Part shown: one piece after another, positions 1-64,000 of the stretch | Numbering within the stretch: the stretch's first letter is position 1 | Layout of the letters: each line of letters starts with the position of its first letter | DNA from: a virus | Length of the DNA stretch: 64,000 bases | Direction: 5' to 3' (one strand) | Virus record (IMG/VR): IMGVR_UViG_3300009159_000035 | Notes under the pieces: model-generated | What the model was told of the DNA's origin: nothing | The model's database searches: none | Seen by the model: only the letters and a program-made list of their open reading frames with translations | Made by a program: the position numbers and the translations under genes

Positions 1-1557
1 AATGTTAATAAAGACGGAAATGTTACATTAGCAAAAATATTCACATACGATTTGGTTGCAGAACCAGGTTTTGCACAAGCTGCGCTTGGCCAAGTATCTG
101 AAAGTTTGCAAAATAACTATTCTGCAATCTTTGAATCATTAGATTCATTAAGAACTAGCGCAATCACTACCCAATTAACAGATATTTCTGAAAACTTCGG
201 TTTTGAGGATTCTGTGAAGATTTACCGAATAAATAATCAAGAAATATCAACTAAACAAAATAATACACAGCAAATGGCTAATGAGTTTGTAACAAAAGAA
301 GAGATGAATCAGTATTCTGAACTGGTTAAAAAGAAATTTTCTTCTCTACAAGAGAATATCTCTAAAAACAATAAAGGTCTTCAAAAGATCAGTGAAAATG
401 CAACAGAAGGAGAATCTCCAGTTGTTGCTAAAATGGTAGAATACGTTAACTATTTAGCTGGCGAAATGGAGCAATTAGTTGAATACTCTAACTATCTTTC
501 AACAATGTTAAATCAAGGTATTAATTACACTGAGCATGTTGCAGAGAAAGTTAATACAGTAATCGATTATTCTGACTATTTAGCAGGCACAGTAGAAAAG
601 AATATTCAATATTCTAGCTACTTAGGAGAAAAACTTAATGAAAACATTAACTATTCTGAATATATTGCTGAAAACGTAGAAAAAACAGTTGAATATGCTA
701 ACTACATTGCAGAAAATGTAGACAGCAGTATTCAATACACAGAATACGTTGGACAAAGTGCAGAAAAAGGAATTCAATTTTCAAATTACTTAGCTGAGAA
801 TTTAGATGCATCTATTAAATACTCTAACTATTTAGGACAAAACCTTAATGAAGGTATTAGATATTCAGAATACATTGCTGAATCATTAAATGAAAAAATC
901 ACTCCTTCAGCTTTAACTAAAACTCGTTCTTTACTTGGAGAAGTTAAAAAATTAAATGAAGGCGTAGAATTTGAAGTTAATGAAACTTCTTCAGTTGATG
1001 ACCTAGTTGGAGCAGTTGATGGACTATTAACTCACATTAAATCAAATTCAGCTAAATCTATTTTGGAAAACAAATATCCATTCTTAAAATTGTTAACTGA
1101 AGGTCGTAAGCAAGCATTCTATAATTTAGATCAGCCTACTAAATCTGCAATTGTTGAAACAATGCAAGGAGCTATCTACTTTAACGAAGCTGAAGTAGTT
1201 AATATTATGGAAGCAGTTCTTAACAAACAAGTTGAAAACACGCCTAATTATATTAAACTTATGCCAGCTGCATACAAGCAATTATTTGAAAGTATGACTG
1301 ACGGAGAAAGAAATTGGATGGCTTCTCAAGCTAACAACTTCACTTTAAATACTTCATATCAAGTTAAGTCTTTTTGGGATTCTCGCGATTTAAGAGGAGT
1401 TAATGAGAGACTTGCAACTGAAACAATTATAAATAATAATTCTATTAACGAAAACCAAGGTAAAGAAGGTTACGTATCGTTAAACCAAATAAACGAAAGT
1501 CTACGTGGTTATTCTAATAACTACATGGACGCTCTTAAAAGAAGAGCACAAAATTAA
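1..1557 (+). CDS. Prohead protease (T4 gp21-like) C-terminus fused to coiled-coil scaffold/prohead core; 5'-truncated by the window
   Basis: Frame 1 is open from base 1 (NVNKDGNVTLAKIFTYDLVAEPGFAQA). TYDLVAEPGF matches the catalytic-Asp region of gp21-type prohead proteases. The gene lies directly upstream of the major capsid gene. The rest is helical with many (L/I)xE sites. The track's TTG start at 52 is not the real start. Confidence 0.8.
   Translation, partial: NVNKDGNVTLAKIFTYDLVAEPGFAQAALGQVSESLQNNYSAIFESLDSLRTSAITTQLTDISENFGFEDSVKIYRINNQEISTKQNNTQQMANEFVTKEEMNQYSELVKKKFSSLQENISKNNKGLQKISENATEGESPVVAKMVEYVNYLAGEMEQLVEYSNYLSTMLNQGINYTEHVAEKVNTVIDYSDYLAGTVEKNIQYSSYLGEKLNENINYSEYIAENVEKTVEYANYIAENVDSSIQYTEYVGQSAEKGIQFSNYLAENLDASIKYSNYLGQNLNEGIRYSEYIAESLNEKITPSALTKTRSLLGEVKKLNEGVEFEVNETSSVDDLVGAVDGLLTHIKSNSAKSILENKYPFLKLLTEGRKQAFYNLDQPTKSAIVETMQGAIYFNEAEVVNIMEAVLNKQVENTPNYIKLMPAAYKQLFESMTDGERNWMASQANNFTLNTSYQVKSFWDSRDLRGVNERLATETIINNNSINENQGKEGYVSLNQINESLRGYSNNYMDALKRRAQN
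227..237 (+). promoter_or_regulatory. Putative late promoter (ATAAATAA) internal to the protease gene
   Basis: GAATAAATAAT, about 37 nt before the in-frame ATG at 274; same core as the intergenic late boxes. Confidence 0.45.
274..1557 (+). CDS. Putative nested in-frame scaffold protein (MANEFVTKEEM...), 427 aa
   Basis: In-frame ATG at 274, preceded by an A-rich leader (aaataatacacagcaa) and a late-promoter box GAATAAATAAT at 227-237 inside a low-complexity linker. Confidence 0.5.
   Translation: MANEFVTKEEMNQYSELVKKKFSSLQENISKNNKGLQKISENATEGESPVVAKMVEYVNYLAGEMEQLVEYSNYLSTMLNQGINYTEHVAEKVNTVIDYSDYLAGTVEKNIQYSSYLGEKLNENINYSEYIAENVEKTVEYANYIAENVDSSIQYTEYVGQSAEKGIQFSNYLAENLDASIKYSNYLGQNLNEGIRYSEYIAESLNEKITPSALTKTRSLLGEVKKLNEGVEFEVNETSSVDDLVGAVDGLLTHIKSNSAKSILENKYPFLKLLTEGRKQAFYNLDQPTKSAIVETMQGAIYFNEAEVVNIMEAVLNKQVENTPNYIKLMPAAYKQLFESMTDGERNWMASQANNFTLNTSYQVKSFWDSRDLRGVNERLATETIINNNSINENQGKEGYVSLNQINESLRGYSNNYMDALKRRAQN
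433..894 (+). repeat. 11 tandem 14-aa (42-nt) degenerate repeats, consensus xI(E/Q/N)YS(N/E)Y(L/I)AExLxx
   Basis: MVEYVNYLAGEMEQ / LVEYSNYLSTMLNQ / GINYTEHVAEKVNT / VIDYSDYLAGTVEK / NIQYSSYLGEKLNE / NINYSEYIAENVEK / TVEYANYIAENVDS / SIQYTEYVGQSAEK / GIQFSNYLAENLDA / SIKYSNYLGQNLNE / GIRYSEYIAESLNE. Confidence 0.95.
1428..1437 (+). promoter_or_regulatory. Putative late promoter for the major capsid gene
   Basis: TATAAATAAT (exact T4 late consensus TATAAATA) about 140 nt upstream of the ATG at 1575. Confidence 0.5.
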
Positions 1558-1574
1558 AAAAACATTTTTAAAAA

Positions 1575-3272
1575 ATGGCAACAAAAATTTTCAAAAAATT
1601 GAACGACGCTTCAATTAAAGAAACTTGGACCCCAATTTTAGAAGGTTATGGTGCAAACGTTACAACTCGCCCTTGGTTAGTTGACTACGCTCACAATCAT
1701 GCTATCTTCGATAATGCAGGTTCAATCAATGAATCAAACACTGGCGTAGCTCCAGGTTTATTCTTACAACAACCAGGTTCTATCAGTTCTATTGGTGCAA
1801 TTAGTTCTCCAACAAGTTCTATGACTCCATTCACAGGTGGTGCTAAAAACGGTTACGGTGCTTCTGTATCTGGTTCTGGTGATAAATTCCCAAGCCTTTT
1901 ACCAGTTGCTATCCAAGTAGCTGCTAAAACTATTGGTTTTGACCTAGTTGGTGTAGTTCCTATGGATTCTCCAGTAGGTTTCTTACCTTACTTGGATTAT
2001 GTATACCAAGGTGGTAACGTAGACAAGCAATACGAACCATATTTGATTAAAATCACAGGTTTGTTAGAAAACCCAGCTGGTGGTGCTAAATTCACAGTAG
2101 CAACTCTTCCATTTACTGAAGGTTCTAACTATGGTGTTAACGAAAGTAACACTGACTTGATTTTACAATTTGTTGGTAAATCACGTGTTGATGGTTCTCC
2201 AATCTTCAAAGTTATCCTATCTCATGATGGTGGTACTCTTGCTGATTACTTTGCAGTTGACGTTGATATTCAACCAGCTAATGCAACTGACGTTTCAGGT
2301 ACTGCGGTAGCAACTTACCGTATTGCTGATAACAAAGTTGAATTAGTTTCTGCTTTAGAAAACCATATTTCTGGTTTTACTTCAGTATCTGACGCTGATT
2401 ATGCTACATCTGACTTCAATGGTCCTTTTATGGGAACTACTGGAACTCAAATGGAAGGTATGGCTCGTCAAACTGCAGAAGGTTCTAAATTCCGTCAAAT
2501 GGGTCTTCGTATGTTCACTAAGTTCATCGAAGCAAAAGGAGATCAAGTTTCTATTTCAGCAACTGTTGAACAAATCCAAGATCTTAACCGAGTTTGGAAC
2601 TTTGACGTAATCTCTATGTTAGAGAACGTAGCAGTTAACGAATTAGCTCAATCTATTAACAAGAAATTAGTTGATAGAGTTCTTAATTTAGGAGCTACTC
2701 ACGCAACTGCAGTTAATGCGGTTGAAGGTGCTGGTATTACTACTTTAGACCTAACTGTTGGAACAATGGGATATGAGAATATTTCAACTCTACAACGTCG
2801 TGTTGTAACTAAAATTCTTGAAATGGCTAACTTGATTTATCATAGAGGTCGTTTTGGTGCAGGTACATACATCGTTACTAACGGTCGTGTTGCTTCTGCT
2901 TTAGCAGATGTAGCTGGTTATACTTTCTCTCCATTCAATAACGATTTACCATCTACTGCTGGTCAATTATACCCTGCTGGTAAAGTACACGGTTTAACAA
3001 TTTATGTTGATCCTAACTTGAAATTCACCGATAACCGTATTCATATTGGTCGTAAAGGTGCGGATGAAGAACCAGGTGTTAAATTCCTTCCATATATCAT
3101 GGCAGAGTCTCTTCAAACAATTGCAGAGGGAACTTTCTCTCCAAAAATTGGTATGAAATCTCGTTATGCTATCACTGAAGCTGGATGGCACCCAGAAACT
3201 CAATACATTACTTTGAACGTAACAGGTCTAGGTGTATTGACAGGATCTGTAGCACCAGCTGCTTCTTACTAA
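1575..3272 (+). CDS. gp23: Major capsid protein (T4 gp23-like)
   Basis: DLVGVVPMDSPVGFL, TVEQIQDL, ELAQSINKKLV, FLPYI...TFSPKIGMKSRYA match gp23 family motifs. 565 aa, strongly biased codon usage, followed by a strong terminator. Confidence 0.95.
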   Translation: MATKIFKKLNDASIKETWTPILEGYGANVTTRPWLVDYAHNHAIFDNAGSINESNTGVAPGLFLQQPGSISSIGAISSPTSSMTPFTGGAKNGYGASVSGSGDKFPSLLPVAIQVAAKTIGFDLVGVVPMDSPVGFLPYLDYVYQGGNVDKQYEPYLIKITGLLENPAGGAKFTVATLPFTEGSNYGVNESNTDLILQFVGKSRVDGSPIFKVILSHDGGTLADYFAVDVDIQPANATDVSGTAVATYRIADNKVELVSALENHISGFTSVSDADYATSDFNGPFMGTTGTQMEGMARQTAEGSKFRQMGLRMFTKFIEAKGDQVSISATVEQIQDLNRVWNFDVISMLENVAVNELAQSINKKLVDRVLNLGATHATAVNAVEGAGITTLDLTVGTMGYENISTLQRRVVTKILEMANLIYHRGRFGAGTYIVTNGRVASALADVAGYTFSPFNNDLPSTAGQLYPAGKVHGLTIYVDPNLKFTDNRIHIGRKGADEEPGVKFLPYIMAESLQTIAEGTFSPKIGMKSRYAITEAGWHPETQYITLNVTGLGVLTGSVAPAASY

Positions 3273-3297
3273 TAATAAGATTTAATAAGCTAATCTC

Positions 3298-3333
3298 AAA
3301 AAGGCTCCTCACAAGGGAGCCTTTTTCTTTTTT
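3298..3333 (+). terminator. Rho-independent terminator after the capsid gene
   Basis: AAAAAGGCTCC-tcacaag-GGAGCCTTTTT followed by a T-tract. Confidence 0.9.
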
Positions 3334-3346
3334 AAGGATGGGTCGC

Positions 3347-3357
3347 TAATAAATAAC
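3347..3357 (+). promoter_or_regulatory. Late promoter TAATAAATAAC
   Basis: Immediately after the terminator and about 32 nt before the ATG at 3390; recurrent motif. Confidence 0.7.
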
Positions 3358-3389
3358 ATTCTAAAGTACTTAAAAAATAATATAAACAA

Positions 3390-3755
3390 ATGAGCAATTC
3401 TGTTTTAAACTACTCACAATTTCTTTTAGAAAAGAAAGCAATCAACCAAGAAATGGCAATGTTGCCTAAAGGTAAAGGTTCAAAATCTACTAAATCAGTA
3501 GGATCTGAAATGTCTGAACTTCCAAAAGGAAAAGGAAAAGGTATTAGCAAATCAGTAAAACCTGAAATGTCTACTCTTCCTAAAGGAAAAGGTAAAATGA
3601 TTGGAAAATCAGTAGATACGAAAGTTTCTAAATTACCTACAACTAAAGGTGCTTCACCTAAAAAATCAGTAGACTCTAAAATGTCTAAATTGATAATTAA
3701 AGGTAAAGCTATTAGTAAGAAAGTTGAGCCTAACATGGCTAAAATGCCTAAGTAA
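3390..3755 (+). CDS. Lys-rich repeat protein, probable DNA-binding internal head protein with capsid-targeting leader
   Basis: Leader VLNYSQFLLE, then 5-6 copies of a ~19-aa unit (EMSxLPKGKGKxISKSV); highly basic. Confidence 0.7.
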   Translation: MSNSVLNYSQFLLEKKAINQEMAMLPKGKGSKSTKSVGSEMSELPKGKGKGISKSVKPEMSTLPKGKGKMIGKSVDTKVSKLPTTKGASPKKSVDSKMSKLIIKGKAISKKVEPNMAKMPK

Positions 3756-3774
3756 TTAAAAAACCCATTCTGAA

Positions 3775-4080
3775 ATGTCAGATCAAAGAAAACACAAGGT
3801 CACGTCCTTTCAGTCGTTTGTTATTCAGGAAAATTCAATAAAGGATTTAGTTGGAAAAACTGATGACGAGCAATTGGACTTAGATGACGCTCGTAGTATT
3901 GGAAAAAAGATTTCCAAAATGAAAGGTGAAGATCGTAAGAAATATGTTGGCATTGTTAATTTTATGGGAGCATCTTGTAGAATTTACAATGAGATTTGGG
4001 CTAACTATAAACCAGTTGATCCATCAACCAAAAAATCAAACCGTGGAAAAGAATTCCAAGGTGAAAAAGAAGTAGGTTAA
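3775..4080 (+). CDS. Hypothetical protein, probable internal head protein
   Basis: 101-aa ORF in the late operon; N-terminal VTSFQSFVIQE resembles the targeting leader. Confidence 0.6.
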   Translation: MSDQRKHKVTSFQSFVIQENSIKDLVGKTDDEQLDLDDARSIGKKISKMKGEDRKKYVGIVNFMGASCRIYNEIWANYKPVDPSTKKSNRGKEFQGEKEVG

Positions 4081-4083
4081 TAA

Positions 4084-5172
4084 TTGAGTGCACAAGGAGT
4101 AATAGCTGAATCGGTTGCAAGTTTTAAAATAACTTGGGATAATCCAGGCAATGGTCAACAACCAAAGTGGGATCAAACTAAACAGTCAATTGAGTTAAAT
4201 CAAACTGACGTTTATCCTGACTTACAATATGTGTCAGCATTTGCAGCTCCAATCTATACCAAGTATACATCTGGATCACTTTTAAATGACTTAATAGTTG
4301 AGATCAATAAAGTTATTGACTCTAAATTAGCTAGTACCTCTGATAAAAAAGAGAAAGTTGATGAATTATCTTTGCCGGCAGGTCAACCTGCAGCTAAGCA
4401 GCTAGGAGCAGGTCAACCTAATCCTTTTTTAGATGACCCTGACGAAGAAGAGACAGATACTAAACCTGCACAAGAAAACGAACCTAATAATCAAATAATT
4501 CAAGGCAAACCTGAAGATGATTTAGTTAATCCCGAGTCATCTCAAGCAGCTGAGGTTATAGGTAATAAGCCTACACAAGAAAAAGAACCAGAGGTGACGA
4601 CAAATGATCAGGACCTGGTTATTAATAATACAACAACTACAACGACTACTGCACCACAAAAAGCAGAGTCATCGGCCTATACTGTTACGGTATATGGTGA
4701 TAAATTAAGATTTTTAGAAGGACAAGAGGGTCGAGGAGCTTATTCTTCAGGTATTAAGTTTTTATATAAGGTTTCAAATAACCTAACTAAACAAGTAGCT
4801 GGAGAACAAATTGATAACAGAACAAAGATTTGGGCAGAAGTTGCTCTAGCTGGACTATTATCAAAAGTAGTAAGATTTGAATTTGCGGATTTTGATGAAA
4901 TTGAATTTAAGTTTGGAGGAAATTTACTAGCTCAGGTATTACCTTCAATTGAATTAAGTTTTACACCAGATCCAAATTCAATTTACTCAAAAGAAAAACC
5001 TGAACTTGATATTGCAGATGTTATTAAAGCTACTAATATTACATTAGGAACTAAAACCACTTCTGAAATTATGTCTTTACAGAAACAAATACAGAAAGAA
5101 ATCGACTCACGTGAACCTGTTGAAAAACAAAAGCAGCCTGGTAAACAAAGTGATTCGGTTGATAATAAATAA
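4084..5172 (+). CDS. Hypothetical late protein with a low-complexity acidic/Pro/Thr central linker
   Basis: 362-aa ORF with a TTG start 3 nt after the previous stop; contains a T7 run; between head and tail-tube genes. Confidence 0.7.
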   Translation: MSAQGVIAESVASFKITWDNPGNGQQPKWDQTKQSIELNQTDVYPDLQYVSAFAAPIYTKYTSGSLLNDLIVEINKVIDSKLASTSDKKEKVDELSLPAGQPAAKQLGAGQPNPFLDDPDEEETDTKPAQENEPNNQIIQGKPEDDLVNPESSQAAEVIGNKPTQEKEPEVTTNDQDLVINNTTTTTTTAPQKAESSAYTVTVYGDKLRFLEGQEGRGAYSSGIKFLYKVSNNLTKQVAGEQIDNRTKIWAEVALAGLLSKVVRFEFADFDEIEFKFGGNLLAQVLPSIELSFTPDPNSIYSKEKPELDIADVIKATNITLGTKTTSEIMSLQKQIQKEIDSREPVEKQKQPGKQSDSVDNK

Positions 5173-5173
5173 C
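5163..5173 (+). promoter_or_regulatory. Late promoter TAATAAATAAC
   Basis: About 20 nt upstream of the tail tube ATG. Confidence 0.7.
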
Positions 5174-5192
5174 TAAAAAAATACGAGATAAA

Positions 5193-5780
5193 ATGGCAGG
5201 TCTACCACATTTTAAAAATTCAGCAGCAGGTCCAGGTAAATATGAACCCCTGTACCTTAATCAATTTGAGGTGATTATTACGGCACCACCATTGGTATCA
5301 GGTAAAATAGGTTTCAATAACAACTTAATGCTTGAGCACGTAACTAAAGTAACAAGTTTACCAGAATATTCAGGATCAGGATCAGGAGTAGTTACTCAAA
5401 ACTATAAATTCTCTCAAAGAACTTATGCTCCAGCTAAGCCAGCTCAAACATATCATCAGTTTAATATTGAGTTTGAGGTTAACTTAAATAACAATAATGA
5501 TATGTATATCTACAATGCTCTTAGAGCATGGGGAGATTTAATATATGATCCATTGACTGGTCGTCAAGGTCTAAAGACTGATTATGCAAATGCAAGTATT
5601 CAAGTAACAATGTTTAATAGAGCTGGTGTAATTTATAGAGATTTTGTATTTACCCCAGTATTTCTTGGTCCAACTAAAATGACTGAAACTGTTCTTGACT
5701 ATACTGCAGATAATTCAATTTATAAGTTAACTGCACAATTTACAGCAGACAAATATACAGACACTCGAATCGGTCAATAA
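5193..5780 (+). CDS. gp19: Tail tube protein (T4 gp19-like)
   Basis: 195 aa; EPLYLNQFEV, YNALRAWGDLIYDPLTGRQGLKTDY, LDY...LTAQFTAD fit the gp19 tube family. Confidence 0.85.
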   Translation: MAGLPHFKNSAAGPGKYEPLYLNQFEVIITAPPLVSGKIGFNNNLMLEHVTKVTSLPEYSGSGSGVVTQNYKFSQRTYAPAKPAQTYHQFNIEFEVNLNNNNDMYIYNALRAWGDLIYDPLTGRQGLKTDYANASIQVTMFNRAGVIYRDFVFTPVFLGPTKMTETVLDYTADNSIYKLTAQFTADKYTDTRIGQ

Positions 5781-5798
5781 AATAACAGTTATTATAAA

Positions 5799-6452
5799 AT
5801 GGACATGTTTAATGTAAAACGCCGAGATAATCCTTCAATGGATAAACATATGGATCTAAAGAAGCCAGGCTTCGGTGGACCAAATTCAAAGGAAGACTTT
5901 GATAAATCAAAAAGAAAATCACTTGAAGGATACCAACGAGTAGTTGACAGAAATGCCGATTTCGAAGGTGGAAATTTCAATCATAATTATGATCCAACGT
6001 GGAAAGCAGTAACCCGTGATTTAATTTCAAGAACTGCAAAGAAAAAACCATTTAATCCAATGTACGCAAAACAAACAATTGCAACAGTTAATGCTGTTGA
6101 AGAAGGTACTATCAAACGCTTTGAACAATTCGTTAATGAAAACGAAGGTTTTAATATGTTCGCTGAAGCCGAAGACGAAACTACTCCAGAAATGGAAGAA
6201 ACTACTCCAGAAATGGAAGAAGTTGAAGTAGATCAAGAACAAGTAGAAATGCTAATGGCAGATTTCGGAGATGCTCTTGAAGAAATGATTGATGAAATCG
6301 CTGAAAAAATGGAACTTGAAAAAGAAGAAGTTTGCGATATTTTATGTGCAGCTATTAAAAAGATGTGCGCTCCTGCTGAAGAAGAGGAAGAAGAAGACAA
6401 TCAAGACAATCAAGACAACGAAGACCCTTCTACTGAAGAAGACGAAAATTAA
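5799..6452 (+). CDS. Acidic prohead-core/internal protein
   Basis: Basic N-half; internal IKRFEQFVNE at 6111-6140; very acidic C-half with a 21-nt duplication (ETTPEME x2) and DNQ repeats. Confidence 0.65.
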   Translation: MDMFNVKRRDNPSMDKHMDLKKPGFGGPNSKEDFDKSKRKSLEGYQRVVDRNADFEGGNFNHNYDPTWKAVTRDLISRTAKKKPFNPMYAKQTIATVNAVEEGTIKRFEQFVNENEGFNMFAEAEDETTPEMEETTPEMEEVEVDQEQVEMLMADFGDALEEMIDEIAEKMELEKEEVCDILCAAIKKMCAPAEEEEEEDNQDNQDNEDPSTEEDEN

Positions 6453-6462
6453 GCCCAAATCA

Positions 6463-6822
6463 ATGAAATTGATTAAATTATTTGAACAATGGGTTTCCGA
6501 AGAAGGATTAGAACCACTAAAACTTGAAGTACCTGAGGTACCAAAAGAAGCGGTTGAAGATACGTATACTCTTGCGTTATCAACTAATGAATTTGGAGAT
6601 TTTGAAGTTACTGCAGTTATTGATTCAGAAGTTACAACTGACTCAACTGAGGCGTTTAAAGTAATTAGTTCAAATACTTCAAACATTGAAGTCGGAGCAA
6701 CGATTATGGTTTCATCAACCGTTGATAAAAATGATGATTCTGATATTGTTATAATAAATGACCAAAATCGCCCAGAAGATTCATTAATTTATTCAGGGAA
6801 AATTCAAATTACTAAATTGTAA
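6463..6822 (+). CDS. Hypothetical internal head protein (start corrected to ATG 6463)
   Basis: Leader MKLIKLFEQWVSEE. The track's start at 6289 overlaps the previous gene. Confidence 0.7.
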   Translation: MKLIKLFEQWVSEEGLEPLKLEVPEVPKEAVEDTYTLALSTNEFGDFEVTAVIDSEVTTDSTEAFKVISSNTSNIEVGATIMVSSTVDKNDDSDIVIINDQNRPEDSLIYSGKIQITKL

Positions 6823-6846
6823 ATTTTAAAAGTATATTAGATTAAG

Positions 6847-6871
6847 AAAGGGGCTTTATTGCCCCTTTTTT
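6847..6871. terminator. Terminator between convergent late (+) and nucleotide-metabolism (-) operons
   Basis: AAAGGGGC-tttatt-GCCCCTTTTTT. Confidence 0.8.
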
Positions 6872-7257
6872 ATTGTATCTACCCCAGTTAGGTCCCCAAT
6901 CTCTAAGTCTGAATCAATTAAGTGTGGAACAAAGTCAATTGTTGAGTATGCGGTATTTAAGAATTTAACAGTATTGTTAATATTACTTGCACTTAGGCCG
7001 GCGTTAACATAAATTATTCGATTGTATTTTCTGTTTCTTACGTTAATTGCCTTATCAATTAATTTCTTAATTTCATAATTAATTAAGAATGACTGTATTT
7101 TATTAGGAACTAGAATTTCCTGATCAAATTTTTCTTTAATGATTTTATTTACATTTAGTAAATAATCGCATTTTTGCTTTTTAGTAAAAATTTGAATGAA
7201 TTGTTTTTGATCCTTTACGAAAATTATTTCGAGAGTACGATCTACTGAATCTATCAT
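6856..7257 (-). CDS. Hypothetical protein, possibly a degenerate P-loop kinase fold
   Basis: 133 aa; ATGA overlap with the dCMP deaminase stop; beta/alpha pattern like small nucleotide kinases but no GxxxxGK. Confidence 0.55.
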   Translation of the reverse strand: MIDSVDRTLEIIFVKDQKQFIQIFTKKQKCDYLLNVNKIIKEKFDQEILVPNKIQSFLINYEIKKLIDKAINVRNRKYNRIIYVNAGLSASNINNTVKFLNTAYSTIDFVPHLIDSDLEIGDLTGVDTIKKGQ

Positions 7258-7709
7258 ATTAAATCATGGTCGATTTTTTTAACCTCAATTCCAGCACGAC
7301 GTAAAAAATCTAAGCCGTTTATATCTCGGTATTCTTCAAGATATACAACTCGTTTAATACCAGCCTGTAGAATTAATTTACTACAGTCAGTGCATGGGGA
7401 ATATGTAATATATAAGGTTGCACCATCACTACTTTGAGTAGATTTAGCGACTTTTGCTAATGCATTGGATTCGGCATGTAAAACATACCATTTAGTTTTA
7501 TATTCTTTAAAAGAACCATCTTCATTATTGATAGCCTCTTCACATTCATTTTCAAAGCCAGAAGGGGTTCCATTAAACCCATCTGATATGATTGTGTTAT
7601 TTTTTACAATTAATGCACCAACCTTTTTTCTAGTTGCATGAGATAACTCTGCCCAAACTTGAGCCATTTTAATGTATGTTATATCTATTTTATGTTGCTT
7701 TTGAGACAT
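7254..7709 (-). CDS. cd: dCMP deaminase
   Basis: KVGALIVK, GFNGTPSG, HAESNA and PCTDC zinc motifs. Confidence 0.95.
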   Translation of the reverse strand: MSQKQHKIDITYIKMAQVWAELSHATRKKVGALIVKNNTIISDGFNGTPSGFENECEEAINNEDGSFKEYKTKWYVLHAESNALAKVAKSTQSSDGATLYITYSPCTDCSKLILQAGIKRVVYLEEYRDINGLDFLRRAGIEVKKIDHDLI

Positions 7710-7711
7710 TT

Positions 7712-8596
7712 TTAGTTAGATTGAATAGTTTTATCATATATCCATTTAAAAATATCTTCTCCATCTTGGAATAGAATAATATCATTGGACTCTGACGTAA
7801 TTGAATTAAACAGCGTTTTAAAATCTGCGGTTTGGCTGCCATCTATTTCAATTAAGTTTGATACAATTGGCGGTAAGGTTATTGGTGTAAATGGTTCAGC
7901 TAGCATTCTTGAAGCAAGGTCATAGTGTCTATCATAGACATGATATGAATTTGCAACATGAGTATAGGTTCCCAATTCAAGATCTGGATAAAAAGGTTTT
8001 AGATGAGATAGTATTTGCATCTGTAATGAACAAAAGAAGGCTACGTCAGTTGCTGTACCCCATATTGCATCATTACTTCTCATAAATACACTCATGTATA
8101 ACTTATTTTGTCTGATATGTAAGTTTGCATACATTGTACAAACAAAATCTTTATTTGAAGGGTATTGATGTTTTGGTTTATTAAAGTGTAATACGGCTTG
8201 TCTAGTATTCTGGTCAGTTGCTAAACTTTGGATTGCCCATTGGTATTGGCTAATTGCATGCTCATTCTTTTCAGTAAATATCAAGTTTCCATATGCTGAG
8301 TTAACTGTTCCATCAATATTTTGAATTTCTTCCCAAAACTTTGCCCATTTTGAAATAAAGGCTACGTCACTACGACCTGCATAATACCACAAAAACTCAG
8401 CAGCAATATATTTTTGCTGAGAACCCCTAACTGAATTTTCATAAAGACATTGGGTTGGGTCTTCAATAACTAGCGCAACATTTAATAACTCTTTACTAGT
8501 AGTGCCTCGTGCATTATTAACAAGTCCATAAGTTAATAAAAACTTAATAGAATCACTATATGCATCAGCAAATGTTAAACCTTTAAATATTATCAT
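7712..8596 (-). CDS. Thymidylate-synthase-family enzyme of dCMP hydroxymethylase/methylase (T4 gp42-like) type
   Basis: EFLWY, DGTVNSAYG, TRQA, KDFVCT (catalytic Cys), MRSNDAIWGTATDV, SYHVYDRH; Asp at the pyrimidine-specificity position. Confidence 0.8.
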   Translation of the reverse strand: MIIFKGLTFADAYSDSIKFLLTYGLVNNARGTTSKELLNVALVIEDPTQCLYENSVRGSQQKYIAAEFLWYYAGRSDVAFISKWAKFWEEIQNIDGTVNSAYGNLIFTEKNEHAISQYQWAIQSLATDQNTRQAVLHFNKPKHQYPSNKDFVCTMYANLHIRQNKLYMSVFMRSNDAIWGTATDVAFFCSLQMQILSHLKPFYPDLELGTYTHVANSYHVYDRHYDLASRMLAEPFTPITLPPIVSNLIEIDGSQTADFKTLFNSITSESNDIILFQDGEDIFKWIYDKTIQSN

Positions 8597-8638
8597 ATAT
8601 TTTGTTAATTTTAATCCAACTCACCGTTAGATCTTATT

Positions 8639-8665
8639 AATATACTACGAAAATGAAAAAGGGTT
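8639..8665 (-). promoter_or_regulatory. Bipartite early/middle promoter
   Basis: AACCC-N15-GTATATT upstream of the TS-family gene. Confidence 0.65.
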
Positions 8666-8680
8666 AACGTGGCCTATATA

Positions 8681-10342
8681 TTAAATGATGGTTAGATCTG
8701 AGAAGTGATCAGTATTTTCAACTTGGATTTTAGTATCAAAGTATTCTTCCGGCAATGGGTCATGCGAAATTACAAAGACGGTCATATTATATTTCTTTGA
8801 AAAGGTTTTAAGTAGATCAACTACTCTAAATATTGAGTCAACGTCTAACGATGAAAATACTTCATCTAAGAAAAGAAGATTTACTTTATTATGTTTTAGT
8901 TTAATTAGTTCAAGAATACATAATAGCACAATTAAATTCATTTTCTTTTGCTCTCCAGAAGATAATGAGTCAGGTGAAACTTGCATACCTAAATGGGTAA
9001 TGATTGGATTAAATTCTAAATCAAACTCAAATGCAAATTTGAATTCAAGAACCTTGGCTGTTTTTAAAATCTTTTTATTTAATAATGGAATAATTTGACT
9101 CATTAGCATACGCTTCATACCATTATCAGATAAGATCATTTCCATTTCTTGAGAAACTTTTAATTTTTCAGTTTGACCAACTAAACTAGTACCAGCAGTA
9201 CTTAGTTCAGTCTCAATATTTTTTATTACTTCAACTAGGTGTTTATCTGATGTTTGTTTTCCTTGTTGAGATAACTGTTGAATTTCTCGTTTTACCGTAG
9301 AGACTTGAGCATCAATTTTATAGAATTTGTCCTTTGCTCTATTTTGGTCTGCTTCTATTAATGAAAAACCTGATTCATTACTCTTAATTATTTGTGAAAT
9401 ATTTGGAATAGTGGACTCTTGTGATTCCTTTAGTTTTAATAATTTGTCCTTTATTTGACTATGGATTTCATCAGTTAAGTCAGATAGACAATGTGGACAC
9501 TTATTTTTATTGTAAAGATCAAGTTTCTTTTGTATTTCTAAAATATTTGCTCTAATTGTAGTTAATTCATCACGTGATGCTCTAACCATTGTTTGTATTT
9601 CTGAAAGCTTTGTTGTAAAACTACCCGCTTCAACTCTGGCTGTCTCTTTTAAATCAACTAATTTTTTTAATTCAAGATTAAGCTCTTCAATTCTAGCTGT
9701 ATTAGTTGCCTGAATTTCATTTTTTAAATTTTCAAGTTGGTTAATTGATGATTCTAATAATCTTTGGTTACTTGCAATTGAAGATTCAAGTGGGGTAATT
9801 TCTCCTTTAACTCTTTTAGTATCTTCTTTAGATATTTTAGACATGTCATTAACTATATCTAGTCCAAAAATTTTATCAATTATTTGGCGCTTATCTGCTG
9901 GACTTAATTTAACAAAACTTTTAAAGTCATTTACTGATAAGCTGATTGTATTTGAAAATACATTAAATGGTAATTTAGTTAATTCCTCTTCAATAAAATC
10001 ATCAACTCTTCTTTTATCTGGTAAATTATATTCAGCACCATCAATTGAAAGCTTTGAGAAATTTGGCTCAAGACCTCTTTCTATATCAATAAGTCTACCA
10101 TTGCCGGTTGTAAATTTAATTTGAGTATAGGCATTCTTATTAATTCGGTTTGGAATTTCTTTAGTTTTACGAATTGCTGACTTTCCATAAATTGCAACAG
10201 TTAATGCATCAGAGATTGATGATTTGCCGCTGCCATTTTTACCCTGAACCAGGATTAATCTAGGATCATCTGTAAATTTAAAAGTCTGTAATTTATTGCC
10301 GTATGAGCAGATATTCCTAAAGGAAAATTCGTGTATCTTCAT
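8681..10342 (-). CDS. gp46: Recombination endonuclease ATPase subunit (gp46/SbcC/Rad50)
   Basis: Walker A GKNGSGKS, coiled coil with CPHC zinc hook, LSSGE signature, LFLDE, ISH. Confidence 0.95.
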   Translation of the reverse strand: MKIHEFSFRNICSYGNKLQTFKFTDDPRLILVQGKNGSGKSSISDALTVAIYGKSAIRKTKEIPNRINKNAYTQIKFTTGNGRLIDIERGLEPNFSKLSIDGAEYNLPDKRRVDDFIEEELTKLPFNVFSNTISLSVNDFKSFVKLSPADKRQIIDKIFGLDIVNDMSKISKEDTKRVKGEITPLESSIASNQRLLESSINQLENLKNEIQATNTARIEELNLELKKLVDLKETARVEAGSFTTKLSEIQTMVRASRDELTTIRANILEIQKKLDLYNKNKCPHCLSDLTDEIHSQIKDKLLKLKESQESTIPNISQIIKSNESGFSLIEADQNRAKDKFYKIDAQVSTVKREIQQLSQQGKQTSDKHLVEVIKNIETELSTAGTSLVGQTEKLKVSQEMEMILSDNGMKRMLMSQIIPLLNKKILKTAKVLEFKFAFEFDLEFNPIITHLGMQVSPDSLSSGEQKKMNLIVLLCILELIKLKHNKVNLLFLDEVFSSLDVDSIFRVVDLLKTFSKKYNMTVFVISHDPLPEEYFDTKIQVENTDHFSDLTII

Positions 10343-10836
10343 TAATTTAAAAAATAAGTAAGTTCTTGATCTGGATCAATATCTTGTACTGTATAGAATT
10401 TATATAGTTTTTTATCAAAATCATAGTCCCAATTAATATTAGGTGAAACTGACCTTCTATAAATTGAACCAAAGCCTAATAGAATTGCATGAGAATTTAT
10501 GTGCAACATTTTATTTGGATTAATTACATCGTATACAATTGCTTTAAATTGGTCAGTTGTAATAAGCCCGCGATCTAATCTTTCCTGTAAATTAAGTTCT
10601 GCAAGTTTTTCGCCAATCTCGCGTTCTTTATTAAGACCGTCTGCGTTGACAAATAGCCGGTTATTTAATTCTTGATCATGCCTATTAAGTAAAATTTGAG
10701 TTTTTTGGCTTATTGGAATCCATGCACAAAATTCAATTGTTGAATTTCTATAAATTTGGGTATTACTAAATACCCCAAATTCTTTAGAATTTACAGGTTT
10801 TACATATAAACTAGATAGGATATTTGGATTACTCAT
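10342..10836 (-). CDS. SET-domain protein with degenerate catalytic motifs
   Basis: FGVFSNTQI...IE, GFGSIYRRSVSPN (canonical NHSxxPN), QDIDPDQELTYFL (canonical DIxxGEELTxxY). Confidence 0.75.
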   Translation of the reverse strand: MSNPNILSSLYVKPVNSKEFGVFSNTQIYRNSTIEFCAWIPISQKTQILLNRHDQELNNRLFVNADGLNKEREIGEKLAELNLQERLDRGLITTDQFKAIVYDVINPNKMLHINSHAILLGFGSIYRRSVSPNINWDYDFDKKLYKFYTVQDIDPDQELTYFLN

Positions 10837-11941
10837 CGGTTGCTTGTTGTTTTACTAAATTATGAATTTCTATAAATTTTTGGGCTAATTCTGTTTTAAA
10901 AGTCTGTGAATAGTCTTTTGTCTTTATATAGCTTTTAAATATATCAATAACATTAAATTGATCTTCTGGATTAAAGTCAGTTGATGTAGACTCATCGGTT
11001 ACTTGATCTACATATGTAAAAAATTCAACTTTTCTATGAGTTGATTTTGAAATAAGTTCTAAGAATCTAGTTATTGAAAATTTATTAACAAAATTTACGC
11101 TAATCATAATATCAACAAATGAATTATTTAATTTTTCAATTACTTTATTTGCTGGCATTTCCAATAATTCAAATATATCAAATTTCTTATATACTGGCGA
11201 TTGAGTATTCTCAATAAAACTTTCAATTACCTTTTGAGAAGATATGTCTAATTGATAAAAGCCTTTAGTATTATCGCGGTCTCCTCTATCCATTTGATAT
11301 GGGGTTCCAGTATAGAGAACATTTTTAAATTCTTGACGATGATGAATATGTCCAGCATAAACACGTTTATAGGAAGACAATATGTCTACTTCAATTCCAT
11401 GTTCAACCTTTGTCCATTTGTTAAAGCTAAGACCTTTAATATCGGCATGACAAACAATATATTCACATAAATCTTTATGGTCAGTTATTATTTGATTTAA
11501 CCGATTAGTGTCTTCAACCCAAGGTAACATTAAAAAATTATGGGACTCGTTAATTGTAATAATTTCAGGATTTTCAAATACATGAATATTATCAGCAATA
11601 TGTGAAATTGCTTTTAATGAATGAACGGCATTTCGATCTTTATAATAGACGTCATGGTTTCCTATAATAATATAGATACCTCTTTTAAATTTATCAGAAA
11701 GCTTCTTAAAGATTGTTAGAGCTTCATCATGTACTCTAACATTAATGGATTCACGTGAATGAAATATATCTCCTTCTAAAAATAATACATCTTGATCTTC
11801 ATCAAAATCTTCATCTACTTTATTAATTAAAAAGTCCAATAGAAAATCCTTTTGTATTTGGATCCATTCTATTGAATTATTTTTAATACCTAAATGTAAA
11901 TCACCAACTAGTGTTATTTTTCGAATATTTGTTAACTTCAT
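10829..11941 (-). CDS. gp47: Recombination endonuclease nuclease subunit (gp47/SbcD/Mre11)
   Basis: GDLH, GDIFH, GNHD and GHIH phosphoesterase motifs. Confidence 0.95.
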   Translation of the reverse strand: MKLTNIRKITLVGDLHLGIKNNSIEWIQIQKDFLLDFLINKVDEDFDEDQDVLFLEGDIFHSRESINVRVHDEALTIFKKLSDKFKRGIYIIIGNHDVYYKDRNAVHSLKAISHIADNIHVFENPEIITINESHNFLMLPWVEDTNRLNQIITDHKDLCEYIVCHADIKGLSFNKWTKVEHGIEVDILSSYKRVYAGHIHHRQEFKNVLYTGTPYQMDRGDRDNTKGFYQLDISSQKVIESFIENTQSPVYKKFDIFELLEMPANKVIEKLNNSFVDIMISVNFVNKFSITRFLELISKSTHRKVEFFTYVDQVTDESTSTDFNPEDQFNVIDIFKSYIKTKDYSQTFKTELAQKFIEIHNLVKQQATDE

Positions 11942-11942
11942 T

Positions 11943-12614
11943 TTAAAATATTTTATAGTTCTTACCCATACTATCCAAAAATCCGTATTTACTATTTAAC
12001 TCAACTAATAAAAGTTCTTTATTTTCATAAGTTAACATATCAAATATTTTTTTATATTCCATGTTAAGAGTTGAAGAAATTGATTCAAGTACTTGGATTG
12101 GGCTAATGAATACTGTTGTATTTGTTCCAGTACTTAACCCATTTAAAATTGTACTAAATATTTGGTTAATTTGTATTTTTGTAAATTTTTGTTTTTCAGG
12201 TTCATCACCTAGGATCTCCTGTAACTCAGAGCAGCCTTTAATGAAATTATATATGTCTCTTTGGACAATAGTATAGTCTACATGATTTGAATATCGATCT
12301 GGGTCAGACATAGCAAATTCAGCAGATCCACTTTCTAATTTAATAGCTGAACTTGAAGTTGGTGAATTATTGTCGTCTTCATCATTATGTTCATAACCTA
12401 AATTATAAGTATTTCCAAAAATCTTATCGTTTCTTTTTAGGTCAGAATAGGCAACTCGACGTCTTTCTAATTCTTCATCGTCATATTCTCCTTCAGCTAA
12501 TCCTTCTTCTTCAATAATTACGTCATCATCGTCAAATTCTAAAGTATCGTCTTGTTCAACGGTTAAATCATTATCTAAATCTGAAAAATCGTCTGGGTGT
12601 TTTCTTGGTGCCAT
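11943..12614 (-). CDS. Hypothetical protein with an acidic N-terminus and a helical C-domain (weakly gp33-like)
   Basis: 223-aa ORF tightly packed between the helicase and gp47. Confidence 0.6.
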   Translation of the reverse strand: MAPRKHPDDFSDLDNDLTVEQDDTLEFDDDDVIIEEEGLAEGEYDDEELERRRVAYSDLKRNDKIFGNTYNLGYEHNDEDDNNSPTSSSAIKLESGSAEFAMSDPDRYSNHVDYTIVQRDIYNFIKGCSELQEILGDEPEKQKFTKIQINQIFSTILNGLSTGTNTTVFISPIQVLESISSTLNMEYKKIFDMLTYENKELLLVELNSKYGFLDSMGKNYKIF

Positions 12615-12630
12615 TTGTGTATGTATATTT

Positions 12631-14166
12631 TTATATCGAATTTAACAGATCATCATAATCAGCAGATGTTCGATGGGTTTGGATTGGTACTGGCATAGCT
12701 AGTGCAACATCCATAGGTATTAAATTTTGAGGTAGCGTTGTAGTATTAGTATGAGCAGTTTGATATTGAGTTCTCATTTGATTTTCAAGAGATTGTGTAT
12801 CATCGTCATCTGAATAAAATTCGCTAGCTGGATCGTATTCCTCTGTTAATTTAGCAAATTCATAACTCATTCTATACATTTTAAAACTTTCAGTATAGCC
12901 GCCATCCCTATTTGCAATTAACTTGATCTTCATACGCTTTTCCATAGGTCCACGGATTAATCCAAATAGTGAATCTACTGTATGTACTAGACCAAATGAT
13001 TCTGCAATATCTGACATGCTTAAGTCTTGATCATCAACTGCATCTCTTTTAATTTGAGTTGCTGTAATAATACACCATTCATTTCGGATTGCAACTGCTC
13101 TAAGTTCTTCAGAAATAACCTTAATTTTTTCATAAGTATTACCTTGCTCACGAAGAGGTCGCATTAAGTTAATATAATCAACTACAATTACCGTAAATTT
13201 AATTCCAGAATTTTGTTGAACTTTTAAAAAGTAATTTTCTACATCAATTGCTGAGGCAGTTCCAGTAGGAAATTCCTTAACTATTAATTGGCCAAGCTGA
13301 GGCATATCTAACTTGAGCTTTTGTATTTTACTAGTAACTTCAGATACTTGATTATTATCTAGCATTGAATCATAGTCCTTAAATGGAATACTTAATATGC
13401 TTGAACCAAGTCGCTTCATGTATTTACGATCAGATAATTCAAGAGTTCCGATTCCTACATGACAACCTGCCATAAATGCTCTAGCCGCAATATTTGAAAG
13501 AACCATTGATTTACCTACTTTAGGTCTTCCTTGAAAAACAACTAAGGTTTTTGGATTCCAACCGCCGCCTAATGTTTTATCAAAGAATGGAAAGCCGGTT
13601 GGATTTCCAATTTTTGAAAGTTGAACGTGATCAATTGAAGTAAAAAAGTTTAGACCAGATTCCGCGCTTGTAAATGAAACATTTAATTTGCTATTAAATT
13701 TTTCTCTAACATCATTTGTAATTAATTCAACATTCTCTGGATTAATATCAGTTGTCTTTAAATACGATAACACATCAATTACTGATGCATTTAAGTTTTT
13801 ATAGAAAATAAAAGCTTTTGTGTATTTAAAAAGAAACTCATAATTATAACTAGATAAGTCAACCTCAAATAGTGCATTAAATTTTTGTTCTGAAATATCT
13901 AGATTTGAAAGATTTGCAATTTGGCGTAATTCATTTCTGGTTGGAATTTTAGAATATTCAATAAAGAATTTTTTAGCTTCACGATATAATCTTTGTAGAG
14001 TATCATCATTGAAGTAATGAGCTTTAATTAAAGGAATAACTTCTCGTTTGTCTAATGATTCGAAGTTTTTAGGTTTAATGATTATATCATTATCATCTTC
14101 GGTTAGAACAAAGTTAAAAATTATTTTTTCGAGAAGCTCAATATTCTCTTTGAAATCTATCATCAT
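12631..14166 (-). CDS. gp41: Replicative DnaB-family helicase (gp41-like)
   Basis: GRPKVGKS, TLELS, IVKEFPT, VVDYINLM, TATQ, DIAESFG, ANRDG. Confidence 0.93.
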   Translation of the reverse strand: MMIDFKENIELLEKIIFNFVLTEDDNDIIIKPKNFESLDKREVIPLIKAHYFNDDTLQRLYREAKKFFIEYSKIPTRNELRQIANLSNLDISEQKFNALFEVDLSSYNYEFLFKYTKAFIFYKNLNASVIDVLSYLKTTDINPENVELITNDVREKFNSKLNVSFTSAESGLNFFTSIDHVQLSKIGNPTGFPFFDKTLGGGWNPKTLVVFQGRPKVGKSMVLSNIAARAFMAGCHVGIGTLELSDRKYMKRLGSSILSIPFKDYDSMLDNNQVSEVTSKIQKLKLDMPQLGQLIVKEFPTGTASAIDVENYFLKVQQNSGIKFTVIVVDYINLMRPLREQGNTYEKIKVISEELRAVAIRNEWCIITATQIKRDAVDDQDLSMSDIAESFGLVHTVDSLFGLIRGPMEKRMKIKLIANRDGGYTESFKMYRMSYEFAKLTEEYDPASEFYSDDDDTQSLENQMRTQYQTAHTNTTTLPQNLIPMDVALAMPVPIQTHRTSADYDDLLNSI

Positions 14167-14171
14167 ATTTT

Positions 14172-14510
14172 TTAGTTCGAAATTATGTAAAATTTTAAAA
14201 ATTCAGATTGGTCAATTATTATAAATTCGCCTTTCTTAATTAGAATATTGTCTTCTATTAAGTCTTTCATTAATAGTTTTAATTTTTCTAAAAATTCAGC
14301 CGTTAATTTATCTCCAAACACATATTTTAAAGTTTTTGTTGAAAATTTAATATCTTCTGGGTCAAACTCTTTAGACTTGACTTGGGTAACTCTTACAATA
14401 TACGACACAATATCAAATATAAAGTCTTGCCTAGTTGGATAGCTAGGCAAGACAATATGCGACTCTAGTAAGTATTTAAGCGGAATATTTGGTTGTAATT
14501 TAAAGATCAT
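14172..14510 (-). CDS. Hypothetical protein (winged-helix-like C-terminus; sits at the T4 gp40 position)
   Basis: 112-aa ORF between uvsX and gp41, overlapping the uvsX stop. Confidence 0.6.
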   Translation of the reverse strand: MIFKLQPNIPLKYLLESHIVLPSYPTRQDFIFDIVSYIVRVTQVKSKEFDPEDIKFSTKTLKYVFGDKLTAEFLEKLKLLMKDLIEDNILIKKGEFIIIDQSEFLKFYIISN

Positions 14511-15690
14511 TGTCAGACTCAGTTAAATCTTCTAATTCATCTATTTCCATTTCATCTATTCCATCTTGAGTTTCAGGAAATTTAAACTTGGGTTTAATTG
14601 TGGTCTCATCTAGTTGAGTTAGCACTTCATGAGTAAATAATCTATCTGAGAAAAATTCTTTAACTGGAACTGCATCGCCATTGTGTTTGATAATATAGGT
14701 TTTACCAAGTTTTTTTGGTAGAAAATAGAAAGTCTCTCCAGCCACTTCAAATTTTGAACATAATTCTGATTCGTCTGGTTTTAGTTTAGAGAATTCCTTT
14801 TCAGTTAATTTATTACCTCTACCAACTCCACATGTTTCCCAACTAACATATTGTTCAAGGCCTACGAATTGATTCATACCTTTATGGAATGAAATATGGA
14901 ATTCAATATCAATTGGTCGAGCTAAACGATTCTTTTTAGTTTTAGAGCGAACAATAATTCCAGTAGTGGTTTTAGCTTCATCTCTAAGAGTTCCTTTACT
15001 TAACATCAAGATAATTGATGCAGAGAATTCTGGACCTCCACCGCCTGACATACCCTTTGGAGTATATTGATCCATTGAGGCATATGTGTGGTTTGTAAAA
15101 ATAAATGGAACTTTATAATTTGAAAGATCCAAAGTTAATGATTTGAATAGTGACCTCATTTCTTTTGCACGAAGTCCCATATCTGCAGCATTTTTACCTG
15201 CATCCATATCACGCTGACTTTTATCAGTATCAAGCATTCCTACTGAATCTACAAATAGTGCAATCTTAAGTCCTGGATTCTCCTTGATTGTGTCAATTAG
15301 ATCGTGGACATAAAATTTAACCTCACTAATAAGACCCATACGTAAATACTTTAATTTACTTAGATCTACTCCAAATTTAACATAGTCACTTGAATCAATT
15401 GCACCCTCGGTGTCAATATAAATTACCATGTAATCCATTTTTTGTAATTCACGAACTGCATTTAAACATAGGAAAGTTTTACCTGAGCCAGAGTCTCCAG
15501 CAATTCCAATACTTCGAGTATTAGGATAACCTCCAAATAACGAGCCTGACATTTGTGCATTTAGTAAGTAATTTCCAGTTGGAATGTACTCTTCAATATC
15601 AGAGAACCCTCTGATTTCAATTTTTGATTTGACTTTTTTCTCGAGCAAGTCGTTAAACTTGGCGAATGCGTCCATTGTTGATTTTGCCAT
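14500..15690 (-). CDS. uvsX: RecA-family recombinase (UvsX-like)
   Basis: GDSGSGKT, YIDTE, FVDSVG, NHTY, MSGGGG, KNR. Confidence 0.93.
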   Translation of the reverse strand: MAKSTMDAFAKFNDLLEKKVKSKIEIRGFSDIEEYIPTGNYLLNAQMSGSLFGGYPNTRSIGIAGDSGSGKTFLCLNAVRELQKMDYMVIYIDTEGAIDSSDYVKFGVDLSKLKYLRMGLISEVKFYVHDLIDTIKENPGLKIALFVDSVGMLDTDKSQRDMDAGKNAADMGLRAKEMRSLFKSLTLDLSNYKVPFIFTNHTYASMDQYTPKGMSGGGGPEFSASIILMLSKGTLRDEAKTTTGIIVRSKTKKNRLARPIDIEFHISFHKGMNQFVGLEQYVSWETCGVGRGNKLTEKEFSKLKPDESELCSKFEVAGETFYFLPKKLGKTYIIKHNGDAVPVKEFFSDRLFTHEVLTQLDETTIKPKFKFPETQDGIDEMEIDELEDLTESDNDL

Positions 15691-15714
15691 GTGTATAAAA
15701 TTAATATTTAATAT

Positions 15715-15742
15715 CTTTTACAAAGGATACTAAAATGGGTTT
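15715..15742 (-). promoter_or_regulatory. Bipartite early/middle promoter
   Basis: (A)AACCC-N15-GTAAAAG upstream of uvsX. Confidence 0.65.
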
Positions 15743-16310
15743 AGTTAAAATATGAAGCTAGTAAAAAAGATCCAGATAGTATTGTTGTATCTGGAAAGTC
15801 ACCATTAACTACTTGATGAAATCCTATATTAATGATTTTAGAATCATCTTTTGTAAAATTATCTTTAGAAAGATTTCTAGTAAATTCAAATCCGTCTTTT
15901 GCTGGTTTTCCCAAATCAATTCCATAACAGTGCATGGTTAGAGTTATTGGTGAATTCATTGCAATATCTCCCAAATAAAATATTTGGTTCTCAGTTAAGC
16001 CGAGTTGTTCAATATTTAATCCAGCCTCTTCAACTAGAGCTCTACATACTGAATCATATGGAGTACGGTCTAAATCTGAATTAACTTCGTCTATAATTAA
16101 GGTATGAGCAGTTTGGCCATTTGCTTTATTTGGAAACTCAAGAGCATAAATTGACTTAATTGTATCTTCCGCAGTTTTAGTAAATGGTATTAAACAAATA
16201 TATTCTGAATCAACTGATAAGTATTGAGCTGAGTGTTGATCACGGTTAACTGTTAATAAGTTAAATTTTCCTATCTTGCTAGGAGTTTCATTAGATACTT
16301 GATTATGCAT
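15741..16310 (-). CDS. Nudix-fold protein with a degenerate Nudix box
   Basis: RALVEEAGL resembles REUxEExGU, but the first Gly and the Glu after Arg are missing. Confidence 0.6.
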   Translation of the reverse strand: MHNQVSNETPSKIGKFNLLTVNRDQHSAQYLSVDSEYICLIPFTKTAEDTIKSIYALEFPNKANGQTAHTLIIDEVNSDLDRTPYDSVCRALVEEAGLNIEQLGLTENQIFYLGDIAMNSPITLTMHCYGIDLGKPAKDGFEFTRNLSKDNFTKDDSKIINIGFHQVVNGDFPDTTILSGSFLLASYFN

Positions 16311-16935
16311 TAGCTGTAGATTTTTTAGTAGGTGTTGTACTCAACATTTTCTTCATAGTCCTTTTAATTGAGTCAGCAGTTACGTTATTATTTATATAGT
16401 CAGACAATTTTGTTAAAAACTCTTCTTTATTCTTAGAGTTTGAATACATCATCTTTAATAAATTTTTACTAGGTAATTTAATTTTAACAGAAAGAGCTAA
16501 ATCCGTATCTTCTAGTGAAAACATACCAAATAAATCACCTGGATCAGTAGAAACTTTAAGTTGAGCGGGTTGAGCTGGTGGTGGAGCTATTGTTTTTGGT
16601 GCAATAATGTCAGACCTAAATTCGGCTGGAATTTCTTCAGTTACTTTAAAATCTTCATTTAATGAAGGAATATAATTGATTGACTGAATTTCGGCCATTG
16701 ACATTGGCTGTTGATCTTCAGTGACCATCATTAAGTCAGAAGAAACTCGGTCAGTATCAAGTTGAGTACCGTCTGACAGAACTGCCATAAATCTACCATT
16801 TCTAGATGGCATAACGTCCCTAACTTGGACTACTTTTCCTAATTTAGTACGATCAGTAGTTTTGATCCATTGAAAGTCGTTTGATTGGAAGCTGCTTTTT
16901 ATTGCAACTAGAGTATCAATATCGTAGTTATTCAT
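16303..16935 (-). CDS. Hypothetical protein (start likely ATG 16935, MNNYDID)
   Basis: Open frame between the PolB fragment and the Nudix gene; no polymerase motifs. Confidence 0.65.
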   Translation of the reverse strand: MNNYDIDTLVAIKSSFQSNDFQWIKTTDRTKLGKVVQVRDVMPSRNGRFMAVLSDGTQLDTDRVSSDLMMVTEDQQPMSMAEIQSINYIPSLNEDFKVTEEIPAEFRSDIIAPKTIAPPPAQPAQLKVSTDPGDLFGMFSLEDTDLALSVKIKLPSKNLLKMMYSNSKNKEEFLTKLSDYINNNVTADSIKRTMKKMLSTTPTKKSTANA

Positions 16936-16954
16936 AATTATGTTTTTTATTTTT

Positions 16955-18337
16955 TTAAGCCACTTTTTCACTTGACAATTGTTCTTCTAATTTTTTCATT
17001 TGATTCTTTGTATCTACTCGACCATTATATAATTTAGTAAGAATTGTTCGAGCAGCTGAATCCATTTTATTTGTGAAGACTGTATCGTTTTTTGTTAATA
17101 TTTGATCAGGCTGTAGTTCAATACCAGGTTTAATTTTTCCCAAATACGCATCTGGAGAAATATTAAATTGAATCTGAATGTTTGGATACATTGAGGCAAA
17201 GTCAAAACATGAAACATACTTGTAATAGCCAGGTTCAGGTTTTGCAACATACGCTCCATCATAAGTTGCATCTTCTTCTAGGTCTCTTCGATCATTTGCC
17301 ATATAACGGCCTCTATCTAAAAACTCACGACACATTAATGATTCAGTAATGAATACTGCTGAGAATACTTTTGAAACATCAACCTTTGCAAATTTTGAAA
17401 TTGCAAATGCAACATCAAGTAGTCCAAGTTTATCTTCAATTAGTTTAATAAGAATTGTATCAATAATATTATATTTGATAAAGTTTTCAATATCTTGTTG
17501 GGCTTCCATCATAGTTGCATACTCACTATGAAGTTTAGTTGTTCCTAATACTAGGTTAGCAATATAATCTAATTTATAATTTTCAACTACTTTATAGGGT
17601 TTAGTATTCATAAATACTTCCATGTAATCTAAAAGACCTAAATGAATTGGCATTTTTGATTTACCGATTAAGGTTTTAGAAGGCATTGTTTTCATTGGAT
17701 CAATATCCAATTTTTTACAACGATTAATTAGATAAATCCAGTCAAATCCAATAACATTCCAACCGGTTAAGAATGGAATTTTTGGAAGAACTTTATGAAA
17801 GAAGGTTTTCATTAACTCTTCTTCAGTTTCAAAGAAAAGATATTTAAGAGTAAACGTTTGACCGTGAGCTTTAAAATATTCATTCACTTCATCTTGCATT
17901 TGTAAAATTGGAGACTCTTCCAATTTCTTCATGGTTGACATTACAAAACAAACATTGTCCTCATTAACAAAAGTAATTAAATTAACTGGCATTGCTGCTT
18001 TTGCTGGATCAGGAAACTCTTGTGAAGTTAACTGAATCTCAATATCTAAATAATATTTTTTTGGACTGTCATCTGAATAAATTGAGGCAAGCTCAGTTTC
18101 ATCTAATCTGGTTTGGGTTAATTCCTCAAGTCTAAATTTACTTAACCATTTACCTTGAACTTTTTTTAGGAACTTTCCATCCCAATTTCGGTGTTCAGTT
18201 GGAGTTGGAGTTAAGTTCCAATTATAAAGATCATGTGGAAGTATTGGCTTTTTCATAAAGCCGATTGTACCATCCGGTTTATAATAAGAAATAACTAATG
18301 TTGAGTCTTCTGTGTGAAATTCTGTGCTTACAATCAT
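16955..18337 (-). CDS. gp43A: Family B DNA polymerase, N-terminal subunit of a split gp43 (3'-5' exonuclease plus motif A)
   Basis: LDIE, TGWNVIGFD, YKLDYIA, YNIID and FDFASMYP are present. The ORF stops in the fingers (GRVDTKNQMKK); KxxxNSxYG and YGDTDS are absent. Start likely ATG 18337 (MIVSTE). Confidence 0.88.
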   Translation of the reverse strand: MIVSTEFHTEDSTLVISYYKPDGTIGFMKKPILPHDLYNWNLTPTPTEHRNWDGKFLKKVQGKWLSKFRLEELTQTRLDETELASIYSDDSPKKYYLDIEIQLTSQEFPDPAKAAMPVNLITFVNEDNVCFVMSTMKKLEESPILQMQDEVNEYFKAHGQTFTLKYLFFETEEELMKTFFHKVLPKIPFLTGWNVIGFDWIYLINRCKKLDIDPMKTMPSKTLIGKSKMPIHLGLLDYMEVFMNTKPYKVVENYKLDYIANLVLGTTKLHSEYATMMEAQQDIENFIKYNIIDTILIKLIEDKLGLLDVAFAISKFAKVDVSKVFSAVFITESLMCREFLDRGRYMANDRRDLEEDATYDGAYVAKPEPGYYKYVSCFDFASMYPNIQIQFNISPDAYLGKIKPGIELQPDQILTKNDTVFTNKMDSAARTILTKLYNGRVDTKNQMKKLEEQLSSEKVA

Positions 18338-18359
18338 ATTTGTTCTAATATACCAAAAA

Positions 18360-18797
18360 TTAATGAGTTCCTGTTGAACCAAATCCGCCTTCTCCACGCT
18401 CAGTCATCTCAGAATAAAGCTCTTCAAGTGGAACGTCCTCAATTATATCATAAAATACTGGAACAAGTACAAACTGGATTAATTTTTGACCCGGAGTTAT
18501 GAGTTGGGCCTCGGTTCCAACATTAATCACATGGATATGAATTTCGCCTTGATAATCTTCATCACAGACTTCAGCCCCTTTAATTAATAACTGTTTGGTT
18601 GCAACGCCTGACTTGTTAAAGGCAGTTAACATATACCCAGTAGGAATATCGGCTTTAATACCAGTTGGAATTAGGGCAGAGTTCCCAGGAAGTAATGTTA
18701 GTTCCAAATAATCGTTTGGAACAAAAAAATCTATACCTGCAGATTTAGAAGTTCCTCTAGTTGGGATCTTAACGTCCCGAATTCTTGAAATTTTCAT
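18360..18797 (-). CDS. dut: Trimeric dUTPase
   Basis: SAGIDF, NKSG, DEDYQGEI, QKLIQF, RGEGGFGSTG. Confidence 0.95.
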   Translation of the reverse strand: MKISRIRDVKIPTRGTSKSAGIDFFVPNDYLELTLLPGNSALIPTGIKADIPTGYMLTAFNKSGVATKQLLIKGAEVCDEDYQGEIHIHVINVGTEAQLITPGQKLIQFVLVPVFYDIIEDVPLEELYSEMTERGEGGFGSTGTH

Positions 18798-18828
18798 TAA
18801 TTATTGGTTTTATATAGTATTACTTGTT

Positions 18829-18855
18829 CTTTTACCCCCAAAGTAAAAAAAGTTT
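18829..18855 (-). promoter_or_regulatory. Bipartite early/middle promoter
   Basis: AAACT-N15-GTAAAAG upstream of dut/polB. Confidence 0.7.
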
Positions 18856-18875
18856 AACTTTGGATACAATATTGC

Positions 18876-18949
18876 TGATAAATAACTTTATCAACTCGTA
18901 GACCGTTTTTAAATTTATGAATTTGGGACGAATGTGATAAATAAATAAC
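18876..18949 (+). promoter_or_regulatory. Tandem late promoters for the tail sheath
   Basis: TGATAAATAAC at 18876-18886 and TGATAAATAAATAAC at 18935-18949. Confidence 0.7.
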
Positions 18950-18971
18950 TTCAAAATAATACGCAAAAGCG

Positions 18972-21900
18972 ATGGCAGAAAAATTAAATCTGAACAGATT
19001 CAAATCAAGCGGAGTCTATACAGTAGAAATTGATGAGAGCTCTAACCTTTCATTACCTCTTTCAACTGGAAGATTGGTAATTGGCTCAAGTAAAAAAGGA
19101 CCAATCAATGCAGTAGTACTAGTTAATGACTTACGTACATTATCGGCAGTCTATGGTGATATTGACTCTAAATTAGAAAAAAATGGTAATTATTTTCATA
19201 GAACTATTCAGGTAGCACTAAGAAACGGACCAGTTTATGCACTAAATTTATTGCCAATTGCTGATTCGGATGTTGCTTATTTTACAACATTTAATACGGA
19301 AGCGGCTTCAAATAACTCAACATGGTCTGCTAGTTCTTATCAAAGCAGCATAGCTGATTTCTATAATACTCAAAAATTATGGTTTGCAGACGTTGATGCG
19401 GTTAACAAATATAAAAACTTAGCACTAGGCGATTCATTCCCAGCAACTGGAACAGTTGATAGAGATGCAAACAAATTATTAAGTTTAGTTAATCTATCTA
19501 AGAAGAATGTTACCTCATGGGCTAGAATAGCAGATACAACTGGATATGACATTAAAGTTAAAGAATATTATAAATTACTTGGCGATAAGGTTGAAGTTCC
19601 TGATTTCTTACACCCTGATGATTATGTTGCTGACTATTTTGTAGAACTATCAGTAGTTGAAGGAGATTGGTCAGATGCTCTTAGATTATCAAAAGACCCA
19701 ATTTACCAACAATATTTTAATGAAAGCGGTATTATTTTATCAAAAATGAACGATTTTCTATCATTAAAAGAAGTTACAGTAGTTAATCGTACAATTGGAG
19801 CAATTATTCCAGAATTTACAGACCTAACTGGAGCACCAGCTTCATTAGACGACTTATTCAATAATAAGTTCTCTCAATCTGGAGTTTATTGTGCTCTTGA
19901 CTATAAGAAAATTGATATGATTGATTTAGCAAACAATCCAGTATTTGATAGCGGTAGTGCAACTGAATCAATTGAATCACAAAGATTAGATTTAGTAGGT
20001 TATGGTTTTGATGAAATAGATTCTAGCGTTTATTCAGTAGATAGCGGTAATCCAGATTTATCAATTGATCCAGTTAAATTAATTGATGTATTAAGTTACA
20101 GAAAAACTGCTGGTTACGAATATTATTTTAATATTCCAACAACTTCACCTGATAACTACGATATTTTACCTGGAGCTGCTATTAATCCAGGAGAAATGTA
20201 TACAGTTAATCCAACTGGAACTAACAATAATTATATTATTGCAACAATAGGTAGTCCACTGTATAATGCATGGGCAAATGGATTTATTAAAACTGGAGAT
20301 ACTTTACTTACAGGATCTACTAGATACTTATCAACTGACGGAGTAGTTAAAACAGTTATGAACGGTTTGGTTAAAGTTAGTTATATTGAGTTTTACGCCT
20401 ATAGCGATTTGACTTATACTAACCAAGTTGATGCAGCCGCAATAACTAGTGGATCAAACAAATATTTACATATTAAGTCAGTAACGGTTACTGAATTTAA
20501 CTTTGACTTTGACTTAACTGATACTGATTATTTTATGTCAGGTTTTAGTTATTTTTCGCCTAACCGATTAGTATTTACACTAGCGCCTACTCTTTATGGA
20601 AATACCGCAAAGAAAGAAATAGCAAATGGAAATGCGGCATATGATGCAACTAAGAGAAGTAAAATTGAAGCCTTTATTAAAACTGGTCAATATGTTAAAG
20701 CTAGTATATTAACTGACTCAGATGGTGACCCAGTTATTCGTGAACGTTTATTAAGGATTAAAACAGTTTATGCAAGAAAAGTAAGTGTTACTTATTTAGG
20801 AGATCCTACTAACACTTTAGAATATACAATTACAGTAGACTCTCCATTAGATATAAATGTAACTGGAATCAATCTTACTGATTCAGTGTTAAAGGTATAT
20901 AAGGGAATTAAAAACTATGTAACTGATCTTAAAGGTTTTTATGTACCAGCAATATCGCTTGATGAAGTTGGTTTATATCCTAATGGAACATCTGCTCGTC
21001 AAGATAAGATTCTTGACTATATGTTTGAAAATACTAATATTGCAACAACCATTGCTGATAATGAGACCCTAAACTTCCGATATATTATCGATTCATTTGA
21101 AGGTCAAGTTGCACCTGCTTCTAAACAGCAACTTGCACAACTTGCAGCAAATCATGGAAAAGCCTTAGCTATTTGTAATGCTCCATCCTTTGCTCAATAT
21201 GAAAAATCAATTGACCCAAGTTTTATTGATTTTAATACTAACTTAGTATCAACTGAGTATATTTCAACTGGTGGTAACCTATCATCAAATCCTCAATTTA
21301 CATTTGGATTTGCAAGTGGAGATAAGAATGGTATTGCAATTGCATCTTATGCTGCATATTTTATGCCTAACTTAGTAATATTTGATAATGGTAGAAGTAA
21401 ATCTGTTCCACCTGCTGCATATATTGCAAATACATATATGAAAAAATATACAGGTGGAAATACTTTCTCAATTGTTGCAGGTAAACGCGGTATTATTACT
21501 GAGCCTGAAGTAACTGGAATAGAATATGATTTAACTAATGACGATAGAGATTATTTAGAACCAGTAGGTTTCAATATGATTGTTAGACGTAGAGGTTTCG
21601 GAGTAATGATTTTCTCAAATAACACAGGTTATCAAAGAGTAAGATCTGCACTTAATAATATCCACGTTAGAGAGGCATTAGTAACAATTGAAAGAGATAT
21701 TGAAAGAATCTTATTGAATTACCTATTTGAATTTAATGACACAACTACTAGACTAAGAGTTAAAACACTAGTTAAAAACTACTTAGAAGCAGTTCAAGAT
21801 GCTAGAGGTATTGCAACATTTGATGTAATATTTGATGATTCAAATAATGGTTCTGAGGTTCTTGAAAATAACGCTGGTGTAATTGATATTATTGTTGATT

Positions 21901-21998
21901 TCCCAAGAGGTATTCAAAAGTTCATCAACCGTATTACAATCACAAGAGCTGGAGGTCAATTGGCTTCTGCTTCTACTGGATTTACTCCTTCTTTCTAA
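18972..21998 (+). CDS. gp18: Contractile tail sheath protein (gp18-like) with a large insertion
   Basis: SSGVYTVEID, GSSKKGP, VPPAAY, VAGKRG, DRDYL, NIHVRE, YLFEFND, DDSNN...LENN; 1008 aa. Confidence 0.93.
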   Translation: MAEKLNLNRFKSSGVYTVEIDESSNLSLPLSTGRLVIGSSKKGPINAVVLVNDLRTLSAVYGDIDSKLEKNGNYFHRTIQVALRNGPVYALNLLPIADSDVAYFTTFNTEAASNNSTWSASSYQSSIADFYNTQKLWFADVDAVNKYKNLALGDSFPATGTVDRDANKLLSLVNLSKKNVTSWARIADTTGYDIKVKEYYKLLGDKVEVPDFLHPDDYVADYFVELSVVEGDWSDALRLSKDPIYQQYFNESGIILSKMNDFLSLKEVTVVNRTIGAIIPEFTDLTGAPASLDDLFNNKFSQSGVYCALDYKKIDMIDLANNPVFDSGSATESIESQRLDLVGYGFDEIDSSVYSVDSGNPDLSIDPVKLIDVLSYRKTAGYEYYFNIPTTSPDNYDILPGAAINPGEMYTVNPTGTNNNYIIATIGSPLYNAWANGFIKTGDTLLTGSTRYLSTDGVVKTVMNGLVKVSYIEFYAYSDLTYTNQVDAAAITSGSNKYLHIKSVTVTEFNFDFDLTDTDYFMSGFSYFSPNRLVFTLAPTLYGNTAKKEIANGNAAYDATKRSKIEAFIKTGQYVKASILTDSDGDPVIRERLLRIKTVYARKVSVTYLGDPTNTLEYTITVDSPLDINVTGINLTDSVLKVYKGIKNYVTDLKGFYVPAISLDEVGLYPNGTSARQDKILDYMFENTNIATTIADNETLNFRYIIDSFEGQVAPASKQQLAQLAANHGKALAICNAPSFAQYEKSIDPSFIDFNTNLVSTEYISTGGNLSSNPQFTFGFASGDKNGIAIASYAAYFMPNLVIFDNGRSKSVPPAAYIANTYMKKYTGGNTFSIVAGKRGIITEPEVTGIEYDLTNDDRDYLEPVGFNMIVRRRGFGVMIFSNNTGYQRVRSALNNIHVREALVTIERDIERILLNYLFEFNDTTTRLRVKTLVKNYLEAVQDARGIATFDVIFDDSNNGSEVLENNAGVIDIIVDFPRGIQKFINRITITRAGGQLASASTGFTPSF

Positions 21999-22018
21999 TT
22001 AAAAAGTTTAATACAAAT

Positions 22019-22046
22019 AAAAAGGACCTCAATGAGGTCCTTTTTT
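22019..22046. terminator. Bidirectional Rho-independent terminator
   Basis: AAAAAGGACCTC-aat-GAGGTCCTTTTTT between convergent genes. Confidence 0.9.
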
Positions 22047-22134
22047 GGGCCGACAGGATATGCCAGACATCCACCAATCGGTTTAGAGGTCCGATAACCT
22101 TATTTTAAAATAATAACCAAGCCGGCAGGTTAAT

Positions 22135-22422
22135 TTAATCTTTAATTAATTGTTTTTTTGCTTCGCATTTATCAATACGTGAATCAACGTAAGAGTGAAG
22201 CTGATCTATTCTTTGACCTGTTTGTTTATGCAAGTCATCGAATAAACGATGTGTATCTTGGAAGTTTTTATCCAATCTATTTTCTGCATGGCGCATGTGA
22301 TCTTCTATACTTTGTATTTGGTTTTGCTGTTTTAATACCTTCACAATACCCATAACAATAACGGTTAATATAATAACAGCTACTACAGAGAGTACTCCAA
22401 AAGTAAACGATAGTGTTTCCAT
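22135..22422 (-). CDS. Small membrane protein (one N-terminal TM helix plus coiled coil)
   Basis: Hydrophobic helix FTFGVLSVVAVIILTVIVMGIV followed by a heptad-like region. Confidence 0.75.
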   Translation of the reverse strand: METLSFTFGVLSVVAVIILTVIVMGIVKVLKQQNQIQSIEDHMRHAENRLDKNFQDTHRLFDDLHKQTGQRIDQLHSYVDSRIDKCEAKKQLIKD

Positions 22423-22494
22423 ATGTTTATTTTGTTTTTTTAGTTGCCGGCAAGGCTACCATTTAATCTTTAGTTGAGTCATTAGTCCAAGAAC

Positions 22495-23067
22495 TTAGTC
22501 TGCGATATCCATAATGTCTTCAAGAACTCTAATTGAGTCAGTTGAGTCATTATGTAAAATACCAGTTCCACCGGCATCAGTCCATTTATTTAGCTTAGTA
22601 TCAAAGTCATCAATTAAAATGTCAAATTTATCTCTGGCATATTTCCATTTGTCTTGATCTAACACTATTCTGGTTTTACTTGTGAAGTCTTCAGGTTTAG
22701 TAACCGGTTCTTCATCAATATGCAGGTGTAATTTAATCCATTTTGCTTTACCAGCTAAACATTCAGCACTTCTGCTTGGAGCAGATAGAATAATTGGATC
22801 GTATTGTTTTAAATAGTCCCATAATTCTCTACCATCTGGTGTCCATGGTAAATCTGCCCAAAAATCTTCGCCTAATTTATCTAGGATTGGCCAAATTGAA
22901 TTTTTGCCGTGCAGCTCCTCATATGCATGCGGAGAAAGTTTTTCAGGATTTTCTGAAATTTCCATAAAGCCTCGGTTAAAGTCTACTAAGACTCCGTCTA
23001 GGTCGCAAAAAATTGTATATTTTCCGCCTCTTTTTTCAAAGATGAATTGTTTAAATTTCTTAAGCAT
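22495..23067 (-). CDS. HAD-family 5'(3')-deoxyribonucleotidase (NT5C-like) with capsid-targeting-like leader
   Basis: IFCDLDGVLVDF, FWADLPW, ILSAP, GKAKW, ILIDD, GGTGILH. Start is ATG 23067 (MLKKFKQFIFE), overlapping the groES stop. Confidence 0.88.
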   Translation of the reverse strand: MLKKFKQFIFEKRGGKYTIFCDLDGVLVDFNRGFMEISENPEKLSPHAYEELHGKNSIWPILDKLGEDFWADLPWTPDGRELWDYLKQYDPIILSAPSRSAECLAGKAKWIKLHLHIDEEPVTKPEDFTSKTRIVLDQDKWKYARDKFDILIDDFDTKLNKWTDAGGTGILHNDSTDSIRVLEDIMDIAD

Positions 23068-23392
23068 TTTCTTTAAGTTCAAATTGAGTATCTTGATCTT
23101 TGTTAATTATGGCCAAAAGATCATTTGCCATTACTAAATGGTAACCAATACCGTCCCAGGTTACATCAAGTCCTGAATATCTTTGGTATAGAACTTTATC
23201 CCCTGCCTTAACTGGGCATTTTGAATTATTTGCAACAGAATGTCCAACTGAGATTACTTTTCCAGTATTTGGACGCTTGCGTGCATCAACTGATAAAATA
23301 ATACCAGTTTCAGTTTTTTTCTCTACTGTATCTGGTAAAATTAGAAGCCTTTCAAATAGTGGCATAAAGCCTTTTGTTATATCAACGCTCAT
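23060..23392 (-). CDS. groES: Co-chaperonin GroES
   Basis: PLFERLLI, mobile loop KTETGIIL, GKVISVG, VKAGDKVLY, DLLAII. Confidence 0.93.
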   Translation of the reverse strand: MSVDITKGFMPLFERLLILPDTVEKKTETGIILSVDARKRPNTGKVISVGHSVANNSKCPVKAGDKVLYQRYSGLDVTWDGIGYHLVMANDLLAIINKDQDTQFELKENA

Positions 23393-24504
23393 TAGTATTT
23401 ATAATTTTTTTTAAATTTGTAATAATTGAATTTACGACGAGCTGTTAAATCCACATTTGCTTTTATTGCATCTAATACATCAGTTGGAAAAAGCTTTGTA
23501 CTTAATCTTACTAATGTCTTATTGCGATGGATGTTATTCTCAATCGTCTGCCATTCACCAGGTTCCTTTATCTTTAGAGTATCACATGTTATTTCACGCA
23601 TTACATCAAGGAACCCAGAATCACCTAAATCGATTAATTCTTTAACGTCAGACCACTCATAGGATTCTCTAACATGCTCTATTATTTTAGATACTTTAGA
23701 AGCTGTCATTTTTGGATGAACTCTTGGAATATTATCAGAACTGTCTCCAGCTAAACACTTTGTTAAAATATCTAGGGTTGGATCAATTGTTAAGTGCTGA
23801 TAGTCTTTTTGAGTTAAGTCATTTATTATATTAATAACAGCTGAGTTATCAATTGACTCAATATCAAAATCAAATAAATTAACTTCTGCAGGAGTTTCAT
23901 CTTTACCAAAATCAGCAGTTGTATAAATCTTTTTATACTTTGTCATTTGTTTTGGCATAATTAAAATAACTTTGCGTTTATTACTTTCTAATAATTGAGT
24001 TAAGTCTTTATCAACTGACCAAATACAAATATCTTCTTTTAGATTTTCGCAAATGTAAGCAATTAGATCATCACCTTCTGCTCCAGGAACACGATTAACC
24101 ACAACTCCATATTCATCAGAGATTATATTAAGAATCTCAGTCTGGAAGTATTCAAAAAATAGATAAATTTTATCATCGTATTTTCGTTGACCTTTATAAT
24201 TAAAGTCTCCTTCTCCATGTGTTTCAAAATGTTCCTTAATATATTTTTTTCTCCAACTCTTAGAGTCAAATACAAAAAATACAGATTGGATATTTTCCTT
24301 AAATGGAGCAAGGATACTTCCAAAATAATTTGTTGAAAATGATTTAAACGAATCTTTACTACCCTGTTTAAGAATAAAGTTATCGTCGTTTAATAAATCA
24401 GCAACGTAATACTTTTCACCAATTCTCTTATCGTTTGCAAGAATGTTTTTAACAATACTTACTGCCACGTTTAAAAAAGCATTTCCGTCTATGATTAGAT
24501 TCAT
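23392..24504 (-). CDS. rnh: T4 RNase H-like 5'-3' exonuclease/flap endonuclease
   Basis: LIIDGN, FVFDSKSWRK, YKGQR, EGDDLIA, SVDKDLTQL, GDSSDNIP. Confidence 0.9.
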   Translation of the reverse strand: MNLIIDGNAFLNVAVSIVKNILANDKRIGEKYYVADLLNDDNFILKQGSKDSFKSFSTNYFGSILAPFKENIQSVFFVFDSKSWRKKYIKEHFETHGEGDFNYKGQRKYDDKIYLFFEYFQTEILNIISDEYGVVVNRVPGAEGDDLIAYICENLKEDICIWSVDKDLTQLLESNKRKVILIMPKQMTKYKKIYTTADFGKDETPAEVNLFDFDIESIDNSAVINIINDLTQKDYQHLTIDPTLDILTKCLAGDSSDNIPRVHPKMTASKVSKIIEHVRESYEWSDVKELIDLGDSGFLDVMREITCDTLKIKEPGEWQTIENNIHRNKTLVRLSTKLFPTDVLDAIKANVDLTARRKFNYYKFKKNYKY

Positions 24505-24505
24505 T

Positions 24506-24784
24506 TTAATTAGTGGGTTGTTTAGGAACTTGTAGTTTCTTTATTGCTTTTAAAATAAGTTCAGATTCTTCTAGTGTAAATATTCCTTTAGCTTGGCAGT
24601 GGTTAGCTGATGCTACTAAAATAAGAACTGCGTGTTCTGGAGTTAAATTTACCAAAAAGTTTTCGTAATCTTCAAGGTTAGTATAACTAATTGAAGAAAG
24701 TAGAGTAGCTATTGGAGCGGCCTCAGGTTGATTTGCGTCAACCTGAGGAGCTTCAACTACTGGTGGTGTTTTTGATTTTGCCAT
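24506..24784 (-). CDS. Hypothetical protein
   Basis: 92-aa ORF packed between gp32 and rnh. Confidence 0.65.
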   Translation of the reverse strand: MAKSKTPPVVEAPQVDANQPEAAPIATLLSSISYTNLEDYENFLVNLTPEHAVLILVASANHCQAKGIFTLEESELILKAIKKLQVPKQPTN

Positions 24785-24803
24785 TTTGTAGTTTAATTAT
24801 TTT

Positions 24804-25850
24804 TTATAAAGATGCAAATAAATCATCTAAGTCATCTGCTTTTGGAGCAGCTGCTTTAGCTGTAGGTTTAACGGCTGGTGCAGACATTTCAAAGTCATCG
24901 TCTAAACTAATTGATGAGCTTACATTTTTTACTGCTGGAGCTGGGGTAAATTCAATATCTTCGCCAAGTGGTGCTTGTGTTCTAGCTATTGGAGCAGATA
25001 ATTTAAAGTGTTTCTTCATTCTTTCATCTTTAGTATTTGCAACTAAATTGTCAATGATTTGTTTGTAAGGAATAATTGCTTTAATATAGTCAGCAACTTT
25101 TTCGTATTCAACATCAGTCCAATCCTTTAAGAAATATTGACTCATATCTGGCGAATTCTTTTTAAAGTATTCACTTACAAATTGCATAACCTTAGGTTCA
25201 GTAGATACTGGAATTTCTTTACCTTGAGTTGAGATAATTAATGGGCTAACTTCATTCATGAATTTACTAGCACTAAAATCTCTCCATGCTTTAGTCTTAC
25301 GCTTAATAACCAAAACAAAATCTTTACCAGTAGTAAGTGAAAATGGATTGATTTTTTGAGTAGTAACTAATTCCTGTTCAGGATTAATTTCCTGTTGGAT
25401 TAAGTTATCAATTGTATATCCGTAAGAATATATTTTAATTTTACCTTCCATTGTAGGAAATTGTGGATCCTTCTTGATATAAACACAAGAATAATAATTG
25501 TAATAACGATTAAAATACTTTTGAATCTCTTCAACAATTGAAGGCTCTTCGTTTTTCAATCGCTTTAATTCAAGATCAAGCGTCCAAAGAATTGATGATG
25601 CTCCTGTCGTTGATGGACAATCTACATACAACTTTTCGTTGGTTAAAGGGTTTATTAATTTAGCTGCGTATTTTTTATAGCGGCTCTTAGTTGGATCGGT
25701 TACCCAAGGGATAAAACGAATAACTGATTTGTAAATACCGTTTTGACCTTGGTCTGGACCGGGATTGTACACGTTGTCGTCGACTTTGCGACCAGCTGAT
25801 GATGATTTACCTGAGAAATCATCGAGATTAAGATTGAATAGATCTTCCAT
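24804..25850 (-). CDS. gp32: Single-stranded DNA-binding protein (gp32-like)
   Basis: SVIRFIP, CPST, KKDPQFPTMEGKIKIY, PFSLTTGKDFVL, acidic tail DDLDDLFASL. Confidence 0.9.
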   Translation of the reverse strand: MEDLFNLNLDDFSGKSSSAGRKVDDNVYNPGPDQGQNGIYKSVIRFIPWVTDPTKSRYKKYAAKLINPLTNEKLYVDCPSTTGASSILWTLDLELKRLKNEEPSIVEEIQKYFNRYYNYYSCVYIKKDPQFPTMEGKIKIYSYGYTIDNLIQQEINPEQELVTTQKINPFSLTTGKDFVLVIKRKTKAWRDFSASKFMNEVSPLIISTQGKEIPVSTEPKVMQFVSEYFKKNSPDMSQYFLKDWTDVEYEKVADYIKAIIPYKQIIDNLVANTKDERMKKHFKLSAPIARTQAPLGEDIEFTPAPAVKNVSSSISLDDDFEMSAPAVKPTAKAAAPKADDLDDLFASL

Positions 25851-25880
25851 ATTGTTTATAATGTTTAATAATTTAATAGA

Positions 25881-25907
25881 ATTGTACTAAATAAATGTGA
25901 AGAGTTT
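25881..25907 (-). promoter_or_regulatory. Bipartite early/middle promoter
   Basis: AAACT-N15-GTACAAT upstream of gp32. Confidence 0.72.
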
Positions 25908-25909
25908 TG

Positions 25910-25942
25910 AAAAAAAAAGGACGAGTTGTAAAACCCGTCCTT
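25910..25942 (-). terminator. Terminator after the Hc1-like gene
   Basis: On the - strand, AAGGACGGGTT-ttac-AACTCGTCCTT plus a T-tract. Confidence 0.85.
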
Positions 25943-25966
25943 AAATGTGAACTTTTAGTCTAAAAA

Positions 25967-26158
25967 TTAAGCTTTAGTATCAACTTTAGATTCTTGAACG
26001 TGAGTTCGGCCTTCTTGACAAAGTGCTTTAATGTCTTGAAGAACTTTACGAGTTCTAGTTCCAGCTGATTTATTTCCTTTTTCGTAGAATTTTCCAGCTT
26101 CTGCTTCTAATTGAGAAACTTGTTCCTTTAGCGATGTTAACCATGTAGGTGTTGTCAT
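25967..26158 (-). CDS. Histone H1-like protein (Hc1 family)
   Basis: KFYEKGNKSAGTRTRKVLQDIKALCQEGR matches the Hc1-family (Chlamydia/Bacteroidota) core GNKxAxxRxR. Has its own promoter and terminator. Confidence 0.85.
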   Translation of the reverse strand: MTTPTWLTSLKEQVSQLEAEAGKFYEKGNKSAGTRTRKVLQDIKALCQEGRTHVQESKVDTKA

Positions 26159-26178
26159 AATTTCAAATATTTTTTTAT

Positions 26179-26205
26179 CTTATATTTGAGAAATCCACCC
26201 GGTTT
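26179..26205 (-). promoter_or_regulatory. Bipartite early/middle promoter
   Basis: AAACC-N15-ATATAAG upstream of the Hc1-like gene. Confidence 0.62.
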
Positions 26206-26211
26206 TAAATA

Positions 26212-26937
26212 TTAGTGATATTTGTTTGAAAATTTAGCTGCTGGGTATACCTTTTTAGCAAAAGCTATCCAAGAAGTCATAACTTTGTCAGCTTCAAGTT
26301 GAGAAATTACCTCTGTCTCAATAAATGGCTGTAAATATTCTGTAAACTCCTGATCGAGCGGTACTCGTTTCTTTTTAGCTGATGCATACATACCTGCAAC
26401 CATTGCTGGAATTTCATCAGATAATAAAAAGTAACGATAATTATTTTGAGCATCAGCTCTTACTGATTTTCTGGTATTAATAATATGCCCACTTTTTTTA
26501 TTTATGCCTTTTTGCAAAAGGTGTTCAAGTTCATGTCGTATATTATCAATTAATTTATAATTTAATACTGGATAACATTGAGGTTCTGCCTCTGGGCTAA
26601 TATAAACAACTACTTCAATTTCAGGGTCAACTAACTCAGTTACCTTTGGAATAAATGAATTTGCATCTATTGCAAAACCTTTATTTTCAAAATTAATTAC
26701 CTCCCAAGGAAGTCCACTAAACTCTTTAGATTTAGCTGGCTCAAATTCTTCAACTCTAACTATTTTAATAGATAGCGTAAATTCAAGTGGATTACTATAT
26801 TCAAATTCTTTAAATATTTCTTTACCTATCTTAGAACCAGCAGTTTTCTTAACTACACTAAATAAATCTTTAGCAAAAACTGATGCAAGCGAATCGTATT
26901 TTGATTCAAATATAAATTGTGAAAACCTTTTTATCAT
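26212..26937 (-). CDS. Putative zincin (HExxH) metallopeptidase-like protein with capsid-targeting leader
   Basis: Leader MIKRFSQFIFE; IRHELEHLLQ with a downstream YFLLSDEIPA as candidate third ligand. Confidence 0.7.
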   Translation of the reverse strand: MIKRFSQFIFESKYDSLASVFAKDLFSVVKKTAGSKIGKEIFKEFEYSNPLEFTLSIKIVRVEEFEPAKSKEFSGLPWEVINFENKGFAIDANSFIPKVTELVDPEIEVVVYISPEAEPQCYPVLNYKLIDNIRHELEHLLQKGINKKSGHIINTRKSVRADAQNNYRYFLLSDEIPAMVAGMYASAKKKRVPLDQEFTEYLQPFIETEVISQLEADKVMTSWIAFAKKVYPAAKFSNKYH

Positions 26938-27503
26938 TTTTTAGGTTTAATAAAATTTACTTCTAATTGATTGGTTGATGGTGATAATTTAGCATCAAAC
27001 TCTATATCAATATCGCCTTTATCAATACCTAATTTTTTAGCAGACATTGAAGATTTTAATTTATCATAAACTTCTTTATCTAAAAATCCTTCACCTCTAA
27101 GTGCATCAACAATTTCAGCTTTCTTTGAATCAAATTTATTATCAGTTATCCACTTATCTAAATCAGCCTGTTTAAGTTGGTATTCTTTATATCTTTTAAC
27201 ACCGCCGCCTCCAGTATATTGAGAATGCCATTTTTTATCAGCATCAATTAACACTAGATTAATATCGCCAGTTTGACCGGCGGTTGGAGCTGGTACATTT
27301 GGGTCTGGCGGTAATTCAGCAGTTGCAAATGGATCAGTTTGAGTTGTATCGGTTGAAGGTGGAACCGTGGTGTCAGTTGTAACCGTGGTGTCAGTTGTAA
27401 CTGGAGTTTCAGTTGCTGCCGGTGGCTCAACTGGTGGCGGAGTAGAAACAAGTTCATCTGCTTCTAGTAATAACTTAAATTGGCTAAAGTCTAGGATTTG
27501 CAT
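26934..27503 (-). CDS. Hypothetical internal head protein with a Pro/Thr linker
   Basis: Leader MQILDFSQFKLLLE; 18-nt duplication TTDTTV x2; late promoter upstream. Confidence 0.7.
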   Translation of the reverse strand: MQILDFSQFKLLLEADELVSTPPPVEPPAATETPVTTDTTVTTDTTVPPSTDTTQTDPFATAELPPDPNVPAPTAGQTGDINLVLIDADKKWHSQYTGGGGVKRYKEYQLKQADLDKWITDNKFDSKKAEIVDALRGEGFLDKEVYDKLKSSMSAKKLGIDKGDIDIEFDAKLSPSTNQLEVNFIKPKK

Positions 27504-27522
27504 AAATATAGTAATTGTTATG

Positions 27523-27533
27523 GTTATTTATAC
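27523..27533 (-). promoter_or_regulatory. Late promoter on the - strand
   Basis: GTATAAATAAC right after the nrdJ terminator and about 20 nt before the ATG at 27503. Confidence 0.75.
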
Positions 27534-27562
27534 AAAAAAAGGGAGACAACTGCCTCCCCTTT
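27534..27562 (-). terminator. Terminator after nrdJ
   Basis: On the - strand, GGGAGGC-agtt-GTCTCCC-TTTTTTT. Confidence 0.85.
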
Positions 27563-27584
27563 CATATTCAATAGTTAATATTGG

Positions 27585-30158
27585 TTAGCCGCACTTAGAA
27601 TCACCACAGTTCTTACAAGATAGGCAACCTTCTGTATAAACAAGTGCATCTGAACCACACGATTTACAGGCTTTACCGGAAACGGTTGTTCCATCCTTTA
27701 CGAATTTTTTAAGCATTCGTTTAACTCCGGCTTTCCAGGTAGTAATTAGGTCACCATCTAGGTTTAAAGAATCTAATAATTCAATAACATATGGTAATGG
27801 CATACCGTGTCGTAATACAGCAGAGATAGTTTTTGCCATATCATGATACTTTTCATCAAATGCATGATTTAAGTTAGGGATCTTAATTGTTTCTCCAAGT
27901 TTATCAATATAGACAACATCATATGAAGATTTTCCTTCTTTTTTAGTTCTAACAATTTTAACTGATTCAACATAAGTTGGAATTGGAAAATTTTCATGTT
28001 GTCCAGTAAATACTTCATATGGTTTTCCATTTAGTAGTCCAATAAGACCGACCCAACGCTCTCCACTATTCATAAAGGTAGTAACTGAACCGTCCAAGGA
28101 TAGTGGTCTTTTTGGAGCTTGCGAATCGCTAAATAATTCCTGTTTTTTCTTATCGTCTTTTGAAATTAATACGCCAGATCTAGAACCGTCTCGGTAAATG
28201 GTACAGCCTTTACAACCTTCTTCCCAAGCAGTCATATAAACTTGATTAACTAATTCTTCAGTAACGTGTTCTGGTAGATTTACAGTAACTGAAATTGAAT
28301 GGTCAACCCATTGTTGGATTTTTCCTTGCATTCTAACTTTTTCTACCCAATCAACGTCATTTGCCATTGCTTTATAGTATGGGGACTTTTCAGTTAGTAA
28401 CTGTATGGTGTCATCTGAGAGCTTCTCGATAATGTCTGATTCACCATTTGGAATGTATTTGTATCCTTCAATCTCAATCCATTTTTTAAAGCCGTGATGA
28501 AATACGTGATATTCTTCCCAATGATCCCCAACTGAATCAATAAAATCAGATTTGGAATTTTTATCATTTGGATTAATTTTCTTTCTGCGTTTATATGATA
28601 CCATAAAAGCAGGCTCAATACCTGAAGTAGTTTGAGACATTAATGAAACTGTGCCAGTTGGTGCAATTGTCAATAGTGCAATATTACGTCTACCGTATTT
28701 CATAAGATCTGCATATAGAGCAGCATCGTATTCTTTAATTCTTTCTAAGAATGGATGGCCTTCTTCTCGAGCTGCGTCCCATATCTTAAATGCTCCACGC
28801 TCTTTTGCTAGGGTATTAGATGAACGAAAAACTTCAAGTGCATAAGTTCTAGCAACTTCAACTGCAAAGTCAGTTGCTTTTTTAGTTCCATAACGTAAGC
28901 CTAATGCAGCTAACATATCGCCTTCAGCGGTAATACCTACACCAGTACGGCGACCTTCCATACATTTGGTTCGAATACGGTGCCATAGTTCAAGTTCAGT
29001 ACGCTTAACATCAGTAGATTCAGGATCACTTTCAATTTTAGAAATAATAGTATCAATTTTTTCAATTTCAAGATCAATAATATCATCCATCATACGTAAT
29101 GCAATTTGAGCGTGTTCTTTAAATAAGTCAAAATCAAATTTTGCATTTTTAGTAAATGGATTAACTACATATGAGTATAAGTTAATTGCTAATAATCTAC
29201 ATGAATCATCTGGGCATAATGGAATTTCTCCACATGGATTAGTTGAAACTGTTTTATATCCTAAATCCGCATAACGGTCAGCAAATGATTCTCTAATTAT
29301 TTGATCCCAATAAAGAATTCCAGGTTCTGCTGATTTCCAAGCATTATGAATAACTTTATTCCAAAGAAGTTTTGGATCAATTATTTTAGTTACTCTTGGC
29401 GTTTCAGAAAAAATTGGATATTGTTGAGTATATGATTTACCAGCCTTAACTGCTTTCATAAAATCATCGTGCATTTTAAGAGAGATATTTGCACCAGTAA
29501 CTTTAGTACTATCAAGTTTAGCATCAACAAATGCTTCTGCTTCTGGGTGTCTAACTGAACATGATAACATTAATGCTCCACGACGACCGCCTTGAGCAAC
29601 TTCGCGAGTTGAGTTTGAATATCTTTCCATAAATGGAATAATACCAGTAGAAGTTAGGGCTGAATTTTTAACAGGTAAACCCGCAGGTCGAATATCAGAT
29701 AAATCATGACCTACGCCTCCACGACGTTTCATTAATTGAACCTGCTCTTGATCTACTTTTAAGATTGCACCATATGAATCGGATGCTCCATTAACTCCAA
29801 TAACAAAACAGTTAGACAATGAAACTGTTTGATTATTATTTCCAATACCACTCATTGGTGAACCTTGCGGAATAATATATTTAAACTTATCTAATAATGA
29901 AAAGATATATTCTTCACTTAATGGATTTTTATATTTCTTTTCAACTCTAGCAAGTTCTGATGCAATTCGACGATGCATCATTTCTGGATTCTTTTCATAA
30001 AGATTGCCATCTGAATCTTTTAATGCGTATTTGTTAATCCATACACTGGCAGCCAAATCATCTCCATTAAAATATTCTAAAGATGATGCATTTGCTTCTT
30101 CTTGGGTATATGTCAAGGTAACCACTTTTTCTGTTTCTAATACTAAATTGTCTATCAT
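27585..30158 (-). CDS. nrdJ: Class II (adenosylcobalamin-dependent) ribonucleotide reductase
   Basis: SLSNC, RRGGVG, QGGRRGA, TNPCGEIPL, IAPTGT, TIYRDGSR, C-terminal CKSCG...CLSCKNCGDSKCG; no adjacent nrdB. Start likely ATG 30158. Confidence 0.92.
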   Translation of the reverse strand: MIDNLVLETEKVVTLTYTQEEANASSLEYFNGDDLAASVWINKYALKDSDGNLYEKNPEMMHRRIASELARVEKKYKNPLSEEYIFSLLDKFKYIIPQGSPMSGIGNNNQTVSLSNCFVIGVNGASDSYGAILKVDQEQVQLMKRRGGVGHDLSDIRPAGLPVKNSALTSTGIIPFMERYSNSTREVAQGGRRGALMLSCSVRHPEAEAFVDAKLDSTKVTGANISLKMHDDFMKAVKAGKSYTQQYPIFSETPRVTKIIDPKLLWNKVIHNAWKSAEPGILYWDQIIRESFADRYADLGYKTVSTNPCGEIPLCPDDSCRLLAINLYSYVVNPFTKNAKFDFDLFKEHAQIALRMMDDIIDLEIEKIDTIISKIESDPESTDVKRTELELWHRIRTKCMEGRRTGVGITAEGDMLAALGLRYGTKKATDFAVEVARTYALEVFRSSNTLAKERGAFKIWDAAREEGHPFLERIKEYDAALYADLMKYGRRNIALLTIAPTGTVSLMSQTTSGIEPAFMVSYKRRKKINPNDKNSKSDFIDSVGDHWEEYHVFHHGFKKWIEIEGYKYIPNGESDIIEKLSDDTIQLLTEKSPYYKAMANDVDWVEKVRMQGKIQQWVDHSISVTVNLPEHVTEELVNQVYMTAWEEGCKGCTIYRDGSRSGVLISKDDKKKQELFSDSQAPKRPLSLDGSVTTFMNSGERWVGLIGLLNGKPYEVFTGQHENFPIPTYVESVKIVRTKKEGKSSYDVVYIDKLGETIKIPNLNHAFDEKYHDMAKTISAVLRHGMPLPYVIELLDSLNLDGDLITTWKAGVKRMLKKFVKDGTTVSGKACKSCGSDALVYTEGCLSCKNCGDSKCG

Positions 30159-30189
30159 TTTTATTTTTATTTTTTGAGTTATTCTATTG

Positions 30190-30229
30190 AAAAAAGACAA
30201 CTCTACCCCAGCTGTTTACTGAGGTAGGG
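30190..30229 (-). terminator. Hairpin (weak terminator or operator) between the S1-like gene and nrdJ
   Basis: On the - strand, CTACCTCAG-taaacag-CTGGGGTAG followed by agttgtcttttt. Confidence 0.5.
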
Positions 30230-30233
30230 TTAA

Positions 30234-31421
30234 TTATTGGATAAAATCGTATCTTAATTGTTTACGAATTGCATCAACTTTATGAACTTTTATTTGACCA
30301 GAGTCTGAAATTTTAGTTCTGCCTTTTAGGTGATTTACATCGCTATTAAAAGTATTTTCTCCGTCTGGCATTATGATGGTAATTGAGAAATTAGACTTAT
30401 CTAAGGAATATGTTAAAGTTTGACCTTCAATTTTATTTTTAAGATCTTGCCATTGAAGTTGTTCTTGACCGATTTTATCATATGAATCTGTTAAGATTAT
30501 ACGAGGTTCGCCTTTCTTAAGAATAACGTCCTTAACATAAAATTCAATAGTATCTCCCGAACGGTATTGTTTACTAACCTCTTCATAATTTTCAAATTCA
30601 GTTTTATGAAGTAATCCTGTAAAGTAGTTTTGGAATTCAACAAACATTCCAAAGTCATATGGTTTATTAGTTAAAATACCTGTATATTTTTCTCCAATCT
30701 TAAGCTCATGTACTTTTTGAGGTAGTGTCTGTTTAATATATTTCTTGTAGGAAACAATGAATAGATCATTAGTTGAATCGTAATTCTCAATCATTACTGG
30801 AATTTCCTTATTCAAATATTCGTTAAAGTCTCTAATTACGTTAGCTGCCGCATGCGAACCTGGTAAAAAGCATTTAACGGTTCCTTTATAAAGTGCAAGG
30901 TATCCGCCTTTAACAAGATTAGTAACTTTAACATAGAACCATTTTTCTGTTTTTAAATAGTCTTCCAAATCTTCGCGATGAGTAAGAGCAGCACAGCGCT
31001 TTTCTGAACCTAAGAAATCTCCATTATCGTTTTTATAAACAATAACTTTAAAACTATGGTTAACTTCATTGTGAACTAATAATGAAGGCTCTGAACTAAA
31101 TTCTCTAAATGGAACAAAGATTGTAGATAAAGATGCATTATCTTGAACTTCAATCATTTTCTCATCAAAGTCAATTTTCTTAGCAGTAACTGTACAAATT
31201 GTACCAAGTTCAAAATCTTTATTTGATGGTACAAAAGAAGTTTTTGAATTTGATGAAAAGTACATATCGTACAATTCTTGAGCATAGGGCTCTTTACAGA
31301 AAATTTTAAGACCAGAACGTTGATCTTCTGGAGTTAATTTAATTGTTTGATTAAATTTAGAATTACCTTGACCGAATAGTAAGTCAAAGTCAATTAATTC
31401 TCGGGTGTTGTCTTTTTGCAT
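30234..31421 (-). CDS. Ribosomal protein S1-like multi-S1-domain RNA-binding protein
   Basis: Consecutive OB/S1 repeats: GTICTVTAKKI..., KVTNLVKGGYLALYKGTVKCFLPGSH, IGEKYTGILTNKPYDFGMFVEFQNYFTGLLHKTE. Confidence 0.85.
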   Translation of the reverse strand: MQKDNTRELIDFDLLFGQGNSKFNQTIKLTPEDQRSGLKIFCKEPYAQELYDMYFSSNSKTSFVPSNKDFELGTICTVTAKKIDFDEKMIEVQDNASLSTIFVPFREFSSEPSLLVHNEVNHSFKVIVYKNDNGDFLGSEKRCAALTHREDLEDYLKTEKWFYVKVTNLVKGGYLALYKGTVKCFLPGSHAAANVIRDFNEYLNKEIPVMIENYDSTNDLFIVSYKKYIKQTLPQKVHELKIGEKYTGILTNKPYDFGMFVEFQNYFTGLLHKTEFENYEEVSKQYRSGDTIEFYVKDVILKKGEPRIILTDSYDKIGQEQLQWQDLKNKIEGQTLTYSLDKSNFSITIIMPDGENTFNSDVNHLKGRTKISDSGQIKVHKVDAIRKQLRYDFIQ

Positions 31422-31448
31422 ATGTTATTGTTTAAACGTTGCTATTTA

Positions 31449-31475
31449 ATTATACACCAAAATTAACAGTAGTTT
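31449..31475 (-). promoter_or_regulatory. Bipartite early/middle promoter
   Basis: AAACT-N15-GTATAAT upstream of the S1-like gene. Confidence 0.75.
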
Positions 31476-34400
31476 TATGAAGTATGCATTCCTGGGTCAA
31501 TAATAATAGTAGGCGGTACGGTTGGATAAAAGCCTGGCATTTTTGTTTTAAATAGTAATGTACCAGTTGAATTTATACTTCCTCTCCATGCAAGTTCATC
31601 TAAAAATATTATAAATAATGGATTTTTATAAGTTAATCTTTCCCATGGTGGAATATCATCTTGGTTAAAAAATGGGCTTGATGCAATTCTAGCAACTTGA
31701 ACTCCTGGTATACCACCAAATGCACAAGCAAGTAGTGAAACCAAATATGCTACTTCTTTAACTACTGGCTCAGCAAAAGTAATAACTGGAATATAGGCGG
31801 CCTTTAATAAATTAATTGCCTCTAAATTTGCTAATTTAAGCTTAGATGAATTTGGAATTTCTAGCTGAATTAGCATCAAAGCTAGTTTAATTGGAAGAAT
31901 ATATGGATTAGCTGAATCAACTACTGTAAAACTTAAATCTTTTAAACTTTTAGTTAGTGATAAAATTGGGCCAACTATTGTTTTTAATGGTTCTAAAATT
32001 CCATCAATTGCAGTATTTAGTAGCCCTTTAATTAATTCAACTAGATCAGTTGCGGTAAGTAGTGCAAAATAACTAACAATATCAAGTGGTAATAATGGAA
32101 TTTTTGGAAGTTTTATATTAAAGCCATTAGGCAATTTTATTGAAACATAGTTTGAAGATTTAGTGGTAGACACGGTTGCAAATTCAGAATTTCCACATGG
32201 AATTTGTTTAAGAATTTGTTTTAGTGAATCTTCATTCGGTCCTTGATTAGCAGTTAACATATCGCCAGCGTCAGATAACATTCTAAGTATTAATTCAAGT
32301 AAATATGCAATTGCTAATTTAAGTAATGGTTTAATTACAATATCTAATGGTATTACTATTTGAATTGGAAATGGTACGCCAGTTGGATTTGGAGATTGTG
32401 GAACACTTAATGCTGATAATATTGGTAATATTACGGCTTGTGAGATTGAAACAATATCGGCTTTTGCAGGTAAAATAATTGGTGGGAGTAATCCAAGTAG
32501 TGAATTAAATAAAGTGGTCAACACTGAAATTCCAATTTCCTCAAGAGCCTCTCCTAATAAACTTTTTAATACATCAATTGTTAGCCCTGATAAAAGAGCA
32601 TCAAGCAATGCATTAAAAACGCCAATTGCTGCAAGGATTTGTGGTGAAACTACTTCTGGTGGAGGTTGAGCCGCCGCACAGCATGGAGCAGCTGGATCAA
32701 ATAGTTTTAAATTAGGAGCAGCAACCGATAGTGTAGTAAAGGTTAAGGCTTGTTTAAGACGTTCTTTTCTTAATTTTGCAGCTTCTTTAATTTTACCTTT
32801 CTCAGCCTCACTTAAGTTTGGATCAATATCTTCCTCAGCTGGATTCGCATTTCCTTGTAAATAATCTAAAGCTTTATTTGCATATTCTTTAATTGCGTCT
32901 TTAAATTCGCTAACGTCTTCATCTTTATTTAAGTTAAATGTTTTTTTACTAAGTAATTTAGCTGGATTAACTTGAGCAGCCATTCTTTTTATTTTTGCAA
33001 TAAGGTCAGTAGATTCAAGATCAAAATCTATTAGCCCCTTTGCGGCTTTTTCAATTGTTGGTTGCAATCCGCTAATTGCTGATGGTAATTTTGGATTAAG
33101 CTTGGTTGGACTATCTGGAAATGAAATTGTGCCTAAGTTTATTTTATCAATATATTCATTAAAATCGTCTAATACACCTGATATTTTAGAAGATAGAGTA
33201 ATTGGGTCTAATGATCGTGCGGCTTTTTTGGTCTCTCGTTTCTTTTTTAAGTTGGATTCACCCTCAGCGCCCTTTACTTGAGAGTCACGGTCCTTTCTGG
33301 TTTTATCTTTTAATTTAGCAACGGCAGTTAATTGAATTTCTCCTAATTTATTAAATTGGATATTCATACTTCTTTTAAAATCTGCAATTTGTTTATTAAA
33401 ATCATTTGATAAATCTAAATCTAGAAAGTTCATCATTTTTTCCAAATCGCCAGCATACGAGGCAATATATGTAATAGGGTCAACTTCGCCAATTGGTGTT
33501 CCATCCCTTGTTGTAATATTAGGATTTTTACCAAGTGCTAAAGTTGCAGCAAGTGCGGTAAGTCTAATTGCCTTTGATGCATTGCCGGAAATAGCTAAAG
33601 GACTGACTAGTGAACCTTTAATTAATTGCCCCTTAAATGGATTAGCTGGGTCAAGGCCTAGCGGATTTTCAGATGCTTCAGTTTGATCAATTTCAAATCC
33701 ATATTTTATAGAAGTAGGCGTCATGTATACCAATGGAATATTTGGAGCAAGCAGCATATACTTATTACCATCAGGCGCAAAATATAACATATAAATGCTA
33801 GGTAATGGTATTCCAAATATTGCAATTGGCATGGTTAGAAAAGTAACAAGTGTTCCAACTGGTGTAGACAGAGTAAATAGGGTTCTCCATTTTTGAGGTG
33901 TTGGTATTAATGCAATACCTAATGGACCAGCTGGTATAATAATATTAACCGGGTAATATCTAAATAGTGGAGCAGTTAAGTCAGGAATTGGTAAAAGGCT
34001 TACTTTATTTAATGATTTTGTAAATTCTCTCCAATAGCAATTATTTGTCATATCCGGTAAACTTGCGTCATTTCCGCCTAGCGTTCTAATGAATAGTGGA
34101 TCGCTGCCGAGTTTTTTCATTACTTCCGCTTCGCAATCTTTAGTTGGAATAACCGTTGCTGCTGGCCCCTTAAAACAGGCAACATTAGAAATTTTTTGGG
34201 CTAGAACATCTGGGTCCATTGAATTTTCCTTTATCTTTACCTCTAACAATTCAATTTCAGTATTACACTCAGCTATTTTTGCAAGTAGTTCAGAATAAGC
34301 TTTAGTATAATATGCTAATTTTTCAGGTAAAACTAAATCAACTGGGTTATACTCAAATGATCCAGTTGAATAAATATTTGAAGTTTGCGCCTTATATGAA

Positions 34401-35842
34401 GTTGGCCTAGCTAATTTAAGTTGTGCATTAGCAAGTCCTCTAAAAAAATCCGCAACTTCCCTTTTTGCAATAACGGCTAATTCATCAACTGCTGGTTTTA
34501 TTTGATTTGGAAAAACGGTTTCCAATTCGGCCTTCTTTTTTATTTCAAGGGTTGAGTTTAGTTTTTCATAAAATTTTTCGTAAGCCGCTTGGCTTTTAAT
34601 ATAAAATTGGGTATCGCCTTCGGTTATTGAAACTGGTGCATTTTCAATTCCTTTAAACTTTGGATCAATTTTATTTGGATCAACCGAAAGGCCTCTTTCT
34701 TCTAGTGTATATAAATATTGAATTGGATTTGCAAATTTACGATATAATCCAGGATAACCATTTGATACTTGATTGTATAGTGCTCCAGGAACATAGTCAT
34801 AATTTGATAAAGGGTTAGAATTTACAGAATCAGCTGGGATACTTAAACAAAAGGTGGCAATAGTATTAGCAAATGGAGTATTGGTTAAATAGGTATTTTC
34901 TTTAATTGGAATATATTTAGTTATTGAGTCAGAGGTACCGTCTTGGTTTATTTGAGGTACAGTTATTGTGGTTATATTTAAGTCAATTGATCTAACTCCA
35001 AATGTTGCACTTCTAGCTGGAATCACAATTCCTGAGACTACGTCAGCTGTGTCATTAAAGTTAGGAATTAATTGTCCACTTATTTTATTACATAAAGAGC
35101 TTAGAGTTAAAGAAGTTGTTGGTGCAGTGCCAAGTGAAGGCAATGAGCTAATTTGGTTGGATAGTGCATTGGTTGCGCCTTGTTTAGCAACACTTTGATT
35201 TTCTTCTGCAAGGATTCTATTTTTCCGAGCTTCATAATAATTTTGATATACTCCGCCGTTTATTAGAATACCATAGGCAACGTCTGAAACAAGATATGTT
35301 GATATATTTTGTGAATTGTATGTCGTAAATGTTTTAAAGATTGCGTCACTTAAATCGTGAATTGTGGTAAGTGCATAATAGTAAATCTCGTAAGTGGTAT
35401 TGGTATTAATATAATTACTCCAAATTCCATTTTCAATAGCTAGAGTTCGGTCATATTCATCAGTCCAATATAAGTATTCAGAAGTTAATGGTTCAAGTGT
35501 AGTTATGGTAGAATTAAAAAAGTCAAGCCGTTCTTTATAATATTTGGAAATAATATTATAATGGTCACGGGTTTCTTCTACTTTACCTTTAACTACGGCA
35601 ATTTCAATTGTAGTTGACTGCTTTGCCATTTGATTAATTAGGATAGCCTTTACCTCTTCAACTCCTTGGTTAATACAGTTGCCAGCCTCTTCCGGCATTG
35701 GAATTTTAAAATCCTTTGAAATTGGGGCAACCGGTTCAGGCAAACAGGCTTTTATATTAGCTAAATCTGCCTCAGTAAAAACTGGTGATGCAAGTTTGCC
35801 GCACTTAATATCATTAATTAGGTTTTTAAATGTGATGTTCAA
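31475..35842 (-). CDS. Large hypothetical protein (1455 aa) with coiled coils and a hydrophobic Pro-rich C-half
   Basis: Long ORF with a TTG start; several hydrophobic segments; no recognisable catalytic motif. Confidence 0.8.
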   Translation of the reverse strand: MNITFKNLINDIKCGKLASPVFTEADLANIKACLPEPVAPISKDFKIPMPEEAGNCINQGVEEVKAILINQMAKQSTTIEIAVVKGKVEETRDHYNIISKYYKERLDFFNSTITTLEPLTSEYLYWTDEYDRTLAIENGIWSNYINTNTTYEIYYYALTTIHDLSDAIFKTFTTYNSQNISTYLVSDVAYGILINGGVYQNYYEARKNRILAEENQSVAKQGATNALSNQISSLPSLGTAPTTSLTLSSLCNKISGQLIPNFNDTADVVSGIVIPARSATFGVRSIDLNITTITVPQINQDGTSDSITKYIPIKENTYLTNTPFANTIATFCLSIPADSVNSNPLSNYDYVPGALYNQVSNGYPGLYRKFANPIQYLYTLEERGLSVDPNKIDPKFKGIENAPVSITEGDTQFYIKSQAAYEKFYEKLNSTLEIKKKAELETVFPNQIKPAVDELAVIAKREVADFFRGLANAQLKLARPTSYKAQTSNIYSTGSFEYNPVDLVLPEKLAYYTKAYSELLAKIAECNTEIELLEVKIKENSMDPDVLAQKISNVACFKGPAATVIPTKDCEAEVMKKLGSDPLFIRTLGGNDASLPDMTNNCYWREFTKSLNKVSLLPIPDLTAPLFRYYPVNIIIPAGPLGIALIPTPQKWRTLFTLSTPVGTLVTFLTMPIAIFGIPLPSIYMLYFAPDGNKYMLLAPNIPLVYMTPTSIKYGFEIDQTEASENPLGLDPANPFKGQLIKGSLVSPLAISGNASKAIRLTALAATLALGKNPNITTRDGTPIGEVDPITYIASYAGDLEKMMNFLDLDLSNDFNKQIADFKRSMNIQFNKLGEIQLTAVAKLKDKTRKDRDSQVKGAEGESNLKKKRETKKAARSLDPITLSSKISGVLDDFNEYIDKINLGTISFPDSPTKLNPKLPSAISGLQPTIEKAAKGLIDFDLESTDLIAKIKRMAAQVNPAKLLSKKTFNLNKDEDVSEFKDAIKEYANKALDYLQGNANPAEEDIDPNLSEAEKGKIKEAAKLRKERLKQALTFTTLSVAAPNLKLFDPAAPCCAAAQPPPEVVSPQILAAIGVFNALLDALLSGLTIDVLKSLLGEALEEIGISVLTTLFNSLLGLLPPIILPAKADIVSISQAVILPILSALSVPQSPNPTGVPFPIQIVIPLDIVIKPLLKLAIAYLLELILRMLSDAGDMLTANQGPNEDSLKQILKQIPCGNSEFATVSTTKSSNYVSIKLPNGFNIKLPKIPLLPLDIVSYFALLTATDLVELIKGLLNTAIDGILEPLKTIVGPILSLTKSLKDLSFTVVDSANPYILPIKLALMLIQLEIPNSSKLKLANLEAINLLKAAYIPVITFAEPVVKEVAYLVSLLACAFGGIPGVQVARIASSPFFNQDDIPPWERLTYKNPLFIIFLDELAWRGSINSTGTLLFKTKMPGFYPTVPPTIIIDPGMHTS

Positions 35843-35882
35843 TGAATTAGGTTCTTTATTTTATCTATCATTCTCTTTAAAT

Positions 35883-35922
35883 AGACCAGCGCTTGCGAGG
35901 GTTACTCAACAAGCGCCGGTCT
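35883..35922 (-). terminator. Long GC-rich hairpin downstream of groEL
   Basis: On the - strand, AGACCGGCGCTTG...CAAGCGCTGGTCT (13 bp, one G-U) followed by only ATTT. Confidence 0.6.
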
Positions 35923-35942
35923 GTAATTGTAATTTAAAATTA

Positions 35943-37523
<1,581 letters not shown>

Positions 37524-37539
37524 TTATCATTTGGTTATT

Positions 37540-38283
37540 TTACTTTATTATTATATCAGATTTTTCAATTTGGTTTAGGTTAGAAAGCTTTAATGCCACT
37601 TGAATTAGCGTAATTACGTCTTTTTGGCAATATTCTTTAATTCCATCAACATTTCCGGCCCAATAATTTTCATGTACCTGGTCGCCTTTCATTGCATCCT
37701 TAGGGGAATCTATTCCAAGAACCGTTGCTAAAAGATCTAATGAGGTAAACCCTTCTTGCCATGCGCCAAATGACCAAAGTTCTGAAGTATCAATAATTGA
37801 AGTTTCCCAAGGTTTTTTATCCCATACTTGAAGTGGTGTTGCGGGCTCAATATTAAGAATAAATGCTCTTTTACATAAGAACGGAACATCAAACCTTTTT
37901 ACATTGTGACCGGCTATTTTTATACCAGTTTTAGAAAGAGCTGACATTAGTTTAAATGATTGGCGTAAAATTTCAGCTTCATCATCTCCAGCATAGGAAA
38001 CAATTTGAGCAGTTGGCACTCCATCTACAAATTTCATTTTGCCAAATGAGACACAAACTACTCTGCCAAATTCAGCATGCAGAGCTGATTTCATTTGATA
38101 AAGCTCTTCATCTGACTTGTCTTTATTATCTGGGTATTTAGCCCCTAGCTGATTTTTAAGGATTTCTGCTTTAGCTGACCATAATTCTTGCATTTTAGGT
38201 GAAAGAGAATCAGCATGATTTGTAGTACCAGCTGTTTCTATATCAAAAAACAGCATTTTTTCTAATTGGTGTGGATCGAACAT
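37540..38283 (-). CDS. Stand-alone PolB-like 3'-5' exonuclease (DEDD)
   Basis: [45 protein letters not shown]. Confidence 0.88.
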
Positions 38284-38446
38284 GACTTTAGTATTATAAG
38301 TTAGGATAATTATACTAATAAAGATAAAAAATAGCCATTAATTAGGATCTAATTGCTAAAGTTTACTTAATTCTTTATATTAATAAAATAAGTAGACTAA
38401 GTATTTGCTAACTAAGTTTCTGACGCTATACCCTCCCAACACCCTT

Positions 38447-38473
38447 ATTCTACAGTACATTTTACAAAGGTTT
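38447..38473 (-). promoter_or_regulatory. Bipartite early/middle promoter (leftward)
   Basis: AAACC-N15-GTAGAAT. Confidence 0.7.
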
Positions 38474-38479
38474 TAAACA

Positions 38480-38506
38480 AAACTAAAAAATATTTGGTAG
38501 TAGAAT
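38480..38506 (+). promoter_or_regulatory. Bipartite early/middle promoter (rightward, for the RuvC-like gene and gp55)
   Basis: AAACT-N15-GTAGAAT, back-to-back with the leftward copy. Confidence 0.72.
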
Positions 38507-38529
38507 ATTCAAAATCATTAAAATGAACC

Positions 38530-39195
38530 TTGGTAGTAATAGGTATCGACTTTTCAATACAGTTTCCAGCTGTATGCATCTGCAAAGACTTTAAAAGTTT
38601 TCATTGGATTGCGTGCGTTAATACCAATACAACTAAAGCCCATCGAAAATTACTTGAAGATACTCAACTTCAATTTCCTGGTCTGGAATTCATATTTTTA
38701 CCCCCAAAGAACTTTAAGTACGATACTTACTCTGGTGTAGAACGTGCTAAACTAGCAAACTATTCACTACTAGTTGATACCCTAATAAACCGAGTAAAAG
38801 AAATAATTAAACCTGAACCAGACAGAATCATTTCAATTGAAGGTATTGCATATGGGGCTCAAGGTAATGCCCTATTAGATATAGCCCAGTCAACTGGTAT
38901 GCTTAGAAAAAAGGTGCTAGATGACTTATTAAATAATAAACAAGAAAGCCTTTTCATATTTTCACCTGGCGAACTTAAAAATGCAATTGGTGCAAAGGGT
39001 AATGCTGGTAAAATTGATGTTTACAAGCAGTTTATGGAAACCCCACTTCTTGCAAAAGACAGTAGTTTACATAAAGTTTTAATTGAATATAATGCTCAAA
39101 TTATTAAAAAAGATGTAGTAGGTTCGCCATTTATGGACATGATTGATTCGTATTTAGCCGTCCTTAAGATCTACACATCGCTAAAAGAATCCTAA
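38530..39195 (+). CDS. RuvC-like Holliday junction resolvase
   Basis: VIGIDFS, ISIEGIAYG, FSPGELKNAIGAKGNAGK, DMIDSY; TTG start. Confidence 0.8.
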   Translation: MVVIGIDFSIQFPAVCICKDFKSFHWIACVNTNTTKAHRKLLEDTQLQFPGLEFIFLPPKNFKYDTYSGVERAKLANYSLLVDTLINRVKEIIKPEPDRIISIEGIAYGAQGNALLDIAQSTGMLRKKVLDDLLNNKQESLFIFSPGELKNAIGAKGNAGKIDVYKQFMETPLLAKDSSLHKVLIEYNAQIIKKDVVGSPFMDMIDSYLAVLKIYTSLKES

Positions 39196-39199
39196 TCAA

Positions 39200-39619
39200 A
39201 TGGCAAAGGCTAAAGAAAGTAAGTACTACATTAACAACCGAGATTTCACTAATGAAATTATCCGGTGCAAGCATGGAATGCTTAATGAAGTAACCGGTTA
39301 TCAGCACACAGCTGGAGAATTATCCCCTATTGCAATTAACTATTTTATAATTCTGGCAAATAGAGCAATCCTAAAATTAAGGTTTAGTAATCCACTAGAC
39401 AAAGAAGATTGTATTCAATCCGCTCTATTGGATCTACTTAGATATTGGAGAAACTTTAACGAAGAAAAATCAAACAATGCATTTGCCTATTTTACGCAGA
39501 TTGCAAAGAACGGATACGCAAAAGAATACAAAAAGATTTACAAACACATAGGTAAAGGCGAAAAAGTTGAATTTGTATCATTAAGCCATTCTGGCGAAAG
39601 TGAAATTTATACAATATAA
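39200..39619 (+). CDS. gp55: Late-transcription sigma factor (T4 gp55-like)
   Basis: YYINNRDF...KEDCIQSA...NFNEEKSNNAFAYFTQIA. Confidence 0.88.
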   Translation: MAKAKESKYYINNRDFTNEIIRCKHGMLNEVTGYQHTAGELSPIAINYFIILANRAILKLRFSNPLDKEDCIQSALLDLLRYWRNFNEEKSNNAFAYFTQIAKNGYAKEYKKIYKHIGKGEKVEFVSLSHSGESEIYTI

Positions 39620-39666
39620 CGCAATATGTTACCAGCAATTTATAAATCCACTAGTACTAACCTCCT

Positions 39667-39677
39667 TAATAAATAAA
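39667..39677 (+). promoter_or_regulatory. Late promoter TAATAAATAAA
   Basis: About 24 nt upstream of the ATG at 39701. Confidence 0.7.
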
Positions 39678-39700
39678 GGTAAAGAGCTAGGTAATAACTC

Positions 39701-42700
39701 ATGGACATTAATAATTTAGTATTTTTTGATAAAAACGGTGAATCTTATAACTTTTCACAAAACGCCAATACTGGTGCTTGGGAAGGTTCTGACTATTTTT
39801 TACCAATATCAACTGCTCTATATGATGTTTCAAACCTGTTTATTCTTGAAAAAGTCGGAGATAATTACCGATTTCCAGTTTTAGAACCAGGCTCTAAATT
39901 AACAGTTACTTGGCAAACTGCTGAGTCTGCTGATAATTTTTTCTTATTTACAATTGCAAAAGAGGATACTCACACTGACTCAACTACCTACTTATCACGA
40001 CAAACTCGGCTTGATATAGATTATGAGGACCTTTCACCTGGTGGATTAGTTGATTTGGATTTAACTTATCCATTACAACTAAACGTAGGCTTTTCTCCAT
40101 CTGAGGAGGTTAGTTACAACCGAATCTTAAATATTAACTATGAAATTGGTTCAAGTAAGACGCTAATTGCCTCTATCTACTTTTATGGTGAAGGCGAAGA
40201 TGAAGATGAGAGGTTCCGAATTTGGCTAGCTAACTTTGGAATCAAGTTTAATCGAGAAGATGCTCTTTTACTAAAAGATTATGACCTAAAAGAAGGTTTA
40301 CCTGATTGGAAGCAAATTAATCAAGCAAGAAAGCAAATATTAGTAAACCGTGATCAAATTTACCCATATGTTGGTACATATAAAGGACTTATTAATATAA
40401 TTAATATTTTAGGCTACCGCGATGTACTTAGAGTAAAGGAATATTGGCAAGATCAGGACACAAAGTCTGGATACTATGGAAAATACGCAATGGTTGATGT
40501 TACCGACCTACTTACAGTTGGTGCAATTGATGAATTAGACCTAGTTGACCTAAATGGCCAACTTAAAAAAGGCGGAAAATTCAAAAAGACTGAATTTCTT
40601 GCACTAGTTTATGAATTTTCAATTGCCAGTGATGTTTATGATGATGATGGAATTCCAGAAGTTGAGTTTACCACTGATTTTACAGTAGATGAAATATTTT
40701 ATAAACTAAATCGGCTTTCAACTAAATTAAAAACTGAAATTTTACCAATAAATGTTGTAATTAAAGACGTTATTGGAGAATTCATATATTTTAGTAAATT
40801 TAATATTAGAAGTTGGTCAGATTCTGCAATAATTACTGAATTACAACTAAACGATAATTATAATACAATAATTAACCATCCTTCCCCAAAATCTCAACTG
40901 TTATTGATTAGAGATATTAAACCGCTATACCCTAAAACTAATGGAACCTCACAATTTCCTGAAATTACGTTTAACCAAACCACAATTTTACCATATCGAA
41001 ATGGCCAGCAATATACAATATCAGAAATGCCAAATTTTATTACGGCTATTGCTGATTACTATGATGATATAAACAAATACGATTTTGAATTACATGGTCA
41101 AACTAACCCAACCGTAACTGGCGATGATATTGATGGAAAAGTAGGTTGCCCAATTACCCTTGAAGCCTATATTCCAGATTTTATGCTATCTGATTTAGAT
41201 GGATCAAAATTTGGCGATTTTACCGATGGCCATTTTACAATAGGAAATATTAGATACCGTAACGGTTATGAAATTGAATGGAATATTACAGGACCTCAGG
41301 GTTATGTATTTAATTGGAGGAGTGCTCTTGCTGATCTAGTTAAACTACCTCATATTTTGCCTCACGTTGGAGACTATTTAATTAAATCAACCGTTTATGA
41401 TTTACAGGGAGGCCAAAATGTTAGCTATTTACACACAACCGTACTTAATGAAGAGCCTATAGTTGAAGTATTCATGAAAGTTCAAGATAAACCTAAATAC
41501 CAAATTAAGGACCTACGCAATATAACACTTGCCGACCTTGGAGACAGTCCGCTCTATTTACCATTTGCAAATGTAGTGCAAGGAAATACATTTAATTCAG
41601 GACTATCTCAACACTATTTAGATTGGAATACTTATTCAAATAATTTTGGAGTAGGTAATCCACAGACTGAATCTGAAATATTTACAACCGGTACTGGCTT
41701 TGAATTAATTACAAATTCTGCAAATTCTGCTAAATTACAATGGGGTACCGGTTCAAGCCAAGAAGGCCAACCTACTCTTAGAGATTATCGAAATGCAACA
41801 CTTCAAGATCTAATTCTAAATAGACTATCTGATTTTTCGTATACAGCTGACCGCTTAAATGGATTTATTATTAAATTAACCGAATACCCAAGTCATACGT
41901 TAACCCATATTAATTTCTATTCAGATGATAATTTAGCAGCATATACTCTTGGTTCATATATTGATGTTGATGATTTAGCAGATCAATTAAATACAGAGAC
42001 ATCCGACTTAAATATTCAAGAATATAGGTATGTTGTAGTAAATGAAAATATTCATGCGCATGCAAAAAGACAAGACAGAACTCTACACCGAGTTTTAGCC
42101 TTAACTTATCAAGGCTCTCCTCTTTTTACTGAACACGTATATACATTTAGTTATCCTAGATTAGTATATTCACCTACTTTAGTTAGTACTTTAAATTCAC
42201 AACTTTCTCAAATTGCCAAAGAAATAGATGAAGATTTATTATTTTTAAGTGTACCATTTGAAGACTGTTTGAGAAAAACTGGAGAAACCACTTATTCTAA
42301 TACGTCACATACCATTCCAAGTTCCTTTCCTAGCGCCAAAACATTTATTCTAACTAGGCCTCAGGAATTTATAGTAGGCCAAACAATTAAAGCCTCAAGT
42401 ATTTCAAGCCCTACTGATTGGGTTAAAGGTATTGTTACTCAACCATCTGACTCAGCATCAATCCTTATAACCATTACTAGCAGTTCATTAACTGGTAATA
42501 CTATCGCTGATTGGAAATTTGAATATGTTGAAAGTATTGCTAATTTAACCCCAACTGAAGCAGTTGCTGGTACTCCAGACTATTGGATCAATAATCAATT
42601 TGGAAACTATATTAGTTTTTCATCAACTTCTGATCCAACCGCAACCGTTACAGGTTTCTTACCGTCTAACCTAGACCAAAATACGTTTAGCCTTTCCAAC

Positions 42701-43036
42701 TTAAAAACTGGACCAGATGGGCTGGTTATTCCATTACATCAACCAGTATTTGCAGCAATTGCCAATATTGAATCTAAAAAGGAGTGCATTTGGACACTAA
42801 GACTATTTGGAAAGGAAGTTGTAACCATTAAAAACACGTCTACTTTTATTTGGAGATTTTCAGAGCCCGGAGAATATGCGCTAACTGTAAAAGTAACAGA
42901 TGTTAATAACAACGAGTATGCTCTAGTCACTAATTTTAATGCAATTCATGCAAATGGAATAAAGGACTACACTAAATATATTGAAGACACGCTTAATCGC
43001 CGCAACCTATTACACGGTTCACGTCGATTTGCTTAA
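39701..43036 (+). CDS. Virion structural protein, probable baseplate wedge subunit with PKD/Ig-like domains
   Basis: YVGTYKGLINIINILGY...VKEYW (wedge-type motif); PKD-like FSEPGEYALTVKVTDVNNN; late promoter. Confidence 0.6.
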   Translation: MDINNLVFFDKNGESYNFSQNANTGAWEGSDYFLPISTALYDVSNLFILEKVGDNYRFPVLEPGSKLTVTWQTAESADNFFLFTIAKEDTHTDSTTYLSRQTRLDIDYEDLSPGGLVDLDLTYPLQLNVGFSPSEEVSYNRILNINYEIGSSKTLIASIYFYGEGEDEDERFRIWLANFGIKFNREDALLLKDYDLKEGLPDWKQINQARKQILVNRDQIYPYVGTYKGLINIINILGYRDVLRVKEYWQDQDTKSGYYGKYAMVDVTDLLTVGAIDELDLVDLNGQLKKGGKFKKTEFLALVYEFSIASDVYDDDGIPEVEFTTDFTVDEIFYKLNRLSTKLKTEILPINVVIKDVIGEFIYFSKFNIRSWSDSAIITELQLNDNYNTIINHPSPKSQLLLIRDIKPLYPKTNGTSQFPEITFNQTTILPYRNGQQYTISEMPNFITAIADYYDDINKYDFELHGQTNPTVTGDDIDGKVGCPITLEAYIPDFMLSDLDGSKFGDFTDGHFTIGNIRYRNGYEIEWNITGPQGYVFNWRSALADLVKLPHILPHVGDYLIKSTVYDLQGGQNVSYLHTTVLNEEPIVEVFMKVQDKPKYQIKDLRNITLADLGDSPLYLPFANVVQGNTFNSGLSQHYLDWNTYSNNFGVGNPQTESEIFTTGTGFELITNSANSAKLQWGTGSSQEGQPTLRDYRNATLQDLILNRLSDFSYTADRLNGFIIKLTEYPSHTLTHINFYSDDNLAAYTLGSYIDVDDLADQLNTETSDLNIQEYRYVVVNENIHAHAKRQDRTLHRVLALTYQGSPLFTEHVYTFSYPRLVYSPTLVSTLNSQLSQIAKEIDEDLLFLSVPFEDCLRKTGETTYSNTSHTIPSSFPSAKTFILTRPQEFIVGQTIKASSISSPTDWVKGIVTQPSDSASILITITSSSLTGNTIADWKFEYVESIANLTPTEAVAGTPDYWINNQFGNYISFSSTSDPTATVTGFLPSNLDQNTFSLSNLKTGPDGLVIPLHQPVFAAIANIESKKECIWTLRLFGKEVVTIKNTSTFIWRFSEPGEYALTVKVTDVNNNEYALVTNFNAIHANGIKDYTKYIEDTLNRRNLLHGSRRFA

Positions 43037-43044
43037 TAAATAAA
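43034..43044 (+). promoter_or_regulatory. Late promoter TAATAAATAAA
   Basis: About 24 nt upstream of the ATG at 43068. Confidence 0.7.
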
Positions 43045-43067
43045 AAAGACAAAAAAAGACTTAAAAA

Positions 43068-44132
43068 ATGGCATTTACTAATCTAAATCTAAACACAACA
43101 CCTTTATTAGAAACAACCTTTATTTCTGATATGCGACTAATCGTTAACGCTAACGTTGCGGTAGTTAAGGGTAAAGTTGAAGACTTAATCAATACTTTTG
43201 AATTTGATTTAACAAACAAATACATTGGAGTTGATAATTACTTTAACCAAGTTAAAACAAATAATGTAATTCTGGGAAATAGTATTTCCTTTATGGATTC
43301 AACCAATGTAATTGGAAGTTTAACTAAATCTTCAGGAAAATCAATATTTTCAGTTGATAAACTAGTTATTCAAGCTGGAGGCTCAATTGATATGACTGGT
43401 ACTGGCAATGCAATGGCAGTAAAGAAATTAGGAGTAGGCATGTCGCTAGTTAATTTACAAAACACTGCACTATTTGCAACAGACGGATTCTATGTAGGTT
43501 CTCCAGGAACTTCAACTCCTGCCAAAACTCAACTTTATGGAGAGACTTTATTGTTAGGCCAAGCGGTTACCCAAAGTACGGATACGGAAGCAGTACCCAA
43601 TTTAATTACATTAATTTCGGAGTCTACCTATTATTATAGTACGTTAGTGCTGAGTAAATCAAGCAATCAATTTATTTACCTTACGCTTAAAGCACCAAAT
43701 GGTAGTTACTCAGGAACTGACATTTACTTATTCTTAATGGAAGATGCAACAAACCGTCCAAATCCAGGCCAAAGCTTTACAATTATAATTAAAGATTATA
43801 AAGATTCAGGTGGTTTAAGTACAATTGCAGTAGGAGATTGGGGAGCTATTAATATTGCCCCAGGTTATATTGATGGAACTAATACTCAAGTTTTAATAAA
43901 TGGCGGAGCTCACTCAACTGCTGCCACCTCAGCAAATGCAAAAACATTTGCCGTTGCAAATCAACATATTGAAATGTATAACACATCAATTCAATCAGAT
44001 ATTACTACTAAACCATTAAAGTTTGGATCATCGGTTACTTTAACTAAATTTGAGAATTTACCAGCAATTGGAACAGTTACCGATGCACGATTTGTTATTA
44101 CTGGATCACATAATATTAATATCATAAACTAA
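43068..44132 (+). CDS. Virion structural protein (fibre/baseplate-associated, beta-rich)
   Basis: G/S/T/N-rich, 354 aa, in the late cluster. Confidence 0.6.
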   Translation: MAFTNLNLNTTPLLETTFISDMRLIVNANVAVVKGKVEDLINTFEFDLTNKYIGVDNYFNQVKTNNVILGNSISFMDSTNVIGSLTKSSGKSIFSVDKLVIQAGGSIDMTGTGNAMAVKKLGVGMSLVNLQNTALFATDGFYVGSPGTSTPAKTQLYGETLLLGQAVTQSTDTEAVPNLITLISESTYYYSTLVLSKSSNQFIYLTLKAPNGSYSGTDIYLFLMEDATNRPNPGQSFTIIIKDYKDSGGLSTIAVGDWGAINIAPGYIDGTNTQVLINGGAHSTAATSANAKTFAVANQHIEMYNTSIQSDITTKPLKFGSSVTLTKFENLPAIGTVTDARFVITGSHNINIIN

Positions 44133-44147
44133 TTTAACTAAATACCT

Positions 44148-46322
44148 ATGGCAGTTGCACCACTAATAAAACCAATACAGACTCAAAAAGGAATGTTTTA
44201 TACATTCCAGAGCTCTATTGAAGATTTAAGTTTAACCTTTAACAATAATACAAATAAGTTTAAATTTTCTAAATTTGCTCTGTTGCGTATTCCAGAAATT
44301 GGAATCCCAACCACTATGACAACTGATAATAAAACCCAGTTTTTTGCACAAGGTGAAACTCCAGTATTTTCAAATTTATCAAATAATGAAAATTTAAACT
44401 TAGCAAATAGTTTTCAAAACTATGCACTTAACCTTGAAAGTTTACTAATTTCACAAACTTCATATAAGAGAGAAAAGAAATTAAATGTATCTGAAAGAGT
44501 ATTTTGGAAATGGCTAAAAGAAACTGGCGCAATTCGTTGGAGAGATTCAAATACTACTGAAGTTATTACGCTATCAGTTGGTGAAAAACGGTTTAGTGAA
44601 GATTGGTATAATTCAACATCTGCTACCTATGACCGGGTTGTTAAGTATATTGGACAAATTGATGTAGTAAATTCAGTTCGTAGTAAAGATAATTCATATA
44701 GCGAATTATATATTCATGTACCAACAAACGTTGGTGCAACTCCAACCGTTCTATTTGAGTCAAAACCTGATGAGAATTACGGACCAGATATGATCATTGT
44801 AAATACACCAGGTGATCCATTAGATCTTGAATATCTTAATGGCAGGCACTATAATGATACTCATCCATTTACTGGAATGAGCTTACAGGCATTTTATGAC
44901 CTGGATGCAAATATTGTTGATCATTATATTTCTAATACCTTATCAACCCAACCGGCATCTACTGGATTTTGGTGGGGATCCCATTCTGTTCAAAATGCAT
45001 ATTATACAGACAAAGCCGAATATTTTGGAAAGCCATATGGAGGAGTATTAACTTCTGCTCCTAAAAGCCAACGAATTTTTAAAGACTATCCAGCGTCCTC
45101 TAGATCAGTTGAATATATCCGATCTACCCATGACGGTATGACCGTTGATTTTAATTTATCAAATTACTTATTATCTCAACAAAATACAAATATTAAATCA
45201 TTTGCTCAATTAAATGATAGTTATGCAAATAGTGATTTTGAATTTAATGCAATTCTTGTTTATTATGATGTATATGATCCATCGCCAAATGCAGTTGCTG
45301 GTACTGAACCGGTTACCGTAACTAATTTATATGGAGTTTATTTCTTAAATAAAGTAGTTCAAAACGGCAGTGAATACATCATACCGATGATAACCAAGAA
45401 TAAACCGGACACCATTAACAAAACAAACGGAAATGCTTTTGCCTTTAAAGTAAATTTAAAATTTGATACTTCAATTGAGGATGTTTCTGTTGAAAAGTCA
45501 GTTAATGATTATAGTACAGTTGCTCTAGAATTATTTTACGATGTATTAACTGAAATGCGATCATTACAAACTAAATTTAATGATAAATTGCTTGAACTTG
45601 AATCTTTAAAAACCGATGTTGATTTAGCAAAAGACGCACTACTAAATACTACTTCGTTAACCAGTATTTCTACTAGACTTAGTGATCTTGAAACTACAGT
45701 TGCTGCCTCAACTTCTGCTTTTGCTGAAGCTACTTCAATAATGATGTTAATCGACAGTGTAAATAGTAGAATTGATGAATTATTAAGCGGCACAGTTTCA
45801 TTACAGATAAAATATAATACTGATTCATTTAAGCCTGGATATGGTATGGTTCTAGATAAAACTATTCCTGGTCAAATTGTATTTGCGTCAGGCGTTCAAA
45901 ACTATTCAGTAATTAATGAAGTTGACTTTAGTTCTAATATCCAAGGAGAAAAATATGTAAAATTAGGAATTGGTGGAACCCAAATTCGTCACCTTAGATT
46001 AAACGGCTCAGGTAATCCAATCCCATTTACTCTTACTAGAGACTTAACTCTCTATATTGATGATTCAATCAATGCATGGCGTCTTGGCCAAACCTTAAGA
46101 ATTGTTTGTGATTCGCAAATCATTCCAAGCTCTTACACAATTACCGTAAAAACAGATTCACAAAATATAACAAATTCGCTCACGTCTTATAATACAATAA
46201 TTGCACAATTAACGGCAGCCGATTTTCCTACTACATATGGAAGAACTGGTACAACCATTATTGATATTATATGCACAAATGCTAAAACTTTAACGTTCAG
46301 CGTTGATAAAATAATAAGATAA
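44148..46322 (+). CDS. Virion structural protein, probable baseplate component
   Basis: 724 aa; DFEFNAILVYYDVY...NLYGVYFL block followed by a coiled coil; late cluster. Confidence 0.6.
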   Translation: MAVAPLIKPIQTQKGMFYTFQSSIEDLSLTFNNNTNKFKFSKFALLRIPEIGIPTTMTTDNKTQFFAQGETPVFSNLSNNENLNLANSFQNYALNLESLLISQTSYKREKKLNVSERVFWKWLKETGAIRWRDSNTTEVITLSVGEKRFSEDWYNSTSATYDRVVKYIGQIDVVNSVRSKDNSYSELYIHVPTNVGATPTVLFESKPDENYGPDMIIVNTPGDPLDLEYLNGRHYNDTHPFTGMSLQAFYDLDANIVDHYISNTLSTQPASTGFWWGSHSVQNAYYTDKAEYFGKPYGGVLTSAPKSQRIFKDYPASSRSVEYIRSTHDGMTVDFNLSNYLLSQQNTNIKSFAQLNDSYANSDFEFNAILVYYDVYDPSPNAVAGTEPVTVTNLYGVYFLNKVVQNGSEYIIPMITKNKPDTINKTNGNAFAFKVNLKFDTSIEDVSVEKSVNDYSTVALELFYDVLTEMRSLQTKFNDKLLELESLKTDVDLAKDALLNTTSLTSISTRLSDLETTVAASTSAFAEATSIMMLIDSVNSRIDELLSGTVSLQIKYNTDSFKPGYGMVLDKTIPGQIVFASGVQNYSVINEVDFSSNIQGEKYVKLGIGGTQIRHLRLNGSGNPIPFTLTRDLTLYIDDSINAWRLGQTLRIVCDSQIIPSSYTITVKTDSQNITNSLTSYNTIIAQLTAADFPTTYGRTGTTIIDIICTNAKTLTFSVDKIIR

Positions 46323-46326
46323 CTAA

Positions 46327-49300
46327 ATGGCAGCAGACAAATCATCATTAAGCGATTACTTAGCTGAGCTCGGTGTCGATATTAATAATCTTCAAGAATT
46401 TTTACTTAAACTTTCTTTAATATTATCAACCAAATCAGACTCGGTAGAAATTAACCAAACCTTACAAAATGGAACAAAGGCAAAGTATTTAGTACCATCA
46501 TTTGGTTACTTAAGCGGCCGTGTTAATAACATAGAGCAAAAATTTAACAATCTATTAAGCGGCAATGCCAATCAATTTGGTGTTAAAGATGCAGCAGGTA
46601 ATTTAAAAACATTTGAATTAAAAGACATATCAGCCGTTATTTCTGATTTAGAAAAGGTTAGTAATTCTGGAGTTACTTTACCTGCAAACTTTAATTATAA
46701 AACAAACTGGTTTTTTGAATCATTTTTAAATCCACTACTTTATATTAACGTAGATACCTCTACTATTACTACCGATACTGATATTAATAAATTTGAGGTT
46801 AAACGGTTAATTATTACAAGTAATACTCAAGCTCAATTAGATTATTTTGATGCAACCTATAAAGGTAAAAATGATTTAGTATACGCAGATGTAATTAAAG
46901 ATCTAGGCACTCGAATAATTAACTATTTTGAAGATGAATCTGAGGTTGAATTACCTCCAGCTAAAAATACAGTTAGAGGAACATTTGATATATTAACTAT
47001 TTTAGAAGATTCTTCAACTGAGCTAATTGGTGGTCAAACCTTAAGTAATGCAACTCGTAGATATAGATTAAATACTCTAAGATACTCAACAATTTCAGGA
47101 TCAACTACTGTGGACAAATTGTTGGCTGAAGGAGACATCCTGCTTGCATCAGATAATTCAGAATTTAAAGTTAAAACAATTGATCCCAATTCAAAAACCG
47201 TAATTTTATCATTAATTTTTGGAACAGCAGGTTTAAAGAAAGGAGCTGGTGCTCTAAGAATAAAACCTCAATTAACTAAAGAATCAATTATTCAAGTAAA
47301 TTTAGGATATAATGAAAGAAATCTTATTTTCTTACGTCCAATTAGTAATAGACTTTCATTAACAACCGACCAATATTCTAAAGGTTTTGGCCTATTTACT
47401 AATGAATTAACTATTACTATGAATAATGGTAATAAATTATCATTAACTGATTTTTATACAACATATGTTTCAGATTTTGGAATGCTTTTTTTAAGTTATG
47501 CAAAAGAAAAGAAACTACCGGCTTCACTTGGAGAAATACCAAATAGGGTAACATTATCGTCTGATAATTTTAAAGTTATTCAAACTGACCAACATATTCA
47601 AGATTCTGATAATACCCTGGCGATTAGACAAAAAATTGCAGCAAAGGAACAGGCTGTTGCCCAAATTAGAGAAATTGATACTCAAATTTCAGCAGCAAGA
47701 GCTAACTTAAATACTAATTCTTCCTTAAATGAAGCACAGAAATTAAAGTTACAAAAAGATTTATCAACATTTGCTGATACCCGTGCAACACTAACAAATA
47801 CTCAACAAAGTTTAATTAGCGATATTACTTCATCAATTAAATCAACTTCAAGTTTTATAACTAATTCAAACTATAGTGTTAGAGGTTTTTGGGCAATACC
47901 CGCTCCACTTACTAGTGCTTATGGAATTCAACAAGTTGCTCAATTTAAAATTGCATATCGTGCACTAAGTAAAACCGGTATTTCAAAAACTGCTGATCAA
48001 TTAGAATTTTCAGATACCGTTGGTAATATGATAACTGGAGCATTTTCTCCATGGACCGAATTTTTATCAAAAGCTAGAGTTAAGACCTTAAATACCCTAA
48101 CTGGATTTTATGAATGGTCAGATGAAAATATTTCTGATCCAAATGTAGTTAACTCAAATCAATTAGATATCCCAATTAAAAAAGGCGAAGTTATTGAAAT
48201 CAGAATAAAAAGTTTATCTGAAGCTGGTTGGCCAGATTCTCCAGTTGAGTCAGCCTGGTCTGAATCAATTTTAGTAGAATTTCCAGCCGCTATTGAAACA
48301 GCTGAGGACGCAACTATTGTTTCTCAACAAGCATTTGCCGATGAAACTCGAATAAATTTTCAATCTGAATTAAATGCAAAAGGTTTAGACATTCACTTAA
48401 GCTCTTCATTTACTACTCGTGATAAGTATTTTGCTCATAAATCTGATGATATTGCTAGTGGCTTTTTTTCTAGTGATGGCAGTGTAGTTGATCTTTATAC
48501 AAAAGTTAAAAGTATTTCAGATTCAATTAGTGCAGTACAAACTGCGTTATCTACTGGAGCCGGTTTACTAACCGTATCAATTATTGATCAACTTGGAAAT
48601 TCGCAAACTATTACAAATGGCCAATCTTTAGAATTATTTGCTGGCTATTATAAAGACTTAATTAAAGATACTAGTGTTGTACCAGTATTATATAATCACG
48701 GTAAAATACTAGCCACTCAATATTTAATCCAATTAAAAAATAAATCACAAACTGCACTACAATTAATTTCTACCCTAAATGGCGGATTAGCTGAAATTGC
48801 ACCAATTACCAATTCGTATACTAATCCAACGGTTAATTACCATGCTAATTTAAGATATGACCGATCTCCATTAGTTATTAATAATGCAGTTAGCTCAAGT
48901 ATTGGTGGATTTGTACAAAAAGATGGTTATCAATCATCTCAAGTTAAAAGTCAATATATTTACTCAAGATATAAAAGTGTAACTTTAGCAGATACTTTGT
49001 ATGCTGGAGATAATCAAAATGGAGATGGTGATTCATCTGGTACTGTATATTCAGCATCAACTACTAACTATACATATGCCGGTATAACCATTGGTTCTAC
49101 CAAAGTTCCATATTCATCTGGTCATTATTTACCATTTAATCCAACTACCGCAACTCCATTATACTCAGTTGCCGCAGTTACAAATACAAATATTTGGAAT
49201 GGTGTAGTTACATCAAATGTTCCACAAGGCGGAGGTCAAGTTAGCGAATTCTGTATTCATAAGTCCCATCCTAGTATTATTGCAGGTGGGTCAGCTAATA

Positions 49301-49935
49301 TTACTTGGAATAACTCAACATATAATGTTGCTAGACCAGCGTATTCAATTGGAGAAACAATCCAAAGATATTTACCATTTAGCCATGCAATTCATTTTGA
49401 AACAACTGAAGCTGAATCTCAAAATATATTTAGTGCTAACTATTATCAACAGGCAATTTATGTAAAACCGGCTTCGGTAACATTAGGAACTACTGCCGTT
49501 AATATGAGAGAAAATCAATATCCTATTAAAATGGGATTTGTAAACAGCGATGAATTTTTAGTTGGAAAATACACATGTGGAGCATACTTATATATTGCAC
49601 CACAGTCTCATACAACTATTTCAGTAGATGGACTTAGCCCAGCAGGTTCTCAAAAAATGTTAGAATTTGGTGATGATGCAGCTATTAACATTCCATTAAT
49701 TTTTCAATTTAGAGCATCTGATAAATTAGGATTTGTTGGAGGGTGGAGATCAGCAGTTCCAGCTGGATTAAAAAATGTACGATATGCTAAAAAAATAGGT
49801 ATTGATATTTACTCATTAAATTCAGTATTTTCATTTGATATTTTAGTTAGAACCCAATACGAAAAAGAAACAGCTGTTGTTACACCAGTTAGTGGTCTAT
49901 CAGTTTCATCAATTGGTACAATTGCTTCTGCTTAA
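46327..49935 (+). CDS. Large virion structural protein (baseplate region)
   Basis: 1202 aa; central coiled coil and an FN3-like SLSEAGWP...SAWSE segment. Confidence 0.6.
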   Translation: MAADKSSLSDYLAELGVDINNLQEFLLKLSLILSTKSDSVEINQTLQNGTKAKYLVPSFGYLSGRVNNIEQKFNNLLSGNANQFGVKDAAGNLKTFELKDISAVISDLEKVSNSGVTLPANFNYKTNWFFESFLNPLLYINVDTSTITTDTDINKFEVKRLIITSNTQAQLDYFDATYKGKNDLVYADVIKDLGTRIINYFEDESEVELPPAKNTVRGTFDILTILEDSSTELIGGQTLSNATRRYRLNTLRYSTISGSTTVDKLLAEGDILLASDNSEFKVKTIDPNSKTVILSLIFGTAGLKKGAGALRIKPQLTKESIIQVNLGYNERNLIFLRPISNRLSLTTDQYSKGFGLFTNELTITMNNGNKLSLTDFYTTYVSDFGMLFLSYAKEKKLPASLGEIPNRVTLSSDNFKVIQTDQHIQDSDNTLAIRQKIAAKEQAVAQIREIDTQISAARANLNTNSSLNEAQKLKLQKDLSTFADTRATLTNTQQSLISDITSSIKSTSSFITNSNYSVRGFWAIPAPLTSAYGIQQVAQFKIAYRALSKTGISKTADQLEFSDTVGNMITGAFSPWTEFLSKARVKTLNTLTGFYEWSDENISDPNVVNSNQLDIPIKKGEVIEIRIKSLSEAGWPDSPVESAWSESILVEFPAAIETAEDATIVSQQAFADETRINFQSELNAKGLDIHLSSSFTTRDKYFAHKSDDIASGFFSSDGSVVDLYTKVKSISDSISAVQTALSTGAGLLTVSIIDQLGNSQTITNGQSLELFAGYYKDLIKDTSVVPVLYNHGKILATQYLIQLKNKSQTALQLISTLNGGLAEIAPITNSYTNPTVNYHANLRYDRSPLVINNAVSSSIGGFVQKDGYQSSQVKSQYIYSRYKSVTLADTLYAGDNQNGDGDSSGTVYSASTTNYTYAGITIGSTKVPYSSGHYLPFNPTTATPLYSVAAVTNTNIWNGVVTSNVPQGGGQVSEFCIHKSHPSIIAGGSANITWNNSTYNVARPAYSIGETIQRYLPFSHAIHFETTEAESQNIFSANYYQQAIYVKPASVTLGTTAVNMRENQYPIKMGFVNSDEFLVGKYTCGAYLYIAPQSHTTISVDGLSPAGSQKMLEFGDDAAINIPLIFQFRASDKLGFVGGWRSAVPAGLKNVRYAKKIGIDIYSLNSVFSFDILVRTQYEKETAVVTPVSGLSVSSIGTIASA

Positions 49936-49950
49936 AATAAAAACTAAATA

Positions 49951-52900
49951 GTGATAAATCAAAATTTAACATATGCCCAGATTGCTGAACGAAATGTTAG
50001 TTTTCAATTACTTAGGACTAATCCAAAATTAACAACTAATATAAAATTAACAGTTGATTCAGGTGGTGGTTTATGGCTTAATTCAATTAATGCAAATTCT
50101 CAATTATCTAGTCAAAAATATAAAAGATTTGCAATTTCTGAAACATCTAACCATGAAATTAATTTATACCGATTTTATGATAATGGAAGAACGCCAACTG
50201 CAATTTCATATCAATTAGGCTCAACTATTGGATTAACTGCAGTAGCTAAAGATTTAAAAGATCAATATGATTTTGATCTATATACAAGTGGAGCTAAATA
50301 TTTAACGGATAAACAATACCCTGAGAAGTTTACCTATTTTGCACCAATTTATTTAGATAAAGTACTCCCTAAGAAATTTGTAATTTTTAAAATACCCGGA
50401 GCTTCTAATTATACAGCAGGTGCCGGCCGTGAATTGCAAAGAAATTTGCAACTAACAACTCAAAAATTTGCAACTGATTTATTTACAAATGCTGAAATTG
50501 TAAAAGTATTTGATTTGAGCGAATCTTCTAAACTTGGAAAATACATACACAATATTTCAAAAAACCCAATGTTTACTCAAAATCCACTTTATGTTAATTA
50601 TAAAGATGGAGGATATTCGATTTATCGAGGAGCTTCAATTTCTTCAGGCACGTATGTTGAACTTCCTGAATTAATTAGTAGTGTGTTAAGTAGGTCATTA
50701 CCTTTATTAAAAGTTGAACAATTTGTAACATTAGGATTTGAAAGAAATAATATTGTGCATCCAAAGATTTTAAATTTGGAATTTTTATTTGATGATACTA
50801 CTGCAAATCCATATGAATTTAATAGATATTTTGGAGTTTATTGTAATGATATTGATCTTGAAACTTTTGAATTTGACCTATCGACCATGTACGAATTAAG
50901 TTTATCTGAAAATACTGCAGATAATGATCAAACTTTTTCAACCAATTTTATACAATCTGATGACATTTCATTTACTCTAACTAATTCAACTGGTGTTAAA
51001 TTACGTGGCCATGGATTATCGCAAAATCTATCTGACATTTATCTTAATCGTACAAGTACAGATACTCTATTTTTTCCATATTTAAAAACTAAAAATGACC
51101 AACTTCATTTAATTAAACCTTTATCTTGGAATCAATCAGATACAATTGTTGATTTTCAATTAGACGATAATGAATTTAACTTAGGATCAGCATTTGGCCC
51201 AACTGACTTAATTACTCAAGAAACTGCCGATTTATCAAAATTAGATACTAAATCTACTGTTCTTATAGAAGTTTCAAATACTCCACAGCACCTAGATAAA
51301 CTAAGAATTTATCATCCAAGCGGATCAGTATTTAGTATAGCTGATGAAGGCGGAAAATATGATGAACTTGTTTTTGTATCTAGCTATTTTATAGATAATG
51401 AAAGCTATTCATTATCCTATTTACCAACTGGTGAATCTTTAATATATGTTAATGCCGATAAAGATTTAGAACAAATTGCTCAAGCAATTACCGATATTGC
51501 AAGTGAACTTAAGGATTCATCAATTACTGGAATACGCATGAATACTCATGCTTTTATTCAAACTCAGAGTTATGGAAATACCTTTGGCGCATTAAAAGTT
51601 AGGTCGCTAGAGGCAGTCTCAACTCTTCCTAAATTTAAAGTAAACAATACGGTTACAAATGATTTAGTTTTTGCAAACGGTGGATTTCTAAATAGACCTC
51701 ACCCAATTATTGCATTAGGTAATGCTGCTAAGTTTGATGGACAATTAGACAATATTGTGGTAAAGACAAATCAAAATTGGTCAAAAATTAGCAGAATTTG
51801 TAACTTAACCGATTCAATTAAACCTGGACTTTCATTAACTGACCAAGCACAAGCAATTACCGATTTTAAAACAAAAGCATCAATTGAATTAGTTGATAAT
51901 GAGACAGTTCAAATTAATTATGGCAAAATTGAAATAAGAAAAAATTTCAAACCAGCAATTGGCGTACTGTCGCTATTTGAAACAATGGATTTTAATTTTT
52001 CAACTTATACTAGCGACTATTCTAGAAATTTATTATTGGATCTTTATAAAGATTTCTATATTCCAGAAAATATATTGTTATTGGATTTTACTAAATATAC
52101 CTATCAATTAATTGGAGATGGTACTATTAGTATAAATGGAATAAACTATTCTGACCCAAATACTTTAATTTGGCAAAATACTTCAACTTTATCTAAATAT
52201 AATGTTAGGTCAAATGGGCCTAGCGGAAAACCTATTTTGATATATGGTTTAAAATTACCAGCAACAACAGTTGATCCAAACAGTTTAACTTACTTAAATA
52301 GACTAGATATTCCGTCTTTTGATAACTCTGATCCTGCAAGTAATTTTATTGGCGCATTTTCAATAAAGGCTGATCACGTACCAATTGACCCAACTTCACC
52401 AACTTATAAATATAGAGATAAATTTGTACAAAGTAATTTGTCCAGCGAATATCATGCATATTTAGAAAATTATACAAAGGATTTTGCAATAGACGGTAGA
52501 GTAATTCCATATATTACCAAATGGGGAATTACTGACTCAACCGATGCTAGAGATAATCCATATAGACTAAATTCCGATATTGTTTTTGGAAAAGATAATT
52601 TCGGTCCTTCTCATAGAGAAACTTCTACTTCTCCTGAAAAATTAACGCATGAATGGTTTTATATTGAGTCTAATTTTGGATATACCAAAGATACTACATT
52701 AGCTCGAAGTAATTTTTATTATTTTGATCAGCCTATGTTAATTAATCAATTAACCAGTTCTGCTAATTATTTTGATGAATATTTTACCTATATCCCAACA
52801 GTAGATGGAGTTCAAGTAGGTAGACCTCAGTACCGATATTCGTTATTATCTAAAAATCAATTTACTAAACAGTATGAAACTGTATTTAAAGGTTCTCTAT

Positions 52901-55764
52901 TTAGATTTTATGAATTAACTACAAGCCAAACACCAGTTTCAAATTCAACTAGATTTGAAGATTACAAATTTACTGCACTATTAAAACCAATTAAAGAAGA
53001 TCCAAATACAGTTAAGCAACCGGTTAAATATCGAGTAATTGAAAATACAAATTCAAAATCAATTACCCTATTGATTGAACTTGCTCTTGGATATAAAGCC
53101 CAATTAGATAATTCTATCTTTTTAACAAATTGGAATACTAATCTTGAAATAGGAATTGATCCTGATTTAAGTATAATTAGTCAAGCTAGTTTATTTAATG
53201 GAACTTTTAAATCGCAGCCAATTTCATATCAAATTGATCATAGTGAGATATATGGGTATCCAGCACCAATTTCATTAATTGACTATCAAAATCAAATCTC
53301 CGGAGTATCAATAATTCCAGGATTAGAGTTAGGCCAAGTAGCTCATATTAAATACGGTATTTTATCTACAATTATTGCAACTCCTGGATCAGATGTGTAT
53401 AATGCAATTCAGCTTGATAAAATAGCAACCGGCGATAAATTAGGTACCCGAGTATATGCAAATGTGCAAAAGAGTGTAACTATACTCTTATCATCTGGCA
53501 CATATCAAGCTGCAACAATTACTGCCTATTTTGAAGATACTTGGCAAAATGCTGATCCTGGTGCTGGAGGAATAACCCTTGGTCAAATTCATGAGCTTAC
53601 TAATTATGGTATTCCAGGTCCAGCTCAAATTAATCTAAATACAACCAATATACTAGTTCATAATACCTCATACGCGGATACATCAAACCGCTATTTTAAT
53701 GATAGCTCAAACATTGATCAATCTCCTAAACTTGATATTTTATTTAATACAGCGGCTCAAACACCTAGATTTAGCCTATCTTCATTAGCTGGTGGAAACT
53801 ATACTGAAATTATCTTTGATAAAGTTTCAACAAATATCTATACTTCTGGAGTTTATGATATTAATATAAGTTATGTTTCTGGAGATTTGGGTTCACCTTA
53901 TAGTATGCCAAATGTTGAGCCTTTACTATTTAAAACTCAATGGTTTATTCCTGAATATACTAATTCAAATATTCCTGCTGTATATAGTTTTACAGTTGAG
54001 AATTCAACTGCCTATTTTGATTCAATGTTTGGAGATTACCGAATAGAATTTGACCAAAATGAAGTTTCAAATTTAACTCACTCATTCCTATATTATGCAA
54101 AAAGTAAAAAATATAATAATCGGTCAGATGCATATTCTACAATTAAACTATCTAGAGGAATTGACTTATCTTCAAGTGGAATTCATTTAGACTCATCATT
54201 ATTTCCAGATTATGCACAAACTGAAAAATTAACAGGTCTTGAAAATTATGATGTATCCGCTGACTCTGAAATTAATCAATTTAGTACAAATTTTGCACCT
54301 CTTTATATTATTAGACCTGGAGAAAAAAGTATCCTTGTTCAAAAAGATCCTAACCCATCTTTCAATCTATTTGACTTACTCGATCCGACTGTAACAAAAG
54401 ATGGAGTAGATGGAGCATTTCAAAATATTGTTAATTTTACTCCAAGTCTAAATCCAGTAACACTAATCCGCCCAATTCCAAATAGTGTAGGCGATACTCC
54501 TAATTTTTCATATACTGAGTATGGCCTTCCAACTGGAGTTACCTTTAATTGGATAAATGAGGCAAACCATTTTCAAATATTTGGAGGTAATAACTATTTT
54601 CAAAAAGTATTTGAAAACTTATCATTTGCAAAATTATTTCAATTACTTGATAAAAACCAAACTGTAATAAGTTGGGAATCATATACTAATGGTATTCTAA
54701 GTAATTATAAAACTTTATCAATTGAAATAGTTGATGCCGATACCGTAAGTAAATCAACAATTATTAGTATTACACCAGATCAAGTAACTGAAGGTAGTCT
54801 TAACACTGTTGCTGGCTATGACTTAGCTGAAGTTCCATCTAAGTCATATGAAGTTAACCGATATTCCGCTGAATATGAAATAATTACAAAACCAATTGCT
54901 GGGTTTAAATATAATTTTTCAATAAATGCAAATAGCTTACCTGGAGCAAATATTTGCCTTAATCCAGAAGTTGATAATTTCTTTATTATTCCAGATTTTG
55001 AATATGTTAAATATTCAAGCCAAACTATTTTAGCTCTTGAAAATAGTAAAAATTACTCAGCTGTATACTCATTAATTAATGAGACGCCAATCAGTCGTAC
55101 TAATTTTAATAGCCTATCCTCAAGTTGGGATTATAACTATCATTTTGAATCACTAAATAAAAGTGAGTCAATTGGAGTTGCTGGTAGTAAGCGAGTGGTT
55201 GAAGATTATTCATTTATTTCAAAACTATTAAATCTGCCAAATGAATTTATAATTGAAGATTTTACATCCATTGAACTTACTCAATCATTATTTAATGCAT
55301 CTCAAGCAACTGAAGCGGATATTGTATATGCAAATTATCGAGAACAGGTTAAATTTAAAATTAATAAGTCTGCGTTAATTACAAAACACTTATCAAATAA
55401 TGGACTAAGGTCAGAATTCCAAAAGTTTTTTAAATATGATGACGGCTCCCAAATTACATCAGACTCTGACTTTTTAGGAGAATTAACATTTGAAGAGTTT
55501 CTTTCTCAATATTGCCTACTTAACCTAATTAAATTATATCGAGTAGAGTCATTTGAATTTTATGAATTGGATGATAGAACCATTCAGGGTAACTTAGTTG
55601 AATTTAATCAGGTCAGTTATAATTCTCTTAATAACTTAGGTTATGACCTAATCAAAAATATCCGAATAAATAATACCAAATCAAGCATAGTAGAGGGTTC
55701 TATCCTATTAAAACCCAATACTGGAGTTAAATTGGTTCCAAAAATAAAAATTAAATTCATTTAA
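49951..55764 (+). CDS. Very large virion structural protein (baseplate region)
   Basis: 1937 aa; GTG start; co-oriented and tightly packed in the late cluster. Confidence 0.6.
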   Translation: MINQNLTYAQIAERNVSFQLLRTNPKLTTNIKLTVDSGGGLWLNSINANSQLSSQKYKRFAISETSNHEINLYRFYDNGRTPTAISYQLGSTIGLTAVAKDLKDQYDFDLYTSGAKYLTDKQYPEKFTYFAPIYLDKVLPKKFVIFKIPGASNYTAGAGRELQRNLQLTTQKFATDLFTNAEIVKVFDLSESSKLGKYIHNISKNPMFTQNPLYVNYKDGGYSIYRGASISSGTYVELPELISSVLSRSLPLLKVEQFVTLGFERNNIVHPKILNLEFLFDDTTANPYEFNRYFGVYCNDIDLETFEFDLSTMYELSLSENTADNDQTFSTNFIQSDDISFTLTNSTGVKLRGHGLSQNLSDIYLNRTSTDTLFFPYLKTKNDQLHLIKPLSWNQSDTIVDFQLDDNEFNLGSAFGPTDLITQETADLSKLDTKSTVLIEVSNTPQHLDKLRIYHPSGSVFSIADEGGKYDELVFVSSYFIDNESYSLSYLPTGESLIYVNADKDLEQIAQAITDIASELKDSSITGIRMNTHAFIQTQSYGNTFGALKVRSLEAVSTLPKFKVNNTVTNDLVFANGGFLNRPHPIIALGNAAKFDGQLDNIVVKTNQNWSKISRICNLTDSIKPGLSLTDQAQAITDFKTKASIELVDNETVQINYGKIEIRKNFKPAIGVLSLFETMDFNFSTYTSDYSRNLLLDLYKDFYIPENILLLDFTKYTYQLIGDGTISINGINYSDPNTLIWQNTSTLSKYNVRSNGPSGKPILIYGLKLPATTVDPNSLTYLNRLDIPSFDNSDPASNFIGAFSIKADHVPIDPTSPTYKYRDKFVQSNLSSEYHAYLENYTKDFAIDGRVIPYITKWGITDSTDARDNPYRLNSDIVFGKDNFGPSHRETSTSPEKLTHEWFYIESNFGYTKDTTLARSNFYYFDQPMLINQLTSSANYFDEYFTYIPTVDGVQVGRPQYRYSLLSKNQFTKQYETVFKGSLFRFYELTTSQTPVSNSTRFEDYKFTALLKPIKEDPNTVKQPVKYRVIENTNSKSITLLIELALGYKAQLDNSIFLTNWNTNLEIGIDPDLSIISQASLFNGTFKSQPISYQIDHSEIYGYPAPISLIDYQNQISGVSIIPGLELGQVAHIKYGILSTIIATPGSDVYNAIQLDKIATGDKLGTRVYANVQKSVTILLSSGTYQAATITAYFEDTWQNADPGAGGITLGQIHELTNYGIPGPAQINLNTTNILVHNTSYADTSNRYFNDSSNIDQSPKLDILFNTAAQTPRFSLSSLAGGNYTEIIFDKVSTNIYTSGVYDINISYVSGDLGSPYSMPNVEPLLFKTQWFIPEYTNSNIPAVYSFTVENSTAYFDSMFGDYRIEFDQNEVSNLTHSFLYYAKSKKYNNRSDAYSTIKLSRGIDLSSSGIHLDSSLFPDYAQTEKLTGLENYDVSADSEINQFSTNFAPLYIIRPGEKSILVQKDPNPSFNLFDLLDPTVTKDGVDGAFQNIVNFTPSLNPVTLIRPIPNSVGDTPNFSYTEYGLPTGVTFNWINEANHFQIFGGNNYFQKVFENLSFAKLFQLLDKNQTVISWESYTNGILSNYKTLSIEIVDADTVSKSTIISITPDQVTEGSLNTVAGYDLAEVPSKSYEVNRYSAEYEIITKPIAGFKYNFSINANSLPGANICLNPEVDNFFIIPDFEYVKYSSQTILALENSKNYSAVYSLINETPISRTNFNSLSSSWDYNYHFESLNKSESIGVAGSKRVVEDYSFISKLLNLPNEFIIEDFTSIELTQSLFNASQATEADIVYANYREQVKFKINKSALITKHLSNNGLRSEFQKFFKYDDGSQITSDSDFLGELTFEEFLSQYCLLNLIKLYRVESFEFYELDDRTIQGNLVEFNQVSYNSLNNLGYDLIKNIRINNTKSSIVEGSILLKPNTGVKLVPKIKIKFI

Positions 55765-58292
55765 TGTCAGTAGTCATAAACCTTAAGGAAATATTCTCAA
55801 CAGATAGTCAAATTGACGTCTCTAGTAAAGTAAATTTTAACTTTAATCAACTCATTGCACTTGGGTTTGGACAAATTGGTCTAACTGGCGATGCCGGTTC
55901 ACAAGGTCCTGCTGGTCCAATTGGGCCAGACGGAATTCAAGGTCCAATCGGTACTGTTATTTTTGGATTAACTCCAAGCTCAACAACTGCGCCAACCGGT
56001 CCTCCAACTGGAATGGTTACCGGCGATCTATTAATTACAGCTGACTCAATTATCAGAAAAATCGGGTCAGGTACAGGTTGGGAAATCTTAACTGATTTTA
56101 ATTCACTAGTATTAGGTGCGCTTGGTTCAAATGCTTCACCGTTTGTTAAATTAACCGGAACTTCTAGAATAATTAAACCTCGAATTACATCAGGTTTGGA
56201 TTTAACTAATGCAAGTAGCCCTGCGCCAAATTATCAAACACCTGGATTAGGTACAAATAATCAAACTGTTCTCTATAATTTTAATGAGCTTAATACAAGT
56301 TCAGTAATTATAAACGGTTCAGGCAATATTGTAATTAGCTCAAATGGTTCAAGTACAGTTCCATTTGACTCAACTAGTGGAGGTGTTAATCTTACAACTA
56401 ACGTAATTACAGGGTTAACCGTATCAGGCCATGGATTAGTTAATAAGCAATACGTAACTTATTCTGCTGGAACCGGAACAGTTATTGGAGGTTTATCTAA
56501 TTATTCAGGTTACTATGTTCTTTACATTGATGCCTATACTTTTAAATTATGTGATACTGAATTAGACGTTGATAATACTAACCCAATTGATCTTACTGGT
56601 TATGGTACTGGAACTCAAACTATCATAACGTATCCGTCAACTGCTGAAAAAATATTTCCAGCAACTGCAAACTTATCATTGTATTCAGTATTCGGCAGTG
56701 ATGCTTCTCAAGCAAAAGAATTTGCAAGTACAAGTAAGGGATATAGACATCAACTTGAATTAGGATCGGTTGATGCATTACCTACTGCATATAGCGGAAT
56801 CTCTGGTGTAAATTATGTAATTAGTCCAAGTTTTGAAAATTTAAAAGTTAAGAAATATCGAGTAGGAAGTTATAGCGGAGACTCTGCTTATCCTGGCACC
56901 TATTACCTAAGAGCTGAATACGATCTTTCTTCGGCTGGCGCCACCGCTGCTGAATCATTTTCTCCAAGAAGAAATAGCGAGCAAATTTGGAAAATCAATA
57001 AAATTGCAGGCACTCAAGCCTCAGGCCAAACCTTTGAACTTAAATTAACCAATTCAAATTTATTAGCGGTTAATGAAATCAGCAGTGGAGTTAGTGTTGA
57101 TGGTTTATTATTAAAACGCGGAGCCCTAGATGGAGGTGGAGGTTCTGGTTATATTGGATTTGGATTTGATCCAAGTGATGCAACTAAAGCCAAACTTGAT
57201 GCATCTAGCGGAATTACTAAATTTTCGTTTGATGGAGTTAAGCTTGAATTAAAAAAAGGAGCAGACTTTGCAACATTTGAAATAGATACAGTTATTTTTG
57301 ATGGCGATCCATGTTTACTAATTACGTCGCCCTTTAATAAAGTTGAGTCAGTTAACGGAAGCTCATATGAAATTGCTGATAATAAAACTGAAACAATTAG
57401 CGGTACTAAAACAGTAGTAATCAATGGAGTTTCAGTAACTCTAGCTAAATCATCTACTACACTAGTTGAAACAATTGCAACTGGTTACAATTATACAATA
57501 AATACAGTTAATGGAAATATTCAATTAACATCAACTAATTCTGGTAAATTTATTGCACTAAACGATGCAATTAAAGTTAGTGGAGACAGGTTAGTGCACG
57601 GTATTCCTTTTCCAACAACACAAGTTTCATCAATTGATGTAAATACTCTTGATGATTATGAAGAAGGAACTTGGGGAGGAGCTGGTAATTCGGATTTATT
57701 ATGCGTTAGACGAACCTGGGACATTTCTTCTGGAGGTTTCTTTAGCCAAAACTCCGGCTGGCTTGATGTAACTAGTGCAAATGTTTCAGGAACATCCGCT
57801 GCTATTGACACTGCGTATAACCGGTATACTAAAATTGGGAATCTAGTAACATTTACTGTAAATTATATTGTAAATATTGAGTATATTTATTTAGCAACTG
57901 GCGATGCTCCTGGTGCTGGAGAAGTCGGAGGTACCACTGTTACCTATGTTGGATATCCATTTGACGCTCGATTAGGTATTAAATTGCCATTTGCGCCTAA
58001 AGCAGATTCCCCAATCAGTGCACGAGGGATTGCCTTTGGATCAGCAGCCGCTATTTCAAATATTGAAATAGCCCAAGTTGGCGATGCTGACAGCGGTGCG
58101 TCAATTGCTGCATTATCATATCTATTAACCGCGTATACTTTTAGTGAGGTAGGGCAAACCTTTATTGAACTTAATTCAAGCTTAGCTCCATATACTCCAG
58201 CCTCAGCACTTTCAAATGGCCTAAGTGGGTCCCCAAGTACTTCGACTAAACTTCAGATTGCAATTACAATTAGCTATTTTGCAGCAGACTAA
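55764..58292 (+). CDS. Tail fibre-like protein with a collagen-like segment
   Basis: 10 G-X-Y triplets (55869-55958); HGL...VTY...YYV module; fibre-tip motifs LDDYEEGTW and YTKIGNLVT. Confidence 0.75.
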   Translation: MSVVINLKEIFSTDSQIDVSSKVNFNFNQLIALGFGQIGLTGDAGSQGPAGPIGPDGIQGPIGTVIFGLTPSSTTAPTGPPTGMVTGDLLITADSIIRKIGSGTGWEILTDFNSLVLGALGSNASPFVKLTGTSRIIKPRITSGLDLTNASSPAPNYQTPGLGTNNQTVLYNFNELNTSSVIINGSGNIVISSNGSSTVPFDSTSGGVNLTTNVITGLTVSGHGLVNKQYVTYSAGTGTVIGGLSNYSGYYVLYIDAYTFKLCDTELDVDNTNPIDLTGYGTGTQTIITYPSTAEKIFPATANLSLYSVFGSDASQAKEFASTSKGYRHQLELGSVDALPTAYSGISGVNYVISPSFENLKVKKYRVGSYSGDSAYPGTYYLRAEYDLSSAGATAAESFSPRRNSEQIWKINKIAGTQASGQTFELKLTNSNLLAVNEISSGVSVDGLLLKRGALDGGGGSGYIGFGFDPSDATKAKLDASSGITKFSFDGVKLELKKGADFATFEIDTVIFDGDPCLLITSPFNKVESVNGSSYEIADNKTETISGTKTVVINGVSVTLAKSSTTLVETIATGYNYTINTVNGNIQLTSTNSGKFIALNDAIKVSGDRLVHGIPFPTTQVSSIDVNTLDDYEEGTWGGAGNSDLLCVRRTWDISSGGFFSQNSGWLDVTSANVSGTSAAIDTAYNRYTKIGNLVTFTVNYIVNIEYIYLATGDAPGAGEVGGTTVTYVGYPFDARLGIKLPFAPKADSPISARGIAFGSAAAISNIEIAQVGDADSGASIAALSYLLTAYTFSEVGQTFIELNSSLAPYTPASALSNGLSGSPSTSTKLQIAITISYFAAD

Positions 58293-59080
58293 ACTTTAAG
58301 TTTAAATGGAATTGGCTTCTTTTTTTCAAGCAGCCGATTACAGTCTAGTAAGACATTGGCATCAAAGCCATGGCTAGGATTCATTATCTTATTTAGTAGG
58401 ATAATATCCTTGGTTAGGGAAATTCCGTCAGATAACACAACATGATCTGTACCTGAAACTACGATAACATTTTTTTCAGGTTGAAAATCATTAAGCCCAG
58501 GTTTTTCAGTAAGTAGCCGGTCCCTAAATTCGCTATTTTTAAGTCCAGGTAAAGTCAATACGGCCTTTCGGCTAATTGAATAGCCTAAGCTGCGATTACT
58601 TTTTGTATTTAGAGTATAAATTTCATAGCGATCTAATTTAGTAGACTTACAAACAATATAGATTTTTTCCTGTTTATGAATATTCGTATTATTAAAATGA
58701 AAGTGCAAATTTTCAAGAACTGGAATCTGTTTCTCTAAGTATTTTTGCATTACCTCAGATAGGATTTTGGATCCCATTTTCATGATTGCCTTACCATTAG
58801 AGTCATCCGATTGTGCAAGTTGAGTTACCACATCCATTAAATGAGAGTGAGCCCTAACTGCATTCAAATGTGAATCGTAGACTTTTTTATCTGCAATTAT
58901 TGTATTAATATTTAGATAATGAAAAACAATTTCGTAAAAGTTTAGAAAGTCATCCTGTAAATTAGTGAGATACTTTTTTTGTGCGTCTAGTAAGACATAC
59001 GTATAGTATTCAAGATCAACAAAGTTAGCTTTGCACAGCCACATTGGGTCGAGTACAAGCTTGGGGTTTAGAGGTTTCAT
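58289..59080 (-). CDS. Hypothetical protein, antisense within the late cluster
   Basis: 263-aa ORF; DLEYYTYVLLDAQKKY; stop overlaps the fibre stop; AAATAAATAAT box upstream at 59099-59109. Confidence 0.75.
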   Translation of the reverse strand: MKPLNPKLVLDPMWLCKANFVDLEYYTYVLLDAQKKYLTNLQDDFLNFYEIVFHYLNINTIIADKKVYDSHLNAVRAHSHLMDVVTQLAQSDDSNGKAIMKMGSKILSEVMQKYLEKQIPVLENLHFHFNNTNIHKQEKIYIVCKSTKLDRYEIYTLNTKSNRSLGYSISRKAVLTLPGLKNSEFRDRLLTEKPGLNDFQPEKNVIVVSGTDHVVLSDGISLTKDIILLNKIMNPSHGFDANVLLDCNRLLEKKKPIPFKLKV

Positions 59081-59131
59081 TGGTACCCCGATTTTATTAT
59101 TATTTATTTTGGGTAAAGACGTAATACTCTG

Positions 59132-59142
59132 CGATAAATAAC
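59132..59142 (+). promoter_or_regulatory. Late promoter CGATAAATAAC
   Basis: About 16 nt upstream of the ATG at 59158. Confidence 0.7.
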
Positions 59143-59157
59143 AAAAAGATCAAATTA

Positions 59158-61221
59158 ATGCAAGTAATCGCTTACAAGATCATTCCGGAGCCAGATAAGA
59201 ACTCGGTCACCTACAGTAAGAATTATAGAATTTTTTCTGCTGCTGAACCTGTTCCTGGGGCTGTGAAAATTGTAGGTTTTAGTGAATCAGTTGACCTGGG
59301 TTCGGCTTTACCTCAATATGTGATTCGTAAGTTTAGATATTCATTTGATATGGGAAATTGGTCACTATGGTATTCGCTTGATCCAGAGGATTTAAGTAAT
59401 ATTGAAGACTTGTTATTTAATGACGCTGATGTATTTTTTGAAGTCAAATATGAATATGATGATACTACGTATAATCCATTAACTACTGAATTAAAGGTCA
59501 ATTTTGTAAAATTTAATATTCAAAGCACTAAAGTTTCAGAATCATTATATACACCAACTGTGTATTGCTCGTCTGAACGCTGCCCAGCAATTGTTGCTGA
59601 AAGGGAAGCCTCATTTAAACCATATGAAGTTGGAACTGCAATTGGAATTGCCAAAGAATTAAGTTATCAAACCAATAAAATCTTTGGTCATGAAGTTGTT
59701 TATTTTAAAACTGAACCAGACCGCACAGGTGGAGATTTTATATTTAAGGAATGGACGCTATTTGAAACAGTTGATCGTAAATGTGTAAAAGTGGTTGTAC
59801 CCAATAATACGTTTCCAGATAATAAGCCCCAATTTACCGAATTTGGAATTGATTTTGAAGTTCCATTTGAAATTCATATTGACCATGTTTATTTTCAGTC
59901 AATATTTGGACCAGGTACTCAACCTCGAAAAAGAGATTATATGTACTTTCCATTAACTAATCGAATGTACGAAATTCAAGGTTCTTATCTGTATCGTGGC
60001 TTTATGATGGAGCCCTTGTATTGGAAAATACAGTTAACTAAATTTCATCCAAACATTGATATGCTAATGAAAGCTGGCGATCGTATATTCCTAGACAATA
60101 TTATTATTTCTAGTGATCAACTTTTTGGTAAACAAGCAGAGGTTCAGAAAAAAGATGCTCTTAATAAACAGCAATATAAAACAATTTCCAATCGATTTGA
60201 TGAAACTCGTAGATCATTGCACCCTGACCTAATTAACCGAATTTTAGATCATACGTTTAACTATGCTCCATTAATTGAATATTACTATGATATGAGTGGT
60301 GTAAAACAGCTTATTGCAAATTATGCAATTGCAACAAACGGAGATTTGGAAGATCAATATTTAACACCAAGCGCGCCATACTCAGTTTATGCATATGAAG
60401 GCGGTACAATATATAGTGCATGGCAACGTCGCCAACTAAATACTGGCGATACAAATATTGGAGCTTCAAGCCAAGCCACAATTAAAATGGATGGGCCTAA
60501 AGATTCATATACCGCTCTTGGTAAATATGTAGTAGTTGAAGGTTATAAAAATCTTGCACTAAATCCAGCCAAGCGACAATCAATTACAGTTAGTGCAAGT
60601 GGAGCTCTTCAATTTAAACAGTCAGCCCATGCAGTTATATATAAAGCGGTTGCCTCAACTGATAATACTCCAAATATGACATTTAGTGCCTTAATTAAAT
60701 TTAATAAGGGCACCCAGGATATTCGAATATTAGATGGATATGATAATTTATTAAGTAAAGGATTAAGAGTAACATGTTCACTTGTAGATAATAGCGGAAT
60801 ACCATATTCAACCTTCTATGTAAAAATTAATGACAGCACGTATACTTTTGTAATTGGTGATTTAGCTTATGATACATGGTATTCATTAATTGTGCCAGTA
60901 TCATCACAATATGGACAATTACAACTTAATCTATATTCATTTGGTCAGGATCCAGCAAATATCAAGAATTTTAATAGTATTATTAGCCTGTATACTGGTT
61001 CAGCTAACCCTGGAAACTTTACATTTGTGACTGACCAAAATTGGGCACTACCATCTGCCAATTATTCAATTGCAAATATCCGATTGTTTAATACAATGGT
61101 TCAACCAGAAGATCATGAATTTATAGTAAGTCAATTATTCATAAGAGATGAGTCTTTACTTGAACTAATTGATAATGCCCGACCTAAATTAAACGTACCA
61201 TTCATTTCAATAAATAGCTAA
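59158..61221 (+). CDS. Neck/head-completion protein (gp14-like core) with extra N- and C-terminal beta domains (LamG-like C-terminus)
   Basis: FGHEVVYFK, FGIDFE, PRKRDYMYFPLTNRMYEI resemble the gp14 motif PxxGDLIYFPxxxxLFEI; C-terminal TWYSLIV...IANIRLFN. Confidence 0.65.
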   Translation: MQVIAYKIIPEPDKNSVTYSKNYRIFSAAEPVPGAVKIVGFSESVDLGSALPQYVIRKFRYSFDMGNWSLWYSLDPEDLSNIEDLLFNDADVFFEVKYEYDDTTYNPLTTELKVNFVKFNIQSTKVSESLYTPTVYCSSERCPAIVAEREASFKPYEVGTAIGIAKELSYQTNKIFGHEVVYFKTEPDRTGGDFIFKEWTLFETVDRKCVKVVVPNNTFPDNKPQFTEFGIDFEVPFEIHIDHVYFQSIFGPGTQPRKRDYMYFPLTNRMYEIQGSYLYRGFMMEPLYWKIQLTKFHPNIDMLMKAGDRIFLDNIIISSDQLFGKQAEVQKKDALNKQQYKTISNRFDETRRSLHPDLINRILDHTFNYAPLIEYYYDMSGVKQLIANYAIATNGDLEDQYLTPSAPYSVYAYEGGTIYSAWQRRQLNTGDTNIGASSQATIKMDGPKDSYTALGKYVVVEGYKNLALNPAKRQSITVSASGALQFKQSAHAVIYKAVASTDNTPNMTFSALIKFNKGTQDIRILDGYDNLLSKGLRVTCSLVDNSGIPYSTFYVKINDSTYTFVIGDLAYDTWYSLIVPVSSQYGQLQLNLYSFGQDPANIKNFNSIISLYTGSANPGNFTFVTDQNWALPSANYSIANIRLFNTMVQPEDHEFIVSQLFIRDESLLELIDNARPKLNVPFISINS

Positions 61222-61228
61222 CACACAT

Positions 61229-62581
61229 ATGTATAAAGATTTAACAAAAAGCTCACTATTTGATAACGTAAAATTAGGATTTGAATTTGAATTCTTTTCT
61301 CCAATTTTGCGTGCGGAATTAGCTGAGAAATTAACAACCATTTTAGGTAAAAAAGTAATTAGCACCAATGAATATGGTTCGGATATTCCAGTAAGCTATG
61401 ATACTTTTAAAATTGAACCTGATTTTTCAGGTGGATTTAAAATGAATGAGCTAATTACTGGTGTAATGCCATATAATGAAGCTATTCATGTATTATATAA
61501 AGTTCTAAATTTCATTGACGAAAATGGATTTACTACTGAGAGAACTGGATTACACATAAACATGTCATTAAATGAATTTGATCTTGGGCTAAATGAGCGT
61601 CTGCAAAATCTAAATGTATTTAAGTATATTCTAGGCCTTAATGAAGAGAAAATATTTGGATTATGGCCATCTGCTAAATCAAGAATTCAAAAAATTTACA
61701 AAAATTCAGTTAGCAATATTTACCCTAAAACTAAATTCTTAGCTGAGACCTCAATTGACTATGCCAGACCAAATAGTCCACTTGATTTTTCATATCCTCA
61801 ATCAAAGTATTTTGGTTTAAATTTTGAAAAGTTAACTGAAGGCTATTTAGAAATTAGATATGCTGGTGGAATTGACTATCAACTAAAGCGAGCAAGTGCA
61901 ACTGAATTAATTAATTACATTGCAGAATCTCTATACAATACACTTCAAGTAAATCACACGTATTCAATTGATGAACAAAAGAAAGTTTATGAAGTGATGA
62001 AGCAGCAGAGAGAAAATACTTTAGCTATTAAAACATATGAAAATTTCAAAAAGAATTTTCCAGAAATAGAATTATTTATTGACTTAAGAGACGATCCACG
62101 AATTATTGAATCAAATTATCTAAATCTTCGTGAAAAACTATTTGACTTAATTACGTTTGGTAAAATCAAAAAAGGCCAAGTAAATTATGATACTCAAAAT
62201 AAACGAGTTCAATTAAAAGAGTCCAAATTAGAAGAAGGCTTTGGAATTAATGGAATTGATATTATAAATTGTAAAATTGAAGCTGAAATTTCTAACTGTA
62301 CGCTGTATGGTTGCAAAGTTAGATCATCACATATCACCGAATGTAGAATCCTAACCAGCAATGATATTAGATATTGTCACTTAGAGGATTGTTTATTTGA
62401 GAGAGGTTGCTATAACCGAATTGACTTAAGTTATATTAGGAGTTCTCCAGAAGCAATTATTTATGCAGACCTAAACGAGTGTATTGTTAGATCAGGAATT
62501 ATTGCACTAGATTCAAAAGTTGATAATAAAACCGAAATTCTGTCAGGTAGTGCAAAAGGCAGTAAAAATCAAATAAAATAA
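61229..62581 (+). CDS. Putative amidoligase (COOH-NH2 ligase, Amidoligase_2-like) with C-terminal beta-solenoid repeats
   Basis: GFEFEF, IEPDFS, ELIT, TGLHINMS, KYFGLNF, YLEIRYAGG; C-terminal pentapeptide-like IxxCxI repeats. Confidence 0.78.
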   Translation: MYKDLTKSSLFDNVKLGFEFEFFSPILRAELAEKLTTILGKKVISTNEYGSDIPVSYDTFKIEPDFSGGFKMNELITGVMPYNEAIHVLYKVLNFIDENGFTTERTGLHINMSLNEFDLGLNERLQNLNVFKYILGLNEEKIFGLWPSAKSRIQKIYKNSVSNIYPKTKFLAETSIDYARPNSPLDFSYPQSKYFGLNFEKLTEGYLEIRYAGGIDYQLKRASATELINYIAESLYNTLQVNHTYSIDEQKKVYEVMKQQRENTLAIKTYENFKKNFPEIELFIDLRDDPRIIESNYLNLREKLFDLITFGKIKKGQVNYDTQNKRVQLKESKLEEGFGINGIDIINCKIEAEISNCTLYGCKVRSSHITECRILTSNDIRYCHLEDCLFERGCYNRIDLSYIRSSPEAIIYADLNECIVRSGIIALDSKVDNKTEILSGSAKGSKNQIK

Positions 62582-62598
62582 TGAATGGATCAGCGAGT

Positions 62599-62609
62599 TA
62601 ATAAATAAC
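62599..62609 (+). promoter_or_regulatory. Late promoter TAATAAATAAC
   Basis: About 20 nt upstream of the ATG at 62629. Confidence 0.7.
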
Positions 62610-62628
62610 TAAAATCCTTTAACCAACA

Positions 62629-64000
62629 ATGGCAGTACAACTAAAAATCTCAAGTATTAAATCAATCAATGGTTCAAGTTTAAATACCATCATTGATTTG
62701 TCTAATTTCAACTTTAGCACAATTAAATCAGCAATTGATGAATTTTTAACCTCAATTAATTATTCTCAAGTAGATGGTGAGATTGCAGTTGATATTCAAG
62801 GAATCTCAACCAATTCAATTATTATCAGAAATGGTTTAACTGTATATGGTACTCAACAGCAAAATGGTAGCTATCCTGAAGTAATAAACATGTATCCAAC
62901 TGGTGCAATCACTGCAAAGAATGTTGTAGTTGAAGATGTACTTGAAGGAAAACGACTTAGACTTAAAGTATACGGAGTACTTCCACCAACTGCTGTTCCT
63001 GGAGAAATTGTTTATATTACTGCACAGAATGAAAGAGTTGAAGGTTTTTATGGATATTTACAATCAACCGGTTGGTGTTTACTTAGCTGTGGCGGAACTG
63101 GTGGTGGTATTTGTACTGCCTCAGTTACTAGATCGGTTACCCCAAATACCATATCAGGAGATGGAGAATTACTATCACCTGGCTTATTACCAATACCTGC
63201 ACCAATTCCAACAACTACGTACTTATTATTTGTTAATGGTGCTCAAATAACTATTGGAGATGGCGATACTGGTGCAAGTGCATATTTTAGTAAAGACGGT
63301 GGAACTACTGCAACTATCTATGCTCAAGTTGATGTGACTGACGAATTATATTGGAATACAACGGTTTCTGGTTATGGACTAGACAGCGAAGATTTTGTTA
63401 CCTTAATGTATTCAACAATTGATGTAAATTGTGCTGGAGCAAACGGTACTATTTGTATAACGAATATTTTAACGGCTGGAAATACTGAATCAGTATTTCC
63501 ACAACTTGGAGTTGATGTTATTATGGAGGATCCGGCTGCCACTAATTGCCCAATTACTGTTTGTACTTTACCAATTCCAACAATTGAACCAGAGGGAATT
63601 GATTTGCCATATGGCTATTTTTTAACTAATTCAGTTTTGGCTTTTGATATTACTACTGGCTGTTCAGGTTGTGCAATTATAGGATTTGGATTACCTCAAA
63701 CAATGACTGAAACCGAATTTGATTCAATTCTAATTTTTCAAGAAATTAGTGGAGTTTATACAGATGTTACTATTTTAACTGGCCTATATGCACCAAATTA
63801 TTCTACTCGTACAATTTATGCAGAGATTTGCAATTTTGGAGCATTTTATTTGATACCAGTAGACACAGCAATACCAACTACAACTACCACAACTGCTGCG
63901 CCTACCACAACTACCACAACTGCTGCGCCTACCACAACTACCACAACTGCTGCGCCTACCACAACTACCACAACTGCTGCGCCTACCACAACTACCACAA
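62629..64000 (+). CDS. Virion surface/fibre protein with a Thr-rich repeat, 3'-truncated (absent from the ORF track)
   Basis: ATG at 62629 (MAVQLKISSIKSINGSSLNTIIDLSNFNF...); frame 1 is open to the window end; late promoter upstream. Confidence 0.85.
   Translation, partial: MAVQLKISSIKSINGSSLNTIIDLSNFNFSTIKSAIDEFLTSINYSQVDGEIAVDIQGISTNSIIIRNGLTVYGTQQQNGSYPEVINMYPTGAITAKNVVVEDVLEGKRLRLKVYGVLPPTAVPGEIVYITAQNERVEGFYGYLQSTGWCLLSCGGTGGGICTASVTRSVTPNTISGDGELLSPGLLPIPAPIPTTTYLLFVNGAQITIGDGDTGASAYFSKDGGTTATIYAQVDVTDELYWNTTVSGYGLDSEDFVTLMYSTIDVNCAGANGTICITNILTAGNTESVFPQLGVDVIMEDPAATNCPITVCTLPIPTIEPEGIDLPYGYFLTNSVLAFDITTGCSGCAIIGFGLPQTMTETEFDSILIFQEISGVYTDVTILTGLYAPNYSTRTIYAEICNFGAFYLIPVDTAIPTTTTTTAAPTTTTTTAAPTTTTTTAAPTTTTTTAAPTTTTT
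63874..64000 (+). repeat. 27-nt tandem repeat encoding PTTTTTTAA (at least 4.7 copies)
   Basis: cctaccacaactaccacaactgctgcg repeated without spacers to the window end; the first copy has 3 synonymous differences. Confidence 0.95.

What the first reader, a model, noticed from the sequence alone, without database searches (positions are those of the whole stretch)
433..894. The scaffold is a polymer of the targeting signal
Seen: each 14-aa scaffold repeat has the same aromatic-x-x-aromatic-phi-x-E spacing as the cargo leaders (GIRYSEYIAE, NINYSEYIAE, GIQFSNYLAE versus IKRFSQFIFE; T4 MKTYQEFIAE). Inference: cargo leaders may be single-unit mimics that co-assemble into the scaffold coiled coil. 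The (I/L)AE ends would double as protease sites, so one motif would serve recruitment, core assembly and core destruction. As far as I know the mechanism by which such leaders are recognised is not settled, so this would be a testable explanation.
Basis: inference. Interest (0 to 1): 0.8.

Follow-up and report, generated by a model that had tools for sequence, protein, structure and literature searches.

The report
Phage scaffold built from cargo-tag-like repeats
A large uncultured T4-like phage fuses its head protease to a helical scaffold of eleven 14-residue repeats that resemble the short "load into the head, then cut off" tag on many of its other proteins. This gives a testable but unproven idea for how such tags find the head core.

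Summary
Window 433-894 encodes eleven 14-residue units in perfect register. They lie in a gene that fuses a T4 gp21-type prohead protease to a helical scaffold, directly upstream of a gp23-type capsid gene. Every unit has aromatic-x-x-aromatic(or His)-hydrophobic, and six of eleven continue x-Glu. At least five unrelated ORFs on the contig start with the same spacing (0.22 expected, p=3e-6). In the T4 tag, the two aromatic positions were mapped as targeting residues and the hydrophobic and Glu positions as processing residues.

- A profile of the units does not pick out the leaders.
- Units use Tyr where leaders use Phe.
- In related phages the leaders are abundant even where most units lack the second aromatic.
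- T4 has the tag but no such repeats.
- Leaders are near background only in two clades whose units lost the terminal hydrophobic-x-Glu.

So the leaders are not generally single-unit copies. What recurs alongside abundant leaders is one aromatic plus the cleavage motif. Docking of leaders on the repeat array remains my best guess (about 0.4). It is untested because the complex predictor was unavailable. This scan has noted the same idea on other genomes; I found no paper describing it.

The parts
1..1557 (+). 3' three-quarters of the prohead protease-scaffold fusion gene. The full ORF starts 432 nt upstream of the window, at L003:573-2561, and encodes about 662 aa.
   Evidence: Pfam PF03420 Peptidase_S77, E 9.4e-9, 35.5 bits against a cut-off of 27. 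Foldseek to T4 gp21 5jbl, E 6e-7, probability 1.0. More than 3000 homologues and 5724 clusters at 50% identity.
274..276 (+). In-frame ATG (Met236 of the full protein) just after the protease domain. It is a possible start of a nested scaffold-only product.
   Evidence: Met236 is invariant in 49 homologues. An ATAAATA motif lies at nt 229-235. Not tested further.
433..894 (+). Eleven tandem 14-residue units (42 nt each; unit k starts at 433+42(k-1)). Consensus: x-[IV]-x-Y-[ST]-x-Y-[LIV]-[AG]-E-x-[LV]-[NED]-x.
   Evidence: AlphaFold2 predicts long helices at full-length residues 284-358 and 363-441, with pLDDT only about 45.
994..1428 (+). C-terminal helical domain of the scaffold part. It is the best-folded region outside the protease domain.
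   Evidence: AlphaFold2 pLDDT 70-82 for full-length residues about 476-620. Conserved across the family, including the FW motif near the end.
1575..3272 (+). Major capsid protein, T4 gp23 type.
   Evidence: Pfam PF07068, E 3.3e-40. PHROG major head protein.
3390..3755 (+). Basic 121-aa internal-protein-like gene. It has a 14-residue N-terminal leader (nt 3390-3431) followed by 19-residue Lys/Gly-rich repeats. This is the leader closest to a scaffold unit.
   Evidence: The leader is conserved in five orthologues (Y8, L12 and E14 invariant).
3775..4080 (+). 101-aa protein with a looser leader (aromatic-x-x-aromatic-hydrophobic, with Glu one residue later).
   Evidence: Orthologues keep the aromatic pair while the Glu position moves.
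6463..6822 (+). 119-aa ORF with a strict N-terminal leader (second aromatic is Trp).
   Evidence: The family recurs in six related loci.
6111..6140 (+). Internal copy of the leader pattern, at about residue 107 of the 217-aa ORF 5799-6452.
   Evidence: Not followed up.
22495..23067 (-). 190-aa HAD-type 5'-3' deoxyribonucleotidase with a strict N-terminal leader.
   Evidence: PHROG 2643, E 2e-23. Weak Pfam NT5C and HAD matches.
26212..26937 (-).
   Evidence: No Pfam or PHROG family.
26934..27503 (-). 189-aa orphan protein with a looser leader (aromatic-x-x-aromatic, Glu further on).
   Evidence: No family.

Best explanation
The gene encodes a self-destructing prohead core protein. It has an N-terminal T4 gp21-type serine protease, a roughly 160-residue alpha-helical rod of eleven two-heptad (14-residue) units, and a folded helical C-terminal domain. 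Each unit carries a strictly conserved aromatic/hydrophobic seam at positions 2, 4, 7 and 8. Most units end in hydrophobic-small-Glu, the type of site that gp21 cuts. Many unrelated proteins of the phage begin with a T4-type capsid targeting sequence. This is a short amphipathic helix, aromatic-x-x-Phe-hydrophobic-x-Glu. I think the most likely mechanism has three steps. First, the rods pack side by side through the Tyr seam to build the core. Second, the leaders dock onto the same seam as foreign helices: a Phe-rich helix on a Tyr-rich surface, which is related packing but not a copy of a unit. Third, once the shell closes, the fused protease cuts after Glu in both. That chops the rod into roughly 14-residue peptides and frees the cargo. 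Shown here: the architecture, the repeats and their conservation, the leader family and its enrichment, and the protease identity. Inferred: helix packing, cleavage at these sites, packaging of the tagged proteins, and above all the leader-to-repeat contact.
For: Architecture: Peptidase_S77 match and gp21 fold; the His and Ser motifs are invariant and identical in type to those of T4 gp21; the gene sits next to a gp23-type capsid gene. Repeats. The aromatic pair is more conserved than Glu10 and is kept in units 1-2, which lack Glu, so it serves something other than cleavage. AlphaFold2 makes the region helical. Leaders: 5 against 0.22 expected on this contig, 21 against 2.6 in LR756500, and large excesses over the reversed-pattern control in ten further related records. 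Literature: in the T4 IPIII tag, residues 4 and 7 carry targeting and residues 8 and 10 carry processing, and the tags are described as having affinity for the core (PMC9026906). The mechanism is still open (PMC9958956). Comparative: leader counts fall to background in the W-type clade (G001-G005: 45 matches against 38 control over 746 kb; ORF census 2 against 1.6) and in the P0136 clade (G012: 6 against 5). In both clades the units have lost the terminal hydrophobic-x-Glu grammar. The leader of the internal-protein-like gene at 3390 matches a unit at six to seven positions, and in two orthologues it has Tyr at both aromatic positions.
Against: A unit PSSM and a unit HMM do not retrieve leaders. 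There is a systematic Phe (leaders) versus Tyr/His (units) difference. In LR756500, His fills 4 of 12 unit positions but only 1 of 22 leaders. Most leaders have their upstream hydrophobic residue at -3, whereas units have it at -2. G011 and G017 have very many leaders although most of their units lack the second aromatic, and G016 and G019 do so with only about half of their units carrying it. T4 keeps the tag, yet gp22 has no aromatic repeat. Canonical-unit phage G013 has few leaders (15 against 9). The two leader-poor clades are only two independent contrasts, and they would also fit a change in protease specificity. No binding prediction could be run. The repeat region of the model has pLDDT about 45.
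Confidence: 0.4

Rival explanations
1. Shared cleavage grammar only. Units and leaders look alike because both are substrates of the same gp21-type protease (hydrophobic at P4 and P3, Glu at P1) and both are amphipathic helices. The repeats are simply a degradable coiled-coil scaffold. Leaders are recognised by another part of the core, for example the folded C-terminal domain of this protein or other core proteins.
For: In T4, known or predicted gp21 sites in gp22, gp24, gp67, gp68 and gp21 itself also have hydrophobic residues at P4 and P3 before Glu, without being targeting tags (sequences). The feature shared by all leader-rich clades reduces to one aromatic plus hydrophobic-x-Glu. The unit profile does not find leaders. 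The leader is conserved from T4 to these phages, as the protease is, whereas the repeat is not. Unchecked scan notes report clades where leader and scaffold sites change P1 together.
Against: T4 genetics separates targeting (aromatic residues 4 and 7) from processing (8 and 10), and Asp at residue 10 blocks cutting but not targeting (PMC9026906). In the units the aromatic pair is more conserved than Glu and persists in units without Glu. The W-type units still contain hydrophobic-x-Glu, yet those phages have no leaders.
Confidence: 0.25
2. Common third partner. Both the units and the leaders bind the inner face or N-terminal propeptide of the gp23-type capsid protein, rather like encapsulin cargo peptides. 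The repeat array would then be a multivalent shell-binding scaffold and the leaders single-valent passengers.
For: The capsid protein is conserved between T4 and these phages, as the leader is. The T4 gp23 maturation site itself reads aromatic-x-x-aromatic-hydrophobic-x-Glu, so the grammar also occurs on the shell side in T4. This would explain why T4 needs no repeats.
Against: This phage's capsid propeptide has no such motif. From my own knowledge of the T4 literature, not checked here, internal proteins join cores formed without gp23. No co-variation with the capsid protein was tested.
Confidence: 0.15
3. The protease domain itself is the leader receptor. Because protease and scaffold are one chain here, every scaffold subunit could hold one leader in its inactive active-site cleft until activation. 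The cis repeats would act as competing pseudo-substrates.
For: The fusion makes protease copy number equal to scaffold copy number. Leader and protease are the two elements conserved with T4.
Against: From my own knowledge, not checked here, T4 mutants lacking gp21 still incorporate uncleaved internal proteins. The invariant internal Met suggests that a protease-free scaffold product may be the major species.
Confidence: 0.08
4. Coincidence. Two unrelated amphipathic helices happen to share a four-position pattern.
For: The match is at class level only. It was noticed post hoc, and only four of seven positions are specified.
Against: The background rate is 2e-4 per residue, giving about 0.003 for one repeat in any register. 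The same pairing recurs in relatives at 30-40% identity. It matches the functional positions of the T4 tag.
Confidence: 0.07

Closest known systems
Phage T4 capsid targeting sequence (about 10-residue N-terminal propeptide of IPII/IPIII; Mullaney & Black 1996, as reviewed in PMC9026906 and PMC9958956)
   Same: It is N-terminal and sits on unrelated proteins. It has aromatic residues three apart, followed by hydrophobic-x-Glu. It occurs in a phage with gp21-type protease and gp23-type capsid. The leaders here, and especially those of LR756500, are near-copies of the T4 pattern.
   Different: Here the tag sits on dozens of proteins per genome rather than a few. Packaging and cleavage are not shown. 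The first aromatic is Phe in this phage's clade.
T4 prohead core: gp21 protease plus gp22 major scaffold (separate genes)
   Same: The gene lies next to the capsid gene. The protease fold and catalytic motifs match. The scaffold is helical and acidic with many hydrophobic-x-Glu sites and is presumably degraded to peptides.
   Different: Protease and scaffold are one ORF. The scaffold is a regular 14-residue Tyr-rich repeat, and T4 gp22 has no aromatic-x-x-aromatic-hydrophobic-x-Glu at all. No sequence family match to any scaffold protein was found.
Protease-scaffold fusions and nested genes (lambda C/Nu3, P2 gpO, herpesvirus protease-scaffold)
   Same: Protease and scaffold share one reading frame. 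An invariant internal Met hints at a nested scaffold-only product.
   Different: The protease family differs (S77, not lambda C or P2 O type). The nested product is not shown. No tandem tag-like repeats are reported for those systems, as far as I know.
Encapsulin cargo-loading peptides (works-like comparison only)
   Same: A short terminal peptide addresses unrelated cargo to the inside of an HK97-fold shell.
   Different: Those peptides are C-terminal, bind the shell protein directly and are not cleaved. There is no homology.
Propeptide-directed head proteins of phiKZ-like and SPN3US giant phages (PMC5694885, PMC7411985)
   Same: Many head and ejection proteins are processed by a T4-related prohead protease.
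   Different: The cleavage motif and propeptides differ, and no repeat scaffold of this kind is known. I listed these papers but did not read them in detail.

Membership tests
T4 gp21-type prohead protease (MEROPS S77, Pfam PF03420) | Sequence match to the family model above the curated cut-off | tested here: met
   PF03420, E 9.4e-9, 35.5 bits against a cut-off of 27, residues 38-148 of the full protein.
T4 gp21-type prohead protease (MEROPS S77, Pfam PF03420) | gp21 fold | tested here: met
   Foldseek of the AlphaFold2 model against PDB: 5jbl chains A-C, E 6e-7 to 2e-6, probability 1.0, TM 0.56 by target.
T4 gp21-type prohead protease (MEROPS S77, Pfam PF03420) | Catalytic His and Ser motifs | tested here: met
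   The His in the ...DHP motif and the Ser in the ...SSR motif are invariant in A1 and A3. T4 gp21 has motifs of the same type.
T4 gp21-type prohead protease (MEROPS S77, Pfam PF03420) | Cleaves after Glu in hydrophobic-x-Glu | not testable with these tools
   Needs prohead proteomics or an in vitro assay.
T4-type capsid targeting sequence | Lies in the first 10-20 residues of otherwise unrelated proteins | tested here: met
   Five strict and about six loose cases on the contig. The carriers have no shared family, and one is a nucleotidase.
T4-type capsid targeting sequence | Aromatic residues three apart (T4 residues 4 and 7), then hydrophobic-x-Glu (T4 residues 8 and 10) | tested here: met
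   The residue roles come from PMC9026906.
T4-type capsid targeting sequence | Sufficient to load a protein into the head, and removed by the protease | not testable with these tools
   No virion or prohead data exist for this uncultured phage. Only uncultured relatives are in the phage collection.
T4 gp22-type major scaffold | Sequence homology to gp22 or any described scaffold family | tested here: not met
   No Pfam or PHROG scaffold family matches the part after the protease domain. It works like gp22, but membership is not shown.
T4 gp22-type major scaffold | Helical, encoded beside the capsid gene, with many protease sites | tested here: met
   The helix prediction has low confidence.
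   PSSM and HMM searches rank internal segments of unrelated proteins first. The best leader scores -1.9 bits.
   At residue level there is no co-variation. At clade level, leaders are near background in two clades with altered units. Leaders are abundant where most units (G011, G017) or about half of them (G016, G019) lack the second aromatic.
Nested protease/scaffold gene (lambda C/Nu3 type) | Internal in-frame start that gives a scaffold-only product | tested here: inconclusive
   Invariant Met236 and an ATAAATA motif about 40 nt upstream. No expression data were examined.

The most novel reading that the evidence does not exclude
One short peptide code, aromatic(s) on a helix ending in hydrophobic-x-Glu, serves three jobs in a very large family of T4-like jumbo and huge phages. 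In tandem it builds the prohead core. As a single N-terminal copy it recruits dozens of cargo proteins by packing onto that core. In both contexts it is the protease's cut site, so one cleavage event dismantles the core and releases the cargo. If this holds, it would supply the missing receptor for the T4 capsid targeting sequence. It would also allow the packaged proteome of uncultured phages to be predicted from sequence.
Probability: 0.25. Interest if true: 0.8.

Novelty: new variant of a known kind. Interest (0 to 1): 0.58.

Why it matters
How T4-type capsid targeting sequences find the scaffolding core is still unexplained, although the tag is widely used to load foreign proteins into T4 heads. 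This family has 5724 clusters at 50% identity. It offers a natural system in which the core protein is a regular array of tag-like units fused to the protease, and in which dozens of proteins per genome carry the tag. The comparative series found here makes the idea testable, by binding assays and by prohead proteomics. The series runs from canonical units, through units with one aromatic and degenerate units, to W-type units, with leader numbers from about 20 per 100 kb down to background. Even if docking is wrong, the leader census is a practical predictor of packaged and probably injected proteins in uncultured huge phages.

Tried and rejected
- Tandem Repeats Finder on the DNA found no array at 433-894, because the units are diverged at nucleotide level.
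- The unit PSSM and HMM against the contig proteome did not recover leaders, so strict mimicry was rejected.
- A T4-late-promoter-like motif upstream of leader genes showed no enrichment: 1 of 7 against 15 of 66.
- Complex prediction (repeat domain x2 plus the leader of the gene at 3390) was not available and nothing was folded.
- The AlphaFold2 monomer gave helices in the repeat region, but at pLDDT about 45 and with no usable tertiary information.
- Single-protein scans of viral contigs for three divergent clades found nothing. Contigs for several divergent representatives were too short.
- Metagenome records cannot be searched whole.
- The neighbourhood test (plus or minus 10 kb), collapsed to gene families, was underpowered. 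Strict leaders occurred in 5 of 284 families in the canonical clade and 3 of 387 in the W-type clade (Fisher p=0.29). A hydrophobic-x-Glu-aromatic N-terminal pattern was modestly commoner in the W-type clade (23 against 5, p=0.01, one of five patterns tried). It did not hold up in the whole G001 genome: 17 against 14.6 expected.
- An unbiased search for an alternative leader in G001 found only signal-peptide-like hydrophobic N-termini.
- The idea that repeat number measures head size was not supported. There are 11-15 units over genomes of 236-735 kb, with no clear scaling.
Full report
WHAT IS THERE

The window is the last 64 kb of an 87-kb viral contig with 32.5% G+C. The ORF at 1-1557 is cut by the window edge. 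In the contig it runs for about 662 codons.

Its first 150 or so residues match Pfam Peptidase_S77, the T4 gp21 prohead protease family (E 9.4e-9, above the curated cut-off). An AlphaFold2 model of this part superposes on the T4 gp21 crystal structure 5jbl (Foldseek E 6e-7, probability 1.0). The His and Ser motifs are invariant in all alignments and are of the same type as in T4 gp21. The next gene (1575-3272) is a gp23-type major capsid protein. So this is a protease-scaffold fusion of a T4-like head module.

The only hits in the reference phage collection are six uncultured huge phages of 462-735 kb, at 30-40% identity. In metagenomes the family is very large: more than 3000 proteins at 90% clustering and 5724 clusters at 50%. 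Close relatives sit on contigs of about 270 kb, two of them rated complete.

THE REPEATS

Residues 145-298 of the window ORF (nt 433-894) are eleven 14-residue units with no register slip. Across the eleven units:
- position 2 is Ile or Val;
- position 4 is Tyr in ten units and Phe in one;
- position 7 is Tyr in ten and His in one;
- position 8 is Leu, Ile or Val;
- position 9 is Ala, Gly or Ser;
- position 10 is Glu in six units;
- position 12 is hydrophobic.

In 49 homologues of 56-94% identity, the aromatics and the position-8 hydrophobic are kept in 98-100% of sequences in every unit. Glu10 is kept in units 3-11 (67-100%) but is nearly absent from units 1-2. The aromatic pair is therefore the most constrained feature and is not there only for cleavage. 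Of 120 close homologues, 116 have 11 or 12 in-register units. AlphaFold2 predicts two long helices over the region, with pLDDT about 45, and a better-defined helical C-terminal domain with pLDDT 70-82. The five distinct huge phages carry 12-15 units, very regular in four of them and more degenerate in LR756500.

THE LEADERS

On the 87-kb contig, five ORFs have [FYW]xx[FYW][ILVM]xE within their first 15 residues. Only 0.22 are expected from the internal rate of 2.0e-4 per residue (p=3e-6). About six more have looser versions. The carriers are unrelated orphans, plus a 5'-3' deoxyribonucleotidase and a small basic internal-protein-like gene next to the capsid gene.

In the complete 462-kb genome LR756500 I found 21 strict leaders against 2.6 expected (p=7e-13). 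All are variants of one 13-residue N-terminus whose core is almost the T4 tag. An unbiased search for enriched N-terminal patterns recovers this leader as the top signal.

The T4 reviews say that residues 4 and 7 of the IPIII tag (the two aromatics) mainly determine targeting and that residues 8 and 10 (Ile, Glu) determine processing. They also say that the way proteins are localised to the core "remains mysterious".

ARE THE LEADERS COPIES OF A UNIT?

A log-odds matrix and an HMM built from the eleven units were scanned over all 25,559 windows of the contig's other proteins. No leader ranks near the top. The resemblance is at the level of residue classes only, and there are systematic differences:
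- The second aromatic is Phe in leaders (20 of 22 in LR756500, 8 of 11 here). In units it is Tyr or His and practically never Phe.
- Most leaders have their upstream hydrophobic residue three positions before the first aromatic, whereas units have it two before.
- The residue between the hydrophobic and Glu is bulky in leaders and small in units.

The exception is the internal-protein-like gene at 3390. Its conserved leader matches a unit at six to seven positions, and in two orthologues it has Tyr at both aromatic positions.

COMPARATIVE TEST

Unit grammar differs between clades of the family. I counted leaders in whole viral records with a degenerate DNA pattern: ATG, 2-7 codons, then [FY]xxF-hydrophobic-x-E. 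The same pattern read backwards served as the control.

Matches against control:

| Unit grammar | Record | Matches | Control |
|---|---|---|---|
| Canonical | LR756500 | 38 | 21 |
| Canonical | G006 | 46 | 19 |
| Canonical | G007 | 17 | 4 |
| Canonical | G008 | 23 | 9 |
| Canonical | G009 | 29 | 4 |
| Canonical | G010 | 33 | 7 |
| Canonical | G013 | 15 | 9 |
| Second aromatic absent from most or half of the units; first aromatic and terminal hydrophobic-x-Glu kept | G011 | 38 | 7 |
| Same | G016 | 49 | 13 |
| Same | G017 | 43 | 6 |
| Same | G019 | 30 | 13 |
| Degenerate, almost no Glu10 | G012 | 6 | 5 |
| W-type | G001 | 16 | 11 |
| W-type | G002 | 6 | 6 |
| W-type | G003 | 6 | 2 |
| W-type | G004 | 14 | 5 |
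| W-type | G005 | 3 | 3 |

W-type units read hydrophobic-x-Glu-Trp-x-x-x-hydrophobic-Ala-Lys.

In the leader-rich records most matches are in-frame, stereotyped 39- or 42-nt starts. I fetched the 323-kb W-type record G001 in full. An ORF-based census gave 2 strict leaders against 1.6 expected, and no aromatic leader appeared among the enriched N-terminal patterns.

Three conclusions follow.
1. Leaders do not need the second aromatic in the units, so "each unit has the leader's spacing" is a property of some clades, including this window's, and not a rule.
2. Leaders are near background only where the units have lost the aromatic-...-hydrophobic-x-Glu ending. That is two independent contrasts, which is suggestive and no more, and a change in protease specificity could also explain it.
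3. T4 itself keeps the tag, while gp22 contains no such motif.

MECHANISM

I keep docking of leaders on the helical repeat array as the single most likely mechanism, at about 0.4. The reasons:
- The T4 literature places the tag's affinity in the core.
- The aromatic positions are the targeting determinants in T4 and the most conserved positions in the units.
- The repeat rod is by far the largest core element this phage encodes.
- The two leader-poor clades have altered units.

The contact would be heterotypic, not the insertion of a unit-like copy. The main rival (0.25) is that the likeness only reflects common cleavage sites on helices and that leaders are read elsewhere in the core. A common third partner such as the capsid protein (0.15), the protease cleft as receptor (0.08) and coincidence (0.07) follow. 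The cleavage part of the story is well grounded by homology but is not shown: the fused gp21-type protease cutting after Glu10 and after the leader Glu.

PRIOR KNOWLEDGE

Searches of the paper library for the capsid targeting sequence together with scaffold, repeat, jumbo or huge phage terms returned only the T4 and SPN3US literature. Nothing describes tag-like scaffold repeats or leaders in these phages. [quoted passage not shown] Within this scan the same resemblance has been noted on several other genomes. Those are unchecked AI notes and I did not count them as evidence.

VERDICT

This is a new variant of the T4 core and targeting system. Interest is moderate to high because it makes an open question testable. 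It is tempered by the negative mimicry tests and the missing binding test.

Noticed in passing
window 229-276 (+): An in-frame Met (Met236 of the full protein) just after the protease domain is invariant in 49 homologues. It is preceded by an ATAAATA motif about 40 nt upstream. A nested scaffold-only product, as in lambda C/Nu3, is plausible.
   Followed up: partly
L006 (T4, AF158101) gp23, residues 59-65: The known maturation site region of the T4 major capsid protein reads aromatic-x-x-aromatic-hydrophobic-x-Glu, the same grammar as the targeting tag. T4 gp22 has none. The motif may mark shell-core contacts in T4.
   Followed up: no
window 3468-3614 (+): The internal-protein-like gene at 3390-3755 consists of its leader plus about six 19-residue Lys/Gly-rich repeats (57-nt period found by TRF). 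This composition fits a DNA-binding internal protein.
   Followed up: partly
L010 9077-9934, L011 9037-9936, L013 9067-9972: A J-domain (DnaJ) protein gene lies directly upstream of the protease-scaffold gene in three relatives. It may be a phage-encoded co-chaperone for head assembly.
   Followed up: no
window 22495-23067 (-): A HAD-type 5'-3' deoxyribonucleotidase carries a strict leader, so a nucleotide-metabolism enzyme may be packaged and injected.
   Followed up: partly
window 6111-6140 (+): A leader-like motif occurs internally, at about residue 107 of the 217-aa acidic protein 5799-6452. It lies between Glu-rich stretches and could be an internal processing or targeting site.
   Followed up: no
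L014 86-1000; G011, G016, G017, G019 (whole records): Leader-bearing genes often come in tandem arrays of paralogues with near-identical 13-14-residue starts. Examples are ten or more in a row at G019 33.7-42.1 kb and G016 133-137 kb. This points to rapidly expanding cargo families.
   Followed up: partly
(contig carrying P0206): In one divergent clade a ribosomal protein bS21 gene sits immediately upstream of the protease-scaffold gene. This matches the gene order described for freshwater Bacteroidetes phages in PMC9723584. The units of that clade have Glu in place of the second aromatic and Gly in place of Glu10.
   Followed up: no
L098 5072-7528: A W-type-clade contig encodes an 818-aa protein with precomputed Pfam hits to major vault protein domains (Vault_3 weak, MVP_shoulder), a few genes upstream of the protease-scaffold gene.
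   Followed up: no
scaffold genes of LR756500-504, G006, G007, G013 and this window: Unit number stays at 11-15 over genome sizes of 236-735 kb. The repeat array therefore does not scale simply with genome or capsid size.
   Followed up: partly

Follow-up and report, generated by a model that had tools for sequence, protein, structure and literature searches.

The capsid targeting sequence (CTS) of phage T4 is MKTYQEFIAE (PMC8442874), in which targeting depends on residues 4 and 7, and processing on residues 8 and 10 (PMC9026906). According to Mullaney and Black (1996), as quoted in PMC9026906 and PMC5694885, the CTS is present on IPI, IPII, IPIII and Alt and is removed by the prohead protease gp21. 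The large phages phiKZ, 201phi2-1 and SPN3US have many internal head proteins, and there T4-type proteases homologous to gp21 cut propeptides from head and ejection proteins after Glu; most of these propeptides exceed 100 residues, they have no short consensus, and the cleavage motif is (S/A/G)-x-E (PMC5694885, PMC10052503). In phage P1, an N-terminal signal suffices to load DarB into the capsid, and the Dar proteins have no common consensus sequence (PMC9024508).

We analysed a 64,000-nt stretch of IMGVR_UViG_3300009159_000035 (the window). The phage belongs to a distant, uncultured, T4-related lineage of about 270 kb, and CheckV puts the completeness of the 87-kb record at 32%; by capsid protein, its nearest named relatives are Lak and Tenacibaculum phages (30-38% identity). 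The original prediction listed seven otherwise unrelated proteins bearing a common peptide, and each peptide was found where it had been placed. This shared peptide is probably a T4-type capsid targeting propeptide that is cut after Glu. Because the seven proteins bear a near-copy of the T4 head-loading tag, they are probably packed into the virion; that they are injected as a "toolkit" is held with less certainty than the targeting role. T4-type capsid targeting is itself already known, and what would be new here is a further instance in a distant uncultured lineage.

As in T4, a leader of about 10-14 residues stands on unrelated proteins and has two aromatic residues three apart and then an aliphatic position, a free one and Glu; a gp21-family protease and a gp23-family capsid protein are encoded, and one small, very basic carrier (gene 3390) adjoins the head genes. 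In addition, the carrier set differs between relatives, resembling the variable internal protein set of T4 (PMC9026906). Unlike T4, protease and scaffold are fused, most carriers are acidic, some motifs are internal or C-terminal, and the system is known here from sequence alone. The phage resembles phiKZ, 201phi2-1 and SPN3US in being large, but its leaders, unlike their propeptides, are short and built on one consensus, with an aliphatic P3 as in T4. P1 DarB offers a parallel for an N-terminal loading signal, although the capsid lineage of P1 is unrelated to that of this phage.

Form, statistics and conservation of the leader

The peptides are short and amphipathic and take the form phi-(K)-x-Ar-x-x-Ar-phi-x(1-3)-E, where exactly the aromatic, aromatic, phi and Glu residues are kept at the spacing of T4 CTS positions 4, 7, 8 and 10. 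Meanwhile, the mature parts of the carriers, after the Glu, show no mutual similarity (BLASTP, no pair below E 0.03). Across 71 proteins, the pattern derived from T4 only, Ar-x-x-Ar-[LIVMF]-x-E, occurs five times within the first 15 residues, where the internal rate predicts 0.44 (P 1e-4), and a looser pattern has seven matches against 0.69 expected (P 8e-6). A matrix was then trained solely on HAD-family leaders of other phages, with the window's own HAD protein excluded, and the remaining leaders were the top-ranked matches of the genome. On this matrix, four N-terminal matches reached at least 10 bits, compared with 0.025 in 200 shuffles, so that the scan of N-termini against shuffled controls, proposed with the original prediction, found the leaders enriched. 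The likeness to the T4 leader asserted there also held: besides the matching key positions, the T4 CTS scored 13.9 bits on a matrix derived from 54 leaders of the HAD family, a score equalled by just 5 of 26,951 proteome positions.

A motif of this kind might be a by-product of AT-rich composition, with N-termini rich in Lys, Phe, Ile and Glu, or of selection on the mRNA near the start. The G+C content is 29-35%, and the bare Ar-x-x-Ar is not enriched at N-termini (13 observed vs 11.6 expected), both of which suit this explanation. However, the full N-terminal motif is enriched 10- to 100-fold over internal positions and shuffles; the 33-nt leader cores are about 50% identical in DNA and differ in synonymous codons, indicating conservation at the protein level; and the aromatics and Glu are conserved in more than 100 homologues while the residues that follow vary freely. 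We consider a compositional origin very improbable.

Conservation of the leader amino acids extends over dozens to more than 100 relatives. Four further carriers are encoded in the same contig upstream of the window, and the 87 kb contain at least 10. Just one carrier has the basic character of the T4 internal proteins. Nor does the motif always stand at the N-terminus: the product of gene 5799 and some orthologues of gene 3775 have it internally, and a 520-aa protein encoded upstream of the window has it at the C-terminus. These positions and the single basic carrier speak against a T4-type targeting sequence. In relatives, further genes with leaders are inserted between those for the capsid and the tail tube. 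No cultured relative carrying leaders was found, and no leader occurs in a 50-kb stretch of Tenacibaculum phage PTm1.

Carrier proteins and their operons

Table 1. Features of the window; positions are counted from its first nucleotide.
Feature	Position (nt)	Strand	Details
Prohead protease-scaffold fusion, C-terminal 518 of 662 aa	1-1557	+	Peptidase_S77 (PF03420) 35.5 bits, cut-off 27
Scaffold repeats, about eleven of 14 residues	427-888	+	phi-x-Y-x-x-Y-phi-(A/G)-E
Major capsid protein, gp23 family	1575-3272	+	Pfam Gp23 (PF07068) 3.3e-40, match from residue 106
ATAAATAA late-type box	3349-3356	+	41 nt upstream of gene 3390
Gene 3390, basic repeat protein, 121 aa	3390-3755	+	leader VLNYSQFLLE, nt 3402-3431; 19.3 bits on matrix
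Gene 3775, 101-aa protein	3775-4080	+	leader VTSFQSFVIQE, nt 3799-3831; conserved core NS(I/L)KDLVGK directly after Glu
ATAAATAA box	5165-5172	+	28 nt upstream of tail-tube gene; heads operon 5193-5799-6463
Gene 5799, 217-aa protein	5799-6452	+	IKRFEQFVNE internal, nt 6111-6140, residues 105-114
Gene 6463, 119-aa acidic protein	6463-6822 (ATG 6463)	+	leader IKLFEQWVSE, nt 6472-6501; 10.6 bits on matrix
HAD-superfamily 5'-nucleotidase-like protein, 191 aa	22495-23070 (ATG 23070)	-	leader LKKFKQFIFE, nt 23038-23067
HExxH protein, 241 aa (gene 26212)	26212-26937	-	leader IKRFSQFIFE, nt 26905-26934
Gene 27503, 189-aa protein	26934-27503	-	leader ILDFSQFKLLLE, nt 27462-27497
ATAAATAA box	27524-27531	-	just downstream of terminator-like hairpin; heads late cassette 27503 -> 26212 -> 25967
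gp55-like late sigma factor	39200-39619	+	phrog_234 late sigma transcription factor 4.9e-17; Sigma70_r2 28 bits, cut-off 24

Four carriers lie among the head and tail genes (Table 1). The mature part of the gene 3390 product has a pI of 10.4 and 26% Lys+Arg, and its leader is kept in orthologues at 52 related loci, which makes it a candidate analogue of the T4 internal proteins. The label "DNA-condensing" given to it earlier is unproven and would derive from its basic, repetitive composition; the sole family-level DNA-condensing protein nearby is an Hc1 histone-like protein (25967-26158), which lacks the leader. In relatives of the gene 3775 product with 50-100 additional N-terminal residues, phi-x-E is retained directly before the conserved core. 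The internal motif of the gene 5799 product, which separates a conserved N-terminal domain from an acidic tail of poor conservation, is the top matrix match of the proteome (25.4 bits) and is kept in 33 distinct orthologues. In the gene 6463 family the leader is the best-conserved portion.

The nucleotidase-like protein contains CDLDGV (DxDG catalytic motif) and matches Pfam Hydrolase (PF00702, 21.9 bits) and NT5C (PF06941, 17.5 bits) from residue 19-20, both below their cut-offs. Its tblastn alignments to annotated phage 5'-3' deoxyribonucleotidases (up to 6e-20) begin at residue 17-20, past the leader, which is absent from these cultured-phage homologues. Among 116 distinct homologues, conservation of F5, F8 and E11 equals that of the catalytic core, and the next 5-40 residues behind the leader Glu are unconserved. 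The gene lies in an SSB-exonuclease-GroES operon that has no late box; this setting, together with an expected job in nucleotide metabolism in the cytoplasm, speaks against cargo.

The start of the nucleotidase-like gene overlaps the end of the GroES gene, and the phage also encodes GroEL (35943-37523, identified by its N-terminal sequence), so the peptide might instead be a recognition tag for another machine, either the phage's own GroEL/GroES or a modifying enzyme. Snyder and Tarkowski (2005, cited in PMC10052503) reportedly found that the N-terminus of T4 gp23 directs proteins to GroEL, which would count for such a tag. However, the leaders match the T4 CTS position by position and every one ends in a protease-type phi-x-E site, and as for a modifying enzyme, a radical-SAM gene was not found in the 87 kb of a record rated 32% complete. 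A tag of this sort is therefore unlikely in our judgement, and we retain the capsid targeting propeptide as the preferred reading.

In the HExxH protein, H135, E136, H139 and the downstream E175 are invariant in an alignment of 32 sequences; a zinc metallopeptidase of the zincin type would combine HExxH and a third ligand with a zincin fold. Its AlphaFold2 model is confident overall (mean pLDDT 93), with residues 1-10 at pLDDT 57 and the first helix starting at residue 12. Foldseek gave no match to solved folds at E 0.001 or better, and VIA-align gave weak, tied rows only (PprI, Z 4.5; oligopeptidase, Z 4.4). The label "protease" is thus unproven: the motif is invariant and no solved fold was matched. 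In the neighbouring gene 27503 product, a linker rich in Pro and Thr separates the leader from an alpha/beta domain of about 110 aa at the C-terminus; the model is disordered at residues 1-78 and has a pLDDT of about 87 at residues 80-189. The family conserves IL-x-F-x-x-F-K-L-L-L-E-A in 28 clusters, with a variable linker next.

Taken across the carriers, the leaders lie outside folded or Pfam domains, the linkers behind them are unconserved, the leaders are left unpacked in the predicted structures of the HExxH and gene 27503 products, and distant homologues can be leaderless. As judged from alignments and AlphaFold2 models, the tag is an add-on to its carriers, and the claim of a portable leader is upheld by its lack in the cultured-phage nucleotidases and in distant HExxH homologues. 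A constant leader with a free linker, seen also in the gene 6463 and 27503 families, fits what would be expected of a tag.

The ATAAATAA box is a positioned element, since 15 of its 27 copies stand 8-60 nt upstream of a same-strand start against 0.58 expected. In relatives whose start is called too far upstream, the translation runs through the box before gene 27503 as I-N-N, which shows the box conserved in them as well. It had been proposed that most leaders lie behind late boxes. This holds in part: box-headed operons contain six of the seven carriers, plus genes for protease, tail tube and sheath; a box stands directly before genes 3390 and 27503 only, genes 3775, 5799, 6463 and 26212 come later in the same operons, and the nucleotidase-like gene falls outside the claim.

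Protease, scaffold and a possible route into the head

The protease-scaffold gene begins 431 nt upstream of the window (L002:4573-6561). The fusion matches phrog_207 head maturation protease (5e-33), and its best solved relative is T4 gp21 (5JBL). Together with the gp23-family capsid protein and the gp55-like late sigma factor, it supports a T4-type system. Its scaffold repeats are conserved, numbering 8-12 in relatives as distant as 41% identity, and repeats and leaders have the skeleton Ar-x-x-Ar-phi-x-E in common. In addition, an alignment of 48 relatives reveals conserved phi-x-E sites near residues 23 and 53 of the capsid N-terminal extension; these sites, and those in every scaffold repeat, would fit the same protease rule.

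The recurrence of this skeleton about 11 times in the scaffold could mean that the peptide is an extended cleavage or assembly motif of prohead core proteins, which would be built in and then degraded or expelled like T4 gp22, gp67 and gp68 instead of being retained and injected as cargo. T4 core proteins are cleaved to fragments that exit the head (PMC5694885), genes 3390, 3775, 5799 and 6463 are located among head and tail genes, and the motif of the gene 5799 product is internal beside an acidic tail. However, well-folded, enzyme-like domains (HAD, HExxH) are found among the carriers and have just one site, right at the start, which in T4 is the arrangement of retained proteins. We hold this explanation to be improbable, albeit the least so of the three alternatives.

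If the peptide is instead a capsid targeting propeptide, the amphipathic leader would be made as part of the carrier and would dock it on the scaffolding core as the gp23-type shell is built round that core. The gp21-family protease, fused to the scaffold, would then cut after the leader Glu, and the mature carrier would be retained inside the head with the DNA and perhaps delivered into the next host. Cleavage would be in line, indirectly, with the conserved phi-x-E where leader and conserved core meet and with the unpacked leaders of the models. The scaffold repeats score at most 3.6 bits on the leader matrix, because Tyr stands where the leaders have Phe, and since they score so poorly, docking on the repeats is conjecture.

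Implications

We tentatively suggest, while thinking it doubtful in full, that the T4 capsid-targeting code is ancient and sequence-readable across all gp21/gp23-type phages, including uncultured jumbo lineages; here the leader would join look-alike 14-residue scaffold repeats, and enzymes such as the nucleotidase and the HExxH hydrolase would enter together with the DNA and act as first-minute effectors. If the code can be read in this way, the injected protein set would be predictable from the genome alone. On the narrower premise that the leaders act as they do in T4, a motif of ten residues would mark the head-borne, probably DNA-co-delivered proteins of an uncultured phage, and what such phages inject could be asked of the genome. 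The candidates here would be the basic repeat protein, the nucleotidase, the HExxH protein and four others, and the natural leader variants would serve tests of phage-based protein packaging. The T4 targeting and processing code would also have been preserved across phages with capsid proteins related at the family level only.

Occurrence of the leaders and their enrichment at N-termini

The window covers bases 23005-87004 of the 87,004-base virus record, for which CheckV gives a completeness of 32%; contigs of relatives reach up to 271 kb. The nearest named phages are uncultured megaphages, Prevotella Lak phages and Tenacibaculum phages, with capsid-protein identities of 30-38%. All seven T4-type leader peptides described in the original prediction are present where it had placed them, and four further carriers were found upstream on the same contig. 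The nucleotidase was assigned to an ATG start rather than the upstream TTG, as MLKKF is the N-terminus of more than 100 homologues. The possibility of a programmed frameshift between 5799-6452 and an overlapping frame opening at 6289 was set aside: this frame arises as the alternative reading of an acidic, purine-rich repeat, and the starts of orthologues match the ATG corresponding to 6463.

Positions of the leader carriers and of other features mentioned in the text; scores are the six highest on the leader matrix
Feature	Position	Strand	Score (bits)	Remarks
Window
Carrier 3390	3390		19.3	
Carrier 3775	3775			
362-aa protein	4084-5172	+		TTG start; between 3775 and tail-tube gene
Carrier 5799	5799		25.4	internal site
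Carrier 6463	6463		10.6	ATG start
HAD nucleotidase	23070 (start)	-		ATG start
Histone H1-like protein	25967-26158	-		63 aa; Pfam Hc1, 5.8e-18, above cut-off
HExxH protein	26212-26937	-	23.3	
26934 protein	26934-27503	-		
gp55-like late sigma factor	39200-39619			
450-aa protein	61229-62581	+		Amidoligase_2 domain, 30.1 bits (cut-off 22)
Tandem repeat	63880-64000			perfect, 27 bp, 4.5 copies, ended by contig end
Upstream of the window (contig positions)
Carrier	2834-3604		18.5	
520-aa protein	11675-13237		13.0	C-terminal end
Carrier	13240			
Carrier	13677-14150			
Carrier	14495-15022			

The leaders exceed chance expectation. Across 71 proteins, a pattern taken from T4 only, Ar-x-x-Ar-[LIVMF]-x-E (Ar, aromatic), falls within the 15 N-terminal residues five times, where its internal rate predicts 0.44; if one extra residue is allowed before Glu, the figures are seven and 0.69. 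To avoid circularity, a position-specific matrix was trained only on HAD-family leaders from other phages, and the proteome was scanned with the HAD protein left out. As the original prediction anticipated, N-termini were enriched over shuffled controls, with four matches of at least 10 bits against 0.025 in the shuffles. The excess over both the internal rate and the shuffles rules out a compositional artefact. A DNA-level repeat or recombination cassette was likewise ruled out: the leader cores are only about 50% identical in DNA and differ at synonymous codons, so that conservation is at the peptide level. The mature parts of the carriers are unrelated to one another.

Three of the upstream carriers (2834-3604, 13677-14150 and 14495-15022) have in common a D-(L/F)-G-L-(A/S)-D motif (KDLGLADE, FDLGLSDT and AELGLADN), which is in none of the seven window carriers. 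In addition, the upstream 520-aa protein carries a leader-like ILGFADFIKEQ 14 residues before its C-terminus, just downstream of a Gly/Ser/Pro-rich stretch (PGSIGSMGPI, compared with PGSISSIGAI in the N-terminal region of the capsid protein). A C-terminal propeptide has been reported for T4 Alt, and by analogy the end of the 520-aa protein may be one as well.

Conservation of the leaders and their attachment to folded proteins

A comparison of eighty related capsid-gene regions, together with three protein searches, shows the leaders to be under selection. Among 116 distinct HAD homologues, F5, F8 and E11 are conserved as strongly as the DxDG catalytic core, and the linker after Glu varies in sequence and length (about 5-40 residues). 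Both the 6463 and the 26934 family are best conserved in the leader. Among members of the 3775 family, the core NS(I/L)KDLVGK always directly follows a phi-x-E site (phi, hydrophobic), even where the N-terminus is 50-100 residues longer. The 362-aa protein begins LSAQGVIAE-S and its orthologues MVGDGVIAES; this short N-terminal phi-x-E site lacks the aromatic pair, so the protein may be cleaved without the targeting part of the leader.

Judged from alignments and structural models, the tag is an add-on to folded proteins. Matches of the Pfam HAD models begin at residue 19-20 of the nucleotidase, and 5'-3' deoxyribonucleotidases of cultured phages align to it only from residue 17-20. Distant homologues of the HExxH protein have no leader and start a few residues ahead of the first helix; in its AlphaFold2 model the leader is unpacked (residues 1-10 have a pLDDT of 57, the whole model 93), with the fold beginning at residue 12. 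In the model of the 26934 protein, leader and disordered Pro/Thr-rich linker precede a compact domain that begins only at residue 80.

Four related loci (L028, L042, L044 and L082) carry extra leader-bearing genes between the capsid and tail-tube genes; this region can therefore be regarded as a variable cargo locus. Further leader-bearing ORFs, wherever placed, occur in locus L077. Among cultured phages, Tenacibaculum phage PTm1 shows no Ar-x-x-Ar-phi-x-E leader on the 62 annotated proteins of a 50-kb head region, and the nucleotidase of Flavobacterium phage immuto lacks a canonical leader.

Late-type boxes and the carrier operons

The number of ATAAATAA boxes in the window is close to chance (19 copies, 18.4 expected). 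As to placement, 15 of the 27 copies on the contig lie 8-60 nt upstream of a same-strand start, against 0.58 expected, and copies precede the protease-scaffold, tail-tube, sheath and other large genes. The window also codes for a gp55-like late sigma factor. The claim that most carriers lie behind late boxes holds in part: boxes stand directly ahead of 3390 and 27503, and genes 3775, 5799, 6463 and 26212 are downstream in the same operons, but the nucleotidase gene has no box and belongs to an SSB-exonuclease-GroES operon, its start overlapping the end of GroES. The minus-strand pair does lie behind a box, in a small late cassette embedded among replication genes. This cassette opens with a terminator-like hairpin and the box, runs through genes 27503 and 26937 to the Hc1 gene, and closes with a terminator. 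The box upstream of 27503 is kept in distant relatives. With one mismatch allowed, a candidate early-promoter motif, TTAGTATAWT, shows only a weak excess (56 against 37.6). The gene of the 450-aa Amidoligase_2 protein lies behind an AATAAATAG box.

Probable processing machinery and candidate cargo

A 662-aa fusion is encoded ahead of the capsid gene: an N-terminal Peptidase_S77 domain (T4 gp21 family, above the Pfam cut-off) is joined to a scaffold that contains about eleven repeats of 14 residues, phi-x-Y-x-x-Y-phi-(A/G)-E, kept in relatives down to 41% identity. The repeats share the leader skeleton but have Tyr in place of the leaders' Phe, which keeps their scores on the leader matrix at or below 3.6 bits; that leaders dock on them is therefore a conjecture. 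The prohead protease of PTm1 (locus L092, 42854-44548) is likewise fused to a scaffold, with Trp-based repeats (E-x-W-I...F-T-K-E-L-S-E-G-I-E-K-W-I). The capsid protein is of the Gp23 family; about 100 residues extend it at the N-terminus and include conserved phi-x-E sites near residues 23 and 53.

The functions proposed for the cargo fared less well than the leaders. Gene 3390 encodes a basic, repetitive protein like the T4 internal proteins, but calling it 'DNA-condensing' is guesswork. Near the carriers, the histone H1-like protein alone is a family-level candidate for DNA condensation; its gene follows two leader-bearing genes, and it has no leader itself. For the proposed protease, H135, E136, H139 and E175 of the HExxH protein are invariant, but no solved fold was matched: its model had no Foldseek match in the PDB at E 0.001 or better, and the rows from VIA-align were weak and tied. 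In immuto (NC_055915.1; locus L091, 1898-5222), its homologue forms the C-terminal domain of a larger protein (907 aa, annotated as NadR-like) with a second HExxH further upstream, whose gene is directly before that of a 5'-3' deoxyribonucleotidase; thus the two cargo candidates are neighbours in a cultured phage. This context hints not at proteolysis but at a link to the metabolism of nucleotides or cofactors. The domain of the 26934 protein (residues 80-189, pLDDT about 87) has no PDB match, and 3390, 3775, 4084, 5799, 6463 and 26934 have no match in PHROGs or Pfam.

In T4, the capsid targeting sequence is MKTYQEFIAE (PMC8442874), and suppressor experiments assign targeting to residues 4 and 7 and processing to residues 8 and 10 (PMC9026906). 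The same four positions are conserved in the leaders, and the T4 sequence scores 13.9 bits on the HAD-leader matrix, equalled by only 5 of 26,951 proteome positions. In phiKZ and SPN3US, gp21 homologues also process many head proteins, but via long propeptides with no shared consensus (PMC5694885); P1 DarB also carries a packaging signal at its N-terminus, but the Dar proteins have no consensus in common (PMC9024508). A shared leader could also be the recognition site of a modifying enzyme; however, no radical-SAM gene is found in the 87-kb record, itself 32% complete. The leaders are, quite probably, capsid-targeting propeptides cut after Glu by the fused protease. With less certainty, their cargo would stay in the head and be injected instead of being a transient part of the core.
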